Positions 1 through 55,355 of a stretch of 55,355 bases of DNA are shown here, piece after piece. Under the pieces are notes generated by a model. It saw only the letters and a program-made list of their open reading frames with translations, made no database searches and was not told the origin of the DNA. This DNA comes from Deltaproteobacteria bacterium. Lineage in GTDB: Bacteria > DRYD01. The stretch is taken from the NCBI GenBank assembly GCA_028276365.1, contig JAPYWL010000006.1, forward strand, positions 1 to 55,355, given 5' to 3'. The position numbers and the translations under genes were made by a program. How positions within the stretch are numbered: the stretch's first letter is position 1; each line of letters starts with the position of its first letter.

Positions 1-1420
1 CTAAGGGAGATTCTCCTAAGCCTGTTATTTCTACATTTTCAGGGAGTAATACGGGGATTTCAGCAGGTAATATCCCGCATTTATCACAATAAATAATAGG
101 TATAGGAGCCCCCCAATATCTTTGCCTACTTATTAACCAATCCCTTAATTTATAGCTAACTGTTTCATATCCTAAGTTTTTTGATTTTAAATAATTTACA
201 ATAAATGTTTTAAATTGGTTAGAATCCATATTATTACAGTTAATACCATCAATTAGAGGTAAATTAATCATATATCCTTCTCCTTCATAAGCTCCCTCTA
301 ATTGTTCTATATTTTCTTTGGGCATAATAACTGGGACAATAGGTAGATTATATATTTTAGCGAATTCATAATCTCGGGAATCATGGGCAGGAACACCCAT
401 AACTGCTCCTTCTCCATAATCCCCTAGAACATAATTAGTAATAAATACAGGTACTTTATTTAAATTAACGGGATTTTCTGCATAAAAACCTGTAAATATA
501 CCCTCTTTAGTTTTAACTCTATCTGCTGTAGTTAAGCTTAGTATTTTTTTTACAAAATCCTTAATTTCAAGATTATTAGTTTTTTTTATTATTGTATTAA
601 CTAAGGGGTGTTCAGGAGCAATAGCTAAAAATGTTACACCTAATAAAGTATCAGGCCTAGTAGTGAAAATAGAAATAGTATCTATTAGTTCATTTTGATA
701 GAAAATTTTAAAAAATATTTTAGCACCTTTACTTTTACCTATCCAATTTTTTTGCATTATTTTAACTTTTTCTGGCCAACCTTCTAACTCATCTAAGGAT
801 TCTAGTAATTTATCTGCGTATGCTGTTATTTTTAAATACCATTGTTCTAATTCTTTTTTAGTAACTATGTTATGACATCTCCAACACTTACCGTCTATAA
901 CTTGCTCATTAGCTAATACTGTACTACAATGATTACACCAATTTACTAAACCTTTTTTTCTATAAGCCAATGAATTCTCAAAAAATTTGAGAAATAAATA
1001 TTGTGTAAATTTATAGTATTCAGGTATAGAAGTATTTATTTCTCTATCCCAATCATAGGAGATACCCAATTTTTTTAGTTGTTGTTTCATATTGTTAATA
1101 TTATTTTCTGTCCAGGTTTTGGGGTGTATGTTGTGTTTTATAGCAGCGTTTTCAGCAGGTAATCCAAAAGCATCCCAGCCTATTGGATGTAATACATTGT
1201 ATCCTTTCATAAAATAATATCGAGCTATTACATCTCCAATAGTGTAATTTCTAGCATGTCCCATGTGTAACTGACCACTTGGATAAGGAAACATCTCCAA
1301 TACATAATACTTTTTTTTAGTTTTATCATTATAGGCTTTATAAATTTTATTTTCTTCCCAATATTTTTGCCACTTGGATTCTATTTCTGTATAATTATAA
1401 ACTTCTTGATTAGTTATCAT
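1..1420 (-). CDS. leuS: Leucyl-tRNA synthetase, N-terminal part (runs off window start)
   Basis: Not in ORF track. Manual translation from ATG at 1420 gives MITNQEVYNYTEIESKWQKYW...YYVLEMFPYPSGQLHMGHARNYTIGD (HIGH-type motif), GWDAFGLPAENAA and VMGVPAHDSRDYEFA; GGGGG SD upstream. Confidence 0.97.
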   Translation of the reverse strand, partial: MITNQEVYNYTEIESKWQKYWEENKIYKAYNDKTKKKYYVLEMFPYPSGQLHMGHARNYTIGDVIARYYFMKGYNVLHPIGWDAFGLPAENAAIKHNIHPKTWTENNINNMKQQLKKLGISYDWDREINTSIPEYYKFTQYLFLKFFENSLAYRKKGLVNWCNHCSTVLANEQVIDGKCWRCHNIVTKKELEQWYLKITAYADKLLESLDELEGWPEKVKIMQKNWIGKSKGAKIFFKIFYQNELIDTISIFTTRPDTLLGVTFLAIAPEHPLVNTIIKKTNNLEIKDFVKKILSLTTADRVKTKEGIFTGFYAENPVNLNKVPVFITNYVLGDYGEGAVMGVPAHDSRDYEFAKIYNLPIVPVIMPKENIEQLEGAYEGEGYMINLPLIDGINCNNMDSNQFKTFIVNYLKSKNLGYETVSYKLRDWLISRQRYWGAPIPIIYCDKCGILPAEIPVLLPENVEITGLGESPL

Positions 1421-1481
1421 AGATTATTCCCCCTGCTTTAAAAAAATTATGATTTCTTTTTTTATAATTTATATTTTCTAA

Positions 1482-2171
1482 CTATATTTTTTTATAGTAA
1501 TTACAATATTCCTTTAGAAAGCAGGTATTACATTTAGGTTTGTTTTTACATATAACTTGACCTAAAGCTACTAAATAATGATTTAATTTATCTTTTATTT
1601 CATTGTTTTTTATTGTATTTATTATTTTAAAAGTTTCTAATTCATTTTTAGTCTTTACTATTCCTAATCTATTTAGAATCCTATGAACATGAACGTCTAC
1701 TCCGACAATTGGAATATTATATATACTATTTAAGATAATAGCACCTACTTTTTTCCCTACTCCTGGTAACTTTGTTATTTCATCTATATTATTTGGTATC
1801 TCTGAATTATAATTTTCTATAATTTTTTTAGAAAAATTTAATAAATATTTTGCTTTAGTTTTATAAAATCCTAATGGTTTTAGTATTTTTAAGAGTTTAT
1901 TATATTCTATATTAATGATGTCTTGGGGAGTTTGAATGTATTTAGATAATTCTTGTAGCACTTTAATAAGTATTTTATCAGTAGTACGTGAAGATAAAAT
2001 AGTAGCAAAAACAGTTATCCATTTATTGCTTTTTTTTATTTTTATTAATTCGTTTATAGGAGCTTCTTTTAAGGAATTGTTTATTTCTTTTTTTAAGACA
2101 TTAAAAACTATTTCTAATTTATTTAGATCAATTTCAGTTAAATTTTGGCTTTTTATATTTTTGGGATTCAT
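1482..2171 (-). CDS. nth: Endonuclease III (HhH-GPD DNA glycosylase with Fe-S cluster)
   Basis: LPGVGKK HhH motif, VDVHVHR, C-terminal Cx5Cx2Cx5C. Confidence 0.92.
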   Translation of the reverse strand: MNPKNIKSQNLTEIDLNKLEIVFNVLKKEINNSLKEAPINELIKIKKSNKWITVFATILSSRTTDKILIKVLQELSKYIQTPQDIINIEYNKLLKILKPLGFYKTKAKYLLNFSKKIIENYNSEIPNNIDEITKLPGVGKKVGAIILNSIYNIPIVGVDVHVHRILNRLGIVKTKNELETFKIINTIKNNEIKDKLNHYLVALGQVICKNKPKCNTCFLKEYCNYYKKI

Positions 2172-2177
2172 AAATTT

Positions 2178-3485
2178 TTAATGAAGAAAGAATATATGAA
2201 GTACAATATAAGTAATAATAGCGATTAAAGTAGAGACTATAGCTACAGGGGTTCCATATTTTAGGAATGTAATAAAATCTAATTTGTACCCTTTTCTAGT
2301 AGATATGTCTGCAGCTACAATATTAGCAGATGCTCCTATTAACGTTAAGTTTCCACCCATACATGCACCAATAGATAAAGCCCACCATAATGGATCTAAA
2401 TTACTATTTATACCTACTACTTCTTTTAAAACTTTAGCAAATGCAAGAGTATATGGGATATTATCTACAATTCCGCTAATAAACATAGATGAAAATGAAA
2501 TTATTACCATACCTTTATATAAATTATCTCCTATTAAGTTTATAAGATTCTTAGAGATTATACTAAAAACATGATGTTCTTCCATAGCTCCTATGATTAT
2601 AAATAAACCTATGAAAAAGAAAATAGTAGCCCACTCTATTCTCTCAAATATTTCAATAGGAGATAGCTTAGTAAATAGCATTAATAAAGACGATGTAAAT
2701 AAAGCAATGAATCCAGTTTCCCAATGGAATTTATGACCTATTATAAATAAGATAATTGTTAAAATGAAGAGTCCTAAAGATATTTTCATTAACTTGTAAT
2801 CCATAACTAAATCTTTTTCTAATTCTTCTATTTGTTCTACATCTTTTTGTTCTATTTTGATATTATCTAATTTGATAATATATTTAAGCATTAAGATATT
2901 AACGATTAATCCTGTGATGAATCCAGTAAAAGCGGGAATACTAACATGTATTAAAAAATCTACAAATGATTTTTTAGCAATAGAACCTATGATAATATTA
3001 GGTGGGTCACCTATTAAAGTTGCAGTACCTCCAGTATTACTTGCTAAAACTATACTTATAACAATGGGAACTGGATTAACTTTGATATTTTCACATAACC
3101 TTATGATAATAGGGGTTAAGAATAAAACAGTGGTAACATTATCTAAGAAAGCAGAAGCTAAAGCTGTAAAAGTTGTAAAAAATATTATGATTTTATATAT
3201 ATTATTCCCTGTTATATCTAAGATTTTGGAAGCTAATAAATGAAATAATCCACTTTTTCCCATTATTATTACTATATTCATCATACCAAATAATAAAAAG
3301 ATAGTATTATAATCAATATACCCCCAAGCTTTATTAGCATCTAATAAACCTAATAAAATTACAACTGAAGCAAAGATTAAGACAGTTACTGTCCTATGAA
3401 AGTATTTCTCAAATAATATAAGAATATAAACTATTAAGAAAATTAAACTACTTAATAATGCTTTATTTGAAAGGATATGTTCCAT
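2178..3485 (-). CDS. ArsB/NhaD (SLC13/CitMHS-like) membrane transporter
   Basis: Multiple TM helices; SAFLDNVTT, ASNTGGTATLIGDPPN, GGNLTLIGASAN motifs. Confidence 0.9.
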   Translation of the reverse strand: MEHILSNKALLSSLIFLIVYILILFEKYFHRTVTVLIFASVVILLGLLDANKAWGYIDYNTIFLLFGMMNIVIIMGKSGLFHLLASKILDITGNNIYKIIIFFTTFTALASAFLDNVTTVLFLTPIIIRLCENIKVNPVPIVISIVLASNTGGTATLIGDPPNIIIGSIAKKSFVDFLIHVSIPAFTGFITGLIVNILMLKYIIKLDNIKIEQKDVEQIEELEKDLVMDYKLMKISLGLFILTIILFIIGHKFHWETGFIALFTSSLLMLFTKLSPIEIFERIEWATIFFFIGLFIIIGAMEEHHVFSIISKNLINLIGDNLYKGMVIISFSSMFISGIVDNIPYTLAFAKVLKEVVGINSNLDPLWWALSIGACMGGNLTLIGASANIVAADISTRKGYKLDFITFLKYGTPVAIVSTLIAIITYIVLHIFFLH

Positions 3486-3530
3486 AGTTTTCCTCCTGGG
3501 GTTCTTACTTTGGTTTACTCCTTTATTTTC

Positions 3531-4814
3531 TTATCTGCTCATAATTTTGGAAGGTAATATAAAAATAGGTAGATATAAACCTAATAGTAAAATGAAAACG
3601 AAACCACCTAAAATTAATATCATAGCAGGTTCTATTAGTTTCATTACTCTTTCTAAAATTATTTCTAATTCTCTGCTATAGAATTTATCTATATATTCTA
3701 ACATTTGGTAAATATTACCACTTCTTTCTCCAGTAATTAACATTTGTTCAACCATTGGTTCTAATAGTTTTGTATTTATTAAGCTTTCACTAAGTTTTTT
3801 ACCTTTTTCTATTTGTTCTATAGCTTCTTTGATTTTGGATGTAAATATTCCGCTATTTGTTGCTTTAGAAGATAGTTCTAAAGAAGGGATTATAAGCATC
3901 CCTGAATTTAGAGTTATGTAAAGTGATTTAAAAAATATTGAGTTATAATAAAATAATAAAGCTTTACCTAAGACAGGGATTTTTATAATAATTTTTTCTA
4001 AGTATTTTTTTAAGTCCATATTAAACGAAATAAAATAAGCTAAAAATAAACTAAAGAAAATAAGTATATAAAACCAAATTCCATTTTTAAATAGAAATAT
4101 TTTTTCATTAAAAAATTTAGATATTTTTAGTAAGGTAACTGTAATAAAGGGTAAATCTTTATATATTTTATCAGGACCAATAATTTGGGCAAAAATTTGC
4201 TCAAACTTTGGAATTACGAAAAAGATAGCAATAGCTAAAACAGCTAAAGCTACTAATATTACTAATGCTGGATATATCATAACGTTTATTAGCTTGTTTC
4301 TCATACTAATAGCATATTCATAATAATCTGATAAATATTTAAATATTTTATCCAAATTTCCTGAAGCTTCCCCTACTTTGATTAAATTAATAAACAAGCT
4401 TCCAAAGTTTTTTTCATACTTTAAGAAAGCTCTATAAAAGCTAACCCCTGCATTTATATCAGTTAATATATTTTCAAAGATATTTTTTACCTTTTTATTT
4501 TTAAATGTTTTTATAAATATATTAAACATAACATTAACGGGCAATCCTGCTTCAAACATTTGACTAAATTGCCTACTGATAAAGCTCAGTAAATTTATGT
4601 TTATTTTATAAGCAAATAAATTTTCCCAAAAATTGGAATTAAATTTTAAACTAAGATTTAAATTAAAAGTAGAAACTGGTTTTATTTCTATTACTGTATT
4701 TATTGATGGATTAGTTTTTACATAATTATATATTTCTTCTTCATCTTTACTTTCAATTGATAGTTCTTTTATATTTGAGTTTTCATCATAATATTTTACT
4801 AAGTATTTTTTCAT
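3531..4814 (-). CDS. pilC: Type IV pilus / T2SS inner-membrane platform protein (PilC/GspF)
   Basis: Two T2SSF repeats (GEASGNLD, GERSGNI), MIYP...IPKF, LIEPAMILILG...YLPIF. Confidence 0.92.
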   Translation of the reverse strand: MKKYLVKYYDENSNIKELSIESKDEEEIYNYVKTNPSINTVIEIKPVSTFNLNLSLKFNSNFWENLFAYKININLLSFISRQFSQMFEAGLPVNVMFNIFIKTFKNKKVKNIFENILTDINAGVSFYRAFLKYEKNFGSLFINLIKVGEASGNLDKIFKYLSDYYEYAISMRNKLINVMIYPALVILVALAVLAIAIFFVIPKFEQIFAQIIGPDKIYKDLPFITVTLLKISKFFNEKIFLFKNGIWFYILIFFSLFLAYFISFNMDLKKYLEKIIIKIPVLGKALLFYYNSIFFKSLYITLNSGMLIIPSLELSSKATNSGIFTSKIKEAIEQIEKGKKLSESLINTKLLEPMVEQMLITGERSGNIYQMLEYIDKFYSRELEIILERVMKLIEPAMILILGGFVFILLLGLYLPIFILPSKIMSR

Positions 4815-4823
4815 ATTATAGAT

Positions 4824-4849
4824 ATTCTATTGTTTAAGTTTTTAAACCT
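4824..4849 (-). promoter_or_regulatory. Putative SigH-type promoter for pilC (AGGT-N18-GAAT)
   Basis: Minus strand AAAGGT TTAAAAACTTAAACAATA GAAT, ending 10 nt before the pilC ATG; resembles the Bacillus SigH consensus AGGA-N17/18-GAAT. Confidence 0.45.
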
Positions 4850-4860
4850 TTTTAATAAAA

Positions 4861-4885
4861 AGGTAGGTTTATTTTTATGTAGAAT
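4861..4885 (+). promoter_or_regulatory. Putative SigH-type promoter for atpC-like/murA/mreB (AGGT-N17-GAAT)
   Basis: AGGT AGGTTTATTTTTATGTA GAAT; same ATGTAGAAT -10 region as the site at 36653. Confidence 0.5.
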
Positions 4886-4943
4886 AAAAAAAGGGATACT
4901 AAAAAGTAGCATTTAAAAATTTTTATAAATAAGGGGAAATTAA

Positions 4944-5168
4944 ATGAAGGTAAAATTTTCTACTCCCAAAGAATCTAAGGAGATCCAAGCTAAAAGTGTT
5001 AAACTTGATACAGGGAAAGGAACTTTAATTATATATCCTAATCATACTGATGCTGTTATTAAATTAGCTAAAAATAGTAAAGTTTATATAGATGATAAAG
5101 AATATCAAATAAATATGGGGATTGTTAAGATAGAAAAAAATGAAATATTAATAATTGCAGATGTATAG
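4944..5168 (+). CDS. atpC: ATP synthase epsilon subunit-like protein, N-terminal beta-sandwich only
   Basis: STPK...GTLIIYPNH...GIVKIEKNEILIIAD follows the epsilon pattern (VTPE...GELGILPGH...GFxEV..NxVxILAD); C-terminal helices absent. Confidence 0.7.
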   Translation: MKVKFSTPKESKEIQAKSVKLDTGKGTLIIYPNHTDAVIKLAKNSKVYIDDKEYQINMGIVKIEKNEILIIADV

Positions 5169-5224
5169 AAAATTTATTGGCAGATTTATAGAAAATTTAA
5201 ATTATAATTACTTATACGCTATAG

Positions 5225-6601
5225 ATGTACAGTATAGATGATAATGAAGTTATAGAAATAGTAGGAAAAGAGAAGCTTGAGGGTGAGTTAATTCCTCAGG
5301 GTTCTAAAAATGGAGCTTTACCTTTAATAGCAGCTTCTATTGTTTTTGATTATCCAGTTAAACTCTATAATATCCCTAATATTGAAGATGTTAATATTTT
5401 ATTAAGTATTTTAAAATATATAAACTGCAAAATAAAGTTTGAAAATAATGAATTAAGTATAGATTGTTCAAATTTAGATAAATATGAAATTCCCTGGGAA
5501 TTAGCTTCTAAGATGAGAGCTTCTTTTGATTTATTAGGTCCTATTGTTTTTAAGTTTTCTAAAGCGAGGATTCCTTTCCCTGGTGGATGTCTTATTGGTA
5601 ATAGAAAGGTAGATATTCATCTATATGCTGCTAAGCAATTAGGTTTTGAAGTAGAAATAAATAAAGGTGATGTTTTTATTAGCAATTTTAACAAATCAAA
5701 AATAAATAAGGTTATAAACTTTTGGATTCCTTCTGTGGGGGCTACAAAGAATGTTGTGTTTTTAGCTGCTTTCGCTGCTAATATAATTAATGATGAAATT
5801 CTTGTTAATAATATCGCTGTTGAGCCTGAGGTAATTAAATTATTTGATTTTCTTATAAGTAATGGTTTTAATTTAGAATATTCAATCGAGAAAAAATATC
5901 TTAAAATTAAGCCATTTAAGCTTAAAAATTATAATTACTATGAAGATTTTAATATCTTAGATAGGATAGAAGCAGGAACCTATATTCTAGCAGCTTTAGC
6001 TACTAAAGGTAGGATATTTGTTAAAGAAAATAGTTATTTTAAAGATTATTTTAAACTTTATTTAACTTTAAATTCTTTGTTAAATGTCTTAAAACAAATT
6101 GGCTTTAAAGTAGAAATCTATAATGATGGGATATATTGTGGATATGAAGGGGATAATTTGAAGTTGGATGGGGATTTAAAATCGATTGATATTGAAACGG
6201 GATATTATCCTGAATTTCCTACTGATTTACAACCTCAAATAGTAGCATTAGCTTTATCTATAAACGGAATTAGTACTATTAAAGAAAAGGTTTTTGATGA
6301 TAGGTTTATATATGTAAATGAACTAAGAAGATTAGGAGCTGATATAGATGTAATAGATAATAAGATTGCAATAGTAAAAGGAGGAAGAGAATTAAGTGGA
6401 GCTAAGGTTATAGCTACTGATATTAGAGGAGGAGCTGCTATCTTAATTGCTTCCCTGATTGCTAATAATACTTCCGTTATATCTAATATATATCAAATTA
6501 AAAGAGGATATGAAAATTTAATTAACAAGTTTTCTAACCTTAAAGCTAAGATAAAATTAAGATTTAATAAAGAAAACGAAGTGTATGGATATAAATATTA
6601 A
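5225..6601 (+). CDS. murA: UDP-N-acetylglucosamine 1-carboxyvinyltransferase
   Basis: GSKNGALP, KMRASF, PGGCLIGNR (catalytic Cys), DRIEAGT, FPTDLQPQ, TDIRGGA. Confidence 0.96.
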   Translation: MYSIDDNEVIEIVGKEKLEGELIPQGSKNGALPLIAASIVFDYPVKLYNIPNIEDVNILLSILKYINCKIKFENNELSIDCSNLDKYEIPWELASKMRASFDLLGPIVFKFSKARIPFPGGCLIGNRKVDIHLYAAKQLGFEVEINKGDVFISNFNKSKINKVINFWIPSVGATKNVVFLAAFAANIINDEILVNNIAVEPEVIKLFDFLISNGFNLEYSIEKKYLKIKPFKLKNYNYYEDFNILDRIEAGTYILAALATKGRIFVKENSYFKDYFKLYLTLNSLLNVLKQIGFKVEIYNDGIYCGYEGDNLKLDGDLKSIDIETGYYPEFPTDLQPQIVALALSINGISTIKEKVFDDRFIYVNELRRLGADIDVIDNKIAIVKGGRELSGAKVIATDIRGGAAILIASLIANNTSVISNIYQIKRGYENLINKFSNLKAKIKLRFNKENEVYGYKY

Positions 6602-7613
6602 TTATAATGGTAAAAAACATTTTTTAGATTTAGCTACAAGAATTGGTATAGATTTAGGAACCAATTCTATATTACTTTATGTAAAAGGAAAAGGAATAGT
6701 ATTAAAGGAACCTTCTGTTGTTGCTATAGATAAATCTAAAGGTGGTAAAGTTTTAGCTGTTGGGGAGAAAGCAAAAGAGATGATAGGTAGAACTCCTTCT
6801 CATATAGTTGCTGAAAGACCTATAAAAGAAGGAGTTATAGCTAATTATGAAGCAGCAGAAGCTATGTTAAAATATTATATAAATTTAATTAGAAATTCTT
6901 CTTTAATTAATAAGATATTTAAACCTATAGTAGCTGTATGTATTCCTGCGGAATATAATAGTGTAGAAGAAAGGGTTATAAAGGAAGCAGCGTATGCCGC
7001 AGGAGCTAAGGAAGTATACATTATAGAAGAACCAATGGCTGCTGCTATCGGTGCAGGACTTAAAGTTAATTCTGCTAAAGGTAATATGGTTGTAGATATA
7101 GGTGGAGGTACTACTGATATTGCTGTTATTTCTTTAGGAGGAATTATCGTTAAACAAACTATAAAGGTTGCTGGTGATAAAATGGATGAAGCTATTGCTA
7201 AGTATATCAGAAAAAATTATAACTTACTTATAGGTGAGCAAACTGCTGAAAAAATTAAAATAAATATAGGCACTATTATTCCTTTAGAACAAGAATTATC
7301 TATGGAAGTAAGGGGTAGAGATTTATTTACTGGGTTACCAAAAATTATTAATATAACTTCAAGTGAGATAGCAGAAGCTTTGTGGGAACCTGTTAGTGCT
7401 ATAGTTGATACTGTTAAATCTGTTTTAGAAGTAACTCCTCCAGAATTAGCAGCTGATATAATAGAAGAGGGTATAACTTTAACTGGAGGTGGAGCTTTGC
7501 TTAGGGGATTGGATAAAGTTATTTCTAAAGCTACGGGAATAAAAGTTAATATTCCCGAAGATCCTATTAGTTGTGTTGCTTTAGGTACTGGTAAGTATGC
7601 TGAAGCTCTATAG
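6585..7613 (+). CDS. mreB: Rod shape-determining actin-like protein MreB/Mbl
   Basis: IGIDLGT, EPSVVA, IEEPMAAAIGAG, VDIGGGTTD, LTGGGALL; no mreC/mreD follows, so Mbl-like. Confidence 0.95.
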   Translation: MDININYNGKKHFLDLATRIGIDLGTNSILLYVKGKGIVLKEPSVVAIDKSKGGKVLAVGEKAKEMIGRTPSHIVAERPIKEGVIANYEAAEAMLKYYINLIRNSSLINKIFKPIVAVCIPAEYNSVEERVIKEAAYAAGAKEVYIIEEPMAAAIGAGLKVNSAKGNMVVDIGGGTTDIAVISLGGIIVKQTIKVAGDKMDEAIAKYIRKNYNLLIGEQTAEKIKINIGTIIPLEQELSMEVRGRDLFTGLPKIINITSSEIAEALWEPVSAIVDTVKSVLEVTPPELAADIIEEGITLTGGGALLRGLDKVISKATGIKVNIPEDPISCVALGTGKYAEAL

Positions 7614-7686
7614 ATTTATATATATATAACGTGGTTTTGTTATAGTATAACAATATTTATATTATTAGGGTTTTAGCGGCTTAATT

Positions 7687-8880
7687 TTAAGTAGTGGTTA
7701 CAAATTTTTGAGTTGGGATTTTACCGTTTACTAAGTTTTTCATGAATACTTTGGTCATTGCTAACACTTCACTTTTTAGCATATCTAATTCTTCTTTGGA
7801 TTTAGGATAAAAGCTATTACCGATCTCTAAAGTATAGTTAAATCTACCTTCTACATGATGGTAATCTTCGCTACTGCCAGTAGTAGGGTACATAGAAACT
7901 GATTGTTCTACATAATATTTATTATTAACAGCTTTGGCCATTTCTTGAGCTACTTCTTTATAGATTGTATCCCATTGAGTAGGTTCTGTGGTATGTCCCC
8001 AAGGATATAAAATTGCATTTGAATAGCTGTGGATATCAATAACGGTATCAATGTGTTTAGAATTAACTAATTTAGTAATAGCTTTAATTTCTGCTTCGCT
8101 ATTACCATAAGGACCTCTATAAGTATCTGAATTAACGCTATCACTTGCTCCATAATCATCCCAGGTACTATCTGGCTTATCGTTTGGTTGTCTATATAAT
8201 GTTGGATCTTTTGGAGTAAAATAGTTTCTATTTAAATCTACTCCTATTCCATTATCAAATTTAGTTTTATTTTTTCTCCACCATCTATCTTGCTTTAAGG
8301 AATATTCGTAACCATCGGGATTAACAACAGGTAAAATGTATATATCTAAGTTATCAAGATATTTATTTAGTTCTGGATCATTAGATTCTAATAATTTTTC
8401 AGCTATATTAAGAGCAGCTTCACCTGTAGCCCATTCCCTTGCATGATGTAATCCTGTTATTAATATACTTTTTTTCTTTCCTTCTTCTTCATTTACATTT
8501 TTTGATATCCTTATAACTACAATATCTCTTCCTTCAAAAGTTTTACCTAAATACTCTAATTTAACTTTATCGGGGTATTTTTTTTCTAATTCTATCATTT
8601 TAGAGATAATTTGATTATAATCTCTAATAAAAGTTGGGGCTTTTATATCTATATCTTGTAAGTAATCTTTAAAGTCATTTATTATATTATCCTTATTTAT
8701 AATTTCAAATCCATCTCGGGTTTGTTTAATTTTTAAGTCATCATTTTTTATTAGAAAATCTGTTATTTCTTGATCATCTAGAATATGATTATTATTTTTA
8801 TCTATTTTTTTACTATAGTCTATATGTTTTAAAGAAACTGGAACTAATTGGTTATTAACTTTTAGATAGTATTTATCCAT
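7687..8880 (-). CDS. M14 zinc carboxypeptidase (carboxypeptidase T-like) with N-terminal extension
   Basis: HHAREW, PVVNPDGY, WRKN, GVDLNRNY, DIHSYS, YTLEIG; no hydrophobic signal peptide. Confidence 0.92.
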   Translation of the reverse strand: MDKYYLKVNNQLVPVSLKHIDYSKKIDKNNNHILDDQEITDFLIKNDDLKIKQTRDGFEIINKDNIINDFKDYLQDIDIKAPTFIRDYNQIISKMIELEKKYPDKVKLEYLGKTFEGRDIVVIRISKNVNEEEGKKKSILITGLHHAREWATGEAALNIAEKLLESNDPELNKYLDNLDIYILPVVNPDGYEYSLKQDRWWRKNKTKFDNGIGVDLNRNYFTPKDPTLYRQPNDKPDSTWDDYGASDSVNSDTYRGPYGNSEAEIKAITKLVNSKHIDTVIDIHSYSNAILYPWGHTTEPTQWDTIYKEVAQEMAKAVNNKYYVEQSVSMYPTTGSSEDYHHVEGRFNYTLEIGNSFYPKSKEELDMLKSEVLAMTKVFMKNLVNGKIPTQKFVTTT

Positions 8881-8955
8881 TTCTATTACCTCCTTTTATT
8901 TTTTTCTTTACTTTATCGAAATATTAATTTTTAAATAAAAAAATATAAAAAAAAA

Positions 8956-8972
8956 TGTAAAAAAAATGTAAA
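8956..8972. promoter_or_regulatory. Direct-repeat motif TGTAAA-N5-TGTAAA upstream of the M14 peptidase
   Basis: tgtaaa aaaaa tgtaaa; the motif recurs upstream of several genes in the window. Confidence 0.5.
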
Positions 8973-9005
8973 AAAAAAGATAATATGTAATAATAATAAT
9001 TTAGT

Positions 9006-10069
9006 TTATGAAACTGACAATGGATTTAAAGAGGGATTTAACCAAGGATTTAAGGTATTTATATTTTCTTTTGGATTATTAAAATATTGTTCTATTATTT
9101 GTTTAATTTCGGGATCTGCTTGAATTGTTTTAGAATTTATTTCAAAAGGTTTAAGAGTGAAATCCAAGACTTTATTTTGTTTTTTATCATATTTTATTTG
9201 AGAGAATCCTAAATGTTTTGTATATGCTCCCATTTCTACTATATAGGTTTTATGTTCAAAACCTTTTAGGTTGGTTTTTATAATAATAGGATCTGGAGTG
9301 TAATCATGATCATGTCCAGCAAAAACTACATCTATATTTGAAGCTATATCAGGATTATTAGTTAATATTTGTTTAATTTTATTAATTCCTTCATGAGCTA
9401 ATAATATAACTATATTTGATTGAGCTCTAACTTTTGGGATTAATTCTTTTAGAACTTCAGTTATAGGAATTTTAATTGTATCTTTACCTACTTGTGGATT
9501 TGCATCTGTAGCTAATTCAGTAGTACATACGCTAATAAAAGCTATGTTTATTCCATTTTTGTTAAGAATTACATAAGGTAAAATACCATCAGGTAATTTA
9601 TTAGTGGATTTATCCAAAATATTACTATTTAATACTTTAAAATTAGCTTGTTTAACATATTCATTAATTAATGTATTAACACCGTATTGATATTCATGGT
9701 TTCCTGTAGCTGCTAAATCGTATTTTAAGGTATTCATTATTTTTATCATTGGTTTAAAATGATGTTGTTTATCATGTGGAGGATTGTATACTGTATCTCC
9801 TATATCTATTAATAACGAATCTGGATATTGATTTTTCAATTTTTTTATAACAGAAGCAATATAAGGCATACCGCCAGTTGAATCATTGTTGGGATAGTAT
9901 TTACCATGCATATCATTGGTATGAATTATATTTATGTTTATAATATCTTCATTTGAAGGATCTAAATTTAAAGAATCTGAATTTGAATAGTTTAGTTTAT
10001 TTTGGGACTTTGAAAAAAAAAATTATTTATTTTATTTTTGAATTCATTTATTAATTTTTGAATAATCAT
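9006..10069 (-). CDS. 5'-nucleotidase/2',3'-cyclic phosphodiesterase-type metallophosphoesterase, frameshifted in a T10 tract near the 5' end
   Basis: The frame upstream of the track start (9911) reads ...INIIHTNDMHG; also IDIGD, GNHE, LLAHEG, AGHDH. That frame has no start before TAA at 10025-10023; ATG 10069 joins it only if one base is added in the A10 run at 10013-10022. Confidence 0.8.
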
Positions 10070-10111
10070 AGTTTAATAATTAATTAATTTTATTTTTATA
10101 TAATAGAAAAT

Positions 10112-10128
10112 AGTTAATAAAATGTTAA
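10112..10128. promoter_or_regulatory. Direct-repeat motif AGTTAA-N5-TGTTAA between the nucleotidase and groES
   Basis: Its reverse complement TTTAACATTTTATTAAC is identical over 17 bp to the site upstream of sigH (35582-35598). Confidence 0.5.
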
Positions 10129-10215
10129 AAATTGAAATACTATTTTAGGGGTGTATAAAAATTTGATTTTAGGGTATATATATAAATGGACAGAAAGGAA
10201 GGAGGTGTATAGAAA

Positions 10216-10524
10216 ATGGCAACTCAAACATTAAAATTAAGAATGTTAGAAGATAGAGTATTAGTAAAACCAATGCTTCAAGAGGATAAAACAGAAAGTG
10301 GGATATATTTACCAGATAGTGCTAAGGAAAGACCCCAAAAGGGAGAAGTAGTAGAAGTAGGTCCAGGTAAATTATTGGATAATGGACAAAGAGTAGAGTT
10401 AACTGTTAAAAAGGGAGATAAGGTATTATTTGGTAAGTACGCAGGTACTGAAGTAAAATTTAAAGGTGAAGAATATATTATCTTAAGAGAATCTGAAATA
10501 TTAGCAATTATTGAAAGTGAATAA
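10216..10524 (+). CDS. groES: Co-chaperonin GroES
   Basis: [41 protein letters not shown]; SD AGGAGGTG. Confidence 0.98.
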
Positions 10525-10561
10525 AAAATAAATTATAAGATAGGAGGAGGTGTTAAACTTT

Positions 10562-12214
10562 ATGGCAGGTAAAATGATATTATTTGATACAGAAGCAAGA
10601 CAAGCTTTAGAAAGAGGAATAAAATATGTATATGATGCTGTAAGAGTTACTTTAGGGCCAAAAGGTAGAAATGTAGTTTTAGAAAAGAAATTTGGGAGTC
10701 CATTGATTACAAATGACGGTGTAACTGTTGCAAAAGAAATAGAATTAGCAGATCCAGCAGAAAACATGGGAGCACAATTATTAAAAGAAGTAGCTTCTAA
10801 AACTAATGATATAGCAGGAGATGGGACTACAACTGCTGTAGTTTTAGGTTATAATATTGTTAAAGAAGGATTAAAAGCAATAGCAAGTGGTGCTAATCCT
10901 ATTTATCTTAAAAGAGGAATAGATAAAGCTAAGGAAGTAATTATTGAAGAATTAAAGAAACAAGCAAAAGAAGTGGATTTTGAAGGGAAAACTAAGTCAG
11001 AAATAGATGATTTAGAAAGGGTTGCTACAATAGCTGCTAATAACGACGAAGAAATTGGTAAAATGATAGCTAAAGCTATTAGAATGGTTGGTAAAACGGG
11101 AGTAATTACCATTGAAGAATCTAAATCTTCTCAAACTACTTTAGAGCATGTTGAAGGAATGCAATTTGATAGAGGTTATATTTCTCCATATTTCGTTACT
11201 GATTCTGAAAGAATGGAAACAATATTAGAAAATCCATATATATTAATAACAGAAAAGAAAATAGCTGCAGTTAATGATATAATTGGAATATTGGAAGTAG
11301 TAGTAAGAGAAGGAAAACCTTTATTAATAATTGCAGAAGAAGTAGAAGGTGAAGCTTTAGCTACTTTAGTTGTTAATAAATTAAGAGGGGTTTTAAATGT
11401 ATGTGCTGTTAAAGCTCCTGGGTTTGGTGATAGAAGAAAAGAAATGCTAAAAGATATAGCTATATTAACTGGTGGAGAAGTTATTAATGATGAATTAGGT
11501 ATAAAATTAGAAAACATTAGATCTTTAGAATATTTAGGTAAAGCTGAAAAAGTAAAAGTTACTAAAGAAAATACTACTATAATTGGTGGAAAAGGGGATA
11601 CTACCAAAATAAATGCTAGAATTGAACAAATAAGAAAACAAATAAAAGAAACTGAAAGTGAATTTGATAGAGAAAAACTACAAGAAAGATTAGCAAAATT
11701 AACTGGCGGGGTAGCTGTTATAAAAGTAGGTGCTCCTACTGAAACTGAGTTAAAAGAAAAGAAATTAAGAATGGAAGATTCTTTAAATGCTACTAAAGCA
11801 GCAGTTGAAGAAGGAATTATTCCCGGTGGCGGAACTGCTTTAATTAGATGTATTCCTGCTTTAGAAAAATTAGAAAAAGAATATACTGGAGATATGGCTT
11901 TAGGTATTAGAGTTGTTAGAAATAGCTTAGATAAACCATTAAGACAGATAGCAGAAAACGCAGGATTTGATCCTGGATCTATAGTTGAAGAAGTTAAGAG
12001 ATCTAATGAAACTCATGGTTTTGATGCTGTTAACGGTAAAATAGTTGATATGTTTAAATCTGGTATAATTGACCCATTAAAAGTTACAAGAAGTGCTTTA
12101 GAAAATGCTTGCTCAGTAGCTGGTATGGTATTAACTACTGAGACATTAGTTGCAGAAATCCCAGAAAAAGAAAAAGATAAAGGACAAAGCTATCCACCAA
12201 TGCCTGAATACTAA
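10562..12214 (+). CDS. groEL: Chaperonin GroEL
   Basis: [43 protein letters not shown]; ATG 10562 lies downstream of SD GGAGGAGG (the track's GTG at 10550 overlaps the SD). Confidence 0.98.
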
Positions 12215-12247
12215 TTTTAAAAAAAAATAAAGTAAAGTAAAAAACTA

Positions 12248-12277
12248 AGGGGAGGGAAATTTTTCCCTCCCTTTTTT
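12248..12277. terminator. Rho-independent terminator, probably bidirectional (groEL / Gly-rich gene)
   Basis: GGGAGGGAA-ATTT-TTCCCTCCC hairpin followed by TTTTTT, A-rich on the other side, between convergent genes. Confidence 0.9.
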
Positions 12278-12312
12278 ATTTTATTTATTTTTATATTATT
12301 TTTTAATTTATA

Positions 12313-12828
12313 CTATAGAACTCCTGGTAATCCAAAACTACCACTAAGTTGAGTAAAATTAAAATTAAAATTAAACTGATTGAATTGATTGTTTTGTTGA
12401 TTTTGTTGTTGTAATAGCATCATTAATAAAATTATCAATAACATTATGATTAATTGGTTATTAATTGAGTTAGGATTATTTTGATAGTATTGATTTCCAA
12501 ATGGTGACATACCTGGGCTCATACCGCCTAATGGATTCATACCGCCCATGGGTAATGAAAATGGAGACACTGGATTTTGTCCGCCTAATGCTCCACCTAA
12601 TATTCCTCCTAATAACCCGCCTAATATTCCACCTAATATTCCTCCTAATATTCCCCCTAGTAAGCCGTTAAGCATATTGTTCATTGGATTTATGTTAGCT
12701 ATATCTCCAAAACCTTGTCCTATACCAAAACCAGTACCTATTCCAAAGCCTCCACCTATACCAAAACCAGTACCTATTCCAAAACCTTGTCCTATAATTC
12801 CTCCAAACCCTCCTAGTTGATTTATCAT
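12313..12828 (-). CDS. Hypothetical Gly-rich, Cys-free glycine-zipper protein (harpin-like composition)
   Basis: SD AAGGAGGTG; about 5 GxGFGI repeats, tandem GGIL glycine zipper, LIIMLLIILLMMLLQQ, Q/N tail. Confidence 0.85.
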   Translation of the reverse strand: MINQLGGFGGIIGQGFGIGTGFGIGGGFGIGTGFGIGQGFGDIANINPMNNMLNGLLGGILGGILGGILGGLLGGILGGALGGQNPVSPFSLPMGGMNPLGGMSPGMSPFGNQYYQNNPNSINNQLIIMLLIILLMMLLQQQNQQNNQFNQFNFNFNFTQLSGSFGLPGVL

Positions 12829-12890
12829 TTTTATTCACCTCCTTTTTATATTTATAAATATAATTTTTTTTGTTTTTGTTTTTATTTTAT

Positions 12891-12929
12891 TTTGTAAAAA
12901 TAATTAAAAAAATGTTAAAATTGTAAAAA
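12891..12929 (-). promoter_or_regulatory. 39-bp upstream element, copy 1
   Basis: Coding strand TTTTTACAATTTTAACATTTTTTTAATTATTTTTACAAA; 35/39 identical to 20286-20324. Confidence 0.65.
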
Positions 12930-13133
12930 TTATGTATTTACTACTTGATTAAATGAATAGAGAAAAAGTTAAAGGCTTATTTATTAGCGATAAATTTAAA
13001 AAATATCTTTACACTAGAGTTTTCTTAAGAGTTTTTCTATATCTTAAGATTATTGTAATTGTGTGATTTTAATAAAAAATACTAATTAGTGTTTTGTTTT
13101 AGAGTATAATAGTTCTTATCTACTTTACTTTCC

Positions 13134-13387
13134 TTATGATTGTTTTTTAACTACTTTTAGTGATAAAGAAACTATTTTATTGTTTATATAGATTCCTGGG
13201 ATATAAGCTATACCTTCTAGTTTTAACCTAACGTATGCGTCAAGCGGGAGATTATAAATCTCACCATCTTCGGTAATAAATTTTACTGAACACAATCCGG
13301 ATAAAGATTTTCATATTGGGCAGGAATACAACCCTTAATTATTCTATACTCTTGAAATGGTTTATTTATTATCATTTCTATATGCAT
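13134..13387 (-). pseudogene. Possible frameshifted gene remnant
   Basis: MHIEMIINKPFQEYRIIKGCIPAQYENLYPDC, then after a shift at TGTGT SVKFITEDGEIYNLPLDAYVRLKLEGIAYIPGIYINNKIVSLSLKVVKKQS; more GC-rich than its flanks. Confidence 0.35.
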
Positions 13388-13482
13388 TTTTATTTTCTTC
13401 AATTGCTTAATTTATTTTTTAAGGCTTTGGATAGTTTAGTGTAACTCATATTTGGGAAATTATTTTATTACTTAGCTTTTGA

Positions 13483-13749
13483 TTAAGATAAATTTTTTTC
13501 AATTAATGAGGCTAGCTGGATATCTTTATCAGTTATGGAATTAGAGGAATGAGTAAAAAGCTTTATAATGATTTTTTTATAATAGATTTCTAAGTCAGGA
13601 TGATGATTAAGTTTTTCAGCTAAAAACGCAATCAAGTTAAATACTAAAACTACCTCTTTAAAATTATTTAAATTTATTTCCCTATAGAGTTTGTTATCTA
13701 TAATTTTCCATTGATTATTTTCATTTAAAAATTTTTCTAAACTACTCAT
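13483..13749 (-). CDS. phhB: Pterin-4-alpha-carbinolamine dehydratase
   Basis: AEKLNHHPDL, LFTHSSNSITDKDIQLA. Confidence 0.92.
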   Translation of the reverse strand: MSSLEKFLNENNQWKIIDNKLYREINLNNFKEVVLVFNLIAFLAEKLNHHPDLEIYYKKIIIKLFTHSSNSITDKDIQLASLIEKNLS

Positions 13750-13781
13750 TTTATACCTCCTTTATATATTTACCTCTTTTT

Positions 13782-14918
13782 TTATATATTAAAGATTTCA
13801 TTAATAGTATTGGCAACGTATTCAACATCATTTAATGAAATATAATGATACATAGGCAAGCTTAAAACTTTAGTAGCTAAATCTTCTGAATTGGTTAATG
13901 GATAATATACTTTGTAATTGTTTTTATTTAAATAAACAGGTAATTTATGTAAAGGATAAGGATAGTATATATTTGTTTCTATTCCTTTATTTTCTAGTTC
14001 TTTTTTTAGGTTATCTCTGCTAATAGGAGAATTATTTTTTATTAAAATAGTATATTGGTGATAAACATGATGAAAATTATTATTTTCTGGCTTGGGTGTA
14101 ATTATGTAGGGATTTTTAGAAAGTATTCCATTATATAAATTAGCTGCTTTAATTCTATGATTATTAAATTTTTCAATATATTTTAATTTAACTTTAAGGA
14201 TAGCTGCTTGGATTTCGTCCATCCTTGAATTATATCCAAATTCCTCATGATAATACTTTTTAATGCTACCATGTACTTTTAACATTTTACACTTTTGAGC
14301 TAATTCTTTGTTATTGGTTATAATAAATCCTGCATCTCCGTAAGCTCCTAAATTCTTGGTAGGAAAGCAAGAAAAAGCACCCAAATCTCCAAAGGTGCCA
14401 ACCAATTTATTATTGTATTTAGCACCAAAGGCTTGTGCTACATCTTCTACTACTTTTAAATTATATCTCTTAGCTATTTCCATAACTTTTTCCATATTAA
14501 CAGGTAATCCAAATAAATGAACTGGTATTATAGCTTTTGTTTTTTCAGTAATAGATTTTTCTATTAAATTAACATTTATATTAAAATTTTCATCTATATC
14601 AACAAAAACGGGTATAGCACCTATGTTGTTAATAACTTCAGCAGTAGCAAAAAAAGTAAATGGGGTGGTTATAACTTCATCTCCCTCTTTTATACCTAAG
14701 GATTTTAAAGAAATCAATAAAGCGTCAGTACCTGAATTAACAGTTATAGCATGCTTTACATTAAAGTAATTAGCTAAATTTTCTTCCAATTCTTGGACAT
14801 TTTTTCCCATTATAAATGTTCCTGATTTTAGTACTTTTTTAATTTCTTCTAAAATTTCTTCCCCGATATCTTCAAATTCTGATTTCAAATCGAATAACTT
14901 TATTTTTTGTATTTTCAT
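13782..14918 (-). CDS. DegT/DnrJ/EryC1/StrS family PLP-dependent sugar aminotransferase
   Basis: NSGTDAL, EDVAQAFGA, FSCFPTKNLGAYGDAG, GYNSRMDEIQAA. Confidence 0.95.
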   Translation of the reverse strand: MKIQKIKLFDLKSEFEDIGEEILEEIKKVLKSGTFIMGKNVQELEENLANYFNVKHAITVNSGTDALLISLKSLGIKEGDEVITTPFTFFATAEVINNIGAIPVFVDIDENFNINVNLIEKSITEKTKAIIPVHLFGLPVNMEKVMEIAKRYNLKVVEDVAQAFGAKYNNKLVGTFGDLGAFSCFPTKNLGAYGDAGFIITNNKELAQKCKMLKVHGSIKKYYHEEFGYNSRMDEIQAAILKVKLKYIEKFNNHRIKAANLYNGILSKNPYIITPKPENNNFHHVYHQYTILIKNNSPISRDNLKKELENKGIETNIYYPYPLHKLPVYLNKNNYKVYYPLTNSEDLATKVLSLPMYHYISLNDVEYVANTINEIFNI

Positions 14919-15023
14919 AACAACCCCCTTAAATTTTTTTATTTTTATTACTTAGTAAAACTTAATAATTATATTTTCTTTTCTATATTATAAAATTCTA
15001 TAATATATATTAAATTTCTTTTT

Positions 15024-15040
15024 TTAACACTTTTTTTACA
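15024..15040. promoter_or_regulatory. Direct-repeat motif TTAACA-N5-TTTACA
   Basis: 70 bp upstream of the ATG at 15111; same motif as 8956, 18677, 35583 and 47206. Confidence 0.5.
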
Positions 15041-15110
15041 TAAAAAATTGCTAATTGAGTTTTCAAAAGATAATACAAAATAAAACAAAAAAAAAAGGAG
15101 GGGATTAAAA

Positions 15111-15518
15111 ATGATAAACTTAACAAAAATAACTAAAAAAATATTAATAAATATTTCTATTTTATTAATAATAAACGTGTTAGGAATAATTAATGAGTCA
15201 TATGCTGTAAATGTAAGTCCTGTATATGTAAGTCCAGTATATGTTAATAGAGTGTATGTGAATCCTGTTTATGTAAGTCCGATTTATGTTAATCCTGTAT
15301 ATGTTAATAGAGTATATGTAAGCCCTACTTATGTCCCTCAAGTAATGATAAATAGAACTTATGTAAATACTAATTATGTATCTCCTGTTTATGTAAATCC
15401 TACTTATGTTAATAAAGTCTATGTTAATGAATATAATCCTTATAAAATTCTAAATGCATCTTATAAAAATATAAGAGTATCTTATTTTGATTATAATAAA
15501 CAAGATTTTAGTAATTAA
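15111..15518 (+). CDS. Secreted hypothetical protein with (V/T)YV(N/S)(P/R) pentapeptide repeats
   Basis: Sec-type signal (basic N-region, hydrophobic core, ESYA|V) followed by about 15 pentapeptide repeats; SD AGGAGG. Confidence 0.85.
   Translation: MINLTKITKKILINISILLIINVLGIINESYAVNVSPVYVSPVYVNRVYVNPVYVSPIYVNPVYVNRVYVSPTYVPQVMINRTYVNTNYVSPVYVNPTYVNKVYVNEYNPYKILNASYKNIRVSYFDYNKQDFSN
15207..15431 (+). repeat. Degenerate 15-bp coding tandem repeat
   Basis: TATGT(A/T)A(A/G)T units at 15-bp period, encoding VYVSP/VYVNR/VYVNP/TYVNK. Confidence 0.85.
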
Positions 15519-15552
15519 TTTAAATTATTAAATTATAAACAAAGGAGGAAAA

Positions 15553-16473
15553 ATGAAAATGTTTGAAATCAAAAATATAGGATTAAAAAAGACGGATTTT
15601 TTTAATAAAACTAAAAATATAGAAATTGATAAAAACCAAATTAAAAATAATTTAGAGATATTAAGTAGTGATGAATTTGATGGAAGATTAGTACTAACAG
15701 AGGGTAATGAGAAAGCTCAACAATTTTTAGTTGATAAATTTAAGGAATACAATTTAAAATCTTTTAATAATGATTCATATTTACAGGAGTTTAAATATAA
15801 TAATTCAAAAGTAAATAATGTGATAGGGGTAGTAGAGGGTACTGATCCTGAGTTAAAGAAGGAAGTAGTAGTAATAGGTGCTCATTTTGATCATGTGGGG
15901 GAGGGGTGGTTTTGTTGGAGAGTACCTGGAACTAATGATAAAATATGTAATGGAGCAGATGATAATGCTAGTGGAACTGTATCAATGCTTGAGTTAGCAA
16001 GATTATTTTCAAAATATCCTACTAAAAGGACTATAATTTTTGTAGGATTTAATGCTGAAGAAATGGGACTAATTGGATCTAAAGATTTAGCTAATAAATT
16101 AAAAGAATTATTACCAAATTACAATGTTAAATATATGATAAATATGGATATGGTGGGTAGGAATGGAGACAAGCCATTAACTGCTGCTTATGGTTCTCTA
16201 AATCCTAAAGAAGAAACAATATTAAAACAAACCTTAGAAACTTTAAATTCTAATAAAGATTTTGATATAGTAAATGGTAAAAATTTTAAATATTTTCCAT
16301 ATTCTGATCATTATCCATTTTATAAATCAGGAATTCCTGTTATAATGTTTTCTTCTTTATTACATGAAGATTACCATAAGGTAACAGATGAAGTAAATAA
16401 AATAGATTACAAAGCATTATTTAAGAGAATTGAAGCAGTATATAATGTAGTAAATAAATTAGCTAATTCTTAA
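15553..16473 (+). CDS. M28 family metallo-aminopeptidase
   Basis: IGAHFDH, NGADDNASG, FNAEEMGLIGS, NMDMVGR, SDHYPF, DYHKVTD; no signal peptide. Confidence 0.93.
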   Translation: MKMFEIKNIGLKKTDFFNKTKNIEIDKNQIKNNLEILSSDEFDGRLVLTEGNEKAQQFLVDKFKEYNLKSFNNDSYLQEFKYNNSKVNNVIGVVEGTDPELKKEVVVIGAHFDHVGEGWFCWRVPGTNDKICNGADDNASGTVSMLELARLFSKYPTKRTIIFVGFNAEEMGLIGSKDLANKLKELLPNYNVKYMINMDMVGRNGDKPLTAAYGSLNPKEETILKQTLETLNSNKDFDIVNGKNFKYFPYSDHYPFYKSGIPVIMFSSLLHEDYHKVTDEVNKIDYKALFKRIEAVYNVVNKLANS

Positions 16474-16589
16474 ATTAATTAAAATGAAGGATTCAAAGTA
16501 GGATTTTAATTTTTTTAAATGTAAAATATATGTAGGATGATATAAAAAACTGAAATAAAGTAATGAGGAATAAGTAAGGGGGGAGCAGG

Positions 16590-18665
16590 ATGTCAGATCC
16601 GATTTATTTAAACATCTTATGGCATCAACATCAACCACTTTATAAAGATCCTATAAAAGATACTTACACTGCTCCGTGGGTTAGATTACATTCTACTAAA
16701 GATTATTATGATATGGCTGCTATTTTACTTAATTTCCCTAAGGTAAAATTAACTATAAATTTAACTCCTTCTTTATTAATCCAATTACAAGATTATATTG
16801 ATAAGATGAAGGACTATGCTGATGAAAAAAGTGCTCATTATTTAGATGAAAAATACTTCCCATATGGGAAATTAGATAAAGCCTTAGATCTTCTTTTTAA
16901 ACCTGTAGATAAATGGACTAATGAAGATAAAGAATATGCTAAGAAAAGATTTTTTGATGCACATTATGATTCACAAATAGCTAAATATCCAGCTTATAAA
17001 AAACTATACGATAAAGTTAAAAATAATGAAGAATTAACTAATCAGGATTATCTAAATTTAAAGGTTTGGTTTAATTTAGTTTGGTTTGATTATGATTTTC
17101 TTACTAAGGAAGTGGAATTAATTGGCCAAGATGAAAACAATAACATAATAAAGGATAAAGTAACTAAGATAAAAGATATTTATTTAAAAGGGATTCAAGG
17201 TAAAAACTTTACTGAACAAGATGCAAAAGATATAATATTAGAAACTTATAAAATAATGAAATTTGTGATACCAATTCACAGGTATTTACAAAATAAGGGG
17301 CAAATAGAAATAACTACTACTCCATTTTATCACCCTATTTTACCATTAATAGATGATACTAATGTAGCTAAAGAATCTAATCCAAATGATAAATTACCCA
17401 ATCAATTTAAATACCCTGAAGATGCAGATATTCAAGTAAAATTAGCTGCTGAATATTATAAGAAGCTTTTTGGAAAATATCCAGTGGGTATGTGGCCTGG
17501 TGAAGGAGCAGTTAGTGAAAGTGTTATTAAACATTTTGTTAAAAATGGAGTTAAATGGATTGCTACGGGTAATGAAGTAGTAATGAAATCAGGGCATGCT
17601 TATGATGTTTTAATGCCATATAGAGTAGATGTTGATAGTGAATTCTTAGATAATTTAAATAATGATGCTTTAACAGTTGTTCCTAGATCTTTACATGATA
17701 AGATAGGCTGGGATTATGGATATTATAGGGGTAAGGCAGATGGTATAGATGCTGCTAAGGATTATATTAATTTTGTTAAATCTTTAAAACATGTAGAAGC
17801 TGCTAAAAATGAGCCTATTTTTATTACTAATACTTGTGATGGGGAAAATGTATGGACTTATTATAAAAATGATGGCAAAGATTTCTTATTAGCTTTATAC
17901 GATCTTCTTCAAAAAGATAATCAAATAATTACTATGACACCTAAAGAATTTATAACCCAAATAAAACCAGTAGATAAACAATGGGAATTAGAACCTTTAG
18001 CTACTGGTAGCTGGGTTAATGGAGATTTATCTACCTGGATAGGTGAGGACTCTGAAAATAAAGCTTGGAATATGTTAAATAAATTAAGACAAGAATTTAT
18101 TAAAATTCCATTGCTAAATGAAATAATTCAACTAAAGGAACCTCAAAAAATAGATAGAACAAAATATTACCTTTATAAGGCATGGCATACTTTATTTGCT
18201 GCTGAAGGTTCGGATTGGTTTTGGTGGTATGGAAATGATTGGGATAGTGGTAATGATCAATATTTTGCAAGATTACATAGAGAATTAATGGTTAATGCTC
18301 TAAAATATTTATTAAAAGCTGGATACCAAGTTGAATTCCCTTCTTTAATATTTGAACCATTAGATCAGGATAATTCTTATTTACCTCCTACTATGTGTAT
18401 TTATAATATTCAAGATACCAAATTAAATATAAAAATAATAAATCCACTTAATCAAAAAATAGACTTAAGTAATTTTATTATAAATATAATTGATTTAAAT
18501 GGAAAAATAATATTTACTGAAAAATTATCTAATTTAAAACAAATAGAAAATGGTGATCTTGTATTTGATTTTTCTAATTTAGGTTTAAAGGATTCTGAAT
18601 TAAACATAAATATAGTAAACTCTCAAACCCAAGAAATAGTGGATAAAGATTATATAATTAAATAA
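16590..18665 (+). CDS. Glycoside hydrolase family 57 (amylopullulanase-like)
   Basis: WHQHQP, PWVRLH, TPFYHPILPL, GMWPGEGAVS, DGEN, AEGSDWFWW. Confidence 0.95.
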   Translation: MSDPIYLNILWHQHQPLYKDPIKDTYTAPWVRLHSTKDYYDMAAILLNFPKVKLTINLTPSLLIQLQDYIDKMKDYADEKSAHYLDEKYFPYGKLDKALDLLFKPVDKWTNEDKEYAKKRFFDAHYDSQIAKYPAYKKLYDKVKNNEELTNQDYLNLKVWFNLVWFDYDFLTKEVELIGQDENNNIIKDKVTKIKDIYLKGIQGKNFTEQDAKDIILETYKIMKFVIPIHRYLQNKGQIEITTTPFYHPILPLIDDTNVAKESNPNDKLPNQFKYPEDADIQVKLAAEYYKKLFGKYPVGMWPGEGAVSESVIKHFVKNGVKWIATGNEVVMKSGHAYDVLMPYRVDVDSEFLDNLNNDALTVVPRSLHDKIGWDYGYYRGKADGIDAAKDYINFVKSLKHVEAAKNEPIFITNTCDGENVWTYYKNDGKDFLLALYDLLQKDNQIITMTPKEFITQIKPVDKQWELEPLATGSWVNGDLSTWIGEDSENKAWNMLNKLRQEFIKIPLLNEIIQLKEPQKIDRTKYYLYKAWHTLFAAEGSDWFWWYGNDWDSGNDQYFARLHRELMVNALKYLLKAGYQVEFPSLIFEPLDQDNSYLPPTMCIYNIQDTKLNIKIINPLNQKIDLSNFIINIIDLNGKIIFTEKLSNLKQIENGDLVFDFSNLGLKDSELNINIVNSQTQEIVDKDYIIK

Positions 18666-18676
18666 AAAAATAAAAA

Positions 18677-18693
18677 TGTAAAAAATATGTTAA
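18677..18693 (+). promoter_or_regulatory. Direct-repeat motif TGTAAA-N5-TGTTAA
   Basis: About 90 bp upstream of the ATG at 18785, followed by TATAAT at 18733-18738. Confidence 0.55.
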
Positions 18694-18784
18694 AAAAGCT
18701 AAATTTAGTTTTAATTTTTTAATAATTGATTATATAATTACTAAGAGTACCTTTAGGAAAAATATTAAAAGAGGGGGTGCTATT

Positions 18785-20035
18785 ATGTCATTTGATGTTT
18801 TCTCTAATTTAAATGTAATAAGAAATAATTATGTATCACCTACCAATATTATTTCTACTTCATATAGTAATACCATAAGCTTATCAGTAGATGGATATAT
18901 AAAAGATGATTTAAATGTAGTAGATTATGGTGATTTATATTCAACAGTTAGACCTAATAATATAAATACTTCATACAATCCCGAACCGATTCCGGCGGTT
19001 CCTGAACCTAATGAATCCTACTATTCTCAAATAAACGATTTGAATACCTTAAGTGATCAATTTAAATTATATTTAGATAAATATAATCAATTGGTTGGTG
19101 TATATAATAAAGTAGAAGTTGATAAAAACAAAGTATTAAATAATATAAAAAATATAGAAAATCATAAAGTTCAAATTCAACAAAGGATAGAGCAATTAAA
19201 TAATCAGATAAATCAATTAAATAATCAGGCAACTCAATTGAGTAATCAAGCAAATAACTTGAGAAATCAAGCTAATAATTATGAATTACAGGCAAATAAT
19301 TTGGAACAAAGTGCTAATATGTTAGAGCAGCAAGCACAAGCTTTATTATCTAATCCATTAAGTGCATCTGCGGGAGCTCAATTAATGGCTCAAGCTCAAG
19401 CTTTAAGAGCACAAGCTATGACTCTTAAAAATTTAGCTCAGCAACTTAAAACGCAAGCTCAACAATTGGATCAACAAGCTCAAGAGCTACGTAATAAAGC
19501 TAATGAATTAAGAAATCAAGTTAATCAACTCCAAAATAAACTCCAACAACTAGACGTTAAATTAAACAACTTTAAACAATTACTAAATAATATAAATAAC
19601 TACCAAGAAAAGTTAAAACAAGCTATAATTAAAGTAGTTAAACATTTACAGTTAATATATAAACGTGCTCAAGAATTAATAAATCAAAAGCAGTTTGAAA
19701 ACCAATTAAATTTATTAAATAATATCCTTAACAATTTAAATAATATAAGAGGTTTAGGATTTTATAATGCTAATAATAATAATATAAACCCAATGGCTAT
19801 ATTCTCTTTATTGGGCATGTTTATGAATAATCCATTAATGAATATGTTTTCATTATTAGGGGGACCTAAAATGGGATTTATTAATAATAATTTTAATAAT
19901 CCGAATTTTGTTTTACCTGCTTTAGGAATGTTTAGCAGTTTTATAGCGTTTTCTTCTATGCCTATGCCATCTTTTAATTATCCAGCATTTAGTGTAGGCT
20001 TTGTAGCTTCTTTTAGAAAAGTTAAATCTATATAA
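18785..20035 (+). CDS. Hypothetical Q/N/A-rich coiled-coil hairpin protein with hydrophobic Met/Phe-rich C-terminus
   Basis: Long heptad runs either side of ALLSNPLSASAGAQLMAQA; no Cys; SD GAGGGGGTG. Confidence 0.85.
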   Translation: MSFDVFSNLNVIRNNYVSPTNIISTSYSNTISLSVDGYIKDDLNVVDYGDLYSTVRPNNINTSYNPEPIPAVPEPNESYYSQINDLNTLSDQFKLYLDKYNQLVGVYNKVEVDKNKVLNNIKNIENHKVQIQQRIEQLNNQINQLNNQATQLSNQANNLRNQANNYELQANNLEQSANMLEQQAQALLSNPLSASAGAQLMAQAQALRAQAMTLKNLAQQLKTQAQQLDQQAQELRNKANELRNQVNQLQNKLQQLDVKLNNFKQLLNNINNYQEKLKQAIIKVVKHLQLIYKRAQELINQKQFENQLNLLNNILNNLNNIRGLGFYNANNNNINPMAIFSLLGMFMNNPLMNMFSLLGGPKMGFINNNFNNPNFVLPALGMFSSFIAFSSMPMPSFNYPAFSVGFVASFRKVKSI

Positions 20036-20285
20036 ATTAATACAATTATAATACAATTCCAATATAATTACAATTCTTTAAATAATAGTTTTTTAAATTG
20101 TTTTTACTAAAAATAGTGTTATATTTTTTTTATTTACTATATTTTTTTTTACTTTTTTTTAAATAGTATTAAAAAAAATTTTGATAAAACATTCAATAAA
20201 AAATTTAAAGATAATTAATAAAAAAAATAAAAAAGATGGTAGTTATAGAAAATCTTACTAATAATCTAAATATATAGAAACTATT

Positions 20286-20324
20286 TTTTTACAATTTTAA
20301 CATTTTATTTAGAATTTTTACAAA
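20286..20324 (+). promoter_or_regulatory. 39-bp upstream element, copy 2
   Basis: TTTTTACAATTTTAACATTTTATTTAGAATTTTTACAAA; 35/39 identical to the reverse complement of 12891-12929. Confidence 0.65.
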
Positions 20325-20396
20325 TTAAATAAAAAAATAATTAAAAAAATTGTAATAAATAATTAAAGAATTTAGGATAAAGGGGGTGAATAGAAA

Positions 20397-21392
20397 ATGA
20401 TGAATCAATTAAGTAGTTTTGGAGGATATATAGGTAGTAGCTTTGGGTATTATTATAACCAGTTAAGTATAGAACAAAAACAAGAAGTTAATAATATTTT
20501 AGGAAGTTTAGGAGTATCAATAAGTGAATTAGAATTTTACTTTGGATTTATATCTATAAGTTTAGGGAACGTATCATTTTTTGCTTTTGTATTTTTACTA
20601 AAGAAGAACCCAAATTTAATTAACAATCTAAGGGCTCAAGCTGCTGCTATGGGTTTTGGAGCTTTCGGAGCTGCTGGGTCTTTTAGTGTAGGAAATCCTA
20701 CAAGTACTCCATTATATAGTTCCCCTACTACATCATCAAGTGGAAAATCAAGTTCCTCTTCTCCAAAACAAATTGGAGACGCATTTTTAACTGCTTTTTC
20801 TTCTAAAGATATAGAAAATCTTAAAAATGGTGGTAGCTTAGATTTAAAAAATGGAGTTTTAAGTAATTTAAATGATTTAGCTAAATATGATAAAAATGGA
20901 GATGGAAAGATTAGTGGTGACGAATTAAAAGACCTACAAGTATCAATTGATTATAACAAAGATGGAAAAATAGATAAAAATGAATTAAAATCAGCTGCAG
21001 ATTCCAATATAAAAGAAATAGATCTAAAATCTGGAAAAGCTATTACAAACGATGGAAAAAATTTTGATCTAAAAGCGGATCCTAATGTCAATATAGGTGG
21101 AGAAAATAAATCAGCACTAATAATAGATTCTAATAAAGACGGACAATCTACTAAAGATCCTGATAATAGAGTACAACCTGGTGATTTTAGTCAATTTGGT
21201 TCTAAAACTGAGGATAAATCTTCTGACAATACATCATCTGCTAATGGATCTTCAAGTTCTAGTGGATCTTCAGAGGCAAGTGTTTCCTCAGGTTCTAGTA
21301 GTTCTTCAAGTTCTAGTGAGGCTTCTGGTTCTAGTGGATCATCTACCAGTGGATCATCTAGTGGTAGTAGCAGTTCTAGTGGTAGTAGTTAG
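20397..21392 (+). CDS. Hypothetical protein with EF-hand-like DxNxDG Ca-binding motifs and Ser/Gly-rich tail
   Basis: DKNGDGKISGDEL, DYNKDGKIDKNEL, DSNKDG; hydrophobic segment at about aa 47-68; SSGSS tail; no Cys. Confidence 0.85.
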   Translation: MMNQLSSFGGYIGSSFGYYYNQLSIEQKQEVNNILGSLGVSISELEFYFGFISISLGNVSFFAFVFLLKKNPNLINNLRAQAAAMGFGAFGAAGSFSVGNPTSTPLYSSPTTSSSGKSSSSSPKQIGDAFLTAFSSKDIENLKNGGSLDLKNGVLSNLNDLAKYDKNGDGKISGDELKDLQVSIDYNKDGKIDKNELKSAADSNIKEIDLKSGKAITNDGKNFDLKADPNVNIGGENKSALIIDSNKDGQSTKDPDNRVQPGDFSQFGSKTEDKSSDNTSSANGSSSSSGSSEASVSSGSSSSSSSSEASGSSGSSTSGSSSGSSSSSGSS

Positions 21393-21451
21393 CTCAGGTG
21401 AAGGGAAATAATAAAAATACATTAATATCATAATAAAAAATAAAATAAAAT

Positions 21452-22774
21452 ATGAATATAAAAGAAGCTTATAATCCTACTATAAATTTTATAGATTTAT
21501 TATCCTACAATGCAGTACAAATAATAAATGAAATATATAATTTACAAATAGATTCACCAACTACTATACATTTTTATTATCAAAATGTAATTAAAAAAAA
21601 TATAGTAAATGAATTTGATGTTATTATAGATATTTTGCAAATAAATAATAAAGATAATAATCAAAAAATAGATGATATTCTAATTTTAATAGAGGATGTA
21701 AAAGTAAAACTAAATTTATTAAAACAATTAATTTTAAATAAATTAGAAAATAAAGAAGAAAAAAATAATTCAGAAAATAAAGATGATCTTAAGGAATTAA
21801 AATTATCTTTTTTTTTAATAAATCAATTAGAAGCAGTTTTAAATCAAATAAATGTAGAAAATGAAAATCTTTATATAATAGATGTAGAAAATAAATTAAT
21901 AAGTTATGAAAATAAGGAATTTTTAAATTTTTTAAAGTTATTAAAAAATTCTTTTGATAATGCAAAAGTTTCTATCTGGAATTTATATAACCAAAAATTA
22001 ATAGATACCCCTTATTTTTTAAAAAATGAACAAAATTTTCTAAGAGAAATAGAGTTAAATGATTTTATAATTTTTTACTTATCAGATTTTATAAATTATG
22101 AATTGAATATAGATTGGGAGTTAATTTCATATTTACTATTTTATCAGGAATTACAAATAAAAGTAATCTTAAAATATCTTGGAGAATTTTCTAAAGAAAA
22201 TCCATTAGAAAGCTTATTCAATATACTTTATAATAAAGATAATTTAATTCAAGATTATTTAAATTATCTAAAAAATTTTGTTGATTTAAAAAATTTTCAA
22301 AAGCAAATATTAGAAGATTTTATCTTAAAAATAGAAAAAGAAGGTATAAATTGTATAATATGTAAAGAAAACAAAATAGATTTTGTATATTTTAATTGTC
22401 CAAAATGTGATATATATTATATAGATTTAATTACAACTGCTGATTCAATAAAATTACTTTTTTATTTATTAATTTTAAATGAATTTGATCTTTTATACGA
22501 AAATGTTATTAATTTTAGAGATTATCTTTATTCACTAATAAATAAAAATACAAAAATTTATAATAAAATTGGATATATTCAAATAGATTTACTTTATATT
22601 AATCAAATGATAGGCAAAATAAGAGAAATAGAAAGTATAATAAGTATTTTAGATGAAATAATAAGGATTTTAGAATCAAAAAAAGAATTAGAAATATTAG
22701 ATATATCAAACATCTCTAAAAATTTATATGAAATAAATAATAAATTAGAATTAATTTTATTTAGTATGATTTAG
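21452..22774 (+). CDS. Hypothetical helical protein with CxxC-CxxC putative Zn site
   Basis: 440-codon ORF; CIIC...CPKC. Confidence 0.75.
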   Translation: MNIKEAYNPTINFIDLLSYNAVQIINEIYNLQIDSPTTIHFYYQNVIKKNIVNEFDVIIDILQINNKDNNQKIDDILILIEDVKVKLNLLKQLILNKLENKEEKNNSENKDDLKELKLSFFLINQLEAVLNQINVENENLYIIDVENKLISYENKEFLNFLKLLKNSFDNAKVSIWNLYNQKLIDTPYFLKNEQNFLREIELNDFIIFYLSDFINYELNIDWELISYLLFYQELQIKVILKYLGEFSKENPLESLFNILYNKDNLIQDYLNYLKNFVDLKNFQKQILEDFILKIEKEGINCIICKENKIDFVYFNCPKCDIYYIDLITTADSIKLLFYLLILNEFDLLYENVINFRDYLYSLINKNTKIYNKIGYIQIDLLYINQMIGKIREIESIISILDEIIRILESKKELEILDISNISKNLYEINNKLELILFSMI

Positions 22775-22864
22775 AAATTAATAGAAAATATTTTTCAATG
22801 AAATAATTTTTAGAAGCTAAAGGAATTTTATTAACAAAGGTATAATAATAATAATGAAGCTAAA

Positions 22865-23239
22865 GGGGGTGTAAGGGGTTCGACGGTAAGAGGTAAGGAG
22901 ATAAGCTGCAGGCCGGGTCTTAGCTCCGTTAAAGCTAAGAGTAAAATAAACGCCGACAGAGAATTAGCTTTAGCTGCTTAATAATAAGCAGGCTTGCTAA
23001 GGTAGGTGCTTGCTACTACCTTAGTGGGTAAAAAATCTAGCAAGCTGCGCTTATAAGTCGCACCGCTTATAAGCTAAGCTAATCGGTGCTATGTGTATCT
23101 GTAGGTTCCTTGCTTATCCTACTGATACACTAAATCATAAAAGCAAGGGTTTGGTAGATTAGCCATAAATCTACCTAAGCCTGTAGATGCTATCTTCTTA
23201 GCTTACCGGACGTGGGTTCAACTCCCACCACCTCCACCA
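22865..23239 (+). ncRNA. ssrA: tmRNA; tag peptide ADRELALAA (22952-22981)
   Basis: 5' GGGGGTG...GGTTCGAC, 3' GTGGGTTCAACTCCCAC-CACCTCC-ACCA; acceptor stem with G3.U wobble; internal ORF ending LAA-stop. Confidence 0.96.
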
Positions 23240-23429
23240 CATTAAAAATATTCCCTAAATTAAAGATATAATCTAACTATTTTAATATCAAAACATTAAT
23301 ACTTATATCCTTGGGAATAATTTGTAATTCCTAAGATATTAAAATTAAAGTATCTATTAGTGTTTTGCTCAAAAATTTTCGGTAATTTTCAATAATTATT
23401 AATTCAAAAAATGAATAAAAAAATAAAAT

Positions 23430-23446
23430 TGTAAAAAATTAGTAAA
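23430..23446 (+). promoter_or_regulatory. Direct-repeat motif TGTAAA-N5-AGTAAA
   Basis: One-mismatch copy, about 82 bp upstream of the ATG at 23529. Confidence 0.45.
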
Positions 23447-23528
23447 AAAAATATGAAAAATTATTTATTTTTTTAAAAAAGTGTATATATAAATAAAGGA
23501 AAAGATAATTTTTAGGGGGTGAAATTTT

Positions 23529-26027
23529 ATGGCTATAAATCCAATAAATAATAGTTTTGATCTTAGTTCTCCTATATATAGTAACTTTTCTTTTGGTAAT
23601 AATCAATATATTGGAATTGATCATGATATTCAGGGACAAACGGAAGCAGGTGATGTTAATCAAAATGATATCCAACAATTACAAAACTCTATTAATCAGG
23701 ATAAACCCTTAGAAAATGCTGCCTTTGATTCTAATTTTAAAGTAGAAAAAGTTCCCCAAGAGCTAACTAAAAACTTTACCCAAACTTTAACAAAATTTGA
23801 TGGTGGGATTTCTCAATTAACTAGTAAAATAACAAGCTTACAAAATGAATTAAAATCATTATTATCAAGAAAATTCAAACCAGGGGGATTAATTAACCAA
23901 ATAAAACAACAAATAAAAATGTATACCCAAGGTTTAAAAAATCTTAAAAATCTAAAATCAAAATTCCTAAATCAAAGAAGTAAAACAGAATCACAAACAA
24001 AACAATTAGTTAACCAATTTACATCAAATAACCACGCTAAGGATGCTTTGTATAACAAAGGTGCTAATTTAATTTCACAATTCCCTAATTTAAATGGTGA
24101 TTTTAAATTTTTATTAACTCCTTTTAGGTTATCAGTTAATGAAAATGGATTTAATTCAATGTTTGCTAATATATTTGGAGGCATAGGTGTAGGTATCTTA
24201 GGGGGAATGACTTTATTTAATTCATCTATTATTAATAATAATATTATGCAAATTCATGATGTAGATACTTTAGTAGGAATGTTATCCTCTAATCAAGAAA
24301 TTATGGGAAATTTATTCAATAGCTATCAAAATTTGAGTGCAATGGAAGTAATGGAAACTCAAAAATTGATGCTACTTCAAAATGATTTAATGAGAATAAA
24401 TCAGGGGCAAAGTTTTGCAAAAATGAGAAAAGCTTTTCACAAGATGAAGGAAACTATGTTTAAGGGGTTTGCTAAAGCTTTAGATATGGCTTCTAAGGTT
24501 TTGGATAAAATGTCAACTGTTATGGAAAATGCTGCTCAAGGATTAGAAGCTGCTGCTAATGCTGCTCAAGCTATTCCTTTGGTAGGTCCTGCAATTGCTG
24601 CTGCATTAAGGATGGCTGCTAAAGCTATCAGAATGATTGCTAAAATGTTTAAAAAAGCCGCTAAATTCCTTGAACAAAAATCTAAACTCATGGAAAATAA
24701 AGCTAAACATCTTAATAAAATGCAACAACTAATGGATAAAAAGATATCATTTCTTGATAAACTTAAGCAAAAAGCATTAGAACAAATTAGGAATATCACT
24801 GAAAGATTAAATCAAATAAGAGAAAGAAAAAATTACGTTGCTCAGATGATACAACAAAAATTAATTGAGCGTCAAATGATAATTCAAAGATTAATGATGC
24901 TAGGTGAAAATCCTAGTGGAATAGGAATGCCAGGAATAGGAATGCCAGGGTTAGGAATGCCAGGGCTAGGAATGACAGGGTTAGGTATGCCAGGGTTAGG
25001 AATGCCAGGAATGGGAATGCCAGGGTTAGGTATGCCGGGAATAGGAATGCCAGGAATGGGTATGCCAGGGTTAGGAATGCCAGGAATGGGTATGCCAGGG
25101 TTAGGAATGCCAGGAATGGGTATGCCAGGGTTAGGAATGACAGGGTTAGGTATGCCAGGAATAGGAATGCCAGGAATGGGTATGCCAGGGTTAGGAATGC
25201 CAGGAATGGGTATGCCAGGGTTAGGAATGCCAGGAATGGGTATGCCAGGGTTAGGAATGCCAGGAATGGGTATGCCACCTATTGGTATGCCTATGATGAT
25301 TAATTCTATAGGTAATGTAATGTCAATGATGGGTATGGGATTAATGGGAGTTAATCCTTTAATGGGAATGTCTTTTATGTTAATGGGTTCTATGATGAAT
25401 TTAATGGGTAATAATATGCTAATGCAAAGGGGATTAATGAATCCGTTAAGATCCAATATGTTAGGAGGCTTAATGGGAGGTATAATAGGGGGAGCTTTAG
25501 GAGGTGCAATAGCTGGTTCTGTTGGGTCTAGTTTTACTCCAAGATACGTTAAAAGACAAGCTGAACAACAATTAGTTCAATTAGCAAACTTTATATTAAA
25601 TAATCAGGGTAATCCACAGGCACAGATGTACAAAATGATACTAAAAAATATTTATATTCAAATAGCACAAAGGATAGATATAAGCCCAGAAGTTAGACAA
25701 TTAGTATCACAAGCAGTAGGTGAAAACCTAAGTAACATATCTCCTGCAGCAGCTGGAGCAATGCAAGGAGCAATGATAGGTGGTATTTTAGGAGGTATAT
25801 TGGGGATGAATAATGCTATGGTTAATCCTATGATGAACCCTATGATGAATCCTATGATGAATCCTATTATGATGGGAGGAATACTTGGTGGTGTGCTTGG
25901 AGGCTTCTTAGGAAATAATATAGCGGCAAACAATAATATGGCTTTATTAGGTAATTTCAATAATTTAAGTATAGGAATTGTTTCTATTAATAGTTTTAGT
26001 TTTCAAAACAATGCTATAGCAGTTTAG
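23529..26027 (+). CDS. Large hypothetical Cys-free protein: coiled-coil hairpin, G(L/M/I)GMP repeats, glycine zippers
   Basis: 832 aa; AQAIPLVGPAIAAAL hairpin tip, 25 pentapeptides, GGIL-type zippers, NPMM repeats; SD AGGGGGTG. Confidence 0.88.
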   Translation: MAINPINNSFDLSSPIYSNFSFGNNQYIGIDHDIQGQTEAGDVNQNDIQQLQNSINQDKPLENAAFDSNFKVEKVPQELTKNFTQTLTKFDGGISQLTSKITSLQNELKSLLSRKFKPGGLINQIKQQIKMYTQGLKNLKNLKSKFLNQRSKTESQTKQLVNQFTSNNHAKDALYNKGANLISQFPNLNGDFKFLLTPFRLSVNENGFNSMFANIFGGIGVGILGGMTLFNSSIINNNIMQIHDVDTLVGMLSSNQEIMGNLFNSYQNLSAMEVMETQKLMLLQNDLMRINQGQSFAKMRKAFHKMKETMFKGFAKALDMASKVLDKMSTVMENAAQGLEAAANAAQAIPLVGPAIAAALRMAAKAIRMIAKMFKKAAKFLEQKSKLMENKAKHLNKMQQLMDKKISFLDKLKQKALEQIRNITERLNQIRERKNYVAQMIQQKLIERQMIIQRLMMLGENPSGIGMPGIGMPGLGMPGLGMTGLGMPGLGMPGMGMPGLGMPGIGMPGMGMPGLGMPGMGMPGLGMPGMGMPGLGMTGLGMPGIGMPGMGMPGLGMPGMGMPGLGMPGMGMPGLGMPGMGMPPIGMPMMINSIGNVMSMMGMGLMGVNPLMGMSFMLMGSMMNLMGNNMLMQRGLMNPLRSNMLGGLMGGIIGGALGGAIAGSVGSSFTPRYVKRQAEQQLVQLANFILNNQGNPQAQMYKMILKNIYIQIAQRIDISPEVRQLVSQAVGENLSNISPAAAGAMQGAMIGGILGGILGMNNAMVNPMMNPMMNPMMNPIMMGGILGGVLGGFLGNNIAANNNMALLGNFNNLSIGIVSINSFSFQNNAIAV
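24918..25292 (+). repeat. 15-bp coding tandem repeat (25 units) with a 120-bp higher-order duplication
   Basis: GGGTTAGGAATGCCA / GGAATGGGTATGCCA units; units 8-15 recur almost exactly as units 16-23. Confidence 0.95.
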
Positions 26028-26072
26028 TTAATATATATAAAAAATAATTAATTTAAAAGGAGGCGTATTAAA

Positions 26073-26762
26073 ATTAGTGAGCTACAAGATATTTTAAAAC
26101 AAATAGATCAAAAAAAAGATAATTTTGATCTAAAAGATTTAAAAAATTTCTTAGTAAATATAAAAACTATAATAGATGAGAACATAAAAGAATTAAACGA
26201 TTCATTAAAAGAATTAGAAACATATAATGAAGAAATAGATGAGGAAGATAAATTAATTTTGGGTATTAAAAATAGTTTGGAAAATATAAACATAAGAATA
26301 GAAGAATATATAAAAGTACTCAATGAGATAATAGATAATAAGCGTGCTTATAATGAGGAGGAATTAGAAAATCTAAATAAAGAAATAGAAGAAGATTTAA
26401 AAGCCTTAGAAGAATTGATAAACATTAGTCAGGAAAATGGAGATAATTTTAACCAGGAAATAGAAGATTTTTACCCCATAGAAGAAATAGATGAAATAAT
26501 AGAAAATGAAGACTTAAATGAAAAGCAAAAAGAAAAACTTTTAAAAGATATTCAAGAAAGATTAAATAGTTTTAACCAAAATGTTGATTATTCTGTAGAA
26601 GATATATTAGAAAGTAATGATCTAATAGATGAAAACGATTTAAAAAAAGCGAAGATATTAAATAACTTACTAAAATCCTTAGATAAGGCTATAGAAGAAA
26701 ATAATGAAAACAAAGTTAATGAAATTTTAGAAAAGATAAATGATTTTATAAAAGAATATTAA
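26073..26762 (+). CDS. Acidic coiled-coil hypothetical protein, probable ATT start
   Basis: Frame open from 26052; SD AGGAGG at 26058-26063 lies 9 nt before ATT-AGT-GAG-CTA (xSELQDILKQIDQKK); the track start (TTG 26259) is internal. Confidence 0.7.
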   Translation: MSELQDILKQIDQKKDNFDLKDLKNFLVNIKTIIDENIKELNDSLKELETYNEEIDEEDKLILGIKNSLENINIRIEEYIKVLNEIIDNKRAYNEEELENLNKEIEEDLKALEELINISQENGDNFNQEIEDFYPIEEIDEIIENEDLNEKQKEKLLKDIQERLNSFNQNVDYSVEDILESNDLIDENDLKKAKILNNLLKSLDKAIEENNENKVNEILEKINDFIKEY

Positions 26763-26920
26763 AATTTGAAATTTAAGTAAAAATAATCTATTCTTTTTAT
26801 AAAAGGAATTTTCTTTTCTTTGGTTAATATTCTAAATGTAGATATTAATTAGATAAATAAAAAATATTTAAGGTTGTAAATAAATAATTTAGTATAAATA
26901 ATTTATGAGGGGGAAGTGCT

Positions 26921-27178
26921 ATGCAATTTGATACATCAATTAAGAAAAACGAAAATTTCCTAAAAAAGAATAAAAATAATAATAAACAAAAAGTCAAGAA
27001 TTTTCAAGATAATTTCTTAAATAATTTGAGAAATTCTCAAAAAGAAACAAATATATTACTGATTAATGGTACAGAAATAACAGGTAAATTATTATCTTTT
27101 GATCAATACGTGGTTATATTGGAAAAGAATAATCAAAAAATGATGATTTATAAACATGCAATTGCTAAAATAAATTAA
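26921..27178 (+). CDS. hfq: RNA chaperone Hfq
   Basis: NFQDNFLNNLR, LINGTEITGKLLSFDQYVVIL, MIYKHAI. Confidence 0.93.
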   Translation: MQFDTSIKKNENFLKKNKNNNKQKVKNFQDNFLNNLRNSQKETNILLINGTEITGKLLSFDQYVVILEKNNQKMMIYKHAIAKIN

Positions 27179-27270
27179 GTGTAATAAATGGTAAATGGTA
27201 GTTGAAAATTGATAATTGATAATTAATAATTAATAATTCATAAAGGGGAGAGGTAAAAAAAAGTATAAGG

Positions 27271-28680
27271 ATGTATATTCCTACAAAGCAAGAGATTTTG
27301 TTAAATAAAATAAATGATTTAGCTAATACTAATTTTAAAAGTATTGATGAAATATTTAAGGAAATAACAGGAAAAGATAGTTTTTATAAACCAAACCTAA
27401 ATAATCCCTTATCTCAAATAGAAGTAATAGAATATTTTGAAAATTTATTTAAAGATATACCTATAAATAAGTATTTTGTAGGATTAGGAGCTTATGATCA
27501 TTTTATACCTCCAATAGTAGATGATTTAATTAGGAGTGAATTCCTAACTTCATATACTCCATATCAAGCAGAAATATCTCAAGGTACTTTACAAGCAATA
27601 TGGGAATTTCAATCCCTTATTTCAGATTTATTTAATATGGATGTATGTAATTCTTCGCATTATGATGGAGCAACTGCCTTAAGTGAAAGCTTATTAATGG
27701 CTTATAGAATCTATTCAAATAAGAAAGCTTATAAATACATAGTTCCTAATTCTATAAATCCTCATTACTTTAATGTTTTAAAAACTTATTCTTATCCTTT
27801 TGATTTTATGCCTATATTTTTAGATTTTGATGAAACTGGAAAAATAGATATAAATAAATTACAAGAATTATCTAAAGATGAGGATATATTTGCTGTTATA
27901 ATTCAGTCTCCTAACTTATTTGGTATAATAGAAAATGTAAATAGTATTAAAAATATAATAAAGGACAAAGTATTAATTTTATCGATTTTGGAACCATTAG
28001 CTTATTTTATTTTGCCTAAGATAGAAAATGTGGATATAGTTAGTGCTAACTTACAATCTTTTGGGATTCCGCTATCTTTTGGGGGACCATATCTTGGGGT
28101 TATTGCTACTAAAAAGGAATATATTAGACAATTACCAGGCAGAATTATAGGTAAAACTGTAGATAAAGATAATAATATAGCTTTTACTATGATACTACAA
28201 ACAAGGGAACAACATATTAAAAGAGAAAAGGCAAATAGTAATATTTGTACTAATCAAGGACTTATGGCTATTAGAAATGCTATATATTTGCTTTCTTTAG
28301 GAAAAAATAACCTAATCAAAATAGCTAAATTAAACAACTTACTTATTAATTATTTAGCTCAAGAACTAATAAGTCTTAACAAAAATATAAAATTGATTTT
28401 TGAATCTCCAGTATTTAATGAAATGTTATTTTATATACCAAATTATAATGAAATTTATTCTAAATTACTTAATAAAAATATTGTTTTTGGTACAAATCTA
28501 AGAAAATTATACTTTGATAATTTACATTATCAGAATCTAATTAACAATCTAAAAGTAGTTTTTAGTCAAACAAAAGAAATAAAAGATGAAAATATATTTG
28601 ATAATCTTAGCATTATAGCTACAACAGAAAAAATTTCTATAAATGATATCTATAATATTATTAAAGTTATTAATAACTAA
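27271..28680 (+). CDS. gcvPA: Glycine dehydrogenase (decarboxylating) subunit 1
   Basis: EFLTSYTPYQAEISQGTLQAIWEFQ, FGGPYLG, LQTREQHIKREKANSNICTNQ. Confidence 0.95.
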   Translation: MYIPTKQEILLNKINDLANTNFKSIDEIFKEITGKDSFYKPNLNNPLSQIEVIEYFENLFKDIPINKYFVGLGAYDHFIPPIVDDLIRSEFLTSYTPYQAEISQGTLQAIWEFQSLISDLFNMDVCNSSHYDGATALSESLLMAYRIYSNKKAYKYIVPNSINPHYFNVLKTYSYPFDFMPIFLDFDETGKIDINKLQELSKDEDIFAVIIQSPNLFGIIENVNSIKNIIKDKVLILSILEPLAYFILPKIENVDIVSANLQSFGIPLSFGGPYLGVIATKKEYIRQLPGRIIGKTVDKDNNIAFTMILQTREQHIKREKANSNICTNQGLMAIRNAIYLLSLGKNNLIKIAKLNNLLINYLAQELISLNKNIKLIFESPVFNEMLFYIPNYNEIYSKLLNKNIVFGTNLRKLYFDNLHYQNLINNLKVVFSQTKEIKDENIFDNLSIIATTEKISINDIYNIIKVINN

Positions 28681-29143
28681 ATAACTTTTTAAGTATCTTT
28701 TACTTTCAAGAGGTATCTATTTATTTTTATAACTAATGAAGTTAGAATGAATGTTACTATTTTTCATTAGTGTTTATATTTATAGATTGTTTATAATTAG
28801 ATTTCCAGGTAGTGTTTGCTTAAAAAGGGGATGTTAAATTGATTGATTGGTTTTTTATTTATTAATAGTAAATAGTTTTTTTTAAAGAAGGTATATTATA
28901 GTTTGAATTGTTATTAATTCTTTACTTAAGATTTTGCAACTTCTTCATTTATTTATTTTATAAAATTAAGTTTAAAATTCCTATTTGATTAATTAATTCT
29001 TTATTAGCTCTATTTAATTTAATAAAGGTAGTAGTGAAAATTAGAGGATTTTTTAGGATTTATGAATAATTAAAAAAAGGGAATATAAAAATGTAATTTT
29101 GGGAGATTATCCATAAAACAAAAGGAGGAAAATTCTAAATTTT

Positions 29144-29839
29144 ATGAAAATTAATAAAAATAAAAATACTTTTTATTTTGCTAAAAATGGATTTACGTTA
29201 ATTGAGATGTTAGTAGTAATTGCAATTATAGTTATAGTAATTGGAGCAGGTATTGGAATGTTATCTAATAGAAAAAATTATGAATATAAAGCAGAAGTTG
29301 ATAAAATATATAAACTAATAACTGATGCTCAAGCCAATGCTACTAAATCCTCACCTGTTATTACTATTAATAATACTACATTATTGACTTCAATTGGTTT
29401 TTCATTCCCTACTAATTTACCTAATAATGGAAATTATGTTGCCTTACTTAAAATTAATAAGATAATTTCTACTAATAATGCTAGTATAAATGATAGTTTA
29501 ACTTTAGAATATTTTGAAAATATAAGAAGAGAATTAATAATTGATAATATAGATCCAAGAAATAATTCTCCTCAAAATGTTGTAATGACTACTAATAATT
29601 TACCTTCATTTTATCAAGGGAATACTCTTTTTGTTGGTAATAATTATCCTATTTCGTATATGGTTTTAATAAGAAATAATAATAATAGAAGGATTCCTAT
29701 AGTTTTTAGAACAAATGGATCTTTAGCTCATTCTACTCAAGAGTTATATGTGCAAATAAGACATTTGTCTAATAATAGGAGATTTAGAATTTATTATATT
29801 GGAATAACAGGTAATAATATAAAAAAATATGTTAGATAA
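29144..29839 (+). CDS. Prepilin-type (type IV minor pilin / GspH-FimT-like) protein
   Basis: KNG|FTLIEMLVVIAIIVIV class III signal peptide. Confidence 0.9.
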   Translation: MKINKNKNTFYFAKNGFTLIEMLVVIAIIVIVIGAGIGMLSNRKNYEYKAEVDKIYKLITDAQANATKSSPVITINNTTLLTSIGFSFPTNLPNNGNYVALLKINKIISTNNASINDSLTLEYFENIRRELIIDNIDPRNNSPQNVVMTTNNLPSFYQGNTLFVGNNYPISYMVLIRNNNNRRIPIVFRTNGSLAHSTQELYVQIRHLSNNRRFRIYYIGITGNNIKKYVR

Positions 29840-31310
29840 TTTAACAGAAAATCAAGAAATTAAAGATATAAAGAATCTAACTAAAGTGGTAGTAAGTATA
29901 ATAGGGAAGCCCAATGTAGGGAAATCTACTTTATTTAATTTATTAGTTAATAAGGGAATAGCAGTTACTTCTGAGAATGAAGGAACAACAAGAGATTTAT
30001 TAATTAAAAAATCTAAATTTAAGGATTTAGAATTTGTTTTTATTGATACAGGTGGAGTCCTTAAAAATCAAACTGATATAGATCTTTCTGTTAATAATAA
30101 AATAATTGAAGCTGTTAATAATAGTGATATTGTTTTATTTGTTGTAGATAATAACTCTGTTTTTAATTTATTAGAGGAAGAATTATTAAATATTCTAAGA
30201 AATACATTTTCTAAAGATTTAAATGAGAGAGTAATCTTAGTTATAAATAAAAGTGAAACTAAGAATGAAAATCAAGAATATGAATTTTTAGGTTTAAAAG
30301 ATTACATTAGAATTTCCTGTAAGATTTTAATGAATATAGATGAACTTAAATTTAGAATATATGAGAAAGCAAAGAATTTAGTTGAAAAAGGCTTGGTAAA
30401 TATAAATTCTAAGTATAGGGATTATGAAGAAAGAGGATTAAAAATAAGTTTCATAGGACGACCTAATGTAGGTAAATCTTCTTTAGTTAATGCTATATTA
30501 AACGATAATAGAGTTATAGTTTCAGATATAGCTGGTACTACTCGAGATAGTGTTGATATACCTTTTAAATTTGAAGGTTTTGAATTTATATTAATAGATA
30601 CTCCAGGAGTTAGAAGGAAATCAAATATTTCCTCTAAATTGGAAGCTTATAGTATAACTAGGTCAATTGGGAGTATAAAACATTCTGATATTGTTATTTT
30701 AGTTATTGATATATCTGAAGGATTAACTAGGCAGGATAAGAGATTAGCTTATCAAATTTATAAAAATTTAAAACCCGCTATTATAATAGCTAATAAATTT
30801 GATATTCTTTTAAATGAATATAAACAGAAATTAAAAAATAAGTTTGATAATAATTTTATTGAAAATTTAAAATATGAGTTAGGAAATAGTATAAAAGAAC
30901 AATTATATTTAATTAATTATGCCCCTATTTATTTTGTTAGTGCTAAAACTAAGTACCAATTAGAATCAATTCTATATGGTATTAAAGCTGTTAAATCTGA
31001 ATTAGAAAGAGATTTTAGTAATTATAATCTAAAGGAGGTATTTGAAAATATGTTGCTTTCTGTGCCCTTACCTTATATAGTTGAAACTAAAGTCAATAAA
31101 AAACAAAAGAAAATAAAGTTTAAAATATATGATGTAATTTATTATAAAGAAGAAGTGCCTACTTTAAAGGTTATAAATAATTTTGATTTTAAGGAGATAC
31201 CTGAAAGCTTTAAAAATTATATAAAAAACAATATCTCTAAAATATTAAATATAAATAATGTCCCTATTAAACTATTATTTAGTAGAAAACTAGATAAAAA
31301 AACTAATTAG
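29829..31310 (+). CDS. der: Ribosome biogenesis GTPase Der (EngA)
   Basis: Two G-domains: GKPNVGKS/GTTRD/DTGG and GRPNVGKS/GTTRD/DTPG/NKFD. Confidence 0.95.
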   Translation: MLDNLTENQEIKDIKNLTKVVVSIIGKPNVGKSTLFNLLVNKGIAVTSENEGTTRDLLIKKSKFKDLEFVFIDTGGVLKNQTDIDLSVNNKIIEAVNNSDIVLFVVDNNSVFNLLEEELLNILRNTFSKDLNERVILVINKSETKNENQEYEFLGLKDYIRISCKILMNIDELKFRIYEKAKNLVEKGLVNINSKYRDYEERGLKISFIGRPNVGKSSLVNAILNDNRVIVSDIAGTTRDSVDIPFKFEGFEFILIDTPGVRRKSNISSKLEAYSITRSIGSIKHSDIVILVIDISEGLTRQDKRLAYQIYKNLKPAIIIANKFDILLNEYKQKLKNKFDNNFIENLKYELGNSIKEQLYLINYAPIYFVSAKTKYQLESILYGIKAVKSELERDFSNYNLKEVFENMLLSVPLPYIVETKVNKKQKKIKFKIYDVIYYKEEVPTLKVINNFDFKEIPESFKNYIKNNISKILNINNVPIKLLFSRKLDKKTN

Positions 31311-31443
31311 TTATTCTACAGTGCTAAATATAAATAGTGTTATTTAGTTCAAGAATATGGTAAAAAAAATAGATTTAATTTTTTATTTTTTAAAGATTTT
31401 TTTTAAAAGGATATAATCTAAGAATAGAAAATAAAAAAAATAT

Positions 31444-32844
31444 ATGAGTAAGGATTCAAATAACTTAGATTCATTATTAAGTAATAATTGGATAAGAATA
31501 GGCATTTATGTAGTTATTATAATAGTTTTATGGTTTGTAGCTAATACGTTTGAAAATAATAAAATAGTAAGGGGGTTAGTAGGTTTAAATTTTATATTTC
31601 TTACAGCTTTGTTACTAAGTAGTGATATAAGAAAAATCAGTTTAAAGACGGTAGTAGTGGGTTTTTTATTTCAAATTGTTTTAGCTCTATTTTTGTTATT
31701 AACACCATTTGGCGTAGTTTTTTTCAAGGGAGCTAATGATACATTTTTAGCTTTAATGGATTATGCTAAGAAAGGAATAGAGTTCTTATTTGGAAGTTTT
31801 ATTACTGGTAAGGTAGAAGATCCTTTAAAGAATTTTACATTTATTATATTACCCACTATAGTATTTTTTGGGGCTTTAATATATATGTTATATTATTTAG
31901 GTGTGATGGAGAAAATAATAAAAGCGTATGCGTTTATTATGATGAAAGTTTTAAATACGAGTGGTGCTGAGAGTTTAGTAGCTTCTGCTAAATTATTTGT
32001 AGGTCAAACGGAGGCTCCTTTGATTATCAAACCATTTTTAGCTGTTTTAACGAGCTCTGAGATATTTACAATTATGTCGGCAGGTATGGCTACTATGGCT
32101 GGTGGAGTTATGGCTGCTTATGTGGGAATGCTTAGTGGATATATACCTACTATTGCTGGACATTTGCTAACTGCTGTTATTTTATCAGTTACTGCTTCTA
32201 TATATTTGTCTAAGATTATTATTCCTGAACTAGAGGATCCTGTAACTAAGGGGAATATAAAGATAAAAATAGAAAAACCAGGTACTAATCTATTTGAGTC
32301 TATAACATTAGGAGCACGTGATGGTATGTTTTTAGCTTTTAATGTCGGGGCAATGTTACTGGCTTTTATTAGTTTAATTTCTATGCTTAATGATATTATC
32401 TTTAATTTAACTTCTTTTTTATTTAGTCATATTCAGTTTTTAGCAAGCTTTAAACCATTTAATTTTCAAGATATCTTAGCTGCTTTCTGTTATCCGATAG
32501 CTTATTTATTAGGTGTACCTAAGCAAGAAGCTTTCTTAGCTGCTAAATTTATTAGTGAAAAAATAGTGATAAATGAGTTTGTTGCTTATTCTGATTTTGC
32601 TAAAACCTTAGCTACTAATCCTAATCTTATGTCAGAGCAAACTAAAATTATACTAAGTTATGCGTTGGGGGGATTTGCTAATTTTAGTTCTATTGGGATT
32701 CAGGTAGGTGGGATTGGTTCATTAGAACCTAAAATAAGACCTACTATTGCTCAGTTGGGTTTAAGAGCTCTAATAGTTGGGAATTTAGCGAATTTTTCTT
32801 CTGCTGTTATTGCTGGGATGCTTACTACTCATGCTCACTTTTAA
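31444..32844 (+). CDS. nupC: NupC/CNT family nucleoside:cation symporter
   Basis: SGAESL, FVGQTEAPL, INEFVAY, GFANFSSIGIQVGGIG. Confidence 0.93.
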   Translation: MSKDSNNLDSLLSNNWIRIGIYVVIIIVLWFVANTFENNKIVRGLVGLNFIFLTALLLSSDIRKISLKTVVVGFLFQIVLALFLLLTPFGVVFFKGANDTFLALMDYAKKGIEFLFGSFITGKVEDPLKNFTFIILPTIVFFGALIYMLYYLGVMEKIIKAYAFIMMKVLNTSGAESLVASAKLFVGQTEAPLIIKPFLAVLTSSEIFTIMSAGMATMAGGVMAAYVGMLSGYIPTIAGHLLTAVILSVTASIYLSKIIIPELEDPVTKGNIKIKIEKPGTNLFESITLGARDGMFLAFNVGAMLLAFISLISMLNDIIFNLTSFLFSHIQFLASFKPFNFQDILAAFCYPIAYLLGVPKQEAFLAAKFISEKIVINEFVAYSDFAKTLATNPNLMSEQTKIILSYALGGFANFSSIGIQVGGIGSLEPKIRPTIAQLGLRALIVGNLANFSSAVIAGMLTTHAHF

Positions 32845-32937
32845 AAAAAAACAATTATATCTTTGTAATTTTTTATTTTATTTTATAAAACCTTAAATTT
32901 TTTAGTTGATTTTTATTAATTTTTGAAGGAGGGAAAA

Positions 32938-34107
32938 ATGATGTTAAAAGATGTATTTATTGTATCAATGGGAAGTACAGTTTATGGTAAAATAGCAGGG
33001 GGATTAGCAAAGTTAAAAGCAGTAGATTTAGCTTCTTTGGCTTTAAATAAAGCAATAGAGTTAATTAATCCAGAAGTTTTTAATAATATAATAAAAGAGC
33101 ATAGATTTATTGTTATTTTGGGTAATGTTATTCAAGCAGGAAATGGTCAGAATTTAGCAAGACAAGTACTATTTAAATCTAATTTACCTATTAGTACTCC
33201 TGGGTTTGTTGTAAATCAAGTTTGTATTTCTCCTATTAAAGCTTTAAATTTAGCTTATTTATATATAGCTACTGGTGAATATGATGTAGTAGCGGCTGGT
33301 GGAGTTGAAAGTATGACGAATGCTCCTTTTCTTGCTAAGCTAAGATTAGGTAATAAGTATGGGGATTTAATTTTAGAGGATTCTATTAATACTGATGGTT
33401 TAAGGTGTGCTATTACTAATAAATTGATGATAGAAATTGCTGACATTATTGCAAAGAGGTACGGTATAACTCGAGAGGAGCAAGATATGATGGCTTATAA
33501 TAGTCATTTAAGGGCTATTAGTTCTTGGAAAGATACTTTTTTTAGTAGTTATTTTGTGAATTATCAGAATTTAATTAGGGATGAGAATATAAGAGAAGAT
33601 ATAAGTTTAGAGAAATTAGCTAATTTAAAGCCTGTTAATAGTGAGAGTATAACAGCGGGTAATGCTTCTGCGTTAGCTGATGGTTCTTCTATACTTGTTT
33701 TAACCAATGAAGAAGTTATAAAAAAGTATAATTTAAAGCCATTAGTAAGAGTTATAGGGTTTGGAGAGAGTTTTGACGAGCCTTCTAATTTCCCTATTGT
33801 TCCTTCTTTATCTACAAATAGTTTGTTAAAGAGGTATGGATTAAATAAGGGAGAAATAGGGATTTGGGAGATAAATGAAGCTTTTGCAGCTGTTTTAGCT
33901 GCTAATATTAAGATTTTAGATATAGATTATAATTATACTAATGTTTTTGGGGGAGCAGTGGCTTTTGGACATCCCATTGGGGCTACTGGTGCAAGATTGG
34001 TTATTAACTCTATAGTAGCTATGAAAAAATTTAACAAGAATAAAGCGCTTATTATGGCTTGTGCAGGTAGCGGCGGAGGATATTCCTTAGCTATTGAAAA
34101 TTTGTAA
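32938..34107 (+). CDS. Thiolase (acetyl-CoA C-acyltransferase family)
   Basis: NQVCIS, AGGVESM, TAGNAS, EINEAFA, GHPIGATG, ACAGSGGG; SD AAGGAGG before ATG 32938. Confidence 0.92.
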   Translation: MMLKDVFIVSMGSTVYGKIAGGLAKLKAVDLASLALNKAIELINPEVFNNIIKEHRFIVILGNVIQAGNGQNLARQVLFKSNLPISTPGFVVNQVCISPIKALNLAYLYIATGEYDVVAAGGVESMTNAPFLAKLRLGNKYGDLILEDSINTDGLRCAITNKLMIEIADIIAKRYGITREEQDMMAYNSHLRAISSWKDTFFSSYFVNYQNLIRDENIREDISLEKLANLKPVNSESITAGNASALADGSSILVLTNEEVIKKYNLKPLVRVIGFGESFDEPSNFPIVPSLSTNSLLKRYGLNKGEIGIWEINEAFAAVLAANIKILDIDYNYTNVFGGAVAFGHPIGATGARLVINSIVAMKKFNKNKALIMACAGSGGGYSLAIENL

Positions 34108-34145
34108 AATAAGTAATTAAAAAATTGAAAATAAAAATTTGAAGG

Positions 34146-35597
34146 ATGGATTTTGATGTAGTTATTATAGGTTTTGGTACTTCTGGTTTTTTTTTAGCTT
34201 TTGAATTAATTAAGAATAATTTAAAGGTTGCGGTTATAGAAAAAGAGGATAATATTGGTGGGGCTTTAGTTAATTCTTTGATTTTTCCCACTGCTGGATT
34301 TCATACTTTGAGTGGGAAGCTAATTATTGTAGATAGTGTTAAGGAGTTTTTAGACTTTTGTATTAAAAATGGTTTTTCTAAGGGACATATTAGGGATCCT
34401 CTTAATTTTTCTTATTCTATAACCCCTATTAATCCTATTGCTTATAAAGCTTTTTTTGTTGACTATTTTTTACCTAATAATAATTTTGTATTGTTTAGCA
34501 GTTCAGTTATAGAAAATGTTTATGAAAAAGATGGTATTATAAGGTATGTAGTTATAAGAAATAAAGATAATAAAAAGTATAAGATTGGGGGTAAATTTTT
34601 TGTAGATGCTTCGGGAGTTTTAGAGTTATCTAGCTATATTGATATTAAATATCGTTTGGAATTAGAGAATTTACAGGCAGCTACTTTAATATTTAGATTA
34701 TCAAATATAGATTTTACTAAGATTATTAAATACATTAAAGAAAATAGAGATGATTTTTATAGTAAAACTGATATAGATTTAATGCTAAGTAATGATTTTA
34801 TAAGTGTTTCAGGATATTTTGAATTAGCTTCTAAATATTTATTTAATAGGGATTTATTATTAAGTAGAGACAGGTTTTTATTCTTTGGTGAAATTTTGAA
34901 AAATTTTGTTTATGTTAATACTTCTAGAATATTTTTAAAAGATATAATTAATTTTATTGTTAATGAAGTTAATAATTTAGGAGTAAAAAAAGAGGATTTT
35001 TTTAAAAAACGTAGTAGTGTAATATTACCTTCTAATAAAAATTTTTATAAAAATAAGAACATATTACATTATGATATATTAGAAAGAATAGGATATTATT
35101 TAGGTCTTAAGCAGGTATTTTATATTTACAAAATTATGAAAAAATATATAAAAGGGTTTGAGAATAGTTATATAGATTTAATTGCTTATAAATTAGGGAT
35201 AAGGCAGTATAAGGTTTTGAAAGGGGAATATGAATTAAATATAGAAGATGTAATAAATTGTAATAATTTTGATGATAAGATATTGATAGGTACTTGGCCT
35301 ATTGATATTCACATTAAGGATAAAATTGTTGAAAAAAAAGTTAATGAAGATGGTTATTATATTCCATTTAGAAGTTTAATAACAAATGAATATAAGAATT
35401 TGGTATTTGTAGGAAAACATATAAGTAGTGATGATTATGCTTTTAGTAGTTTAAGGATTCAAGCAACTTGTATGAATATGGGAAGTGTGGTGGGTAAGAT
35501 TTTATCTAATTTGATTAAAAAAAGAACTTATGTTTTGGATATAGATTTTTCTTTAATAAAAAAAATCTTTAAACAAACTTTTTTAACATTTTATTAA
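34146..35597 (+). CDS. FAD-dependent oxidoreductase (FAD_oxidored family)
   Basis: DVVIIGFGTSG, FVDASG, YYIPFRSL, GKHISS, RIQATCMNMG. Confidence 0.85.
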   Translation: MDFDVVIIGFGTSGFFLAFELIKNNLKVAVIEKEDNIGGALVNSLIFPTAGFHTLSGKLIIVDSVKEFLDFCIKNGFSKGHIRDPLNFSYSITPINPIAYKAFFVDYFLPNNNFVLFSSSVIENVYEKDGIIRYVVIRNKDNKKYKIGGKFFVDASGVLELSSYIDIKYRLELENLQAATLIFRLSNIDFTKIIKYIKENRDDFYSKTDIDLMLSNDFISVSGYFELASKYLFNRDLLLSRDRFLFFGEILKNFVYVNTSRIFLKDIINFIVNEVNNLGVKKEDFFKKRSSVILPSNKNFYKNKNILHYDILERIGYYLGLKQVFYIYKIMKKYIKGFENSYIDLIAYKLGIRQYKVLKGEYELNIEDVINCNNFDDKILIGTWPIDIHIKDKIVEKKVNEDGYYIPFRSLITNEYKNLVFVGKHISSDDYAFSSLRIQATCMNMGSVVGKILSNLIKKRTYVLDIDFSLIKKIFKQTFLTFY

Positions 35598-35599
35598 CA
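35583..35599. promoter_or_regulatory. Direct-repeat motif TTAACA-N5-TTAACA upstream of sigH
   Basis: Perfect direct repeat about 103 bp before the sigH ATG, overlapping the upstream gene's stop codon. Confidence 0.5.
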
Positions 35600-35702
35600 A
35601 TTTTATAATTTTTATTTTATAATTTTAGTATAAAAAAGGAGTAAGTAGGAAAAATTAAACAAAAATCTTAATAATGATATAAGGGAAGGGGTAAGAAGTT
35701 GT

Positions 35703-36569
35703 ATGATTAATACAGAAAACTATAATATAGATGAAATAAAAAAAGAGATGGAAAGTATTAATAAAGTTAAAAAAACAAGAAAAGTTAAGAATTTAGAAAA
35801 AAATGATGAAAATGGGAAGGAGAAAGATAAAAAGAAAGAAAAGAAACTGAAAGAAACAAATAAAAAAAGTTCTAAAAGCAAAACAGCTAAGAAGACTGAG
35901 TTAGAAAATGATTTATTTTCAGAAAGTATATTTGATAGTAATGTTTTAAATGAATCTTTAGAAGATCTAAAGGATGTAGAATTGGTTATGTTAGCTAAGA
36001 AGGGTAATGCTAAAGCTATATCTATTTTGATTAATAAGTATAAAAATTTTGTTAGATCGAGATCTAAATCCTATTTCATAGTGGGTGCTGATAAGGAGGA
36101 TATAATCCAAGAGGGTTTAATAGGCTTATTCAAAGCCATAAGAGATTATAATCCGGATAAGAAAACGAGTTTTAGGGCTTTTGCTGAGCTTTGTATAATG
36201 AGACAAATTATAACAGCTATTAAAACTGCTACTAGACAAAAACATTTGCCGCTTAATTCGTATGTTTCATTAAATAAGCCTATTTTTGAGGATAATGGAG
36301 AAAGAGTTATGGCTGATGTTATTGCAAGTACTAGAACATGTAATCCTGAGGAAATTTATATAGCTTTAGAATTAACTAAAAGTATAAAAGAAAAGATGAA
36401 GAAATATTTAAGTGGCTTAGAATCTAGCGTTTTGGCTGAGTATTTAAAGGGGTTATCTTATTATGAGGTAGCTAAAAATATAGGAAAACATATAAAATCT
36501 GTGGATAATGCTTTACAACGAATTAAGCGAAAAATCCAAGAAACTATTAAAGAAGCTTACGGGATTTAG
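35703..36569 (+). CDS. sigH: RNA polymerase sigma factor SigH-like, with charged N-terminal extension
   Basis: KYKNFVRSRSKSYFIVGADKEDIIQEG, SFRAFAELCIMRQIITAIKTATRQKHLPLNSYVSL, KSVDNALQRIKRK match Bacillota SigH. Confidence 0.93.
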   Translation: MINTENYNIDEIKKEMESINKVKKTRKVKNLEKNDENGKEKDKKKEKKLKETNKKSSKSKTAKKTELENDLFSESIFDSNVLNESLEDLKDVELVMLAKKGNAKAISILINKYKNFVRSRSKSYFIVGADKEDIIQEGLIGLFKAIRDYNPDKKTSFRAFAELCIMRQIITAIKTATRQKHLPLNSYVSLNKPIFEDNGERVMADVIASTRTCNPEEIYIALELTKSIKEKMKKYLSGLESSVLAEYLKGLSYYEVAKNIGKHIKSVDNALQRIKRKIQETIKEAYGI

Positions 36570-36652
36570 TAATTTTTTGTTTTTTAGTATTATAATTTTT
36601 TACTCTAATTAATTTTAGTGAGTTTGTTTTTTACATTTATATTTTTTATTTA

Positions 36653-36677
36653 AGGAATTTAAAAAAAAATGTAGAAT
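36653..36677 (+). promoter_or_regulatory. Putative SigH-type promoter (AGGA-N17-GAAT)
   Basis: AGGAATTTAAAAAAAAATGTAGAAT, 42 bp before the ATG at 36720. Confidence 0.55.
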
Positions 36678-36719
36678 TTGTATTTAGGTATGTAATTATT
36701 TTTTATATTTGAATAAAGA

Positions 36720-38333
36720 ATGGATAGTTTTTGGAAGGAAAAAATAGATAAATTAAATAGTGCTATTGAAAATAATGATTATGATTATTTAATGTCTAAT
36801 TTTGTATTAGATTTAGCATATTATTTTAGGACTTTTTATGATGAACAGATTTTTTATAATGTTTTGGAGAAATTTAATTTATTAGCTAAAAATAATATTA
36901 GTTTACAATTGCTAATATTAGAATTAGCTATAGAAATTAATTTTTCAATTTTAACTGAGGATGAAGAATATTATAGAAAGATTATAATTGATACTACCAG
37001 GAAGGTAGTAGCTTTATCAGCTCCATATAATGCTAATCTTAAGAAGGATTTTCCTCAGAAGTTTAATTTATTGGGAGGAATATATAAAGTAATAGATATA
37101 GTGGATAAAATTAATAGGGAAAATTTAGGGGAAAAAGATTATAAGCAAGTAGAACAAAGTATAGCTAATTTATATAAAATAGATCCAGATAACTATAAAA
37201 TAGGGTTTTTTGATGCTTTATCTAAGTTAAGGAGTTCTAAGACGATATTTAGGAAATCTTTAATAGATAATGTTATAAAGATAATAAGTAGTAATGTATT
37301 AGAGAAGGCGTTAGCACAAGAATTGATAGGTGATATTAGTGAGCCTTTACAAAGTTTGAGTTGGTATGACGATGCAGAAAATATTTATAAATCCTTAGGA
37401 CTTTATAGAGATTTAGTTAGACTTAATTTGAAGAGAATAGAAAAATCCAAAAATGATCCTTCTTCTAAGGTATTTTCTGCTCAAACTGGAATTATGACTT
37501 CTAATTATCTGTTAATACTTAATCAAAGAGAAAAAGCTAGAAATTTATTATTTGATTCTTTAAATTTGTTTCTACAAGCTCAAGGGTATCTTGAATTACT
37601 GGAAGCTTTAAATTCCTATAATATAATAGAAAATTATCCAGAAGAGAAGGAAAAATTTCTTAAAGTAATTATAGAGACTTTTGAAAAAAGATTGCAAATT
37701 GATCCTTATAATATTAATTTATATATAGAATATGCAAATTGGTTAGAAAAGTTTGAAGTAAAAGATAAAAAAATAGAGTATTTGTATAAAGCTTATGAAA
37801 TAGCTAAATCAAAAAATATTCCTAACAAATTATTAGATATTTCTAATATTTTATTAAAAATGGATCCTTTAAATGGAGATTATATCGTTAAATATATTGA
37901 AGCCTTAAAATTAAATGAAATGGATCCTTCTAATTTCTTAATTGAAAAATTAACTGATTTACAAAAGTATAATAAAACTGATTTAATTCAATATTTATTT
38001 AAGACTTATCCTCAACTTATACCTTCAGATAAAATCCAGCAAATTGAAAGGGAAAATTTACTTAATTCTTTACAACAATTGCATTTAGCTGATAAAATAA
38101 AGTTACTAAAGGATTATATTTTGAAATACCCTAAGGATGAAGAAGTTAAAATGATTTACTTAAGCAATATAATAGATTTACCTAGTTATTATGATGAAGC
38201 ATATGCTATTTTAAATGAGAATTTTGATATTTTTGTAAATAATAAGGATAAAATTGATACAAATTTAAAATATAAAATTTATAAATTATTTTTAATGAAA
38301 GAGGATTTTGAAAAAATTATTCTGATATATTAA
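36720..38333 (+). CDS. Hypothetical alpha-helical (TPR-like) protein
   Basis: 537-codon ORF; LQIDPYN and LKMDPLN TPR-like turns. Confidence 0.7.
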   Translation: MDSFWKEKIDKLNSAIENNDYDYLMSNFVLDLAYYFRTFYDEQIFYNVLEKFNLLAKNNISLQLLILELAIEINFSILTEDEEYYRKIIIDTTRKVVALSAPYNANLKKDFPQKFNLLGGIYKVIDIVDKINRENLGEKDYKQVEQSIANLYKIDPDNYKIGFFDALSKLRSSKTIFRKSLIDNVIKIISSNVLEKALAQELIGDISEPLQSLSWYDDAENIYKSLGLYRDLVRLNLKRIEKSKNDPSSKVFSAQTGIMTSNYLLILNQREKARNLLFDSLNLFLQAQGYLELLEALNSYNIIENYPEEKEKFLKVIIETFEKRLQIDPYNINLYIEYANWLEKFEVKDKKIEYLYKAYEIAKSKNIPNKLLDISNILLKMDPLNGDYIVKYIEALKLNEMDPSNFLIEKLTDLQKYNKTDLIQYLFKTYPQLIPSDKIQQIERENLLNSLQQLHLADKIKLLKDYILKYPKDEEVKMIYLSNIIDLPSYYDEAYAILNENFDIFVNNKDKIDTNLKYKIYKLFLMKEDFEKIILIY

Positions 38334-38339
38334 TATTAA

Positions 38340-39017
38340 ATGATTACGAAAAAAGATTGGGGATCTAGAAATAATTTTTTTGCTCGTATTATAAACCTTA
38401 TTTTTGTTTTACTTATTATTTTTGTTTTTGTTTTATTTAATAAAAATCAGAATAATTCTAATTTTGAAAAAAATAGTAATTATTTAGATACTTATATTAA
38501 TTTTATTAAGGAAAATAATTTAAAAGAAATTGATCCTAAGATTATAAAACAGAAATTAAAGTATTTTGAAAAAGTTAGGTTCTATAAAGTTATAGATGGT
38601 GATACTATTAAAGTTATAAATTTAAATGATAATAAAGAATATAAAGTGAGATTAATAGGAGTAGATACTCCTGAAAGTAGTTATAATGAAAAACTAAAAA
38701 GAGATATTAAAAGAACTCATAAAGATGAGAATACTATTATTTCTTTAGGACTAAAGGCTAAAGAATATACTGATCAAATACTAAAAGATCAAGAATATTT
38801 ATATTTAGAATATGATGTTTCAAAGTATGATAGATATAATAGGATTTTAGCTTACGTTTATTTAGAAAGTGGGTATATGTTGAATTTAATTTTGGTTTTA
38901 AATGGTTATGCTAAGGTATATACAATTCCTCCTAATGTTAAGCATTCTGAAATATTTTTAAAAGCTCAAAGCTTTTCTAGAACCAAAAATTTTGGTTTAT
39001 ATAAGTATGGATTTTAA
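38340..39017 (+). CDS. Thermonuclease (SNase-like), membrane-anchored or secreted
   Basis: VIDGDT, VRLIGVDTPE, DRYNRILAYVY, LVLNGYA; N-terminal TM segment. Confidence 0.93.
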   Translation: MITKKDWGSRNNFFARIINLIFVLLIIFVFVLFNKNQNNSNFEKNSNYLDTYINFIKENNLKEIDPKIIKQKLKYFEKVRFYKVIDGDTIKVINLNDNKEYKVRLIGVDTPESSYNEKLKRDIKRTHKDENTIISLGLKAKEYTDQILKDQEYLYLEYDVSKYDRYNRILAYVYLESGYMLNLILVLNGYAKVYTIPPNVKHSEIFLKAQSFSRTKNFGLYKYGF

Positions 39018-39062
39018 TGAATTCATTTAAGAAGATGTAAAAAAAGGGGTGTGATTTAGTTT

Positions 39063-41162
39063 ATGAAGAGATATGTTTTAAAGATGGATGATAAGGAATT
39101 GGAGTTTGAGATAAATAAAGTGGCAAAGCAAGCTGCTAGTAGTGTAGTGGTAAAAAGTGGAACTTGTTGGGTTTTATGTGCGGTAACTTTTAATGAAAAG
39201 CCGAGAAATGATATTGACTTTACTCCATTAACAGTTGATTATATTGAGAGGATGTATGCTATTGGTAAGATCCCTGGGGGATTTATAAAAAAGGAAGGGA
39301 AACCTACTGATAATGAAATACTTAAAGCTCGACTAATTGATAGAACTATTAGACCTTTGATAGATCCTAATTTTTTTAATGATATTAATATTTATATTAA
39401 TGTATTTTCAGCTGATGTTAGGGAACGTCCCGAAATTTTAGGGCTTTTAGGTACTTCTTTAGCTTTATTAATTAGTCCTATACCTTTTTATAAACCTGTA
39501 TCTGCTTATTATATAACCAATGAGAATTTAGATTTGGTTGTTGCTTCTATTAGTGATAAGATAACCATGATAGAAGCTAAAGCTAATGAAATTAAAGATG
39601 ATTTAATGTTTGAATTTATCAATCAAATTTTTGAGAAAAATAAAATAATTAATGATTTTCAATATCAAATTTATGAGGAATTGAAGCCTGAAAAAATTCA
39701 AACTTCTTCTATTGAAATCCCTTCTTTATTAAATGATTTATATGAAAAATATTTTAAGGATTTAACTATAAAGTTATTAAATGAAAAGGATAAAAAACAA
39801 AGAAATCGATTAATCAATGAAATTAGTTTAGAAAATTTAATTAATTTGGTTTATTCTAATGAAGTAGAAGAAATAAAGAATCAGTTTAATGAATTTATTA
39901 GTAATAATAAGATAAATGAATTTATTTTTAGTATAGTCAAGAAGGGATTTTTAAAGAAGTATTTAAAGAGACAGGTTTTAGAACAAAAAACGAGAATAGA
40001 TGGTAGAGCTTTTAATGAGATAAGACCTATTGAAATAGAGGTAGGGATATTACCCTATCCTCATGGTAGTGCATTATTTACACGTGGACAGACACAAGTG
40101 CTATCTGTTGTTACATTAGGTACTAAAACTGATCAGCAAATGATAGAAGGATTATTATTAGAAGATGAATTTAAGAGATATATGCATCATTATTATTTTC
40201 CACCATTTTCTACTGGTGAAGCTAAGCCTTTGAGAGCTCCAAGTAGGAGAGAAATAGGGCATGGGAATCTAGCTGAAAAAGCTTTAGAGTATTTGATTCC
40301 GCCTGAAAACGAATTCCCTTATACTATAAGAGTAGTTTCAGAAGTTTTAGAATCTAATGGATCTACTTCGATGGCTTCTGTTTGTGGTAGTAGCTTAGCT
40401 TTGATGGATGCTGGGGTGCCTATTAAAAAACACGCTGCAGGTATATCCATAGGTTTGATTACTAATGAAAATAATATAAAAGACTATGTTTTATTAACTG
40501 ATATTCAGGGCTTTGAGGATTTCTTTGGGGAAATGGATTTTAAAGTAGCTGGAACTTATGATGGGATTACTGCTATTCAAATGGATACTAAATTAGAAGG
40601 CCTAACTTTAGATATTGTTTATAATTCTTTAAAGCAGGCTAAAGATGGTAGGAATTTTATTTTAGATAAAATGTATAGCGTTATAAGTAAACCTAATGAT
40701 TTAGCTGCTAATGCTCCTAGGGTAACTGTTTTGCAAATAGAGTCATCTAAAATACCCGATATAATAGGTCCTCAAGGAAAAATTATTAAAAAAATCATAG
40801 AACAAAATAAAGTTAAAATAGATATAGAAGAAGATGGTAGAGTTTTAATTTACTCATCTAATGAAGAGGATGCTATTAAAACTAAATCTATAATAGAAGC
40901 TATTACCAATATAAAGGAAGGTAATGTTTATTTGGGAAAAATCGTTAGATTGGAATCTTATGGAGCTTTTGTTGAAGTAGCACCTGGTAAAATAGGATTG
41001 CTTCATGTTTCTGAATTGGGCTTAGGATTTGTTAGTGATGCTAGATCTGTTTTAAAACTTGGAGATGAAATTGTTGTTAAAATATTAAAAATAGATGAAA
41101 CAGGTAGATTTACTCTAACAAGAAAGGGATTAATTGATTCTAATATTAATTCCCTAAAATAA
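39063..41162 (+). CDS. pnp: Polyribonucleotide nucleotidyltransferase
   Basis: PLTVDY, RREIGHG, ESNGSTSMASVCG, MDFKVAGT, KH and S1 domains. Confidence 0.97.
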   Translation: MKRYVLKMDDKELEFEINKVAKQAASSVVVKSGTCWVLCAVTFNEKPRNDIDFTPLTVDYIERMYAIGKIPGGFIKKEGKPTDNEILKARLIDRTIRPLIDPNFFNDINIYINVFSADVRERPEILGLLGTSLALLISPIPFYKPVSAYYITNENLDLVVASISDKITMIEAKANEIKDDLMFEFINQIFEKNKIINDFQYQIYEELKPEKIQTSSIEIPSLLNDLYEKYFKDLTIKLLNEKDKKQRNRLINEISLENLINLVYSNEVEEIKNQFNEFISNNKINEFIFSIVKKGFLKKYLKRQVLEQKTRIDGRAFNEIRPIEIEVGILPYPHGSALFTRGQTQVLSVVTLGTKTDQQMIEGLLLEDEFKRYMHHYYFPPFSTGEAKPLRAPSRREIGHGNLAEKALEYLIPPENEFPYTIRVVSEVLESNGSTSMASVCGSSLALMDAGVPIKKHAAGISIGLITNENNIKDYVLLTDIQGFEDFFGEMDFKVAGTYDGITAIQMDTKLEGLTLDIVYNSLKQAKDGRNFILDKMYSVISKPNDLAANAPRVTVLQIESSKIPDIIGPQGKIIKKIIEQNKVKIDIEEDGRVLIYSSNEEDAIKTKSIIEAITNIKEGNVYLGKIVRLESYGAFVEVAPGKIGLLHVSELGLGFVSDARSVLKLGDEIVVKILKIDETGRFTLTRKGLIDSNINSLK

Positions 41163-41194
41163 TCTATTCTATTAAAAAAGGAGTAGAATTTATA

Positions 41195-42592
41195 ATGTTA
41201 AAAAATAAAGTAAATTTATTTTATTTTTGGGGTTTTATCTTTTATTTTATTTTTAGTATTTTGGTAATTCTTGGTAAGGAATCTAAAATAGATTTATTTA
41301 ATAGGTACGTACAAAATAAGGATTATGTTAAAGCACAGGAGGTAATAAATGATATCAAAAAAACATCAGAATTAGATGCTTTAATAGCTCAAATGATTTT
41401 ATACGCTTATAAAGATAATAATTTAGATAATTCTAAAAAAGTTTTAAAGATATTAAAACAAAGATTTGTAGATAATCTATCTAATCAAAATCAAAAGAAT
41501 CTCAATTTTTCTAAGATTTTATATAATTGGGCATACATTTTGTATAATGTTAAAAAAGATATTTATCAAAGTGAAATTAATGTTAATGAAGCTTTAAAGT
41601 ATAATTCCAATAATATTGATGCTATTATTTTATTAGCAAAGATAAATTATGATAAAAATAATCTTGATAATTCAGAGAATTTATTAGCTAACGCTTATGA
41701 ATTAGCTTTAGCTAAGAATTATTTAGATATAGTTAATTTAGTTTCTATTTACACTGATATACTTTTAGAAAATAAGAGATATGCTAAAGCTAAAAATATT
41801 TTAGAAAATTATTATCAAAGAGATAATAAATTATTATTAAAGTATGCTAAGGTTTTAACATATTTAGATGAGTTAGTTCAAGCAAATGAGATTATAAAAC
41901 AATATTTAAAGAAAGATAATAATAATTTAGAGGCTTATTATATTTTAGGGTTAACTTATAAAAGGAGTTACATAAAGGTTCCTCAAGCTTTGGAATTTAT
42001 TGATTCTATAAATCCTACAAAGGATGACAGATATTATATTAAGTTAGCTCAATTTTATGAAGGGATAAATAATGTGGATATGGCTACAAATTACTATGAT
42101 AAAGCTTTATCTATTAATAAAGAAAATAAAAAATATTATATTTTAGCTATAACTTATGCTATAGATGCTGGTAAAGCTAATAGGGCTATAAACTGGGCTT
42201 ATGAGCTATATTCTAAATATCCAACTGATTTTTATAGTGTATATTTATTAGCAGTTTGTTATGATGAAGCTAAATTGTTTGACAAAGCTAAAGAATTTTA
42301 TTATAAAGCTATGGATATTAATCCTGGGACTTATGAACCTTATGTAAGGTTAAGTAGGATATTTTTAGAAGAAGAAACTGATTTTGATAATTCTTCAAAA
42401 ATTTTGATCCAGGGGTATTATAATGTTCAGGATTTATATTATAAAAATAGGTTTAAAAAATCTATTAAAGATTTATTGGATTTAGAAAAAGAGTTTAAGA
42501 AAAAGTATAAGGAAAAAACTGGACTAGATATTTCTAAACCTATTAAACAAGATACCTTAAAGCAAATAGAGAAAATAATTTATTCTAATTAG
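41195..42592 (+). CDS. Exported or membrane-anchored TPR protein
   Basis: N-terminal hydrophobic segment; AYYILG, YYDKALSIN, YYKAMDINP TPR motifs. Confidence 0.8.
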   Translation: MLKNKVNLFYFWGFIFYFIFSILVILGKESKIDLFNRYVQNKDYVKAQEVINDIKKTSELDALIAQMILYAYKDNNLDNSKKVLKILKQRFVDNLSNQNQKNLNFSKILYNWAYILYNVKKDIYQSEINVNEALKYNSNNIDAIILLAKINYDKNNLDNSENLLANAYELALAKNYLDIVNLVSIYTDILLENKRYAKAKNILENYYQRDNKLLLKYAKVLTYLDELVQANEIIKQYLKKDNNNLEAYYILGLTYKRSYIKVPQALEFIDSINPTKDDRYYIKLAQFYEGINNVDMATNYYDKALSINKENKKYYILAITYAIDAGKANRAINWAYELYSKYPTDFYSVYLLAVCYDEAKLFDKAKEFYYKAMDINPGTYEPYVRLSRIFLEEETDFDNSSKILIQGYYNVQDLYYKNRFKKSIKDLLDLEKEFKKKYKEKTGLDISKPIKQDTLKQIEKIIYSN

Positions 42593-43072
42593 ATATTATA
42601 AATTAAAAAATAGATAATTTTATTTAAATGCACTGAAAATTAATTAATCTCTTTGCATATAAGCTATCTAGGCTTTATTATTTTTTTGATAAAACAAAAT
42701 CTGCTTGATAGTAAAGACCATATATCTTTTCATTTACTACAATGTGTATAATAAATCATTGTCAGAAATTTTAAGATTAGATAACTAAAGAAAATGAAAA
42801 GTAATTTACTTTACCATATGTCCAAAAATTTGATTATTTATTTGAGTATGCTATTTATTATTTTTTTAAATATCTATCCATATTTTGAACCATTTTTAGA
42901 GAACTTAATATACATGTTGAGTAATGATTAATCCTTAGTTGTTTTGAAATTAATATATTATTAGAAATTTTAGTAAAGATAACATGAATTAGAGTTTTAA
43001 AAATTTTATATAAATAATTGGTAATAAGAGAATGTTATGTATGTTTGTGGTTGAGGGGAATGTGAAAAGAGG

Positions 43073-43807
43073 TTATTTTTTACTAAAGAAGTGATATAAG
43101 AAGATGGCAGCTGCATTGGTTAAATTTAAACTCTCTACATTTAATATTTCAATACTTACAGTTTTTAAATTATTTATATTTTTTATTATTTCTTTTGGAA
43201 CTCCAGTTTCTCCACCTAATATTACTAAACTTTTAGGTAATATAAAATCATAATTTAGTTTATGTAATTTGTATTCTCCATTTTTATCTAATAAAATTAT
43301 ATTGTATTTTTTTAAGACAAAGTGATTAATTATTTTAGTGATACTATGGAATCTATGGATTTTGATTTTAGAGTTTCTTGAAGTTTGGATAACTATTTCA
43401 TTAACGGGACAAGCATTTTCAGTAGGGATTAATATACCAGCTATATCAAAGGCATAACATACTCTCATTAAAGCTCCTAAATTCCTTGGATCTTTTATCT
43501 TATAACCTAAAACTATTATTGGCAATCTCACTTTATTAATATTTTCTTCTATTTCATTTAAACTACTATAAATAAAATCAAAGTATTCTAAAACTATTAA
43601 CTGATGATCTAAGAAATTAAATTTTTTTTTTAAAGAATTAGAGTTTAGTATATGAACGGGAATATTGTTTTGTTTTAAATTATGAATTATATCTTTTATA
43701 TAACTTTGATTTTTAATGGAATCCGATATATAGACTTTTGTTACTTTTTTTAGATTATTTTTATCTTGTAAGAATTCTTTTATAAGTTTCTTATTGTAAA
43801 GATACAT
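43073..43807 (-). CDS. TrmH/SpoU family RNA methyltransferase (RlmB-like)
   Basis: DPRNLGALMR, ILGGETGV, VESLNLTNAAAI. Confidence 0.88.
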   Translation of the reverse strand: MYLYNKKLIKEFLQDKNNLKKVTKVYISDSIKNQSYIKDIIHNLKQNNIPVHILNSNSLKKKFNFLDHQLIVLEYFDFIYSSLNEIEENINKVRLPIIVLGYKIKDPRNLGALMRVCYAFDIAGILIPTENACPVNEIVIQTSRNSKIKIHRFHSITKIINHFVLKKYNIILLDKNGEYKLHKLNYDFILPKSLVILGGETGVPKEIIKNINNLKTVSIEILNVESLNLTNAAAIFLYHFFSKK

Positions 43808-43844
43808 ATTTATCCTATTTACTTTAGAAGTTTTAGTTAATAAT

Positions 43845-44606
43845 TTATTTTTTAATAAACTTTTGATAAAGTTCTACAATAGATGATTCTTTAAAATATC
43901 CTACACTAAATAGGAAAAATATTAATAAAAAAGTCAAGGATGTAAAAACAATATAGGGGAGTAATTTTAAATATTTGTTATTTAAATCACTAACTTGGAA
44001 GTATATTAAATCTGTAATAAGTTTTATTATCTTATAAAAATAGAAGAATATAGATATTGGTAGCAAATAGATTAAGTAGGGTAAGAATATATATAGCGAA
44101 GTAAGATAAAATATGAATACCAAAAAATTAAATAGTAAAATGAATTTAATAAAATCAGATTTTGAAGAATTTCTGTTATTAAATAAGTTATCATATTGTT
44201 CATAAAGTGCTTTATTTATAGATAATTCAAAATATTTAAAGATTAATCCTAAGTGTGAAGCCATAAATAATCCTGTAAAGTATCTAATGTAGTTTGTTGT
44301 TTCTCTTAGTTTTGAATAACTCGTTATTCCATCTATCCCAAATAAAAATAAATAAAACAAAAATAAAAATATTATTATTTTAATATGATTGGAAATTAAG
44401 TTATTTATATAGTTTTTGTCTTTGTAAAGTAATTTAGAAAGTAGAAATATAATAGTAAAACTTAACAAGAATCCGATATAAGTACCTGTATCTCTTGAAC
44501 AAACGAAAAATTGATAACCTCCTATTGAGCAAAATGATCTTTCACTGATTTGATGGCATAAGCCGCTAAATATAAAAAATAAAAAATCGTATATTTTTTC
44601 TACCAT
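43845..44606 (-). CDS. DUF2085-like membrane protein
   Basis: CHQISERSF...VCSRDTGTYIG, IDGITSY, RYFTG; multiple TM segments. Confidence 0.82.
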   Translation of the reverse strand: MVEKIYDFLFFIFSGLCHQISERSFCSIGGYQFFVCSRDTGTYIGFLLSFTIIFLLSKLLYKDKNYINNLISNHIKIIIFLFLFYLFLFGIDGITSYSKLRETTNYIRYFTGLFMASHLGLIFKYFELSINKALYEQYDNLFNNRNSSKSDFIKFILLFNFLVFIFYLTSLYIFLPYLIYLLPISIFFYFYKIIKLITDLIYFQVSDLNNKYLKLLPYIVFTSLTFLLIFFLFSVGYFKESSIVELYQKFIKK

Positions 44607-44848
44607 AAGATTTTATTTATTTTTATTTTAACTCAAAATTTGCTTTATTTTTTATGTTTTATTTTTTATATTTCGTTTGAGAAAAATATATTAGGATAGT
44701 CTTTAAGGTTATAATTTGATGTCATGGGTTCTCTATATTCTTTAGCAGTTCCTATATACTTTAGATTTAGTTTTTATTTATTCTTAGTTATTCCCCCTTT
44801 TAAGTATATTTAAGCTTTTATGATGTTTTAATTTTAACTTTAACTTTT

Positions 44849-46090
44849 TTATTTATTTATTATTTCTTCTAATTTGTTAAGAATCTTTTTTAATTTGATT
44901 TCTAATTTTTCTTTATTTTTAGGATTTTTATTGTTTGGATCAATTTTTAGTTCTTTATAGTACATTTCATAAATTTTTAAGATATTGGAAAAATCGATAG
45001 TGTTTATTTGATTTTGTTGGGAATTTTCATCATAACTAATTAATTTTTTTTCTTCTTTTGTATATTTTTCTAATTTTATAACATTATCAAAATTAAGTAA
45101 ATTCTGAATATCAAAAGAATTTAAGACATCACTAATTCTTATTTTTATATAACTATCTTTGTTATTTTCTATTTGGTTTATTAAATTGTTCATATTTTCA
45201 TTTATTTCAAGTGTAATTAATTTTTTATGATTTTTAAGTTCTATAAACTCTGATTTTATTAAATTATTTTCTATTGTATTTAGTATTATTCCATGTTTAT
45301 AATCTTCTCCAAAATCTAAGGGTAAAATAGAACCACTATAATAAATATTTTGAATTTTTTGGTATTTATGTATATGGCCTAAAGCAATATAATGAAAATC
45401 AAAGCTTATATCGTTAATTAGTACTTTATATATGTCATTAGTATATAATGGAGATTCACTATTACCTAGATTAGCACTATCTAGCATAATATGCATTACT
45501 AAAATTTTTATTGTATTTTGATTTAAATCTAAATCCTGTAATATTTTGCTTAATAAAATATTATGTAATTTTGAGTATGAATATTCTTTTTCTATTTGAA
45601 AAATCTGATGAAATTTAAGGCCTAACCTATACTCTATAAATGGAATTAATATTATTAAAATCTCTGTATTGTTTAGCTTGAATTTAAAATAGGGTAATTT
45701 AGAATTGTTATTAAAGTAATCTTCCAAATCTGAAAATGTGTAAATAATTATTTTTTTAGCACTAAATTTGTTTAGTAATTTATTATAAGCGTTTAGGTTT
45801 TTAAGTTTTAGGTCGCTATCATGATTACCAGAAATTATAAAAATATAATCAACTAATTCATAAGTGTTAATTAGGAAATTAATAAAGAGTTCTTCAGCTT
45901 CTAAAGAGGGAAGCTTATTATGAAATATATCTCCACTTATTATAACAAATTTAGATTTACTTTGTTTTATAATATACTCAATTTCTTCAAATGTTTGATA
46001 AAATTCATTATATCTATCTATATCTCCTTTTATTGATTTGATTTTTTTTCCTAAATGTAAATCACTTAAATGAATAAAATTTAGACTCAT
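44849..46090 (-). CDS. sbcD: SbcD/Mre11 family exonuclease subunit
   Basis: HLSDLHLGK, SGDIFH, SGNHDS, YIALGHIHK, YSGS. Confidence 0.92.
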   Translation of the reverse strand: MSLNFIHLSDLHLGKKIKSIKGDIDRYNEFYQTFEEIEYIIKQSKSKFVIISGDIFHNKLPSLEAEELFINFLINTYELVDYIFIISGNHDSDLKLKNLNAYNKLLNKFSAKKIIIYTFSDLEDYFNNNSKLPYFKFKLNNTEILIILIPFIEYRLGLKFHQIFQIEKEYSYSKLHNILLSKILQDLDLNQNTIKILVMHIMLDSANLGNSESPLYTNDIYKVLINDISFDFHYIALGHIHKYQKIQNIYYSGSILPLDFGEDYKHGIILNTIENNLIKSEFIELKNHKKLITLEINENMNNLINQIENNKDSYIKIRISDVLNSFDIQNLLNFDNVIKLEKYTKEEKKLISYDENSQQNQINTIDFSNILKIYEMYYKELKIDPNNKNPKNKEKLEIKLKKILNKLEEIINK

Positions 46091-46122
46091 TTTTTATTAA
46101 TAAGTGAGAAATAAAAATTTTA

Positions 46123-46686
46123 TTAGATGCTATTATATCCCATAGTAGCTGCGTTAACTCTTTCTTCAGTGGATGGATGAGATCTTAGGTAAGGGTGTGT
46201 AAAATCCATTGAAGAATTAAATCTTATTAATAGATCTAAAAAAGGTTGTAAAGGTAGGTTAGCCATTTTTAGAGCTCTACCTGCGTAATAATCTGCTTCT
46301 AATTCTTTTTGTTGGTTATATACGTTAGTAGCAAAAACATTATTACCTGACATCCATTGATACATAAATACTTGGGGAATATGGTTTAATACTTCATGAG
46401 CCCATTCATGTGCTAATACCCCAAAAATAGCTTCATAACTTTCATTTTCTATAAACGATGGATCTATGAATACTATTTTTTGGCCTGTAGCCATTGCACC
46501 TAAGTTAGTTGGATATATTTGAACTGTTATATATGTCCCATATAGATAATTTAACTTATTTGCTATATCATTTAATTGATCATTTGTTACTTTTGAATAA
46601 ATGTAATTTTTTGATATTAAAAAGAATAATAAAAATACTATAAAAAACCTGTAAAAAAATGAAAGAATAAATTTAATTTTGCTCAT
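46123..46686 (-). CDS. M48 family metalloprotease, exported
   Basis: GVLAHEWAH, ELEADYYA, SHPSTEER; N-terminal hydrophobic segment. Confidence 0.88.
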   Translation of the reverse strand: MSKIKFILSFFYRFFIVFLLFFLISKNYIYSKVTNDQLNDIANKLNYLYGTYITVQIYPTNLGAMATGQKIVFIDPSFIENESYEAIFGVLAHEWAHEVLNHIPQVFMYQWMSGNNVFATNVYNQQKELEADYYAGRALKMANLPLQPFLDLLIRFNSSMDFTHPYLRSHPSTEERVNAATMGYNSI

Positions 46687-46758
46687 TTTTATCTTTTTTA
46701 TTCTTAAATTTTTATTAATATTAAATTTAATTTATTTTTCTTTTTGAATTTTAGTTTA

Positions 46759-46792
46759 AAAAATAAAGGGGGAAAAAATCCCCCCTTTTTTT
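46759..46792 (-). terminator. Rho-independent terminator of the 99-aa gene
   Basis: Minus strand GGGGGA-TTTTT-TCCCCC followed by TTTATTTTTT, about 30 nt after the stop. Confidence 0.8.
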
Positions 46793-46819
46793 GAATCTTC
46801 TTTGTTAGTTTATAGGTTA

Positions 46820-47119
46820 TTATCCACCGCCGCCTGCTAATGCTTTTGTCCATTGGTTAGCTATTTGGGATTGAGTTTTATAAGCATCTAACCTTGTTTC
46901 TTCATGCATTTTTCTAATAGCTCTATTAGTATCTAATACCATTTTCATCATTTCTTGTTGATGTTTCTTTTCTGCTAATTGTTCAGATAACATTAGATTT
47001 TCCAATTCTCTTCTATTTTCGTTATCTATAGCCCAGGCGCGTGCTTGGTTTATAATAGGTTGCCATTGTTGTTGTCTTAGGAATGGAAGCCATTCAGTGA
47101 AGTCTCCTATACCAAACAT
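46820..47119 (-). CDS. Small helical Q/M-rich hypothetical protein
   Basis: SD AAGGAGGTG, own terminator, higher GC than its flanks, no Cys. Confidence 0.88.
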   Translation of the reverse strand: MFGIGDFTEWLPFLRQQQWQPIINQARAWAIDNENRRELENLMLSEQLAEKKHQQEMMKMVLDTNRAIRKMHEETRLDAYKTQSQIANQWTKALAGGGG

Positions 47120-47205
47120 TTTGTTACACCTCCTTAAAACTTTTTTTCTTTTTTCAATATTATTATATTCATTTTTTTTGAAACTAAATAGTAAATTAGA
47201 TTTTT

Positions 47206-47222
47206 TTTACAATTTTTTAACA
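47206..47222. promoter_or_regulatory. Direct-repeat motif (minus strand TGTTAA-N5-TGTAAA)
   Basis: 86 bp upstream of the ATG at 47119; same orientation and similar distance as at 18785 and 23529. Confidence 0.55.
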
Positions 47223-47297
47223 AACTTTGTTTTTTATAATTTTACTAAAAGATTTTTAAATGGACTTCTATTAATAAATTTTAATTGGTATTTTGGA

Positions 47298-47323
47298 AGG
47301 TTTTAATTTATATTAATAAGAAT
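47298..47323 (+). promoter_or_regulatory. Putative SigH-type promoter for pncA (AGGT-N18-GAAT)
   Basis: GAAGGTTTTAATTTATATTAATAAGAAT just upstream of the SD. Confidence 0.4.
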
Positions 47324-47346
47324 ACTAAAAGGGGGTGATGGATTTT

Positions 47347-47940
47347 ATGGAAGGAATTTTAACTAAAAGTAGTGCATTAATAGTAGTGGATATGCAAAAC
47401 GATTTTATAAATGGAAGTTTAGCTGTTCCTAATGCTGATACCATTATACCAGTTATAAATGACTATGTAAAATTATTTGAAAAAAATGGATTAATGGTAG
47501 TATTTACAAGGGATTGGCATCCTGAAAACCATTGCTCTTTTAAAGAAAATGGGGGGATTTGGCCTAAACATTGTGTTCAAAATACATATGGTGCTGAGTT
47601 CCATAAAGACCTTTATATGCCAAGCAATAAGTATATCATATCTAAGGCTTTTTTACCTGATTTAGAAGCATACTCAGGATTTGAAAAAACTGAGCTAAAT
47701 GATTTATTAAAAAAGAATAATATAGATACTTTATTTATTTGTGGGGTAGCTACTGATTATTGTGTTAAGCAAACTGTTTTATCTGCTTTAGAATTAGGTT
47801 ATAAAACTTATTTGCTTGTAGATGCAATTAAAGGGGTTGATCTAAATAATTTTGATAGTGAAAAAGCTATAAATGAAATGATATCTAAGGGTGCTAAAGC
47901 AATTGTTTTTGATGAATTAATTAATAAAGCCAAAATTTAA
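47347..47940 (+). CDS. pncA: Nicotinamidase/pyrazinamidase
   Basis: VVDMQNDF, DWHP, WPKHCVQ, YSGF, GVATDYCV; start may be 47338 or 47347. Confidence 0.95.
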   Translation: MEGILTKSSALIVVDMQNDFINGSLAVPNADTIIPVINDYVKLFEKNGLMVVFTRDWHPENHCSFKENGGIWPKHCVQNTYGAEFHKDLYMPSNKYIISKAFLPDLEAYSGFEKTELNDLLKKNNIDTLFICGVATDYCVKQTVLSALELGYKTYLLVDAIKGVDLNNFDSEKAINEMISKGAKAIVFDELINKAKI

Positions 47941-48008
47941 AAAATAATTCTACTTTTATATTTTTCTTATTTTTTTAATGAAAATAAGGGAGGAGGGGAG
48001 TTATTTTT

Positions 48009-51000
48009 ATGTTTTTTTTATTAAAGAAATATAAAATTCTTATTTTTTTCTTGTTCTTTATTGTGTTTTTAGGGATCTCTAAAAATATGAATATATTAGG
48101 AGAATCTAAAAATATGAATAATTTTGAATATACTTTAAATTACTCTGTTAATATCGATTTGGATAATAATAATTATATCAAAATTAATACTTTTGTTTTA
48201 AAAGATGATAAAGTAAATTCTGTAGATAATGTAGATGTTAAATTTATCTATAACAATAGGGAAATATTTAAAACTAAAACTAATAATGGGTTTGCTTTGT
48301 TTAATTTAAATAAAGAAAATTTAAAATTAAATGAAAAAGAACTAAAAAATAATTACTTAGAATTAATTTGTAAAATAGGAGATAATGAAGAGAAACTAAG
48401 TTTTAATTTGGTAAAAGATTATAAAGTATTAATTATAACGGATAAACCAATTTATCAGCCTGGACAAAAAATATTTATTAAATTAATCGCTTTAAAAAGC
48501 ATCCAAAATAAGTATAAACCTATAAAAGATAATTTTATTTTAGAAATAACTGACCCTAAGGGAAATAAATTAGAATATAAAAGTATTCAAACAGATACTT
48601 ATGGTACTTTCTTTTATGAATACAATTTATCTAATCTTATTAATTTAGGAGTATATAAAATAAAGTTAATAAAAGATGGAAAAGTATTAAATACTATTAA
48701 TTTTGAAGTTCAAAAATATACTTTACCAAAATTTAAGATTGAATTAGAAGATACTCCTAATTATTTAGTAATTAATAAGGAGTATGAATTAAGTTTAGAG
48801 TTATCTTATTTTTTTGGTAAAAAAGTAAATGATGCTAAAGTAGATATTGATGTTTATTCATTTGATGCTGAATTTTATAAAATAAATTCATATTCAGGAA
48901 AAACCGATAAAAACGGCACTTTTAAATTTAAACTTAAATTACCTGATTATTTAACAGGAGTAGATAAAAATAAGGGATTAATTAAGATAACTATAAAGGC
49001 AGAAGATAATGCTAATCAAATTGAAACTAAAGACTTTATATTTAATGTCTATTCAAAGGAAGTATTATCTGATATAGTTCCTGTTAATCCTATCGTTAAA
49101 AATAAAGAAAATAAATTTTTATTAATTTGTTATAAACCAGAAGGTGAAGAATCAAAGGATTCTAATTATAAAATTGTTTTTCATAAACCTTTTAACAAAA
49201 CCTTTATTCTAAATAAAAATACTTTTAAATTTGATTATTTAGTTGTTGATGATTATATTGAATTTAAATATGAGGTAATTGATTTAAATAACAATCTTAA
49301 AGAAAGTTTTTCTTATTCTTTTTATACTAATGAAAATATTAATGATTATATCTTTTTAGATTTAGATAAGGTATTATATAAAGTTGGAGATAAAGTTAAT
49401 TTGGATGTAATAACTAATGATAAAAAACAAGTTTATATAGAAACTTATTTAAAAACTAATAGTGGATTTATTTCATTATCAAGTGATACTATAGAAATTA
49501 ATAAAAAAACTAATTATAGTTTTACTTTAAAGGATAAAGGAAATATAATTATTAGAGCTTATTTTATAGACAATAAGGGGAATATAGTTGATAATATAAA
49601 GTCAATAATAGTTAATGAATCAGATAGTAATTATTTGATATTAACAAACTTTGATAAAGAAATTTATAAACCAAAAGATAAAATGAAATTAAAAATAAAT
49701 ACTGTTTTAAATGGAAAAGAAGAAGATAGTAAAGTTTTAGTGGATATAGTAGATGAAGCTGTTTTATATTTAGCTAATAAAACCCCTGAATTACTTAAAT
49801 TATATTTATCTTTAGTAGATGAGCTATTAACTCCCAAATATGAGGTTCATAATTATAAGGATTTAATTATAAAAAATCAAAATGATATTTTAAATTATGC
49901 ATTACTTAAAGATTATAATAATTTAATTAGCGAAAATTTTGGATCTGAGAATAAAGTAATTAACAGTATTGACATTAAATACGAAAAAACCCTAAAAAAT
50001 GCTCAAATAATTTATCAAAAGGCTTATAATTATTATACCCAATATAAAACTATTCCTAATATATTGGATTTAGATAAAAGTAAAGCTTATGACGGATGGA
50101 ATAGATTATTTAAATTAGTTTTAGAAAATGGGGTTATTAAAGTTATTAGTTCTGGACCTGATGGAAAATTTGATACTAAGGATGATATTGTCTATCCTTA
50201 TTATTATAAACAAAAAGAAAGAATTTTTTTTGATGATGTTAGAAAGTTAACAGGTATTATGTTTGAAAAATCTCTTTCTGAAACTTCTGTTAGTAATTTA
50301 AAACCAGAATTTAAAAAAGATAATTTAGATAGTAATTTTTCTATAAGGGAATATTTCCCTGAAACCTTTTATTCAAATATTATTGATTCTAATAAAGATT
50401 TCGTTTTAACTTTGCCTGATAGTATTACTAATTGGAAAGTTAGTTTATTAGCAGTTAATAAAGAAGGTAATATTGCTAATAAAGTTTTAGATCTTAAAGT
50501 TTTTCAAGAATTCTTTATTGATGTTAATTTACCTTTGTTTTTGACTAAAAATGACGAAGTTTCTATTCCCGTTATTGTTTATAATTATACTAATAAACTA
50601 CTTAAAGTTAATTTAAAAATAAAAAAAGAGGATTGGTTTGAATTATTGGATGATGATCAAAAGAGTATAGAGATAAATAAAAATGAAGTAAAGAAGGTTT
50701 ATTTTAAGATAAAAGTTGTTAAAGTAGGAAAGAATTATATAACTATTTTTGCTTCTTCTGCTAATTTTAAAGATGCTATAAAGAAAGAGTGTAATATAGT
50801 ACCTGAGGGTATATTTACTAAAGATTCAAAGAGTTTTAGTGGTAATAATTCTTTTAGTTTTAGTATAGAAGGAGAGGGTAAGGGTGCTTATGTAGTTGTT
50901 TATCCTGTTTTATTTAGTCAAGTTTTGAGTGGGTTAGATAATTTATTACAGATGCCTTATGGTTGTTTTGAACAAACTAGTTCTGTTAATTATCCTAATG

Positions 51001-52466
51001 TTTTAATTTTAAAATATTTAAATATAAAAAATATAACAAACCCGTCTATAAGAATGAAAGCTAATTATTATATATCAATTGGATATCAGAGGTTATTGAC
51101 TTTTGAGGTAGAAGGTGGTGGGTTTTCTTGGTTTGGGGATAAACCTGCTAATAAGGTTTTAACTGCTTTTGGGCTAAAGGAATTTAAGGATATGAAAGAT
51201 GTTATTTTTGTAGATAAAGATTTAATAGAAAGAACAAAAATGTTTTTATTAAATAATCAATTAGCTGATGGTTCTTGGGATCCTGATAAAAATTACTTAC
51301 ATCAAGAAACCTGGCAAAATATCCAACAATCTAAATTAACTACTACTGCTTATATTCTTGATGCTTTATTAGAAAACGATAAAGATATCATTAATAATAA
51401 AAAAATCAATTTAGCTTTTAATTACCTAATTAAAAATACTCAAAATCTAAAGGATATAGATAGTTATACTTTAAGCTTTATTTTTAGTTCGTTTGTTAAT
51501 TATTTAAGTAATTTAAGTGATTATAGCAAAGTAGAAAATAGTTTTATAGATAACTTTTTAAGGATTAAAAAAGAAATATTAAATAGATTAAAGGGAAACG
51601 ATGATGGATTATATTTAGAGGGTCCTGAAGTTAGTTTATTTTATGGGGATTATAACACTTCTTCTATAGAAACTACTGCTAATGTTTGTATCTCCTTTAC
51701 TAAATTATCTAAAATTAATTTAGCCAAAGTTAGAGATAATAATGAAATGGAGATAGCTTATAAGATGATAAAATATTTGATAAAGAATAAATCAGATAGT
51801 GGTTTATGGTATTCTACTCAACCTACGATTATGTCTTTAAAAGCTATATACTTATTTGATTTATTATCTACTATTTCTAATACTAATAAAAAAGCTACTT
51901 TAGTGATTAATGAAAAAGAAAAAATTAATATAGAATTTTCAAAGGATGACTTAGCTTATAAAATAATTGATATTACTGATTACCTTAAAGATGGGCAAAA
52001 TACTATAAAAGTTAATGGTGATAATTTATTTTATGATTTAGTTTATTATCAATATATTAAAGAACCTGTTTTAGTATATAACAATCAAAAATTATTAGAT
52101 ATAAATGTAAGTTATGACAGAACAAAAGTAAAGGAAAATGATAAAATAAAGGTTAATGTAAAGATAACTAATTTATCTAAGAGGGTATTAGATATGGTAG
52201 TAGTTGATTTAGGGATTCCCCCAGGATTTAGTGTTATTACTGATAACTTAGATAATCTTAAAAAATCTGGTTTTATAAAAAACTATGAATTAACTTATAA
52301 CCAAATTATAGTTTATTTTGATAAAATAGAGAAGGATATAGAATTCAGTTATGAAATAAGAGCTAATTATCCATTAAAAGTAAATACAGGAAACTATAAG
52401 GTTTATGAATACTATAATCCTTCTAATAAAATCCAAAAGCAAGGAAATATTTTAATTGTTAATTGA
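48009..52466 (+). CDS. Alpha-2-macroglobulin family protein with thioester motif
   Basis: TDKPIYQPGQ, YTLPKF, IREYFPET, PDSITNW, MPYGCFEQ (50961-50975), VYEYYNP; N-terminal signal. Confidence 0.95.
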   Translation: MFFLLKKYKILIFFLFFIVFLGISKNMNILGESKNMNNFEYTLNYSVNIDLDNNNYIKINTFVLKDDKVNSVDNVDVKFIYNNREIFKTKTNNGFALFNLNKENLKLNEKELKNNYLELICKIGDNEEKLSFNLVKDYKVLIITDKPIYQPGQKIFIKLIALKSIQNKYKPIKDNFILEITDPKGNKLEYKSIQTDTYGTFFYEYNLSNLINLGVYKIKLIKDGKVLNTINFEVQKYTLPKFKIELEDTPNYLVINKEYELSLELSYFFGKKVNDAKVDIDVYSFDAEFYKINSYSGKTDKNGTFKFKLKLPDYLTGVDKNKGLIKITIKAEDNANQIETKDFIFNVYSKEVLSDIVPVNPIVKNKENKFLLICYKPEGEESKDSNYKIVFHKPFNKTFILNKNTFKFDYLVVDDYIEFKYEVIDLNNNLKESFSYSFYTNENINDYIFLDLDKVLYKVGDKVNLDVITNDKKQVYIETYLKTNSGFISLSSDTIEINKKTNYSFTLKDKGNIIIRAYFIDNKGNIVDNIKSIIVNESDSNYLILTNFDKEIYKPKDKMKLKINTVLNGKEEDSKVLVDIVDEAVLYLANKTPELLKLYLSLVDELLTPKYEVHNYKDLIIKNQNDILNYALLKDYNNLISENFGSENKVINSIDIKYEKTLKNAQIIYQKAYNYYTQYKTIPNILDLDKSKAYDGWNRLFKLVLENGVIKVISSGPDGKFDTKDDIVYPYYYKQKERIFFDDVRKLTGIMFEKSLSETSVSNLKPEFKKDNLDSNFSIREYFPETFYSNIIDSNKDFVLTLPDSITNWKVSLLAVNKEGNIANKVLDLKVFQEFFIDVNLPLFLTKNDEVSIPVIVYNYTNKLLKVNLKIKKEDWFELLDDDQKSIEINKNEVKKVYFKIKVVKVGKNYITIFASSANFKDAIKKECNIVPEGIFTKDSKSFSGNNSFSFSIEGEGKGAYVVVYPVLFSQVLSGLDNLLQMPYGCFEQTSSVNYPNVLILKYLNIKNITNPSIRMKANYYISIGYQRLLTFEVEGGGFSWFGDKPANKVLTAFGLKEFKDMKDVIFVDKDLIERTKMFLLNNQLADGSWDPDKNYLHQETWQNIQQSKLTTTAYILDALLENDKDIINNKKINLAFNYLIKNTQNLKDIDSYTLSFIFSSFVNYLSNLSDYSKVENSFIDNFLRIKKEILNRLKGNDDGLYLEGPEVSLFYGDYNTSSIETTANVCISFTKLSKINLAKVRDNNEMEIAYKMIKYLIKNKSDSGLWYSTQPTIMSLKAIYLFDLLSTISNTNKKATLVINEKEKINIEFSKDDLAYKIIDITDYLKDGQNTIKVNGDNLFYDLVYYQYIKEPVLVYNNQKLLDINVSYDRTKVKENDKIKVNVKITNLSKRVLDMVVVDLGIPPGFSVITDNLDNLKKSGFIKNYELTYNQIIVYFDKIEKDIEFSYEIRANYPLKVNTGNYKVYEYYNPSNKIQKQGNILIVN

Positions 52467-52592
52467 TTTTCATTAAAAATTCTTTAAATTAACAATTAAA
52501 ATATAGGAAAATCATTACAAAAAATTTAATTAAAAAATAGAGAATAGTAGCTTAAAAATATTAAATAATACTTAAAAAAAGGTGATATTAAA

Positions 52593-53510
52593 ATGAAAAT
52601 GGATCAATTAATGGACAAAATATTACAAGGGGTTAGAAATATAATTTTATCTGAAGTTAATACAAAAATAGATCAACTAAATGAAAATTTAACTCAAAAA
52701 ATAGAACAACTAAATATAAATTTAAACCAAAAAATAGATGATGTATATCATAAACTAAATGTGAGGATAGATCAAACAAATCAAAGAATAGATTATCTAC
52801 AAAATGAATTCAATAAATCTATTAATGAAACTCAAAAAGAATTAAAAGCAGATATCCAAAATACTAAAACAGAACTAAAAGGGGATATAGAGAGATTAGA
52901 TAATAAAGTAGAAGAAGTAAGAAAAGAGTTAAAAGGGGATATAGAGAGATTAGACAATAAAGTAGAAGAAGTAAAAAAGGAACTAAAGGGAGATATACAG
53001 AATGTAAGGGTGGAGTTAAAAGGAGATATAGAGAAATTAGATAATAAAGTAGAAGAAGTAAGAAAAGAGTTAAAAAGGGATATAGAGAGATTAGATAATA
53101 AAGTAGAGGAAGCAAGAAAAGAGCTGAAAAACGATATCCAAAAAATAGATATAAAAACCGATTATTGGATACCTAAAATAGAAGAAAGAATGGATAAATT
53201 ATCTTTAAAAGTAGATCAAATGAATAAAAGAGTAGATGACTTGTTTTTTCAATATGAAGATAAAATGAGTAATATTCAAAGAGAATACAAAAATTTTGTA
53301 ATAAAGGATATATTACCTATATTGTATGAAAATATACTATCTATAAATAAAGAACTAAATGAATATGTAAATAATAAATTACTTCAAGAGTTAAATAAGA
53401 TTATGGAAAATGAAGAAAATGAAGAATATAAGAAAAATATTCAATTTCAATTAAAAATAATAGAAATAATAAGGCAAGCTACTAAAGAATATTACCAAAA
53501 AGCTTCTTAA
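52593..53510 (+). CDS. Coiled-coil repeat protein (Bdr/apolipoprotein-like repeats)
   Basis: ELKGDIERLDNKVEEVRK repeats. Confidence 0.85.
   Translation: MKMDQLMDKILQGVRNIILSEVNTKIDQLNENLTQKIEQLNINLNQKIDDVYHKLNVRIDQTNQRIDYLQNEFNKSINETQKELKADIQNTKTELKGDIERLDNKVEEVRKELKGDIERLDNKVEEVKKELKGDIQNVRVELKGDIEKLDNKVEEVRKELKRDIERLDNKVEEARKELKNDIQKIDIKTDYWIPKIEERMDKLSLKVDQMNKRVDDLFFQYEDKMSNIQREYKNFVIKDILPILYENILSINKELNEYVNNKLLQELNKIMENEENEEYKKNIQFQLKIIEIIRQATKEYYQKAS
52839..53150 (+). repeat. 33/54-bp coding repeats forming a duplicated 141-bp unit
   Basis: 11+18+18 aa block twice, plus a partial 11-aa unit. Confidence 0.9.
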
Positions 53511-53553
53511 AACTAAATGATTTTTTTATAATTGCTATCAAAGTAGAGTTTTT

Positions 53554-54628
53554 ATGGATTATAACGAATTAGCTACCTATTATAAGGAATTAAAGGAAAA
53601 AGCTAATAGATATAAAACAATTTTTTATTTAACAATTTTTATTTATATTTTAATTTTTATTTTTTTGAATGAATACTGTGTTTTATTTTGTTTCATTTTT
53701 CCTATACCTTATATATTATTACATGCTACATTACAAAATAATTTTTTAGATGATTTTTTAAATGATTTTATTCCTTATTTAAAAAATGAGGTAGTAAATA
53801 ATACTTTTAAGGAGCTAAAAAAAGAAGGTTATTTAAATAAAATTTTTGAAGATTTTAATATAGATAACCAAGAGTTTAATGTAAAATATTATCCTGACTT
53901 TTCTTCTTATTCTGGTACTTTTAACTTAAATCGTCCTTATACTGATAGAGATTACATAAAAAAGTATTTTGATGAAATTTTTCATGTTATAAATCAGGCT
54001 TATAATGTTATTTTCGAAAAAATTTATTACTATAAAATAAAAGATCAGATAGATAATGGATATGAACTATATAGTATAATAAAAAATACAAGTGATTTTA
54101 TGATTCTGAAATTGAATAAAGAGGTGAAAATCTTAGATATTGAAATTCTTTATATATTATAAAAGTAATTATAGGAAAGGCAGATATTTTAGGATAAAAG
54201 TTTTTAATGGAATAATTTTAGAATTTGACTTAAGTGTTCAAAATAATTTAGATATTTTTGTATTTTATGATAAAAATATAGAAGCTCATAAGGATTTATA
54301 TAAAGACAAGGCTTATCATTTTTATAATGATTTTATATTAATTTATCCTGAAAGCTATAAAAATGACAAAGTAATACAGAATGTGGTAAGTAATTTAATA
54401 AATAGTTATTATGAGCAGAAGAAATTTTTTAATTCATTTTTTATTTTACAAGGTAATAAATTATATAATTTTTTATCCTATTATGACTTAGGTATAAATC
54501 CCAAGGAGTATAATTTTTATGATCTTCCTGATTTTTTGGGAATTAATGAAAAAAAAATAAAAGAATTACATTTAAAATATTTAAAATATAAAGAAAAAAT
54601 TAAAAGAATATTGGATTTATTTAATTAG
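53554..54628 (+). pseudogene. Membrane protein (DUF3137-like), apparently split by a frameshift near 54150
   Basis: The two overlapping ORFs join as ...DIEILY/YYKSNYRKGRYFRIKVFNGIILEFD across a TATATA tract; two N-terminal TM segments. Confidence 0.5.
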
Positions 54629-54633
54629 CTTTA

Positions 54634-55355
54634 TTATTGATCAATTATTTTTCCAATTTCTAACTTATTTAATAAATTATTTTGAGTAATATATTTATTG
54701 AATTTCTCAATGAGATAATTAAAATCATTAATTAAAGGGTGTAAATTAATATTTTGGGTTTTATTTATAATAGCTCCTATAATAGCTTCTAATACATTAG
54801 CTCCAAAAGACCTATTATCTATATATATACTCAAAGTAATTATTTTTTTTACCTTTAATTCTTTGAGTTTTTTTATATCATTTTCAGTTAATGTATTTGT
54901 TATAATAATTTTCTCTTTAACTAAATCCCCTAATTTTTTTATATAATGAAAATCCCCACTTATTATATCTATTTTATCTATATATTTTGAAATTATGTTA
55001 TAAATAGTTTTATCTTTTTCTTCTTCCTGTTTTTTCCCAATTGGATAGAGTAAGTAAAATGGTAAATTAAGGACATCTTGTAATAAGATATTAGCAATAT
55101 TTTTAAGTTCATTTAGATTTTGAATTATTTTATTAATTTTTAAGGCAAAGACTAAATCCCCTATTAAAACTTTAAAGTTATTATCTAAAAAAGTTTTTAC
55201 AGCACTAAATCTATCTAAAGAACTAACCTGTAAAACTATTTGATTATTATTTATTATTTTTTGATCTATTAAATTTTGGATTATTTTTTTTTCAATAATA
55301 TTTTTTATTATACTACCATCAAATATACTTTTTTTAGTTGATAGTTTAGCTAATT
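54634..55355 (-). CDS. C-terminal part of a hypothetical protein with degenerate RNase III-like motifs (runs off window end)
   Basis: The frame of track ORF 54634..54834 stays open to the window end; contains FKVLIGDLVFAL and GANVLEAIIGAII. Confidence 0.6.
   Translation of the reverse strand, partial: LAKLSTKKSIFDGSIIKNIIEKKIIQNLIDQKIINNNQIVLQVSSLDRFSAVKTFLDNNFKVLIGDLVFALKINKIIQNLNELKNIANILLQDVLNLPFYLLYPIGKKQEEEKDKTIYNIISKYIDKIDIISGDFHYIKKLGDLVKEKIIITNTLTENDIKKLKELKVKKIITLSIYIDNRSFGANVLEAIIGAIINKTQNINLHPLINDFNYLIEKFNKYITQNNLLNKLEIGKIIDQ

Follow-up and report, generated by a model that had tools for sequence, protein, structure and literature searches.

Candidate modular envelope proteins encoded by dispersed, conserved genes of an uncultured hot-spring bacterium

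The five proteins described here are encoded by dispersed genes in a 55,355-nucleotide stretch of DNA (hereinafter, the window; contig JAPYWL010000006.1 of assembly GCA_028276365.1) and are perhaps best regarded as modular, membrane-anchored cell-envelope proteins that do not comprise one homologous family, a reading that we prefer but hold tentatively. The preliminary description of this DNA had interpreted them as a family of co-regulated harpin- or translocator-like substrates of a Sec-independent export system. An export apparatus is indeed encoded in the genome, but the single family and the co-regulation did not hold up, and no harpin or toxin family model matched.

Conservation and expression of the five genes

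The five open reading frames and the peptide motifs previously quoted from them are all present at their positions and on their strands, and the genes are real; three of them are found on hot-spring metatranscriptome contigs.

12313..12828, minus strand: P0001, 171 aa; clear orthologues in 9 of the 11 genomes of the order
18785..20035, plus strand: P0002, 416 aa; orthologues in 9 of the 9 genomes of the family; RNA contigs
20397..21392, plus strand: P0003, 331 aa; EF-hand match; RNA contigs
23529..26027, plus strand: P0004, 832 aa; orthologues in 9 of the 11 genomes of the order; RNA contigs
46820..47119, minus strand: P0005, 99 aa; orthologues in 11 of the 11 genomes

All five are conserved across one uncultured family of hot-spring bacteria (Calescibacterium-like MAGs), and orthologues occur, depending on the protein, in 9 to 11 of the 11 genomes of a single order that formed the comparison set, with MAGs that are 71-90% complete. 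The genes are scattered among housekeeping neighbors, and the gene order differs between genera. The strong SD reported for these genes, GGAGGTG or GGGGGTG, is located 6-9 nt 5' of the ATG in each of the five; this 7-mer precedes only 47 of the 1327 crude genes of the genome, and the GGRGGTG form is common to the genes for GroES, GAPDH, pilins, PilQ and FlgB/G/E. Contigs from four RNA libraries cover P0002, P0003 and P0004. Strong expression is read from these proxies, namely the SD site and, for P0002-P0004, the RNA-library contigs.

The genome has a GC content of 24%, and the proteins considered here are Asn/Gln-rich. The absence of Cys, proposed as a shared hallmark, is real in all five proteins but is not distinctive: Cys makes up 0.49% of the residues encoded by the 1327 crude genes, 424 of which also lack it, and is present in 7 of the 9 aligned rows of the P0001 family (CCQ, CYQ or YCQ). 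By inspection, a basic-plus-hydrophobic N-terminal leader is absent from all five, in agreement with the reported lack of a Sec signal.

Modular organization of the proteins

Once low-complexity segments are masked with SEG and composition is corrected for, none of the pairwise comparisons among the five reaches significance, which argues against the single family that had been proposed. The E-values obtained without correction (8e-7 for P0001-P0004 and 1e-9 for P0002-P0004) are due to composition and coiled coil, and only P0002 and P0004 gain profile support. The proteins, which are lineage-restricted, draw on a limited set of low-complexity modules: helices with GGxxGG glycine zippers, a helix rich in Leu and Ile that leads into a Gln run, linkers rich in Asn, Pro and Met, G-x-P-G repeats resembling elastomers, coiled-coil hairpins that are antiparallel and very long, and EF-hands. 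Within the genome, these modules recur in at least nine proteins and in no others.

P0001 consists, in order, of GFG repeats, an NP motif, a GGxxGG glycine zipper (55-82) and a conserved GQNPVSPFS motif, followed by a Leu-rich helix (~125-139), QQQNQ and an FNFNF tail. The mean column identity in the 9-row alignment of this family is 59%, and the Kyte-Doolittle hydropathy values are 1.98 and 3.12. P0003 combines a P0001-like N-terminus with a hydrophobic segment (49-69), Ala/Gly- and Ser-rich linkers, two EF-hands (~158-200) and a poly-Ser tail; judging from the Pfam loops (EF-hand_5, 42.8 bits, cut-off 25.9; EF-hand_1, 37.0, cut-off 25.4; EF-hand_6, 32.4, cut-off 25.0), it is probably a calcium-binding protein of the EF-hand type. 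A related GFG/EF-hand protein is split over contigs C103 and C67.

P0002 and P0004 are the hairpin proteins. P0002 has an invariant N-terminus, MSFDVFSNLN, followed by NTSYNPEPIPAVPEP, a long antiparallel coiled-coil hairpin with the tip NPL(T/S)ASAGAQ, and a Met/Phe-rich, hydrophobic, disordered tail. P0004 starts with a helical N-domain, a glycine-zipper segment (210-235) and a conserved hairpin (245-457) with the hydrophobic tip AIP(L/F)VGPAIAAAL, and continues with ~30 GMPG-type repeats (463-585), a Met-rich region, a conserved helical domain (~665-735) and C-terminal glycine zippers. The Pro-tipped helical hairpins noted earlier in both proteins are predicted by AlphaFold2 with pLDDT >90 (helices 86-188 and 194-321 in P0002; 245-346 and 353-457 in P0004), and the two share a core, a helical hairpin of ~100+100 residues (hhalign probability 78.6%, E 1.7e-5). 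The family of P0004 is undescribed and extends to ~35 distant clusters from other bacteria, whereas the MAINPINN and LSIGIVSI motifs of P0004 are conserved within the genus only. Downstream of P0004, an ORF for an acidic 167-aa protein (26259-26762) is conserved in the genus only and belongs to no family.

P0005 comprises an aromatic/Pro N-terminus, one long, strongly conserved helix and a C-terminal GGGG; identity within the family is 64-92% in the alignment, and none of its 48 relatives has a described family. The protein encoded by C83:24776-25888 ends in a copy of the P0005 domain (E 1e-6 after masking). A tetramer model scored 0.44, against 0.02 for the best control; among solved structures, the score of the model is reached by 20 of 30 homomers but by 1 of 23 monomers. 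In this model the long helices are parallel and staggered, the runs agree in at least 84% of contacts, and the partner pLDDT is at least 65.

Hydrophobic or glycine-zipper segments, as judged by Kyte-Doolittle windows alone, are present in four of the five proteins and conserved in their relatives, P0005 being the one in which these windows detect none. Such segments may simply fix the proteins in a membrane, so that Sec-independent secretion need not be invoked to explain them. The P0001-type module, made up of zipper, NP linker, Leu-rich helix and GxPG repeats, also occurs in fusions: C52:7955-8965 and a 330-aa protein of genome G001 (SLT, 122 bits) combine it with an SLT domain, and C1:3972-4682 with a lysozyme domain of the GH24 type (83.7 bits). 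The SLT and GH24 enzymes act on peptidoglycan, and therefore the P0001-type module must bring them into the periplasm. Several features speak against an envelope role: the Leu-rich helix is only ~14 residues long, the glycine-rich stretches may be disordered and have low AlphaFold2 confidence, the only candidate anchor of P0002 lies in a low-confidence tail and P0005 lacks one, and the genes are dispersed with synteny unconserved between genera, so that joint action is uncertain.

Upstream elements and 5' cassettes

The TGTWAA repeats described upstream of the five genes are present in all cases, as TGTWAA/TTWACA repeats ~70-110 nt upstream, but belong to a genome-wide motif and do not define a private regulon. 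The window contains six copies of the paired form where 0.51 would be expected (at least six in none of 100 shuffles), and 41 strict sites were detected genome-wide, compared with 0-6 in 10 Markov-1 simulations. Paired sites are promoter-proximal and also precede flhB, fliF, clpP, pilin genes and a DegT aminotransferase gene; because the motif is genome-wide, co-regulation of the five is unsupported.

12829..12960, minus strand: P0001 5' cassette, with TTWACA repeats, untranslated leader and SD GGAGGTG
20265..20396, plus strand: P0003 5' cassette, homologous to the P0001 cassette
18677..18693, plus strand: paired TGTAAAAAA/TGTTAA, 108 nt before the P0002 ATG
23430..23446, plus strand: paired TGTAAAAAA/AGTAAA, 99 nt before the P0004 ATG
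47206..47222, minus strand: paired TGTTAAAAAA/TGTAAA, 103 nt before the P0005 ATG

The P0001 cassette and the ~14 codons that follow it have a counterpart at the 5' end of P0003, with a mean nucleotide identity per column of 81% (204 columns, ~190 nt); the cassette is genus-specific, absent from the sister genus, and is the source of the N-terminus that the two proteins share. The TGTTAAAAAA/TGTAAA element lies within another 5' cassette, common to P0005 and G000:C27:6675-7409 (85% mean column identity).

Comparison with known families and systems

Among Pfam and NCBIfam models, those for harpins, translocators, pore-forming toxins and Cdz all failed to match the five proteins, and no similarity to described envelope proteins exceeded the threshold. 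The harpin interpretation in particular found no harpin family among the Pfam matches of the five at E <=1; an HrpA_pilin match appears only in a distant P0005 relative (E 0.11, 13.8 bits, cut-off 25), the neighboring genes are housekeeping, and all T3SS genes detected belong to the flagellar type, with no hrp cluster. Identity with the SctE/SctB translocators was likewise not supported, given that no Pfam or NCBIfam match exceeds the cut-off and no T3SS or chaperone genes are adjacent. Nor is membership of the flagellar axial proteins supported (P0002 family versus the FlgB/C/F/G/E-like proteins of this genome, hhalign probability 0.5%), and six-frame searches with PF00460 and PF06429 matched none of the five genes. 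Searched as phage tape-measure candidates by tblastn against 50,697 phage records, the P0004 core and its distant homologue P0060 gave no match, and the context is housekeeping.

Harpins are Gly-rich, Cys-free proteins secreted by the T3SS of plant pathogens. The five proteins resemble harpins and SctE/SctB in the lack of a Sec signal, the hydrophobic-tip hairpins, the Gly-rich stretches and the long/short paralogue pair (P0004/P0002), but differ in the flagellar type of the apparatus. Long antiparallel helical hairpins of the ClyA family and tripartite toxins (AhlB, SmhB, MakA) top the Foldseek list, with E at least 1e-3, TM 0.08-0.43 and ~10-15% identity, but chemoreceptor and SMC hairpins score equally and no head domain is predicted. 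For P0002, AhlB, MakA and SmhB are the best matches (E 1e-3 to 4e-3, TM 0.23-0.43), with generic hairpins alongside; P0004 matches are weaker, and for both models the matches are to generic long hairpins with E at least 1e-3 and TM no higher than 0.45.

Small-residue zippers repeated in hydrophobic helices are also seen in Cdz, which are glycine-zipper bacteriocins, and in Gly-zipper_Omp and Rick_17kDa_Anti, which are outer-membrane lipoproteins; here, however, the GGxxGG period is 4 and there is no lipobox or signal peptide, and the Pfam matches to the latter two, although weakly in favor of an envelope role, are below the cut-off (E 0.02-0.15). Omp-alpha of Thermotoga, a thermophilic diderm, is an envelope spacer whose long coiled-coil rod carries a hydrophobic anchor at its C-terminus. 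P0002 has a similar predicted layout of rod and anchor but is a hairpin rather than a parallel dimer rod, without SLH or sequence similarity.

Flagellar export apparatus and alternative interpretations

The statement that no export apparatus lies in the window is true of the window, but the genome carries flagellar type III export genes, so that the secretion hypothesis is not refuted on this ground. FlhA is present in all 11 genomes of the order, and this genome also encodes FlhB, FliP, FliF, FliG, FliE, FlgJ rod-binding and rod proteins, a FliK-like protein and a short FlgE-like protein. Flagellin_N and MotB_plug were found in none of the 11 genomes, Flagellin_C exceeded the cut-off in none of them, FliD_C and FlgI were not found in genome G000, and axial proteins of FlgK/L size were not found. 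The usual late substrates were thus not found, and therefore an export-only role of the apparatus is conceivable. In Lysobacter enzymogenes OH11, a flagellin-less FT3SS exports other proteins, whose secretion depends on it (PMC7688988), and in Buchnera aphidicola, basal bodies are kept without a filament (PMC8109811). As in these systems, export gate, basal-body and hook genes are present here and flagellin is missing; the difference is that an entire deep-branching thermophilic order is involved (11 of 11 genomes), MotB_plug is missing as well, and the five proteins are candidate cargo at most.

It is possible, albeit rather unlikely, that some or all of the five, especially the P0002/P0004 hairpin pair and the small helical P0005, are late substrates of this flagellin-less, stator-less apparatus, with the periplasm, the cell surface or a target cell as the destination of such translocon-, needle- or toxin-like cargo. 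Besides the retention of the export gate and basal body, this is consistent with the invariant N-terminus and disordered termini of P0002, with the pore forms of AhlB, SmhB and MakA being the top Foldseek matches, with the P0005 tetramer model, and with outside-acting hydrolases that lack signal peptides (two SLT by fliK, a NodB deacetylase, C11 and S8 peptidases). In all five sister-genus loci examined (seven fetched), P0002 is followed by a DUF4126 gene within 4-30 nt, and DUF4126 comes after flgF-flgG-flgJ in G000, which provides one indirect synteny bridge. However, none of the five genes is directly linked to the apparatus, the upstream motif is genome-wide, the P0002 profile does not resemble those of rod and hook proteins, the fold matches are generic, the strongly hydrophobic segments of P0001 and P0003 are atypical of T3SS cargo, and the MAGs are incomplete.

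Cytoplasmic coiled-coil or disordered scaffolds, either filaments of a cytoskeletal kind or formers of condensates, in which self-assembly and not membrane insertion would be the role of the stretches rich in Gly, Asn/Gln and Met, would account for the lack of signal peptides, the head-rod-tail layout of P0002, the long rods of P0004, the large low-confidence regions, the Asn/Gln-rich composition and the predicted self-association of P0005; this appears unlikely given that peptidoglycan hydrolases, which must leave the cytoplasm, contain these modules as fusions, that the conserved hydrophobic segments reach Kyte-Doolittle values of up to 3.1, and that EF-hand proteins of this genome resembling P0003 carry signal peptides. 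That the five are unrelated lineage-specific orphans with no common function, alike by extreme composition (24% GC, low Cys, Asn-rich) and recent exchange of 5' cassettes, agrees with the lack of significant pairs after masking, the generic nature of the motif and of the Cys-free trait, and the dispersed, non-syntenic genes, but is quite improbable in view of the re-use of modules in at least nine proteins, the P0002/P0004 profile similarity and the P0005 domain in C83:24776-25888. We find it very improbable that these proteins are weapons, either Cdz-like bacteriocins or alpha-helical pore-forming toxins, deployed against neighbors in the streamer community: the glycine zippers of P0001, P0004 and C27:6675, the hydrophobic-tipped hairpins, the tripartite toxins among the top Foldseek matches and an RTX N-terminal-domain match in one distant P0004 homologue (20.4 bits, below the cut-off of 26.8) are countered by the lack of adjacent immunity, T1SS or toxin-delivery genes within the window and by vertical conservation of these genes as a non-polymorphic core of the family, all similarity being sub-threshold.

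A putative role in the cell envelope

For the five as envelope proteins, membrane insertion, periplasmic orientation and a structural role are proposed from sequence. Export would proceed either through an internal signal-anchor via Sec/YidC or through the flagellar type III gate. Anchoring in a membrane would fall to the hydrophobic and glycine-zipper helices, and the hairpins and elastic linkers would project into or span the periplasm as scaffolds or tethers. Elsewhere in the genome, the same anchor module may position peptidoglycan-lytic enzymes.

Five orphan genes and their conservation

The preliminary description of the window had treated the following five orphan genes as one co-regulated, cysteine-free family of harpin- or translocator-like proteins exported independently of Sec:

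12313..12828 (-), P0001, 171 aa
18785..20035 (+), P0002, 416 aa
20397..21392 (+), P0003, 331 aa
23529..26027 (+), P0004, 832 aa
46820..47119 (-), P0005, 99 aa

The assembly (G000; 1.59 Mb, 124 contigs, 24% GC, estimated 87% complete, with the window as contig C88) was compared with nine other genomes of the same family (two in genus g1 and seven in the sister genus g2) and one genome from the second family of the order; the relatives are uncultured MAGs, and completeness of the order's genomes ranges from 71 to 90%. The P0005 copy of one relative matches exactly a protein listed at NCBI under the name 'Candidatus Calescibacterium sp.', and the RNA and DNA records that carry the sequence originate from hot-spring metagenomes. 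The bacterial nature of the window is apparent from the encoded tmRNA, Hfq and GroES/GroEL, and an Omp85/BamA homologue together with two secretins in the genome indicates a diderm envelope. The tmRNA (22865-23239 (+), tag ADRELALAA) has by far the greatest depth in four RNA libraries. Other genes of the window encode a bacterial alpha-2-macroglobulin of 1485 aa (48009-52466 (+)) and a sigma-70-family protein with a Lys/Glu-rich N-terminal extension of roughly 100 residues (35703-36569 (+)).

All five ORFs are real genes: each was found where it had originally been placed, all are backed by orthologues or other relatives, and three are also backed by RNA contigs. P0005 is present in 11/11 genomes of the order, with 67-92% identity within the family (by search) and 38% in the second family, and all nine other family genomes encode P0002 orthologues that are full-length and free of internal stops (42-85% identity); outside the order, a search of 30 outgroup genomes with P0002 yielded only two coiled-coil matches (E ~7e-4). 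Clear orthologues of P0001 were detected in 9/11 genomes, as was P0004, which was missed in G001 (90% complete) and in G010. Full-length relatives of P0003 were found only in G001, G002 and G003, the remaining matches being contig-end fragments or limited to the EF-hands. P0002, P0003 and P0004 are covered at 92-99% identity by contigs of four RNA libraries from four studies; these contigs attest to presence in RNA libraries and carry no expression rank, level or transcript ends, and the thin cover of 21452-22774 is not to be read as silence. No neighbour of P0005 is conserved across the relatives, and P0005 shows no tie to the M48-like gene that adjoins it here.

Two further genes of the window are of note. 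Directly 3' of P0004, a TTG-initiated ORF (26259-26762 (+)) encodes a very acidic helical protein of 167 aa that is kept in the same-genus genome G002 (60-64% identity), was not seen beside P0004 in the sister genus and matches no Pfam family. The 135-aa protein encoded at 15111-15518 (+) has a signal-peptide-like N-terminus, and nearly all of the rest is built from VYV[NS]P-type pentapeptide repeats; the protein is conserved in G002 and also lacks a Pfam family.

The ORFs, their Shine-Dalgarno sites and the upstream TGTWAA repeats withstood scrutiny, and the absence of cysteine as a distinctive trait and the unity of the family did not. Cysteine accounts for 0.49% of residues in this genome and is missing from 32% of the crude genes; relatives of P0001 and of the gene at C27:6675 contain it. 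No pair among the five is significantly similar once the sequences are SEG-masked and composition-corrected. We tentatively read the set as low-complexity coiled-coil and glycine-zipper proteins of the envelope.

Shared modules and the P0004 family

When the five proteins and the relatives that share their modules were scanned with Pfam and NCBIfam, EF-hands alone exceeded the cut-off; those of P0003 are genuine according to Pfam. Searches of PDB sequences with profiles of P0005, the P0004 core and P0002 yielded nothing beyond coiled-coil noise, in the form of designed coiled coils, coronavirus HR1 and, at E 0.22, microvirus H, and a Foldseek comparison with the PDB found generic hairpins only. 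A phage origin, as a tape measure protein, was rejected, as tblastn with the P0004 core and the distant homologue P0060 matched none of 50,697 phage records, and profile comparison led us to reject P0002 as a divergent axial protein.

Several modules are re-used within the genome. The conserved helix of P0005 is found again as the C-terminal part of a coiled-coil protein of 370 aa (C83:24776-25888; E 1e-6 with masking), and the P0001-type module, which consists of a glycine zipper, an NP linker, a Leu-rich helix and GxPG repeats, precedes peptidoglycan hydrolase domains in proteins that lack a signal peptide:

G000:C52:7955-8965, fusion to an SLT lytic transglycosylase domain, as also in a G001 protein
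G000:C1:3696-4682, fusion to a GH24 lysozyme domain (C1:3972-4682), with the upstream P0001-like part broken in this assembly by two stops (TGA and TAG)
L039:538-1527, fusion of the same kind

A gene split over two contigs (C103:1-722 (-) and C67:3761-4192 (-), with 23 overlapping residues, 96% identical) resembles P0003 in its GGFGG repeats, EF-hand-like DxDGDG loops and GFG tail.

P0002 and P0004 share a hairpin. AlphaFold2 predicts one in each protein, with arms of roughly 100+100 residues and pLDDT > 90, and when the profiles of P0002 and the P0004 core are aligned, over 215 columns, the two hairpin tips coincide (probability 78.6%, E 1.7e-5). When 1.84 billion cluster representatives were searched with a profile built from residues 40-462 of P0004, 40 proteins were retrieved at E <= 1e-3, of which 29 reach E <= 1e-10; two or more of the weakest matches were judged on inspection to be spurious and due to coiled coil. 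About 35 distant P0004-family clusters are represented in other bacteria. Their Ala/Gly/Pro-rich, high-GC-encoded proteins of 380-880 aa are either short (about 380-450 aa) or long (about 650-880 aa). In common with P0004, they have a basic KARKKIxPE motif in the N-terminal part, AAIPFVGPA as the tip of the hairpin and an LYxQIAxEGVEI helix in the C-terminal part. Given that none of the nine distant members scanned has a Pfam family over the cut-off, and none of the three scanned an NCBIfam model, P0004, which itself matches no model in either database, is, as judged from sequence comparison, a member of an undescribed multi-lineage family and a candidate for a new family definition. In the ESM Atlas, residues 30-462 of P0004 gave no usable match, and the distant homologue P0080 matched hypothetical proteins only; the most frequent source was Candidatus Melainabacteria, and the scores (0.81-0.83) are below 0.9 and serve as a lead only. 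One distant member is encoded on a 65% GC contig (L101:1301-3337), where its neighbours are genes for a histidine phosphatase, a Zn-ribbon ORF, DoxX, DUF255 and an MbnB-like protein (n=1); a DUF255 gene also occurs near P0002 in the sister genus, perhaps by coincidence.

Upstream elements and 5' cassettes

The strong Shine-Dalgarno sites are both real and unusual, with GGRGGTG preceding 47 of the 1327 crude genes. Because these genes include groES, GAPDH, pilins, pilQ, flgB, flgG and the flgE-like gene, the sequence is a mark of high expression and does not set the five apart. Equally real are the TGTWAA repeats, which take a paired form, TGTWAAAAA...WGTWAA, with a period of 11 bp and typically lie ~100-120 nt ahead of a start codon. 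Six occur in the window, compared with 0.51 expected:

8956-8972, paired element
15024-15040, paired element
18677-18693, paired element
23430-23446, paired element
35583-35599, paired element
47206-47222, paired element

The genome contains 41 strict sites, whereas ten Markov-1 simulations gave 0-6; for 19 of the 41, a crude gene begins 40-200 nt downstream (median ~108 nt). The element also lies upstream of flhB, fliF, clpP, several pilin genes, a DegT aminotransferase gene and many orphan genes. It is probably a general promoter-proximal element, either UP-like or a site of a global activator; being genome-wide, it provides no evidence for the proposed co-regulation of the five genes.

Two pairs of otherwise unrelated genes share 5' cassettes of ~190 nt, namely P0001 and P0003 (12769-12960(-) and 20265-20456(+), 81% nucleotide identity) and P0005 and C27:6675 (47060-47240(-) and G000:C27:6539-6734, 85% nucleotide identity). 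Each cassette comprises the paired motif/promoter element, a leader, the Shine-Dalgarno site and the first 14-25 codons. This sharing is genus- or species-specific and suggests that 5' ends have recently recombined between unrelated genes; since conservation of the cassettes does not extend to the sister genus, the N-terminal motifs previously thought to unite the proteins are probably recent exchanges.

A flagellar export apparatus without flagellin

The interpretation offered in the preliminary description is supported in part: a genome devoid of Sec-independent export systems would have refuted it, and genes for a flagellar export apparatus, albeit an odd one, were found, but the claims of a family, of co-regulation and of harpin- or translocator-like proteins fell. 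The flagellar loci of G000 include:

C11:1434-4683, flhA/flhB
C29:963-4782, flagellar locus
C27:14588-16471, flagellar locus
C71:12445-13708, flagellar locus
C83:34612-36240, flagellar locus
C124:77460-78038, flagellar locus

FlhA was detected in 11/11 genomes of the order. In G000, the basal and export parts include FlhB, FliP, FliF, FliG, FlgB, FlgC, FlgF, FlgG and FliE, along with the FlgJ rod-binding protein, a FliK-like protein and a short FlgE-like protein of 269 aa (FlgEFG subfamily, 128 bits against a cut-off of 70); two lytic transglycosylases have the Borrelia BB0259 flagellar-assembly model as best match, below the cut-off. Neither Flagellin_N, nor Flagellin_C over the cut-off, nor MotB_plug, nor a FlgK- or FlgE-sized axial protein was detected in any of the 11 genomes; FliD_C and FlgI were not found in G000, the one genome searched for them. 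As FlhA was recovered in every genome despite completeness of 71-90%, chance is unlikely to account for the loss of flagellin and MotB together. The picture resembles a flagellar system with neither filament nor stator that has been kept throughout the order, and this order-wide flagellin-less gene set is a more striking by-product of the analysis than the five genes themselves. Lysobacter (PMC7688988) and Buchnera (PMC8109811) provide precedents for flagellin-less flagellar export systems. Calescamantes are inferred in PMC4791363 to swim with flagella; judged by titles, abstract openings and selected passages, the literature on this lineage and flagella does not appear to treat the missing flagellin.

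Several enzymes whose usual place of action is outside the cytoplasm have no evident N-terminal signal peptide, namely a clostripain-like C11 peptidase, two proteins that look subtilisin-like on inspection, a NodB-type deacetylase and two SLT transglycosylases; some of them adjoin flagellar genes or P0002 orthologues. The loci are:

C44:3924-5180
C54:12876-14240
C39:2723-4069
C27:17834-18823
C29:3484-4782

Two apolipoprotein-like coiled-coil proteins with 11-mer repeats are encoded in the window (52593-53510 (+)) and at G000:C29:1805-2650 (-), the latter between the fliK-like and flgE-like genes, in the expected place of flgD.

Possible functions

We tentatively favor the possibility that the five are envelope-anchored modular proteins, mainly because of the fusions to peptidoglycan hydrolases and because hydrophobic and glycine-zipper segments are conserved. 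That some or all of them are cargo of the flagellar export apparatus appears rather unlikely. The usual late substrates are missing, and the hairpins with hydrophobic tips fit such a role, as does the self-association predicted for P0005, which scores 0.44 compared with 0.02 for the best control in a model that, unlike the calibration of the tool, used four copies and a custom alignment. This mark is reached by 20/30 solved homomers and 1/23 solved monomers, and at least 84% of the contacts agree between runs, with partner pLDDT of at least 65. However, P0001 and P0003 contain strongly hydrophobic segments, and there is no direct link to the apparatus. The only bridge is synteny via a DUF4126 membrane-protein gene, which lies 4-30 nt after P0002 in all five sister-genus loci examined (of seven fetched) and, in G000, follows flgF-flgG-flgJ. 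Roles as cytoplasmic scaffolds or antibacterial toxins, or the lack of any common function, jointly take up the remaining probability.

A more elaborate scheme, which we consider improbable, combines these observations: in this thermophilic, deeply branching lineage the flagellum would have turned into a filament-less, stator-less export organelle, with the orphan proteins and the signal-less hydrolases as late substrates and the cassettes as portable signals. The P0002/P0004 hairpin pair would then provide translocon-like or periplasm-spanning components, and P0005, as a self-associating single helix with a paralogous domain in C83:24776-25888, would form a polymer resembling a needle or tube; peptidoglycan hydrolases with the P0001 module and no signal would be cargo, and the shared promoter, leader and first codons would act as portable expression-and-export signals. 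If so, this would be a natural conversion of a flagellum into a secretion device, independent of the injectisome and with its cargo identified, which would bear on the origin of non-flagellar type III systems, and the flagellar swimming inferred for Calescamantes (PMC4791363) would need revision. If, as we tentatively favor, the five proteins are anchored in the envelope, they would be abundant, lineage-defining envelope building blocks of an uncultured hot-spring phylum and an example of proteins made by shuffling low-complexity modules and 5' cassettes.

Follow-up and report, generated by a model that had tools for sequence, protein, structure and literature searches.

Probable Copying of a Promoter and N-Terminal Module between Two Unrelated Genes in a Free-Living Deltaproteobacterial Lineage

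Two genes with unrelated bodies, A and B, share their 5' ends in the 55,355-nucleotide stretch of DNA analyzed here (the window), and a real transplant of the 5' module from A to B is the most likely explanation. We consider it probable that a module of ~150 bp, with a 39-bp block as its core, was copied from A to B in one clade and that the old upstream region of B was left in front of it. Chimeric effectors of pathogens are the usual basis on which terminal reassortment is inferred; here the donor, the recipient, the ancestral alleles of the recipient, and the abandoned old 5' end are all readable in one uncultured free-living lineage. No published account of this swap was found in the open-access literature searched. 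Feature coordinates are collected in Table 1; G000 denotes this genome, G001, G002, G003, and L031 its relatives, and X2, X4, and X5 other runs.

Table 1. Features associated with the 5' ends of genes A and B
Feature	Position	Strand	Description
Gene A	12313..12828	-	171 aa; start rich in Gly, a Gly zipper, a hydrophobic run, and a Gln/Asn run
Probable donor 5' module of A	12791..12929	-	array, spacer, RBS, and ~13 initial codons
39-bp half-site array of A	12891..12929	-	TTWACA at -99, -90, -70; degenerate site at -79; spacing 9-11-9
Remnant of ancestral upstream region of B	20040..20240	+	aligns with G001 B upstream
Stub, probably of ancestral B codons ~9-12	20241..20256	+	12/16; duplicated at right junction near 20439-20449
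Probable A-derived 5' module before B	20286..20441	+	array, spacer, RBS, codons 1 to ~13-16
39-bp half-site array of B	20286..20324	+	TTWACA at -109, -100, -80; one-mismatch site at -89
Gene B	20397..21392	+	331 aa; disordered 1-15 (predicted), helical domain 18-84, EF-hand domain ~125-270, Ser/Gly tail

Extent of the Shared 5' End

The first-pass annotation had pointed to a near-identical upstream block, and our recomputed alignment of 12891-12929 (reverse complement) and 20286-20324 gave the same 35 identities in 39 gap-free positions, ending, as described, 62 and 72 nt before the ATGs of A and B, respectively. No inverted repeat in the window ranked above this pair. When the 1.59-Mb genome was searched with the 39-mers, as had been proposed, the two blocks were each other's best match, the runner-up matches having seven mismatches for the A block and nine for the B block. 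Among 564 upstream 39-mers, the best match elsewhere was most commonly 28/39 and reached at least 35 in 26; the 21 pairs listed above the A/B pair were paralogues, duplicated segments, or a dispersed repeat. The 10-nt offset had been read as one helical turn, but we rejected a conserved turn, as among orthologues of A and B the distance from the last exact half-site to the ATG varies over 54-99 nt, with many in-between values.

These 39 bp form the core of a longer homology, joining 12791-12929 on the reverse strand and 20286-20434 on the forward strand (~150 bp, 77%, E = 1e-22) and passing through the spacer, the RBS, and 38 coding bases. The similarity stood out from the background: the -120..+45 segments of A and B scored 125, while the background, drawn from 616 upstream regions, was 30.6 ± 8.2 with a maximum of 62. 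The reported RBS match is present as part of this homology, but the RBS core is common, with GGRGGTGA preceding 39 of the 1,347 called genes; the longer form precedes only three of them. The proteins begin alike and then diverge, as had been noted: they align over residues 1-17 only (11/17, E = 6e-4), and A and B are thus not full-length paralogues. The suggested search for M-x-NQL-x-x-FGG matched A and B only among the 1,347 called genes (called with a simple caller, some starts possibly being wrong), and the pattern was therefore rejected as a genome-wide signal motif. A homologous promoter and N terminus on unrelated bodies is the arrangement by which terminal reassortment is recognized.

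Half-Site Array and Regulator

Most of the 39-bp block is an array of regulator type common to both genes, made of the half-sites of a direct-repeat box found genome-wide. The repeat TGTWAH-N5-TGTWAH, in its TGTWAA form, is enriched upstream of genes: the box precedes 48 of 681 genes, where shuffles gave 0.9, and noncoding half-site pairs number 47 at a period of 11 nt against 0-9 at other periods. The exact period-11 box is absent from A (two mismatches) and B (one mismatch), and half-site spacing of 9 nt showed no genome-wide enrichment. The box lies before five of eight flagellar operon leaders compared with 94 of 673 other genes (p = 0.002), and rod genes also have it upstream, as do hydrolases lacking Sec signals. 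A candidate sigma-70 promoter inside the B block (TTTACA-16-TAGAAT) was rejected, being absent from A and matching no more than shuffles (4 vs. 5.0), and no sigma-28-type promoter was found with the pattern used.

Each of eight genomes of the order has one strong match to an OmpR-family regulator. In this genome it lies at C100:1864-2565. Its best match is YycF, at 273.5 bits against a cut-off of 340, and the kinase reaches 104 against 725 bits, so that both fell short of orthology to WalR/WalK by these cut-offs. Judged from these matches, the regulator is of the OmpR family and WalR-like only, and the array is likely, by prediction, to be bound by an OmpR-family regulator.

The array is what could make the resemblance a matter of convergence, two members of one regulon having independently evolved an array, a strong RBS, and a low-complexity start in a genome of 24% GC. 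The half-site occurs genome-wide, three exact half-sites provide 18 of the 35 matches with T runs making up most of the rest, the ancestral B promoters already match the block at 27/39, and the promoters of a second regulon pair score 106-109 in relatives that have no shown swap. Convergence nevertheless leaves unexplained why B in this clade alone matches A across spacer, RBS, and codons and why an old upstream region and a stub have been left over; we regard it as very unlikely, and the convergence-only reading is already strongly disfavored.

Phylogenetic History of the Module

The earlier view of the block as a portable promoter plus N terminus was supported by phylogenetic incongruence, a leftover old 5' end, and a chimera restricted to one clade. 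The segment of B in G000 scored 163 with A of G001, 125 with its own A, and 98 with A of G002, compared with 56 and 34 with B of G001 and G002 (background maximum 62); B of G001 scored 95 with B of G002. In a tree of seven modules, B of G000 grouped with the three A modules with support of 100/100, and AU tests rejected its placement with B of G001 (p = 2e-4) and with B of L031. Holding all four B modules together was not rejected (p = 0.167), a constraint that permits B of G000 beside the A group and thus makes the test weak either way. The module is nearer to the A of G001 than to its own A, grouping with the latter being borderline rejected (p = 0.042), and in a BLAST search it matched the A locus of G001 at E = 1e-35, the B locus of G001 being absent among the matches listed. 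The RBS and codon columns of alignment A1 were misaligned for the ancestral B rows, and their counts were left out.

Five of the 14 homologues of B have the A-like start, five the ancestral start, and four are incomplete. In other lineages, the 5' end of the recipient's orthologues differs and lacks the A-like module, a mark of chimeric origin, and the A-like starts occupy one side of the tree of B bodies, equivalent to one change, with support for the chimeric clade of only 75/79. The chimera is also found in other runs and assemblies, once on a 1.88-Mb contig; one X5 contig covers the whole stretch and one X4 contig covers 20066-20512. Contigs from RNA libraries of four studies start at 20385-20398 and leave 20255-20305 uncovered, these contigs deriving from relatives and the libraries possibly containing DNA. 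A joint in run X2 skips 20243-20308, and run X5 shows a joint as well.

This recurrence across samples argues against an assembly chimera. The inverted repeat might instead be an inversion scar, since, compared with G001 and G002, this genome has the block from ~13.5 to 28.7 kb inverted, one end falling just upstream of the promoter of A. Such a scar was rejected, with B sitting 7-8 kb inside the inverted block, away from its ends, and none of the upstream DNA of A found at the other end; as a class, these two explanations are extremely improbable.

Remnants of the Ancestral 5' End of B

In front of the A-like module, the alignment with the region upstream of B in G001 scores 224, including the end of the upstream gene, with 155/194 identical positions. 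It stops 32 nt before the start in G001, and the old RBS and first codons are gone. The match of the stub, short and with a query stretch picked after the match was seen, is equaled by 13 of 2,841 control windows reaching 12. Two of its four mismatches show the ancestral base in three of three other runs, and G002 does not match it (9/16).

The abandoned upstream region also bears on the idea that A and B are ancient paralogues at their 5' ends kept similar by repeated gene conversion, under which the direction and the single event would be wrong. Conversion would replace the old promoter, not leave it upstream, and the bodies of A and B show no homology. It gains from the A and B promoters having the same architecture in all three g1 genomes, from the score of 81 between B of G001 and A of G002, and from the second pair (46820-47119 / C27:6675-7409), which shares its start in G000 and G003 but not in G001/G002. 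We consider it unlikely. The second pair was itself examined as another promoter transplant and rejected, its promoter being orthologous (165 vs. 127).

Under the transplant from A to B, a module of TTWACA array, spacer, RBS, and 13-16 codons would have been copied into the start of B in a single event. The in-frame junction probably lies at a short look-alike stretch near codon 10 of B and could have arisen by template switch or illegitimate recombination. The 39 bp would stand out because of selection on the half-sites. More tentatively, the one OmpR-family (YycF/WalR-like) regulator of the genome might read the array, and the new promoter might drive transcription of B. A and B may already have shared a regulon whose proteins have uncharged, disordered starts, which would account for the swap being tolerated. 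The module need not have been fused to new bodies: the ancestral 5' end of B already had similar half-sites, with TTWACA present in G002, G003, and L031, and an uncharged, polar start. The old start being of the same type, like would have replaced like, with no sign of a newly recruited body.

Gene Products and Export

Gene A is present in eight of nine family relatives, and its layout resembles that of the leaders on two proteins encoded elsewhere in this genome, an SLT and an NlpC/P60 protein. Its profile matched the SLT leader at E = 2e-7 and reversed proteins at 3e-6 to 2e-4, so the kinship is partly compositional. We found no family match for A, no NCBIfam match for A or B, no homologue of A at E 0.001 among proteins of length 94-300, and no usable match in the Atlas. 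In the structure model of B, residues 1-15 have pLDDT < 50, and ~125-270 resembles the FrpC self-processing module by fold (E = 4e-4) with a poor alignment rmsd (6-14 Å); a PDB sequence search gave weak EF-hand matches only. Asp-Pro bonds occur only at 228 and 254 and not at the start of this domain, and self-cleavage is therefore not expected.

A flagellar-type III export apparatus is present (FlhA, FliP, FliG, FliF, and FliI), and FliI is above the cut-off in all eight searched genomes of the order. Flagellin, FlgK, and MotA were found in none of the eight, controls giving signal, although the genomes are 73-90% complete and the absences of flagellin and MotA are thus unproven. From this gene content, the genome keeps an export apparatus and seems to lack the filament. 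Indirect support for an export role comes from this flagellin-less apparatus, the disordered and uncharged N terminus, and the hydrolases of the regulon that lack Sec signals. The copied start may then be a putative export tag, and that the regulon proteins with uncharged, disordered starts, A and B among them, are exported by this flagellin-less apparatus is a tentative proposal that we rate just short of evenly balanced. The strongly uncharged beginning that A and B have is not shared by known rod substrates here. A 99-aa protein considered as a needle or filament subunit was rejected, having no Pfam or PDB match and modeling as one long helix.

It is also quite possible that the transplant was real but purely regulatory or neutral, with the 13-16 codons as passengers and A and B perhaps cytoplasmic or membrane-bound, a reading that differs from our preferred one in the export step only. 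The apparatus could serve rod subunits alone, and both proteins contain hydrophobic runs (~126-137 in A and ~49-68 in B), although the model packs B 42-70 into the helical domain. Further points for export are the fold in B resembling a self-processing module from an extracellular RTX protein, the hydrophobic Sec-like starts of B paralogues that B itself lacks, and the missing hydrophobic start in nine hydrolases with at least one half-site. The B alleles offer natural before-and-after N termini on one body, usable for an export test.

More speculatively, and on balance doubtful, the filament- and motor-less basal body of the order could be the main non-Sec route for dozens of hydrolases, proteases, lipases, and Gly-zipper proteins under one WalR-like regulator, an arsenal evolving by the shuffling of promoter and export-tag modules. 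If so, the hydrolases would be wall hydrolases, the swap from A to B would be one shuffling event with its scar still readable, and a predatory or antagonistic way of life would be indicated.

Comparison with Known Systems

The FrpC self-processing module (PF26745, PDB 6SJX/6SJW; described in PMC7078468) has its counterpart in the similar fold of B and in a precomputed Pfam match in 12 of 14 B homologues; unlike it, B has no Asp-Pro bond at the domain start. Among the reduced flagellar basal bodies acting as secretion systems that PMC3459982 describes, those of Buchnera and the needle-less Myxococcales T3SS likewise keep the export gate, ATPase, and ring or rod parts, filament and motor parts not being found; here, in contrast, the pattern extends to all eight searched genomes of a thermophilic order, and the substrates are predicted. 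Reverse-complementing the WalR/YycF consensus given in 10.1101/2022.04.01.486798 yields the genome-wide box, the half-site genes include SLT and NlpC/P60 hydrolases, and the regulator matches YycF best; unlike in the WalR regulon, regulator and kinase fall short of the WalR and WalK cut-offs, flagellar export and rod genes also carry the box upstream, and the A/B array is spaced 9-11-9. Compared with the terminal reassortment of type III effectors (Stavrinides, Ma and Guttman 2006, as described in PMC5675462 and PMC7406222), the lineage is a free-living one of hot springs with a flagellar-type apparatus and no host cell known, the start of the recipient was already of the same type, and export is putative. 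As in terminal reassortment, a 5' module with its first codons stands in frame on a body unrelated to that of its source, and the genome encodes a type III export apparatus.

A shared 5′ module in two unrelated genes

The genome G000 (1.59 Mb, 24% GC, 87% complete), of which the window is the entire contig C88, was compared with its relatives at two window genes, A and B; hot-spring metagenomes make up the majority of the runs containing this stretch. A is present in eight of nine family relatives and B-like sequence in all nine, with B orthologues carrying the N-terminal domain in five. The first-pass annotation had reported a 35/39 match between blocks ending 62 and 72 nt before the two ATGs, and our re-count agreed exactly. 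The blocks are each other's best match in a search of G000, and the similarity extends, gapped, across spacer and RBS and into 38 coding bases; together these form a 5′ module of ~150 bp. Segments −120..+45 of A and B score 125, against 30.6 ± 8.2 (maximum 62) for a background of 616 G000 upstream regions. Among all upstream pairs, 44 of 190,653 reach 125, nearly all being paralogues, duplicated segments or one dispersed repeat. No more than 17 residues of the two proteins can be aligned, confirming that they are otherwise unrelated and not full-length paralogues.

Residues 1-15 of B, the swapped part, are unstructured in the predicted structure, and its EF-hand domain is similar to the self-processing module of FrpC but lacks the Asp-Pro site. 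Three B paralogues have Sec-like starts and near-identical promoters; the one on C124 has an Asp-Pro site ahead of an EF-hand-like motif and may be a complete self-processing module. In G002 (locus L004), codon 22 of B is a stop. The coiled-coil, low-complexity proteins flanking B have no family matches, are mutually similar (E 7e-8; one with 15-nt repeats) and, at a guess, are candidates for secreted or translocon-like roles. Four lipoprotein-like genes with near-identical upstream regions and weakly related bodies are further candidates for 5′-module shuffling.

Locations of the genes, sites and regions discussed (window coordinates unless a contig or locus is named)
Feature	Location	Strand	Description
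Gene A	12313-12828	-	171 aa, no family match
Gene B	20397-21392	+	331 aa, EF-hands
39-bp blocks	12891-12929(rc); 20286-20324		before A; before B
Box examples	8940-8972, 14990-15025, 18670-18690, 47205-47225
Box-bearing hydrolases	L072:456-1466, L073:351-1349, L073:2878-4116, L076, L077, L086, L089; window 7687-8880		half-sites upstream of each
Proteins flanking B	18785-20035; 23529-26027
B paralogues	G000:C124:95368-96366, C20:13290-14228, C83:26654-27676
Lipoprotein-like genes	G000:C104:439, C48:15791-16315, C124:33180-33527, C66:14507-14809
Inverted block	~13000-28700		breakpoints approximate
SigH-family sigma factors	35703-36569; G000:C52:23156-24034		first above an NCBIfam cut-off; second similar
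Second pair, 99-aa protein	46820-47119	-
Second pair, partner	G000:C27:6675-7409 (L074)

History of the 5′ end of B

The B orthologues of the related genomes G001, G002 and G003 and of locus L031 have a different, MLINN-type start, the common body beginning at about residue 17. The G000 B module scores 163 against the A module of G001, 125 against that of G000 and 98 against that of G002; against the B modules of G001 and G002 it scores 56 and 34, and the score between those two is 95. In a tree of seven modules it fell with the A group (100/100), and grouping it with the B module of G001 or L031 was rejected (p ≤ 2e-4). A constraint uniting all four B modules, under which the G000 module may still sit next to the A group, was not rejected (p 0.167). 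The region 20040-20240, upstream of the module, aligns to the ancestral B upstream region of G001 up to 32 nt before the start. The tree, this old upstream region and the different starts of the other orthologues support the earlier proposal of promoter plus N-terminus as a movable module.

The adjoining 20241-20256 matches ancestral B codons 9-14 at 12 of 16 positions, the query stretch having been chosen post hoc; of 2841 control windows, 13 score 12 or more and none reaches 14. At two of the four mismatched positions the ancestral base is found in 3/3 other runs, and G002 has no match to the stretch. It is probably a remnant of ancestral B codons, supporting but not decisive. On the simplest reading, A's 5′ module would have been inserted in the region of codon 10 of B and rejoined to it in frame at a short stretch of similar sequence, and the old RBS and start would have been lost.

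We regard a transplant of the module from A to B as quite probable. Among 14 homologues, B starts are A-like in five, old-type in five and incomplete in four, and in a B body tree of 12 rows (the four incomplete proteins excluded) the A-like-start proteins lie on one side (75/79). Since these include proteins ~66-72% identical, the chimera has been long retained. The B module is nearer to G001's A than to G000's own. L031 agrees with G000 at 91-92% upstream of 20035, closer than G001, but at 81% over B, more distant, and the locus is therefore mosaic in one of them.

An assembly artefact is very unlikely given the chimera's presence in runs X5 (one contig covering the whole stretch, 31 differences) and X4 (one contig covering 20066-20512), in L030 and in P0015, there on a 1.88-Mb contig; run X1, which may be the source, was left out of the independent support. 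A 15-kb inversion distinguishes G000 from G001 and G002, where A comes after gcvP, and an inversion scar is very unlikely, as B lies within the inverted block. Contigs of a related allele in four RNA libraries start at 20385-20398, none lying over 20255-20305, a weak hint that B is transcribed from the new promoter, since RNA libraries can contain DNA.

A putative operator

The block contains TTWACA half-sites at offsets 0, 9, 20 and 29, three of them exact, and three of the four A/B mismatches sit in the degenerate third. The outer half-sites are 29-30 nt apart in five of nine A orthologues. The last half-site lies 54-99 nt from the ATG, so that the array is conserved and the previously suggested helical-turn offset is not. 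In non-coding sequence genome-wide, TTWACA-N5-TTWACA (the box) occurs as 47 pairs at period 11 versus 0-9 at other periods; it precedes 48 of 681 genes (shuffled mean 0.9). Its two orientation classes are commonest ~60-110 and 100-110 nt ahead of gene starts. Reverse-complemented, the box corresponds to the consensus for WalR, TGTWAH-N5-TGTWAH (10.1101/2022.04.01.486798). G000 has a single OmpR-family regulator (best family YycF, score under the cut-off), adjoining a kinase, and each of eight genomes of its thermophilic order has one strong match. The period-11 boxes of A and B are imperfect (two mismatches and one), which counts against the simple reading; on sequence grounds, we lean towards the array being a putative OmpR-family operator. 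The window also encodes a SigH-family sigma factor.

Possible export through a flagellar-type apparatus

G000 has flagellar-type FlhA, FliP, FliG, FliF, FliI, rod proteins and FliK. The eight genomes of the order (G000 and seven others, e.g. L001, L039, L040, L065, L067) have genes for a flagellar export gate, ATPase, ring and rod, with FliI above the cut-off in 8/8; searches of these genomes, which are 73-90% complete, for flagellin, full-length FlgK and MotA/ExbB gave nothing. Other genes of the order we take, from their sequences, to be FlhB, FlgB, FliE, FliQ, FliM/N and FliJ. Boxes with no more than one mismatch lie ahead of 5/8 flagellar operon leaders, compared with 94/673 other genes (p 0.002).

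Genes with at least two sense half-sites (28, against 448 others) have polar starts rich in Asn, Ser, Thr, Gln and Gly (p 1e-6); hydrophobic starts occur in 4/28 versus 123/448. In a domain scan of 25 genes picked by eye from half-site gene lists, proteins without a hydrophobic start had SLT, NlpC/P60, PLD, subtilase, nuclease and clostripain domains. The tabulated hydrolases (SLT, NlpC/P60, PLD, subtilase, EEP nuclease, two clostripains, M14 peptidase) carry polar extensions at the N-terminus and lack a hydrophobic signal; in the first two (SLT, NlpC/P60) the leader has the same layout as the entire A protein, a likeness partly compositional.

The flagellar system can export non-flagellar proteins to which an N-terminal signal is fused (PMC7911332), and it has been proposed that reduced basal bodies act as secretion systems (PMC3459982). 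Against an export tag, the N-terminal motif occurs in A and B only among the called genes of G000, the rod proteins lack their uncharged start, and the old B start was already polar and uncharged. That the copied start is an export tag is possible on indirect evidence, at slightly less than even chances; order-wide secretion via a flagellar basal body without filament seems rather unlikely.

Comparison with known systems

A second pair has ~20 N-terminal codons in common and unrelated bodies, the common start being present in G000 and G003 and absent from G001 and G002; a transplanted promoter is ruled out here, promoters being similar across the family. Its 99-aa protein occurs in 9/9 family relatives, is duplicated in G002 and is predicted to form one long helix. 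We found no report of the A/B module in open-access publications, whose supplements could list these genes. The known system for comparison is terminal reassortment, as described in PMC5675462 and PMC7406222. In the A/B case, too, genes with unrelated bodies have a 5′ module in common, the origin is chimeric and a type III apparatus is present; it differs in that the setting is host-free, the machine is of flagellar type and like took the place of like.
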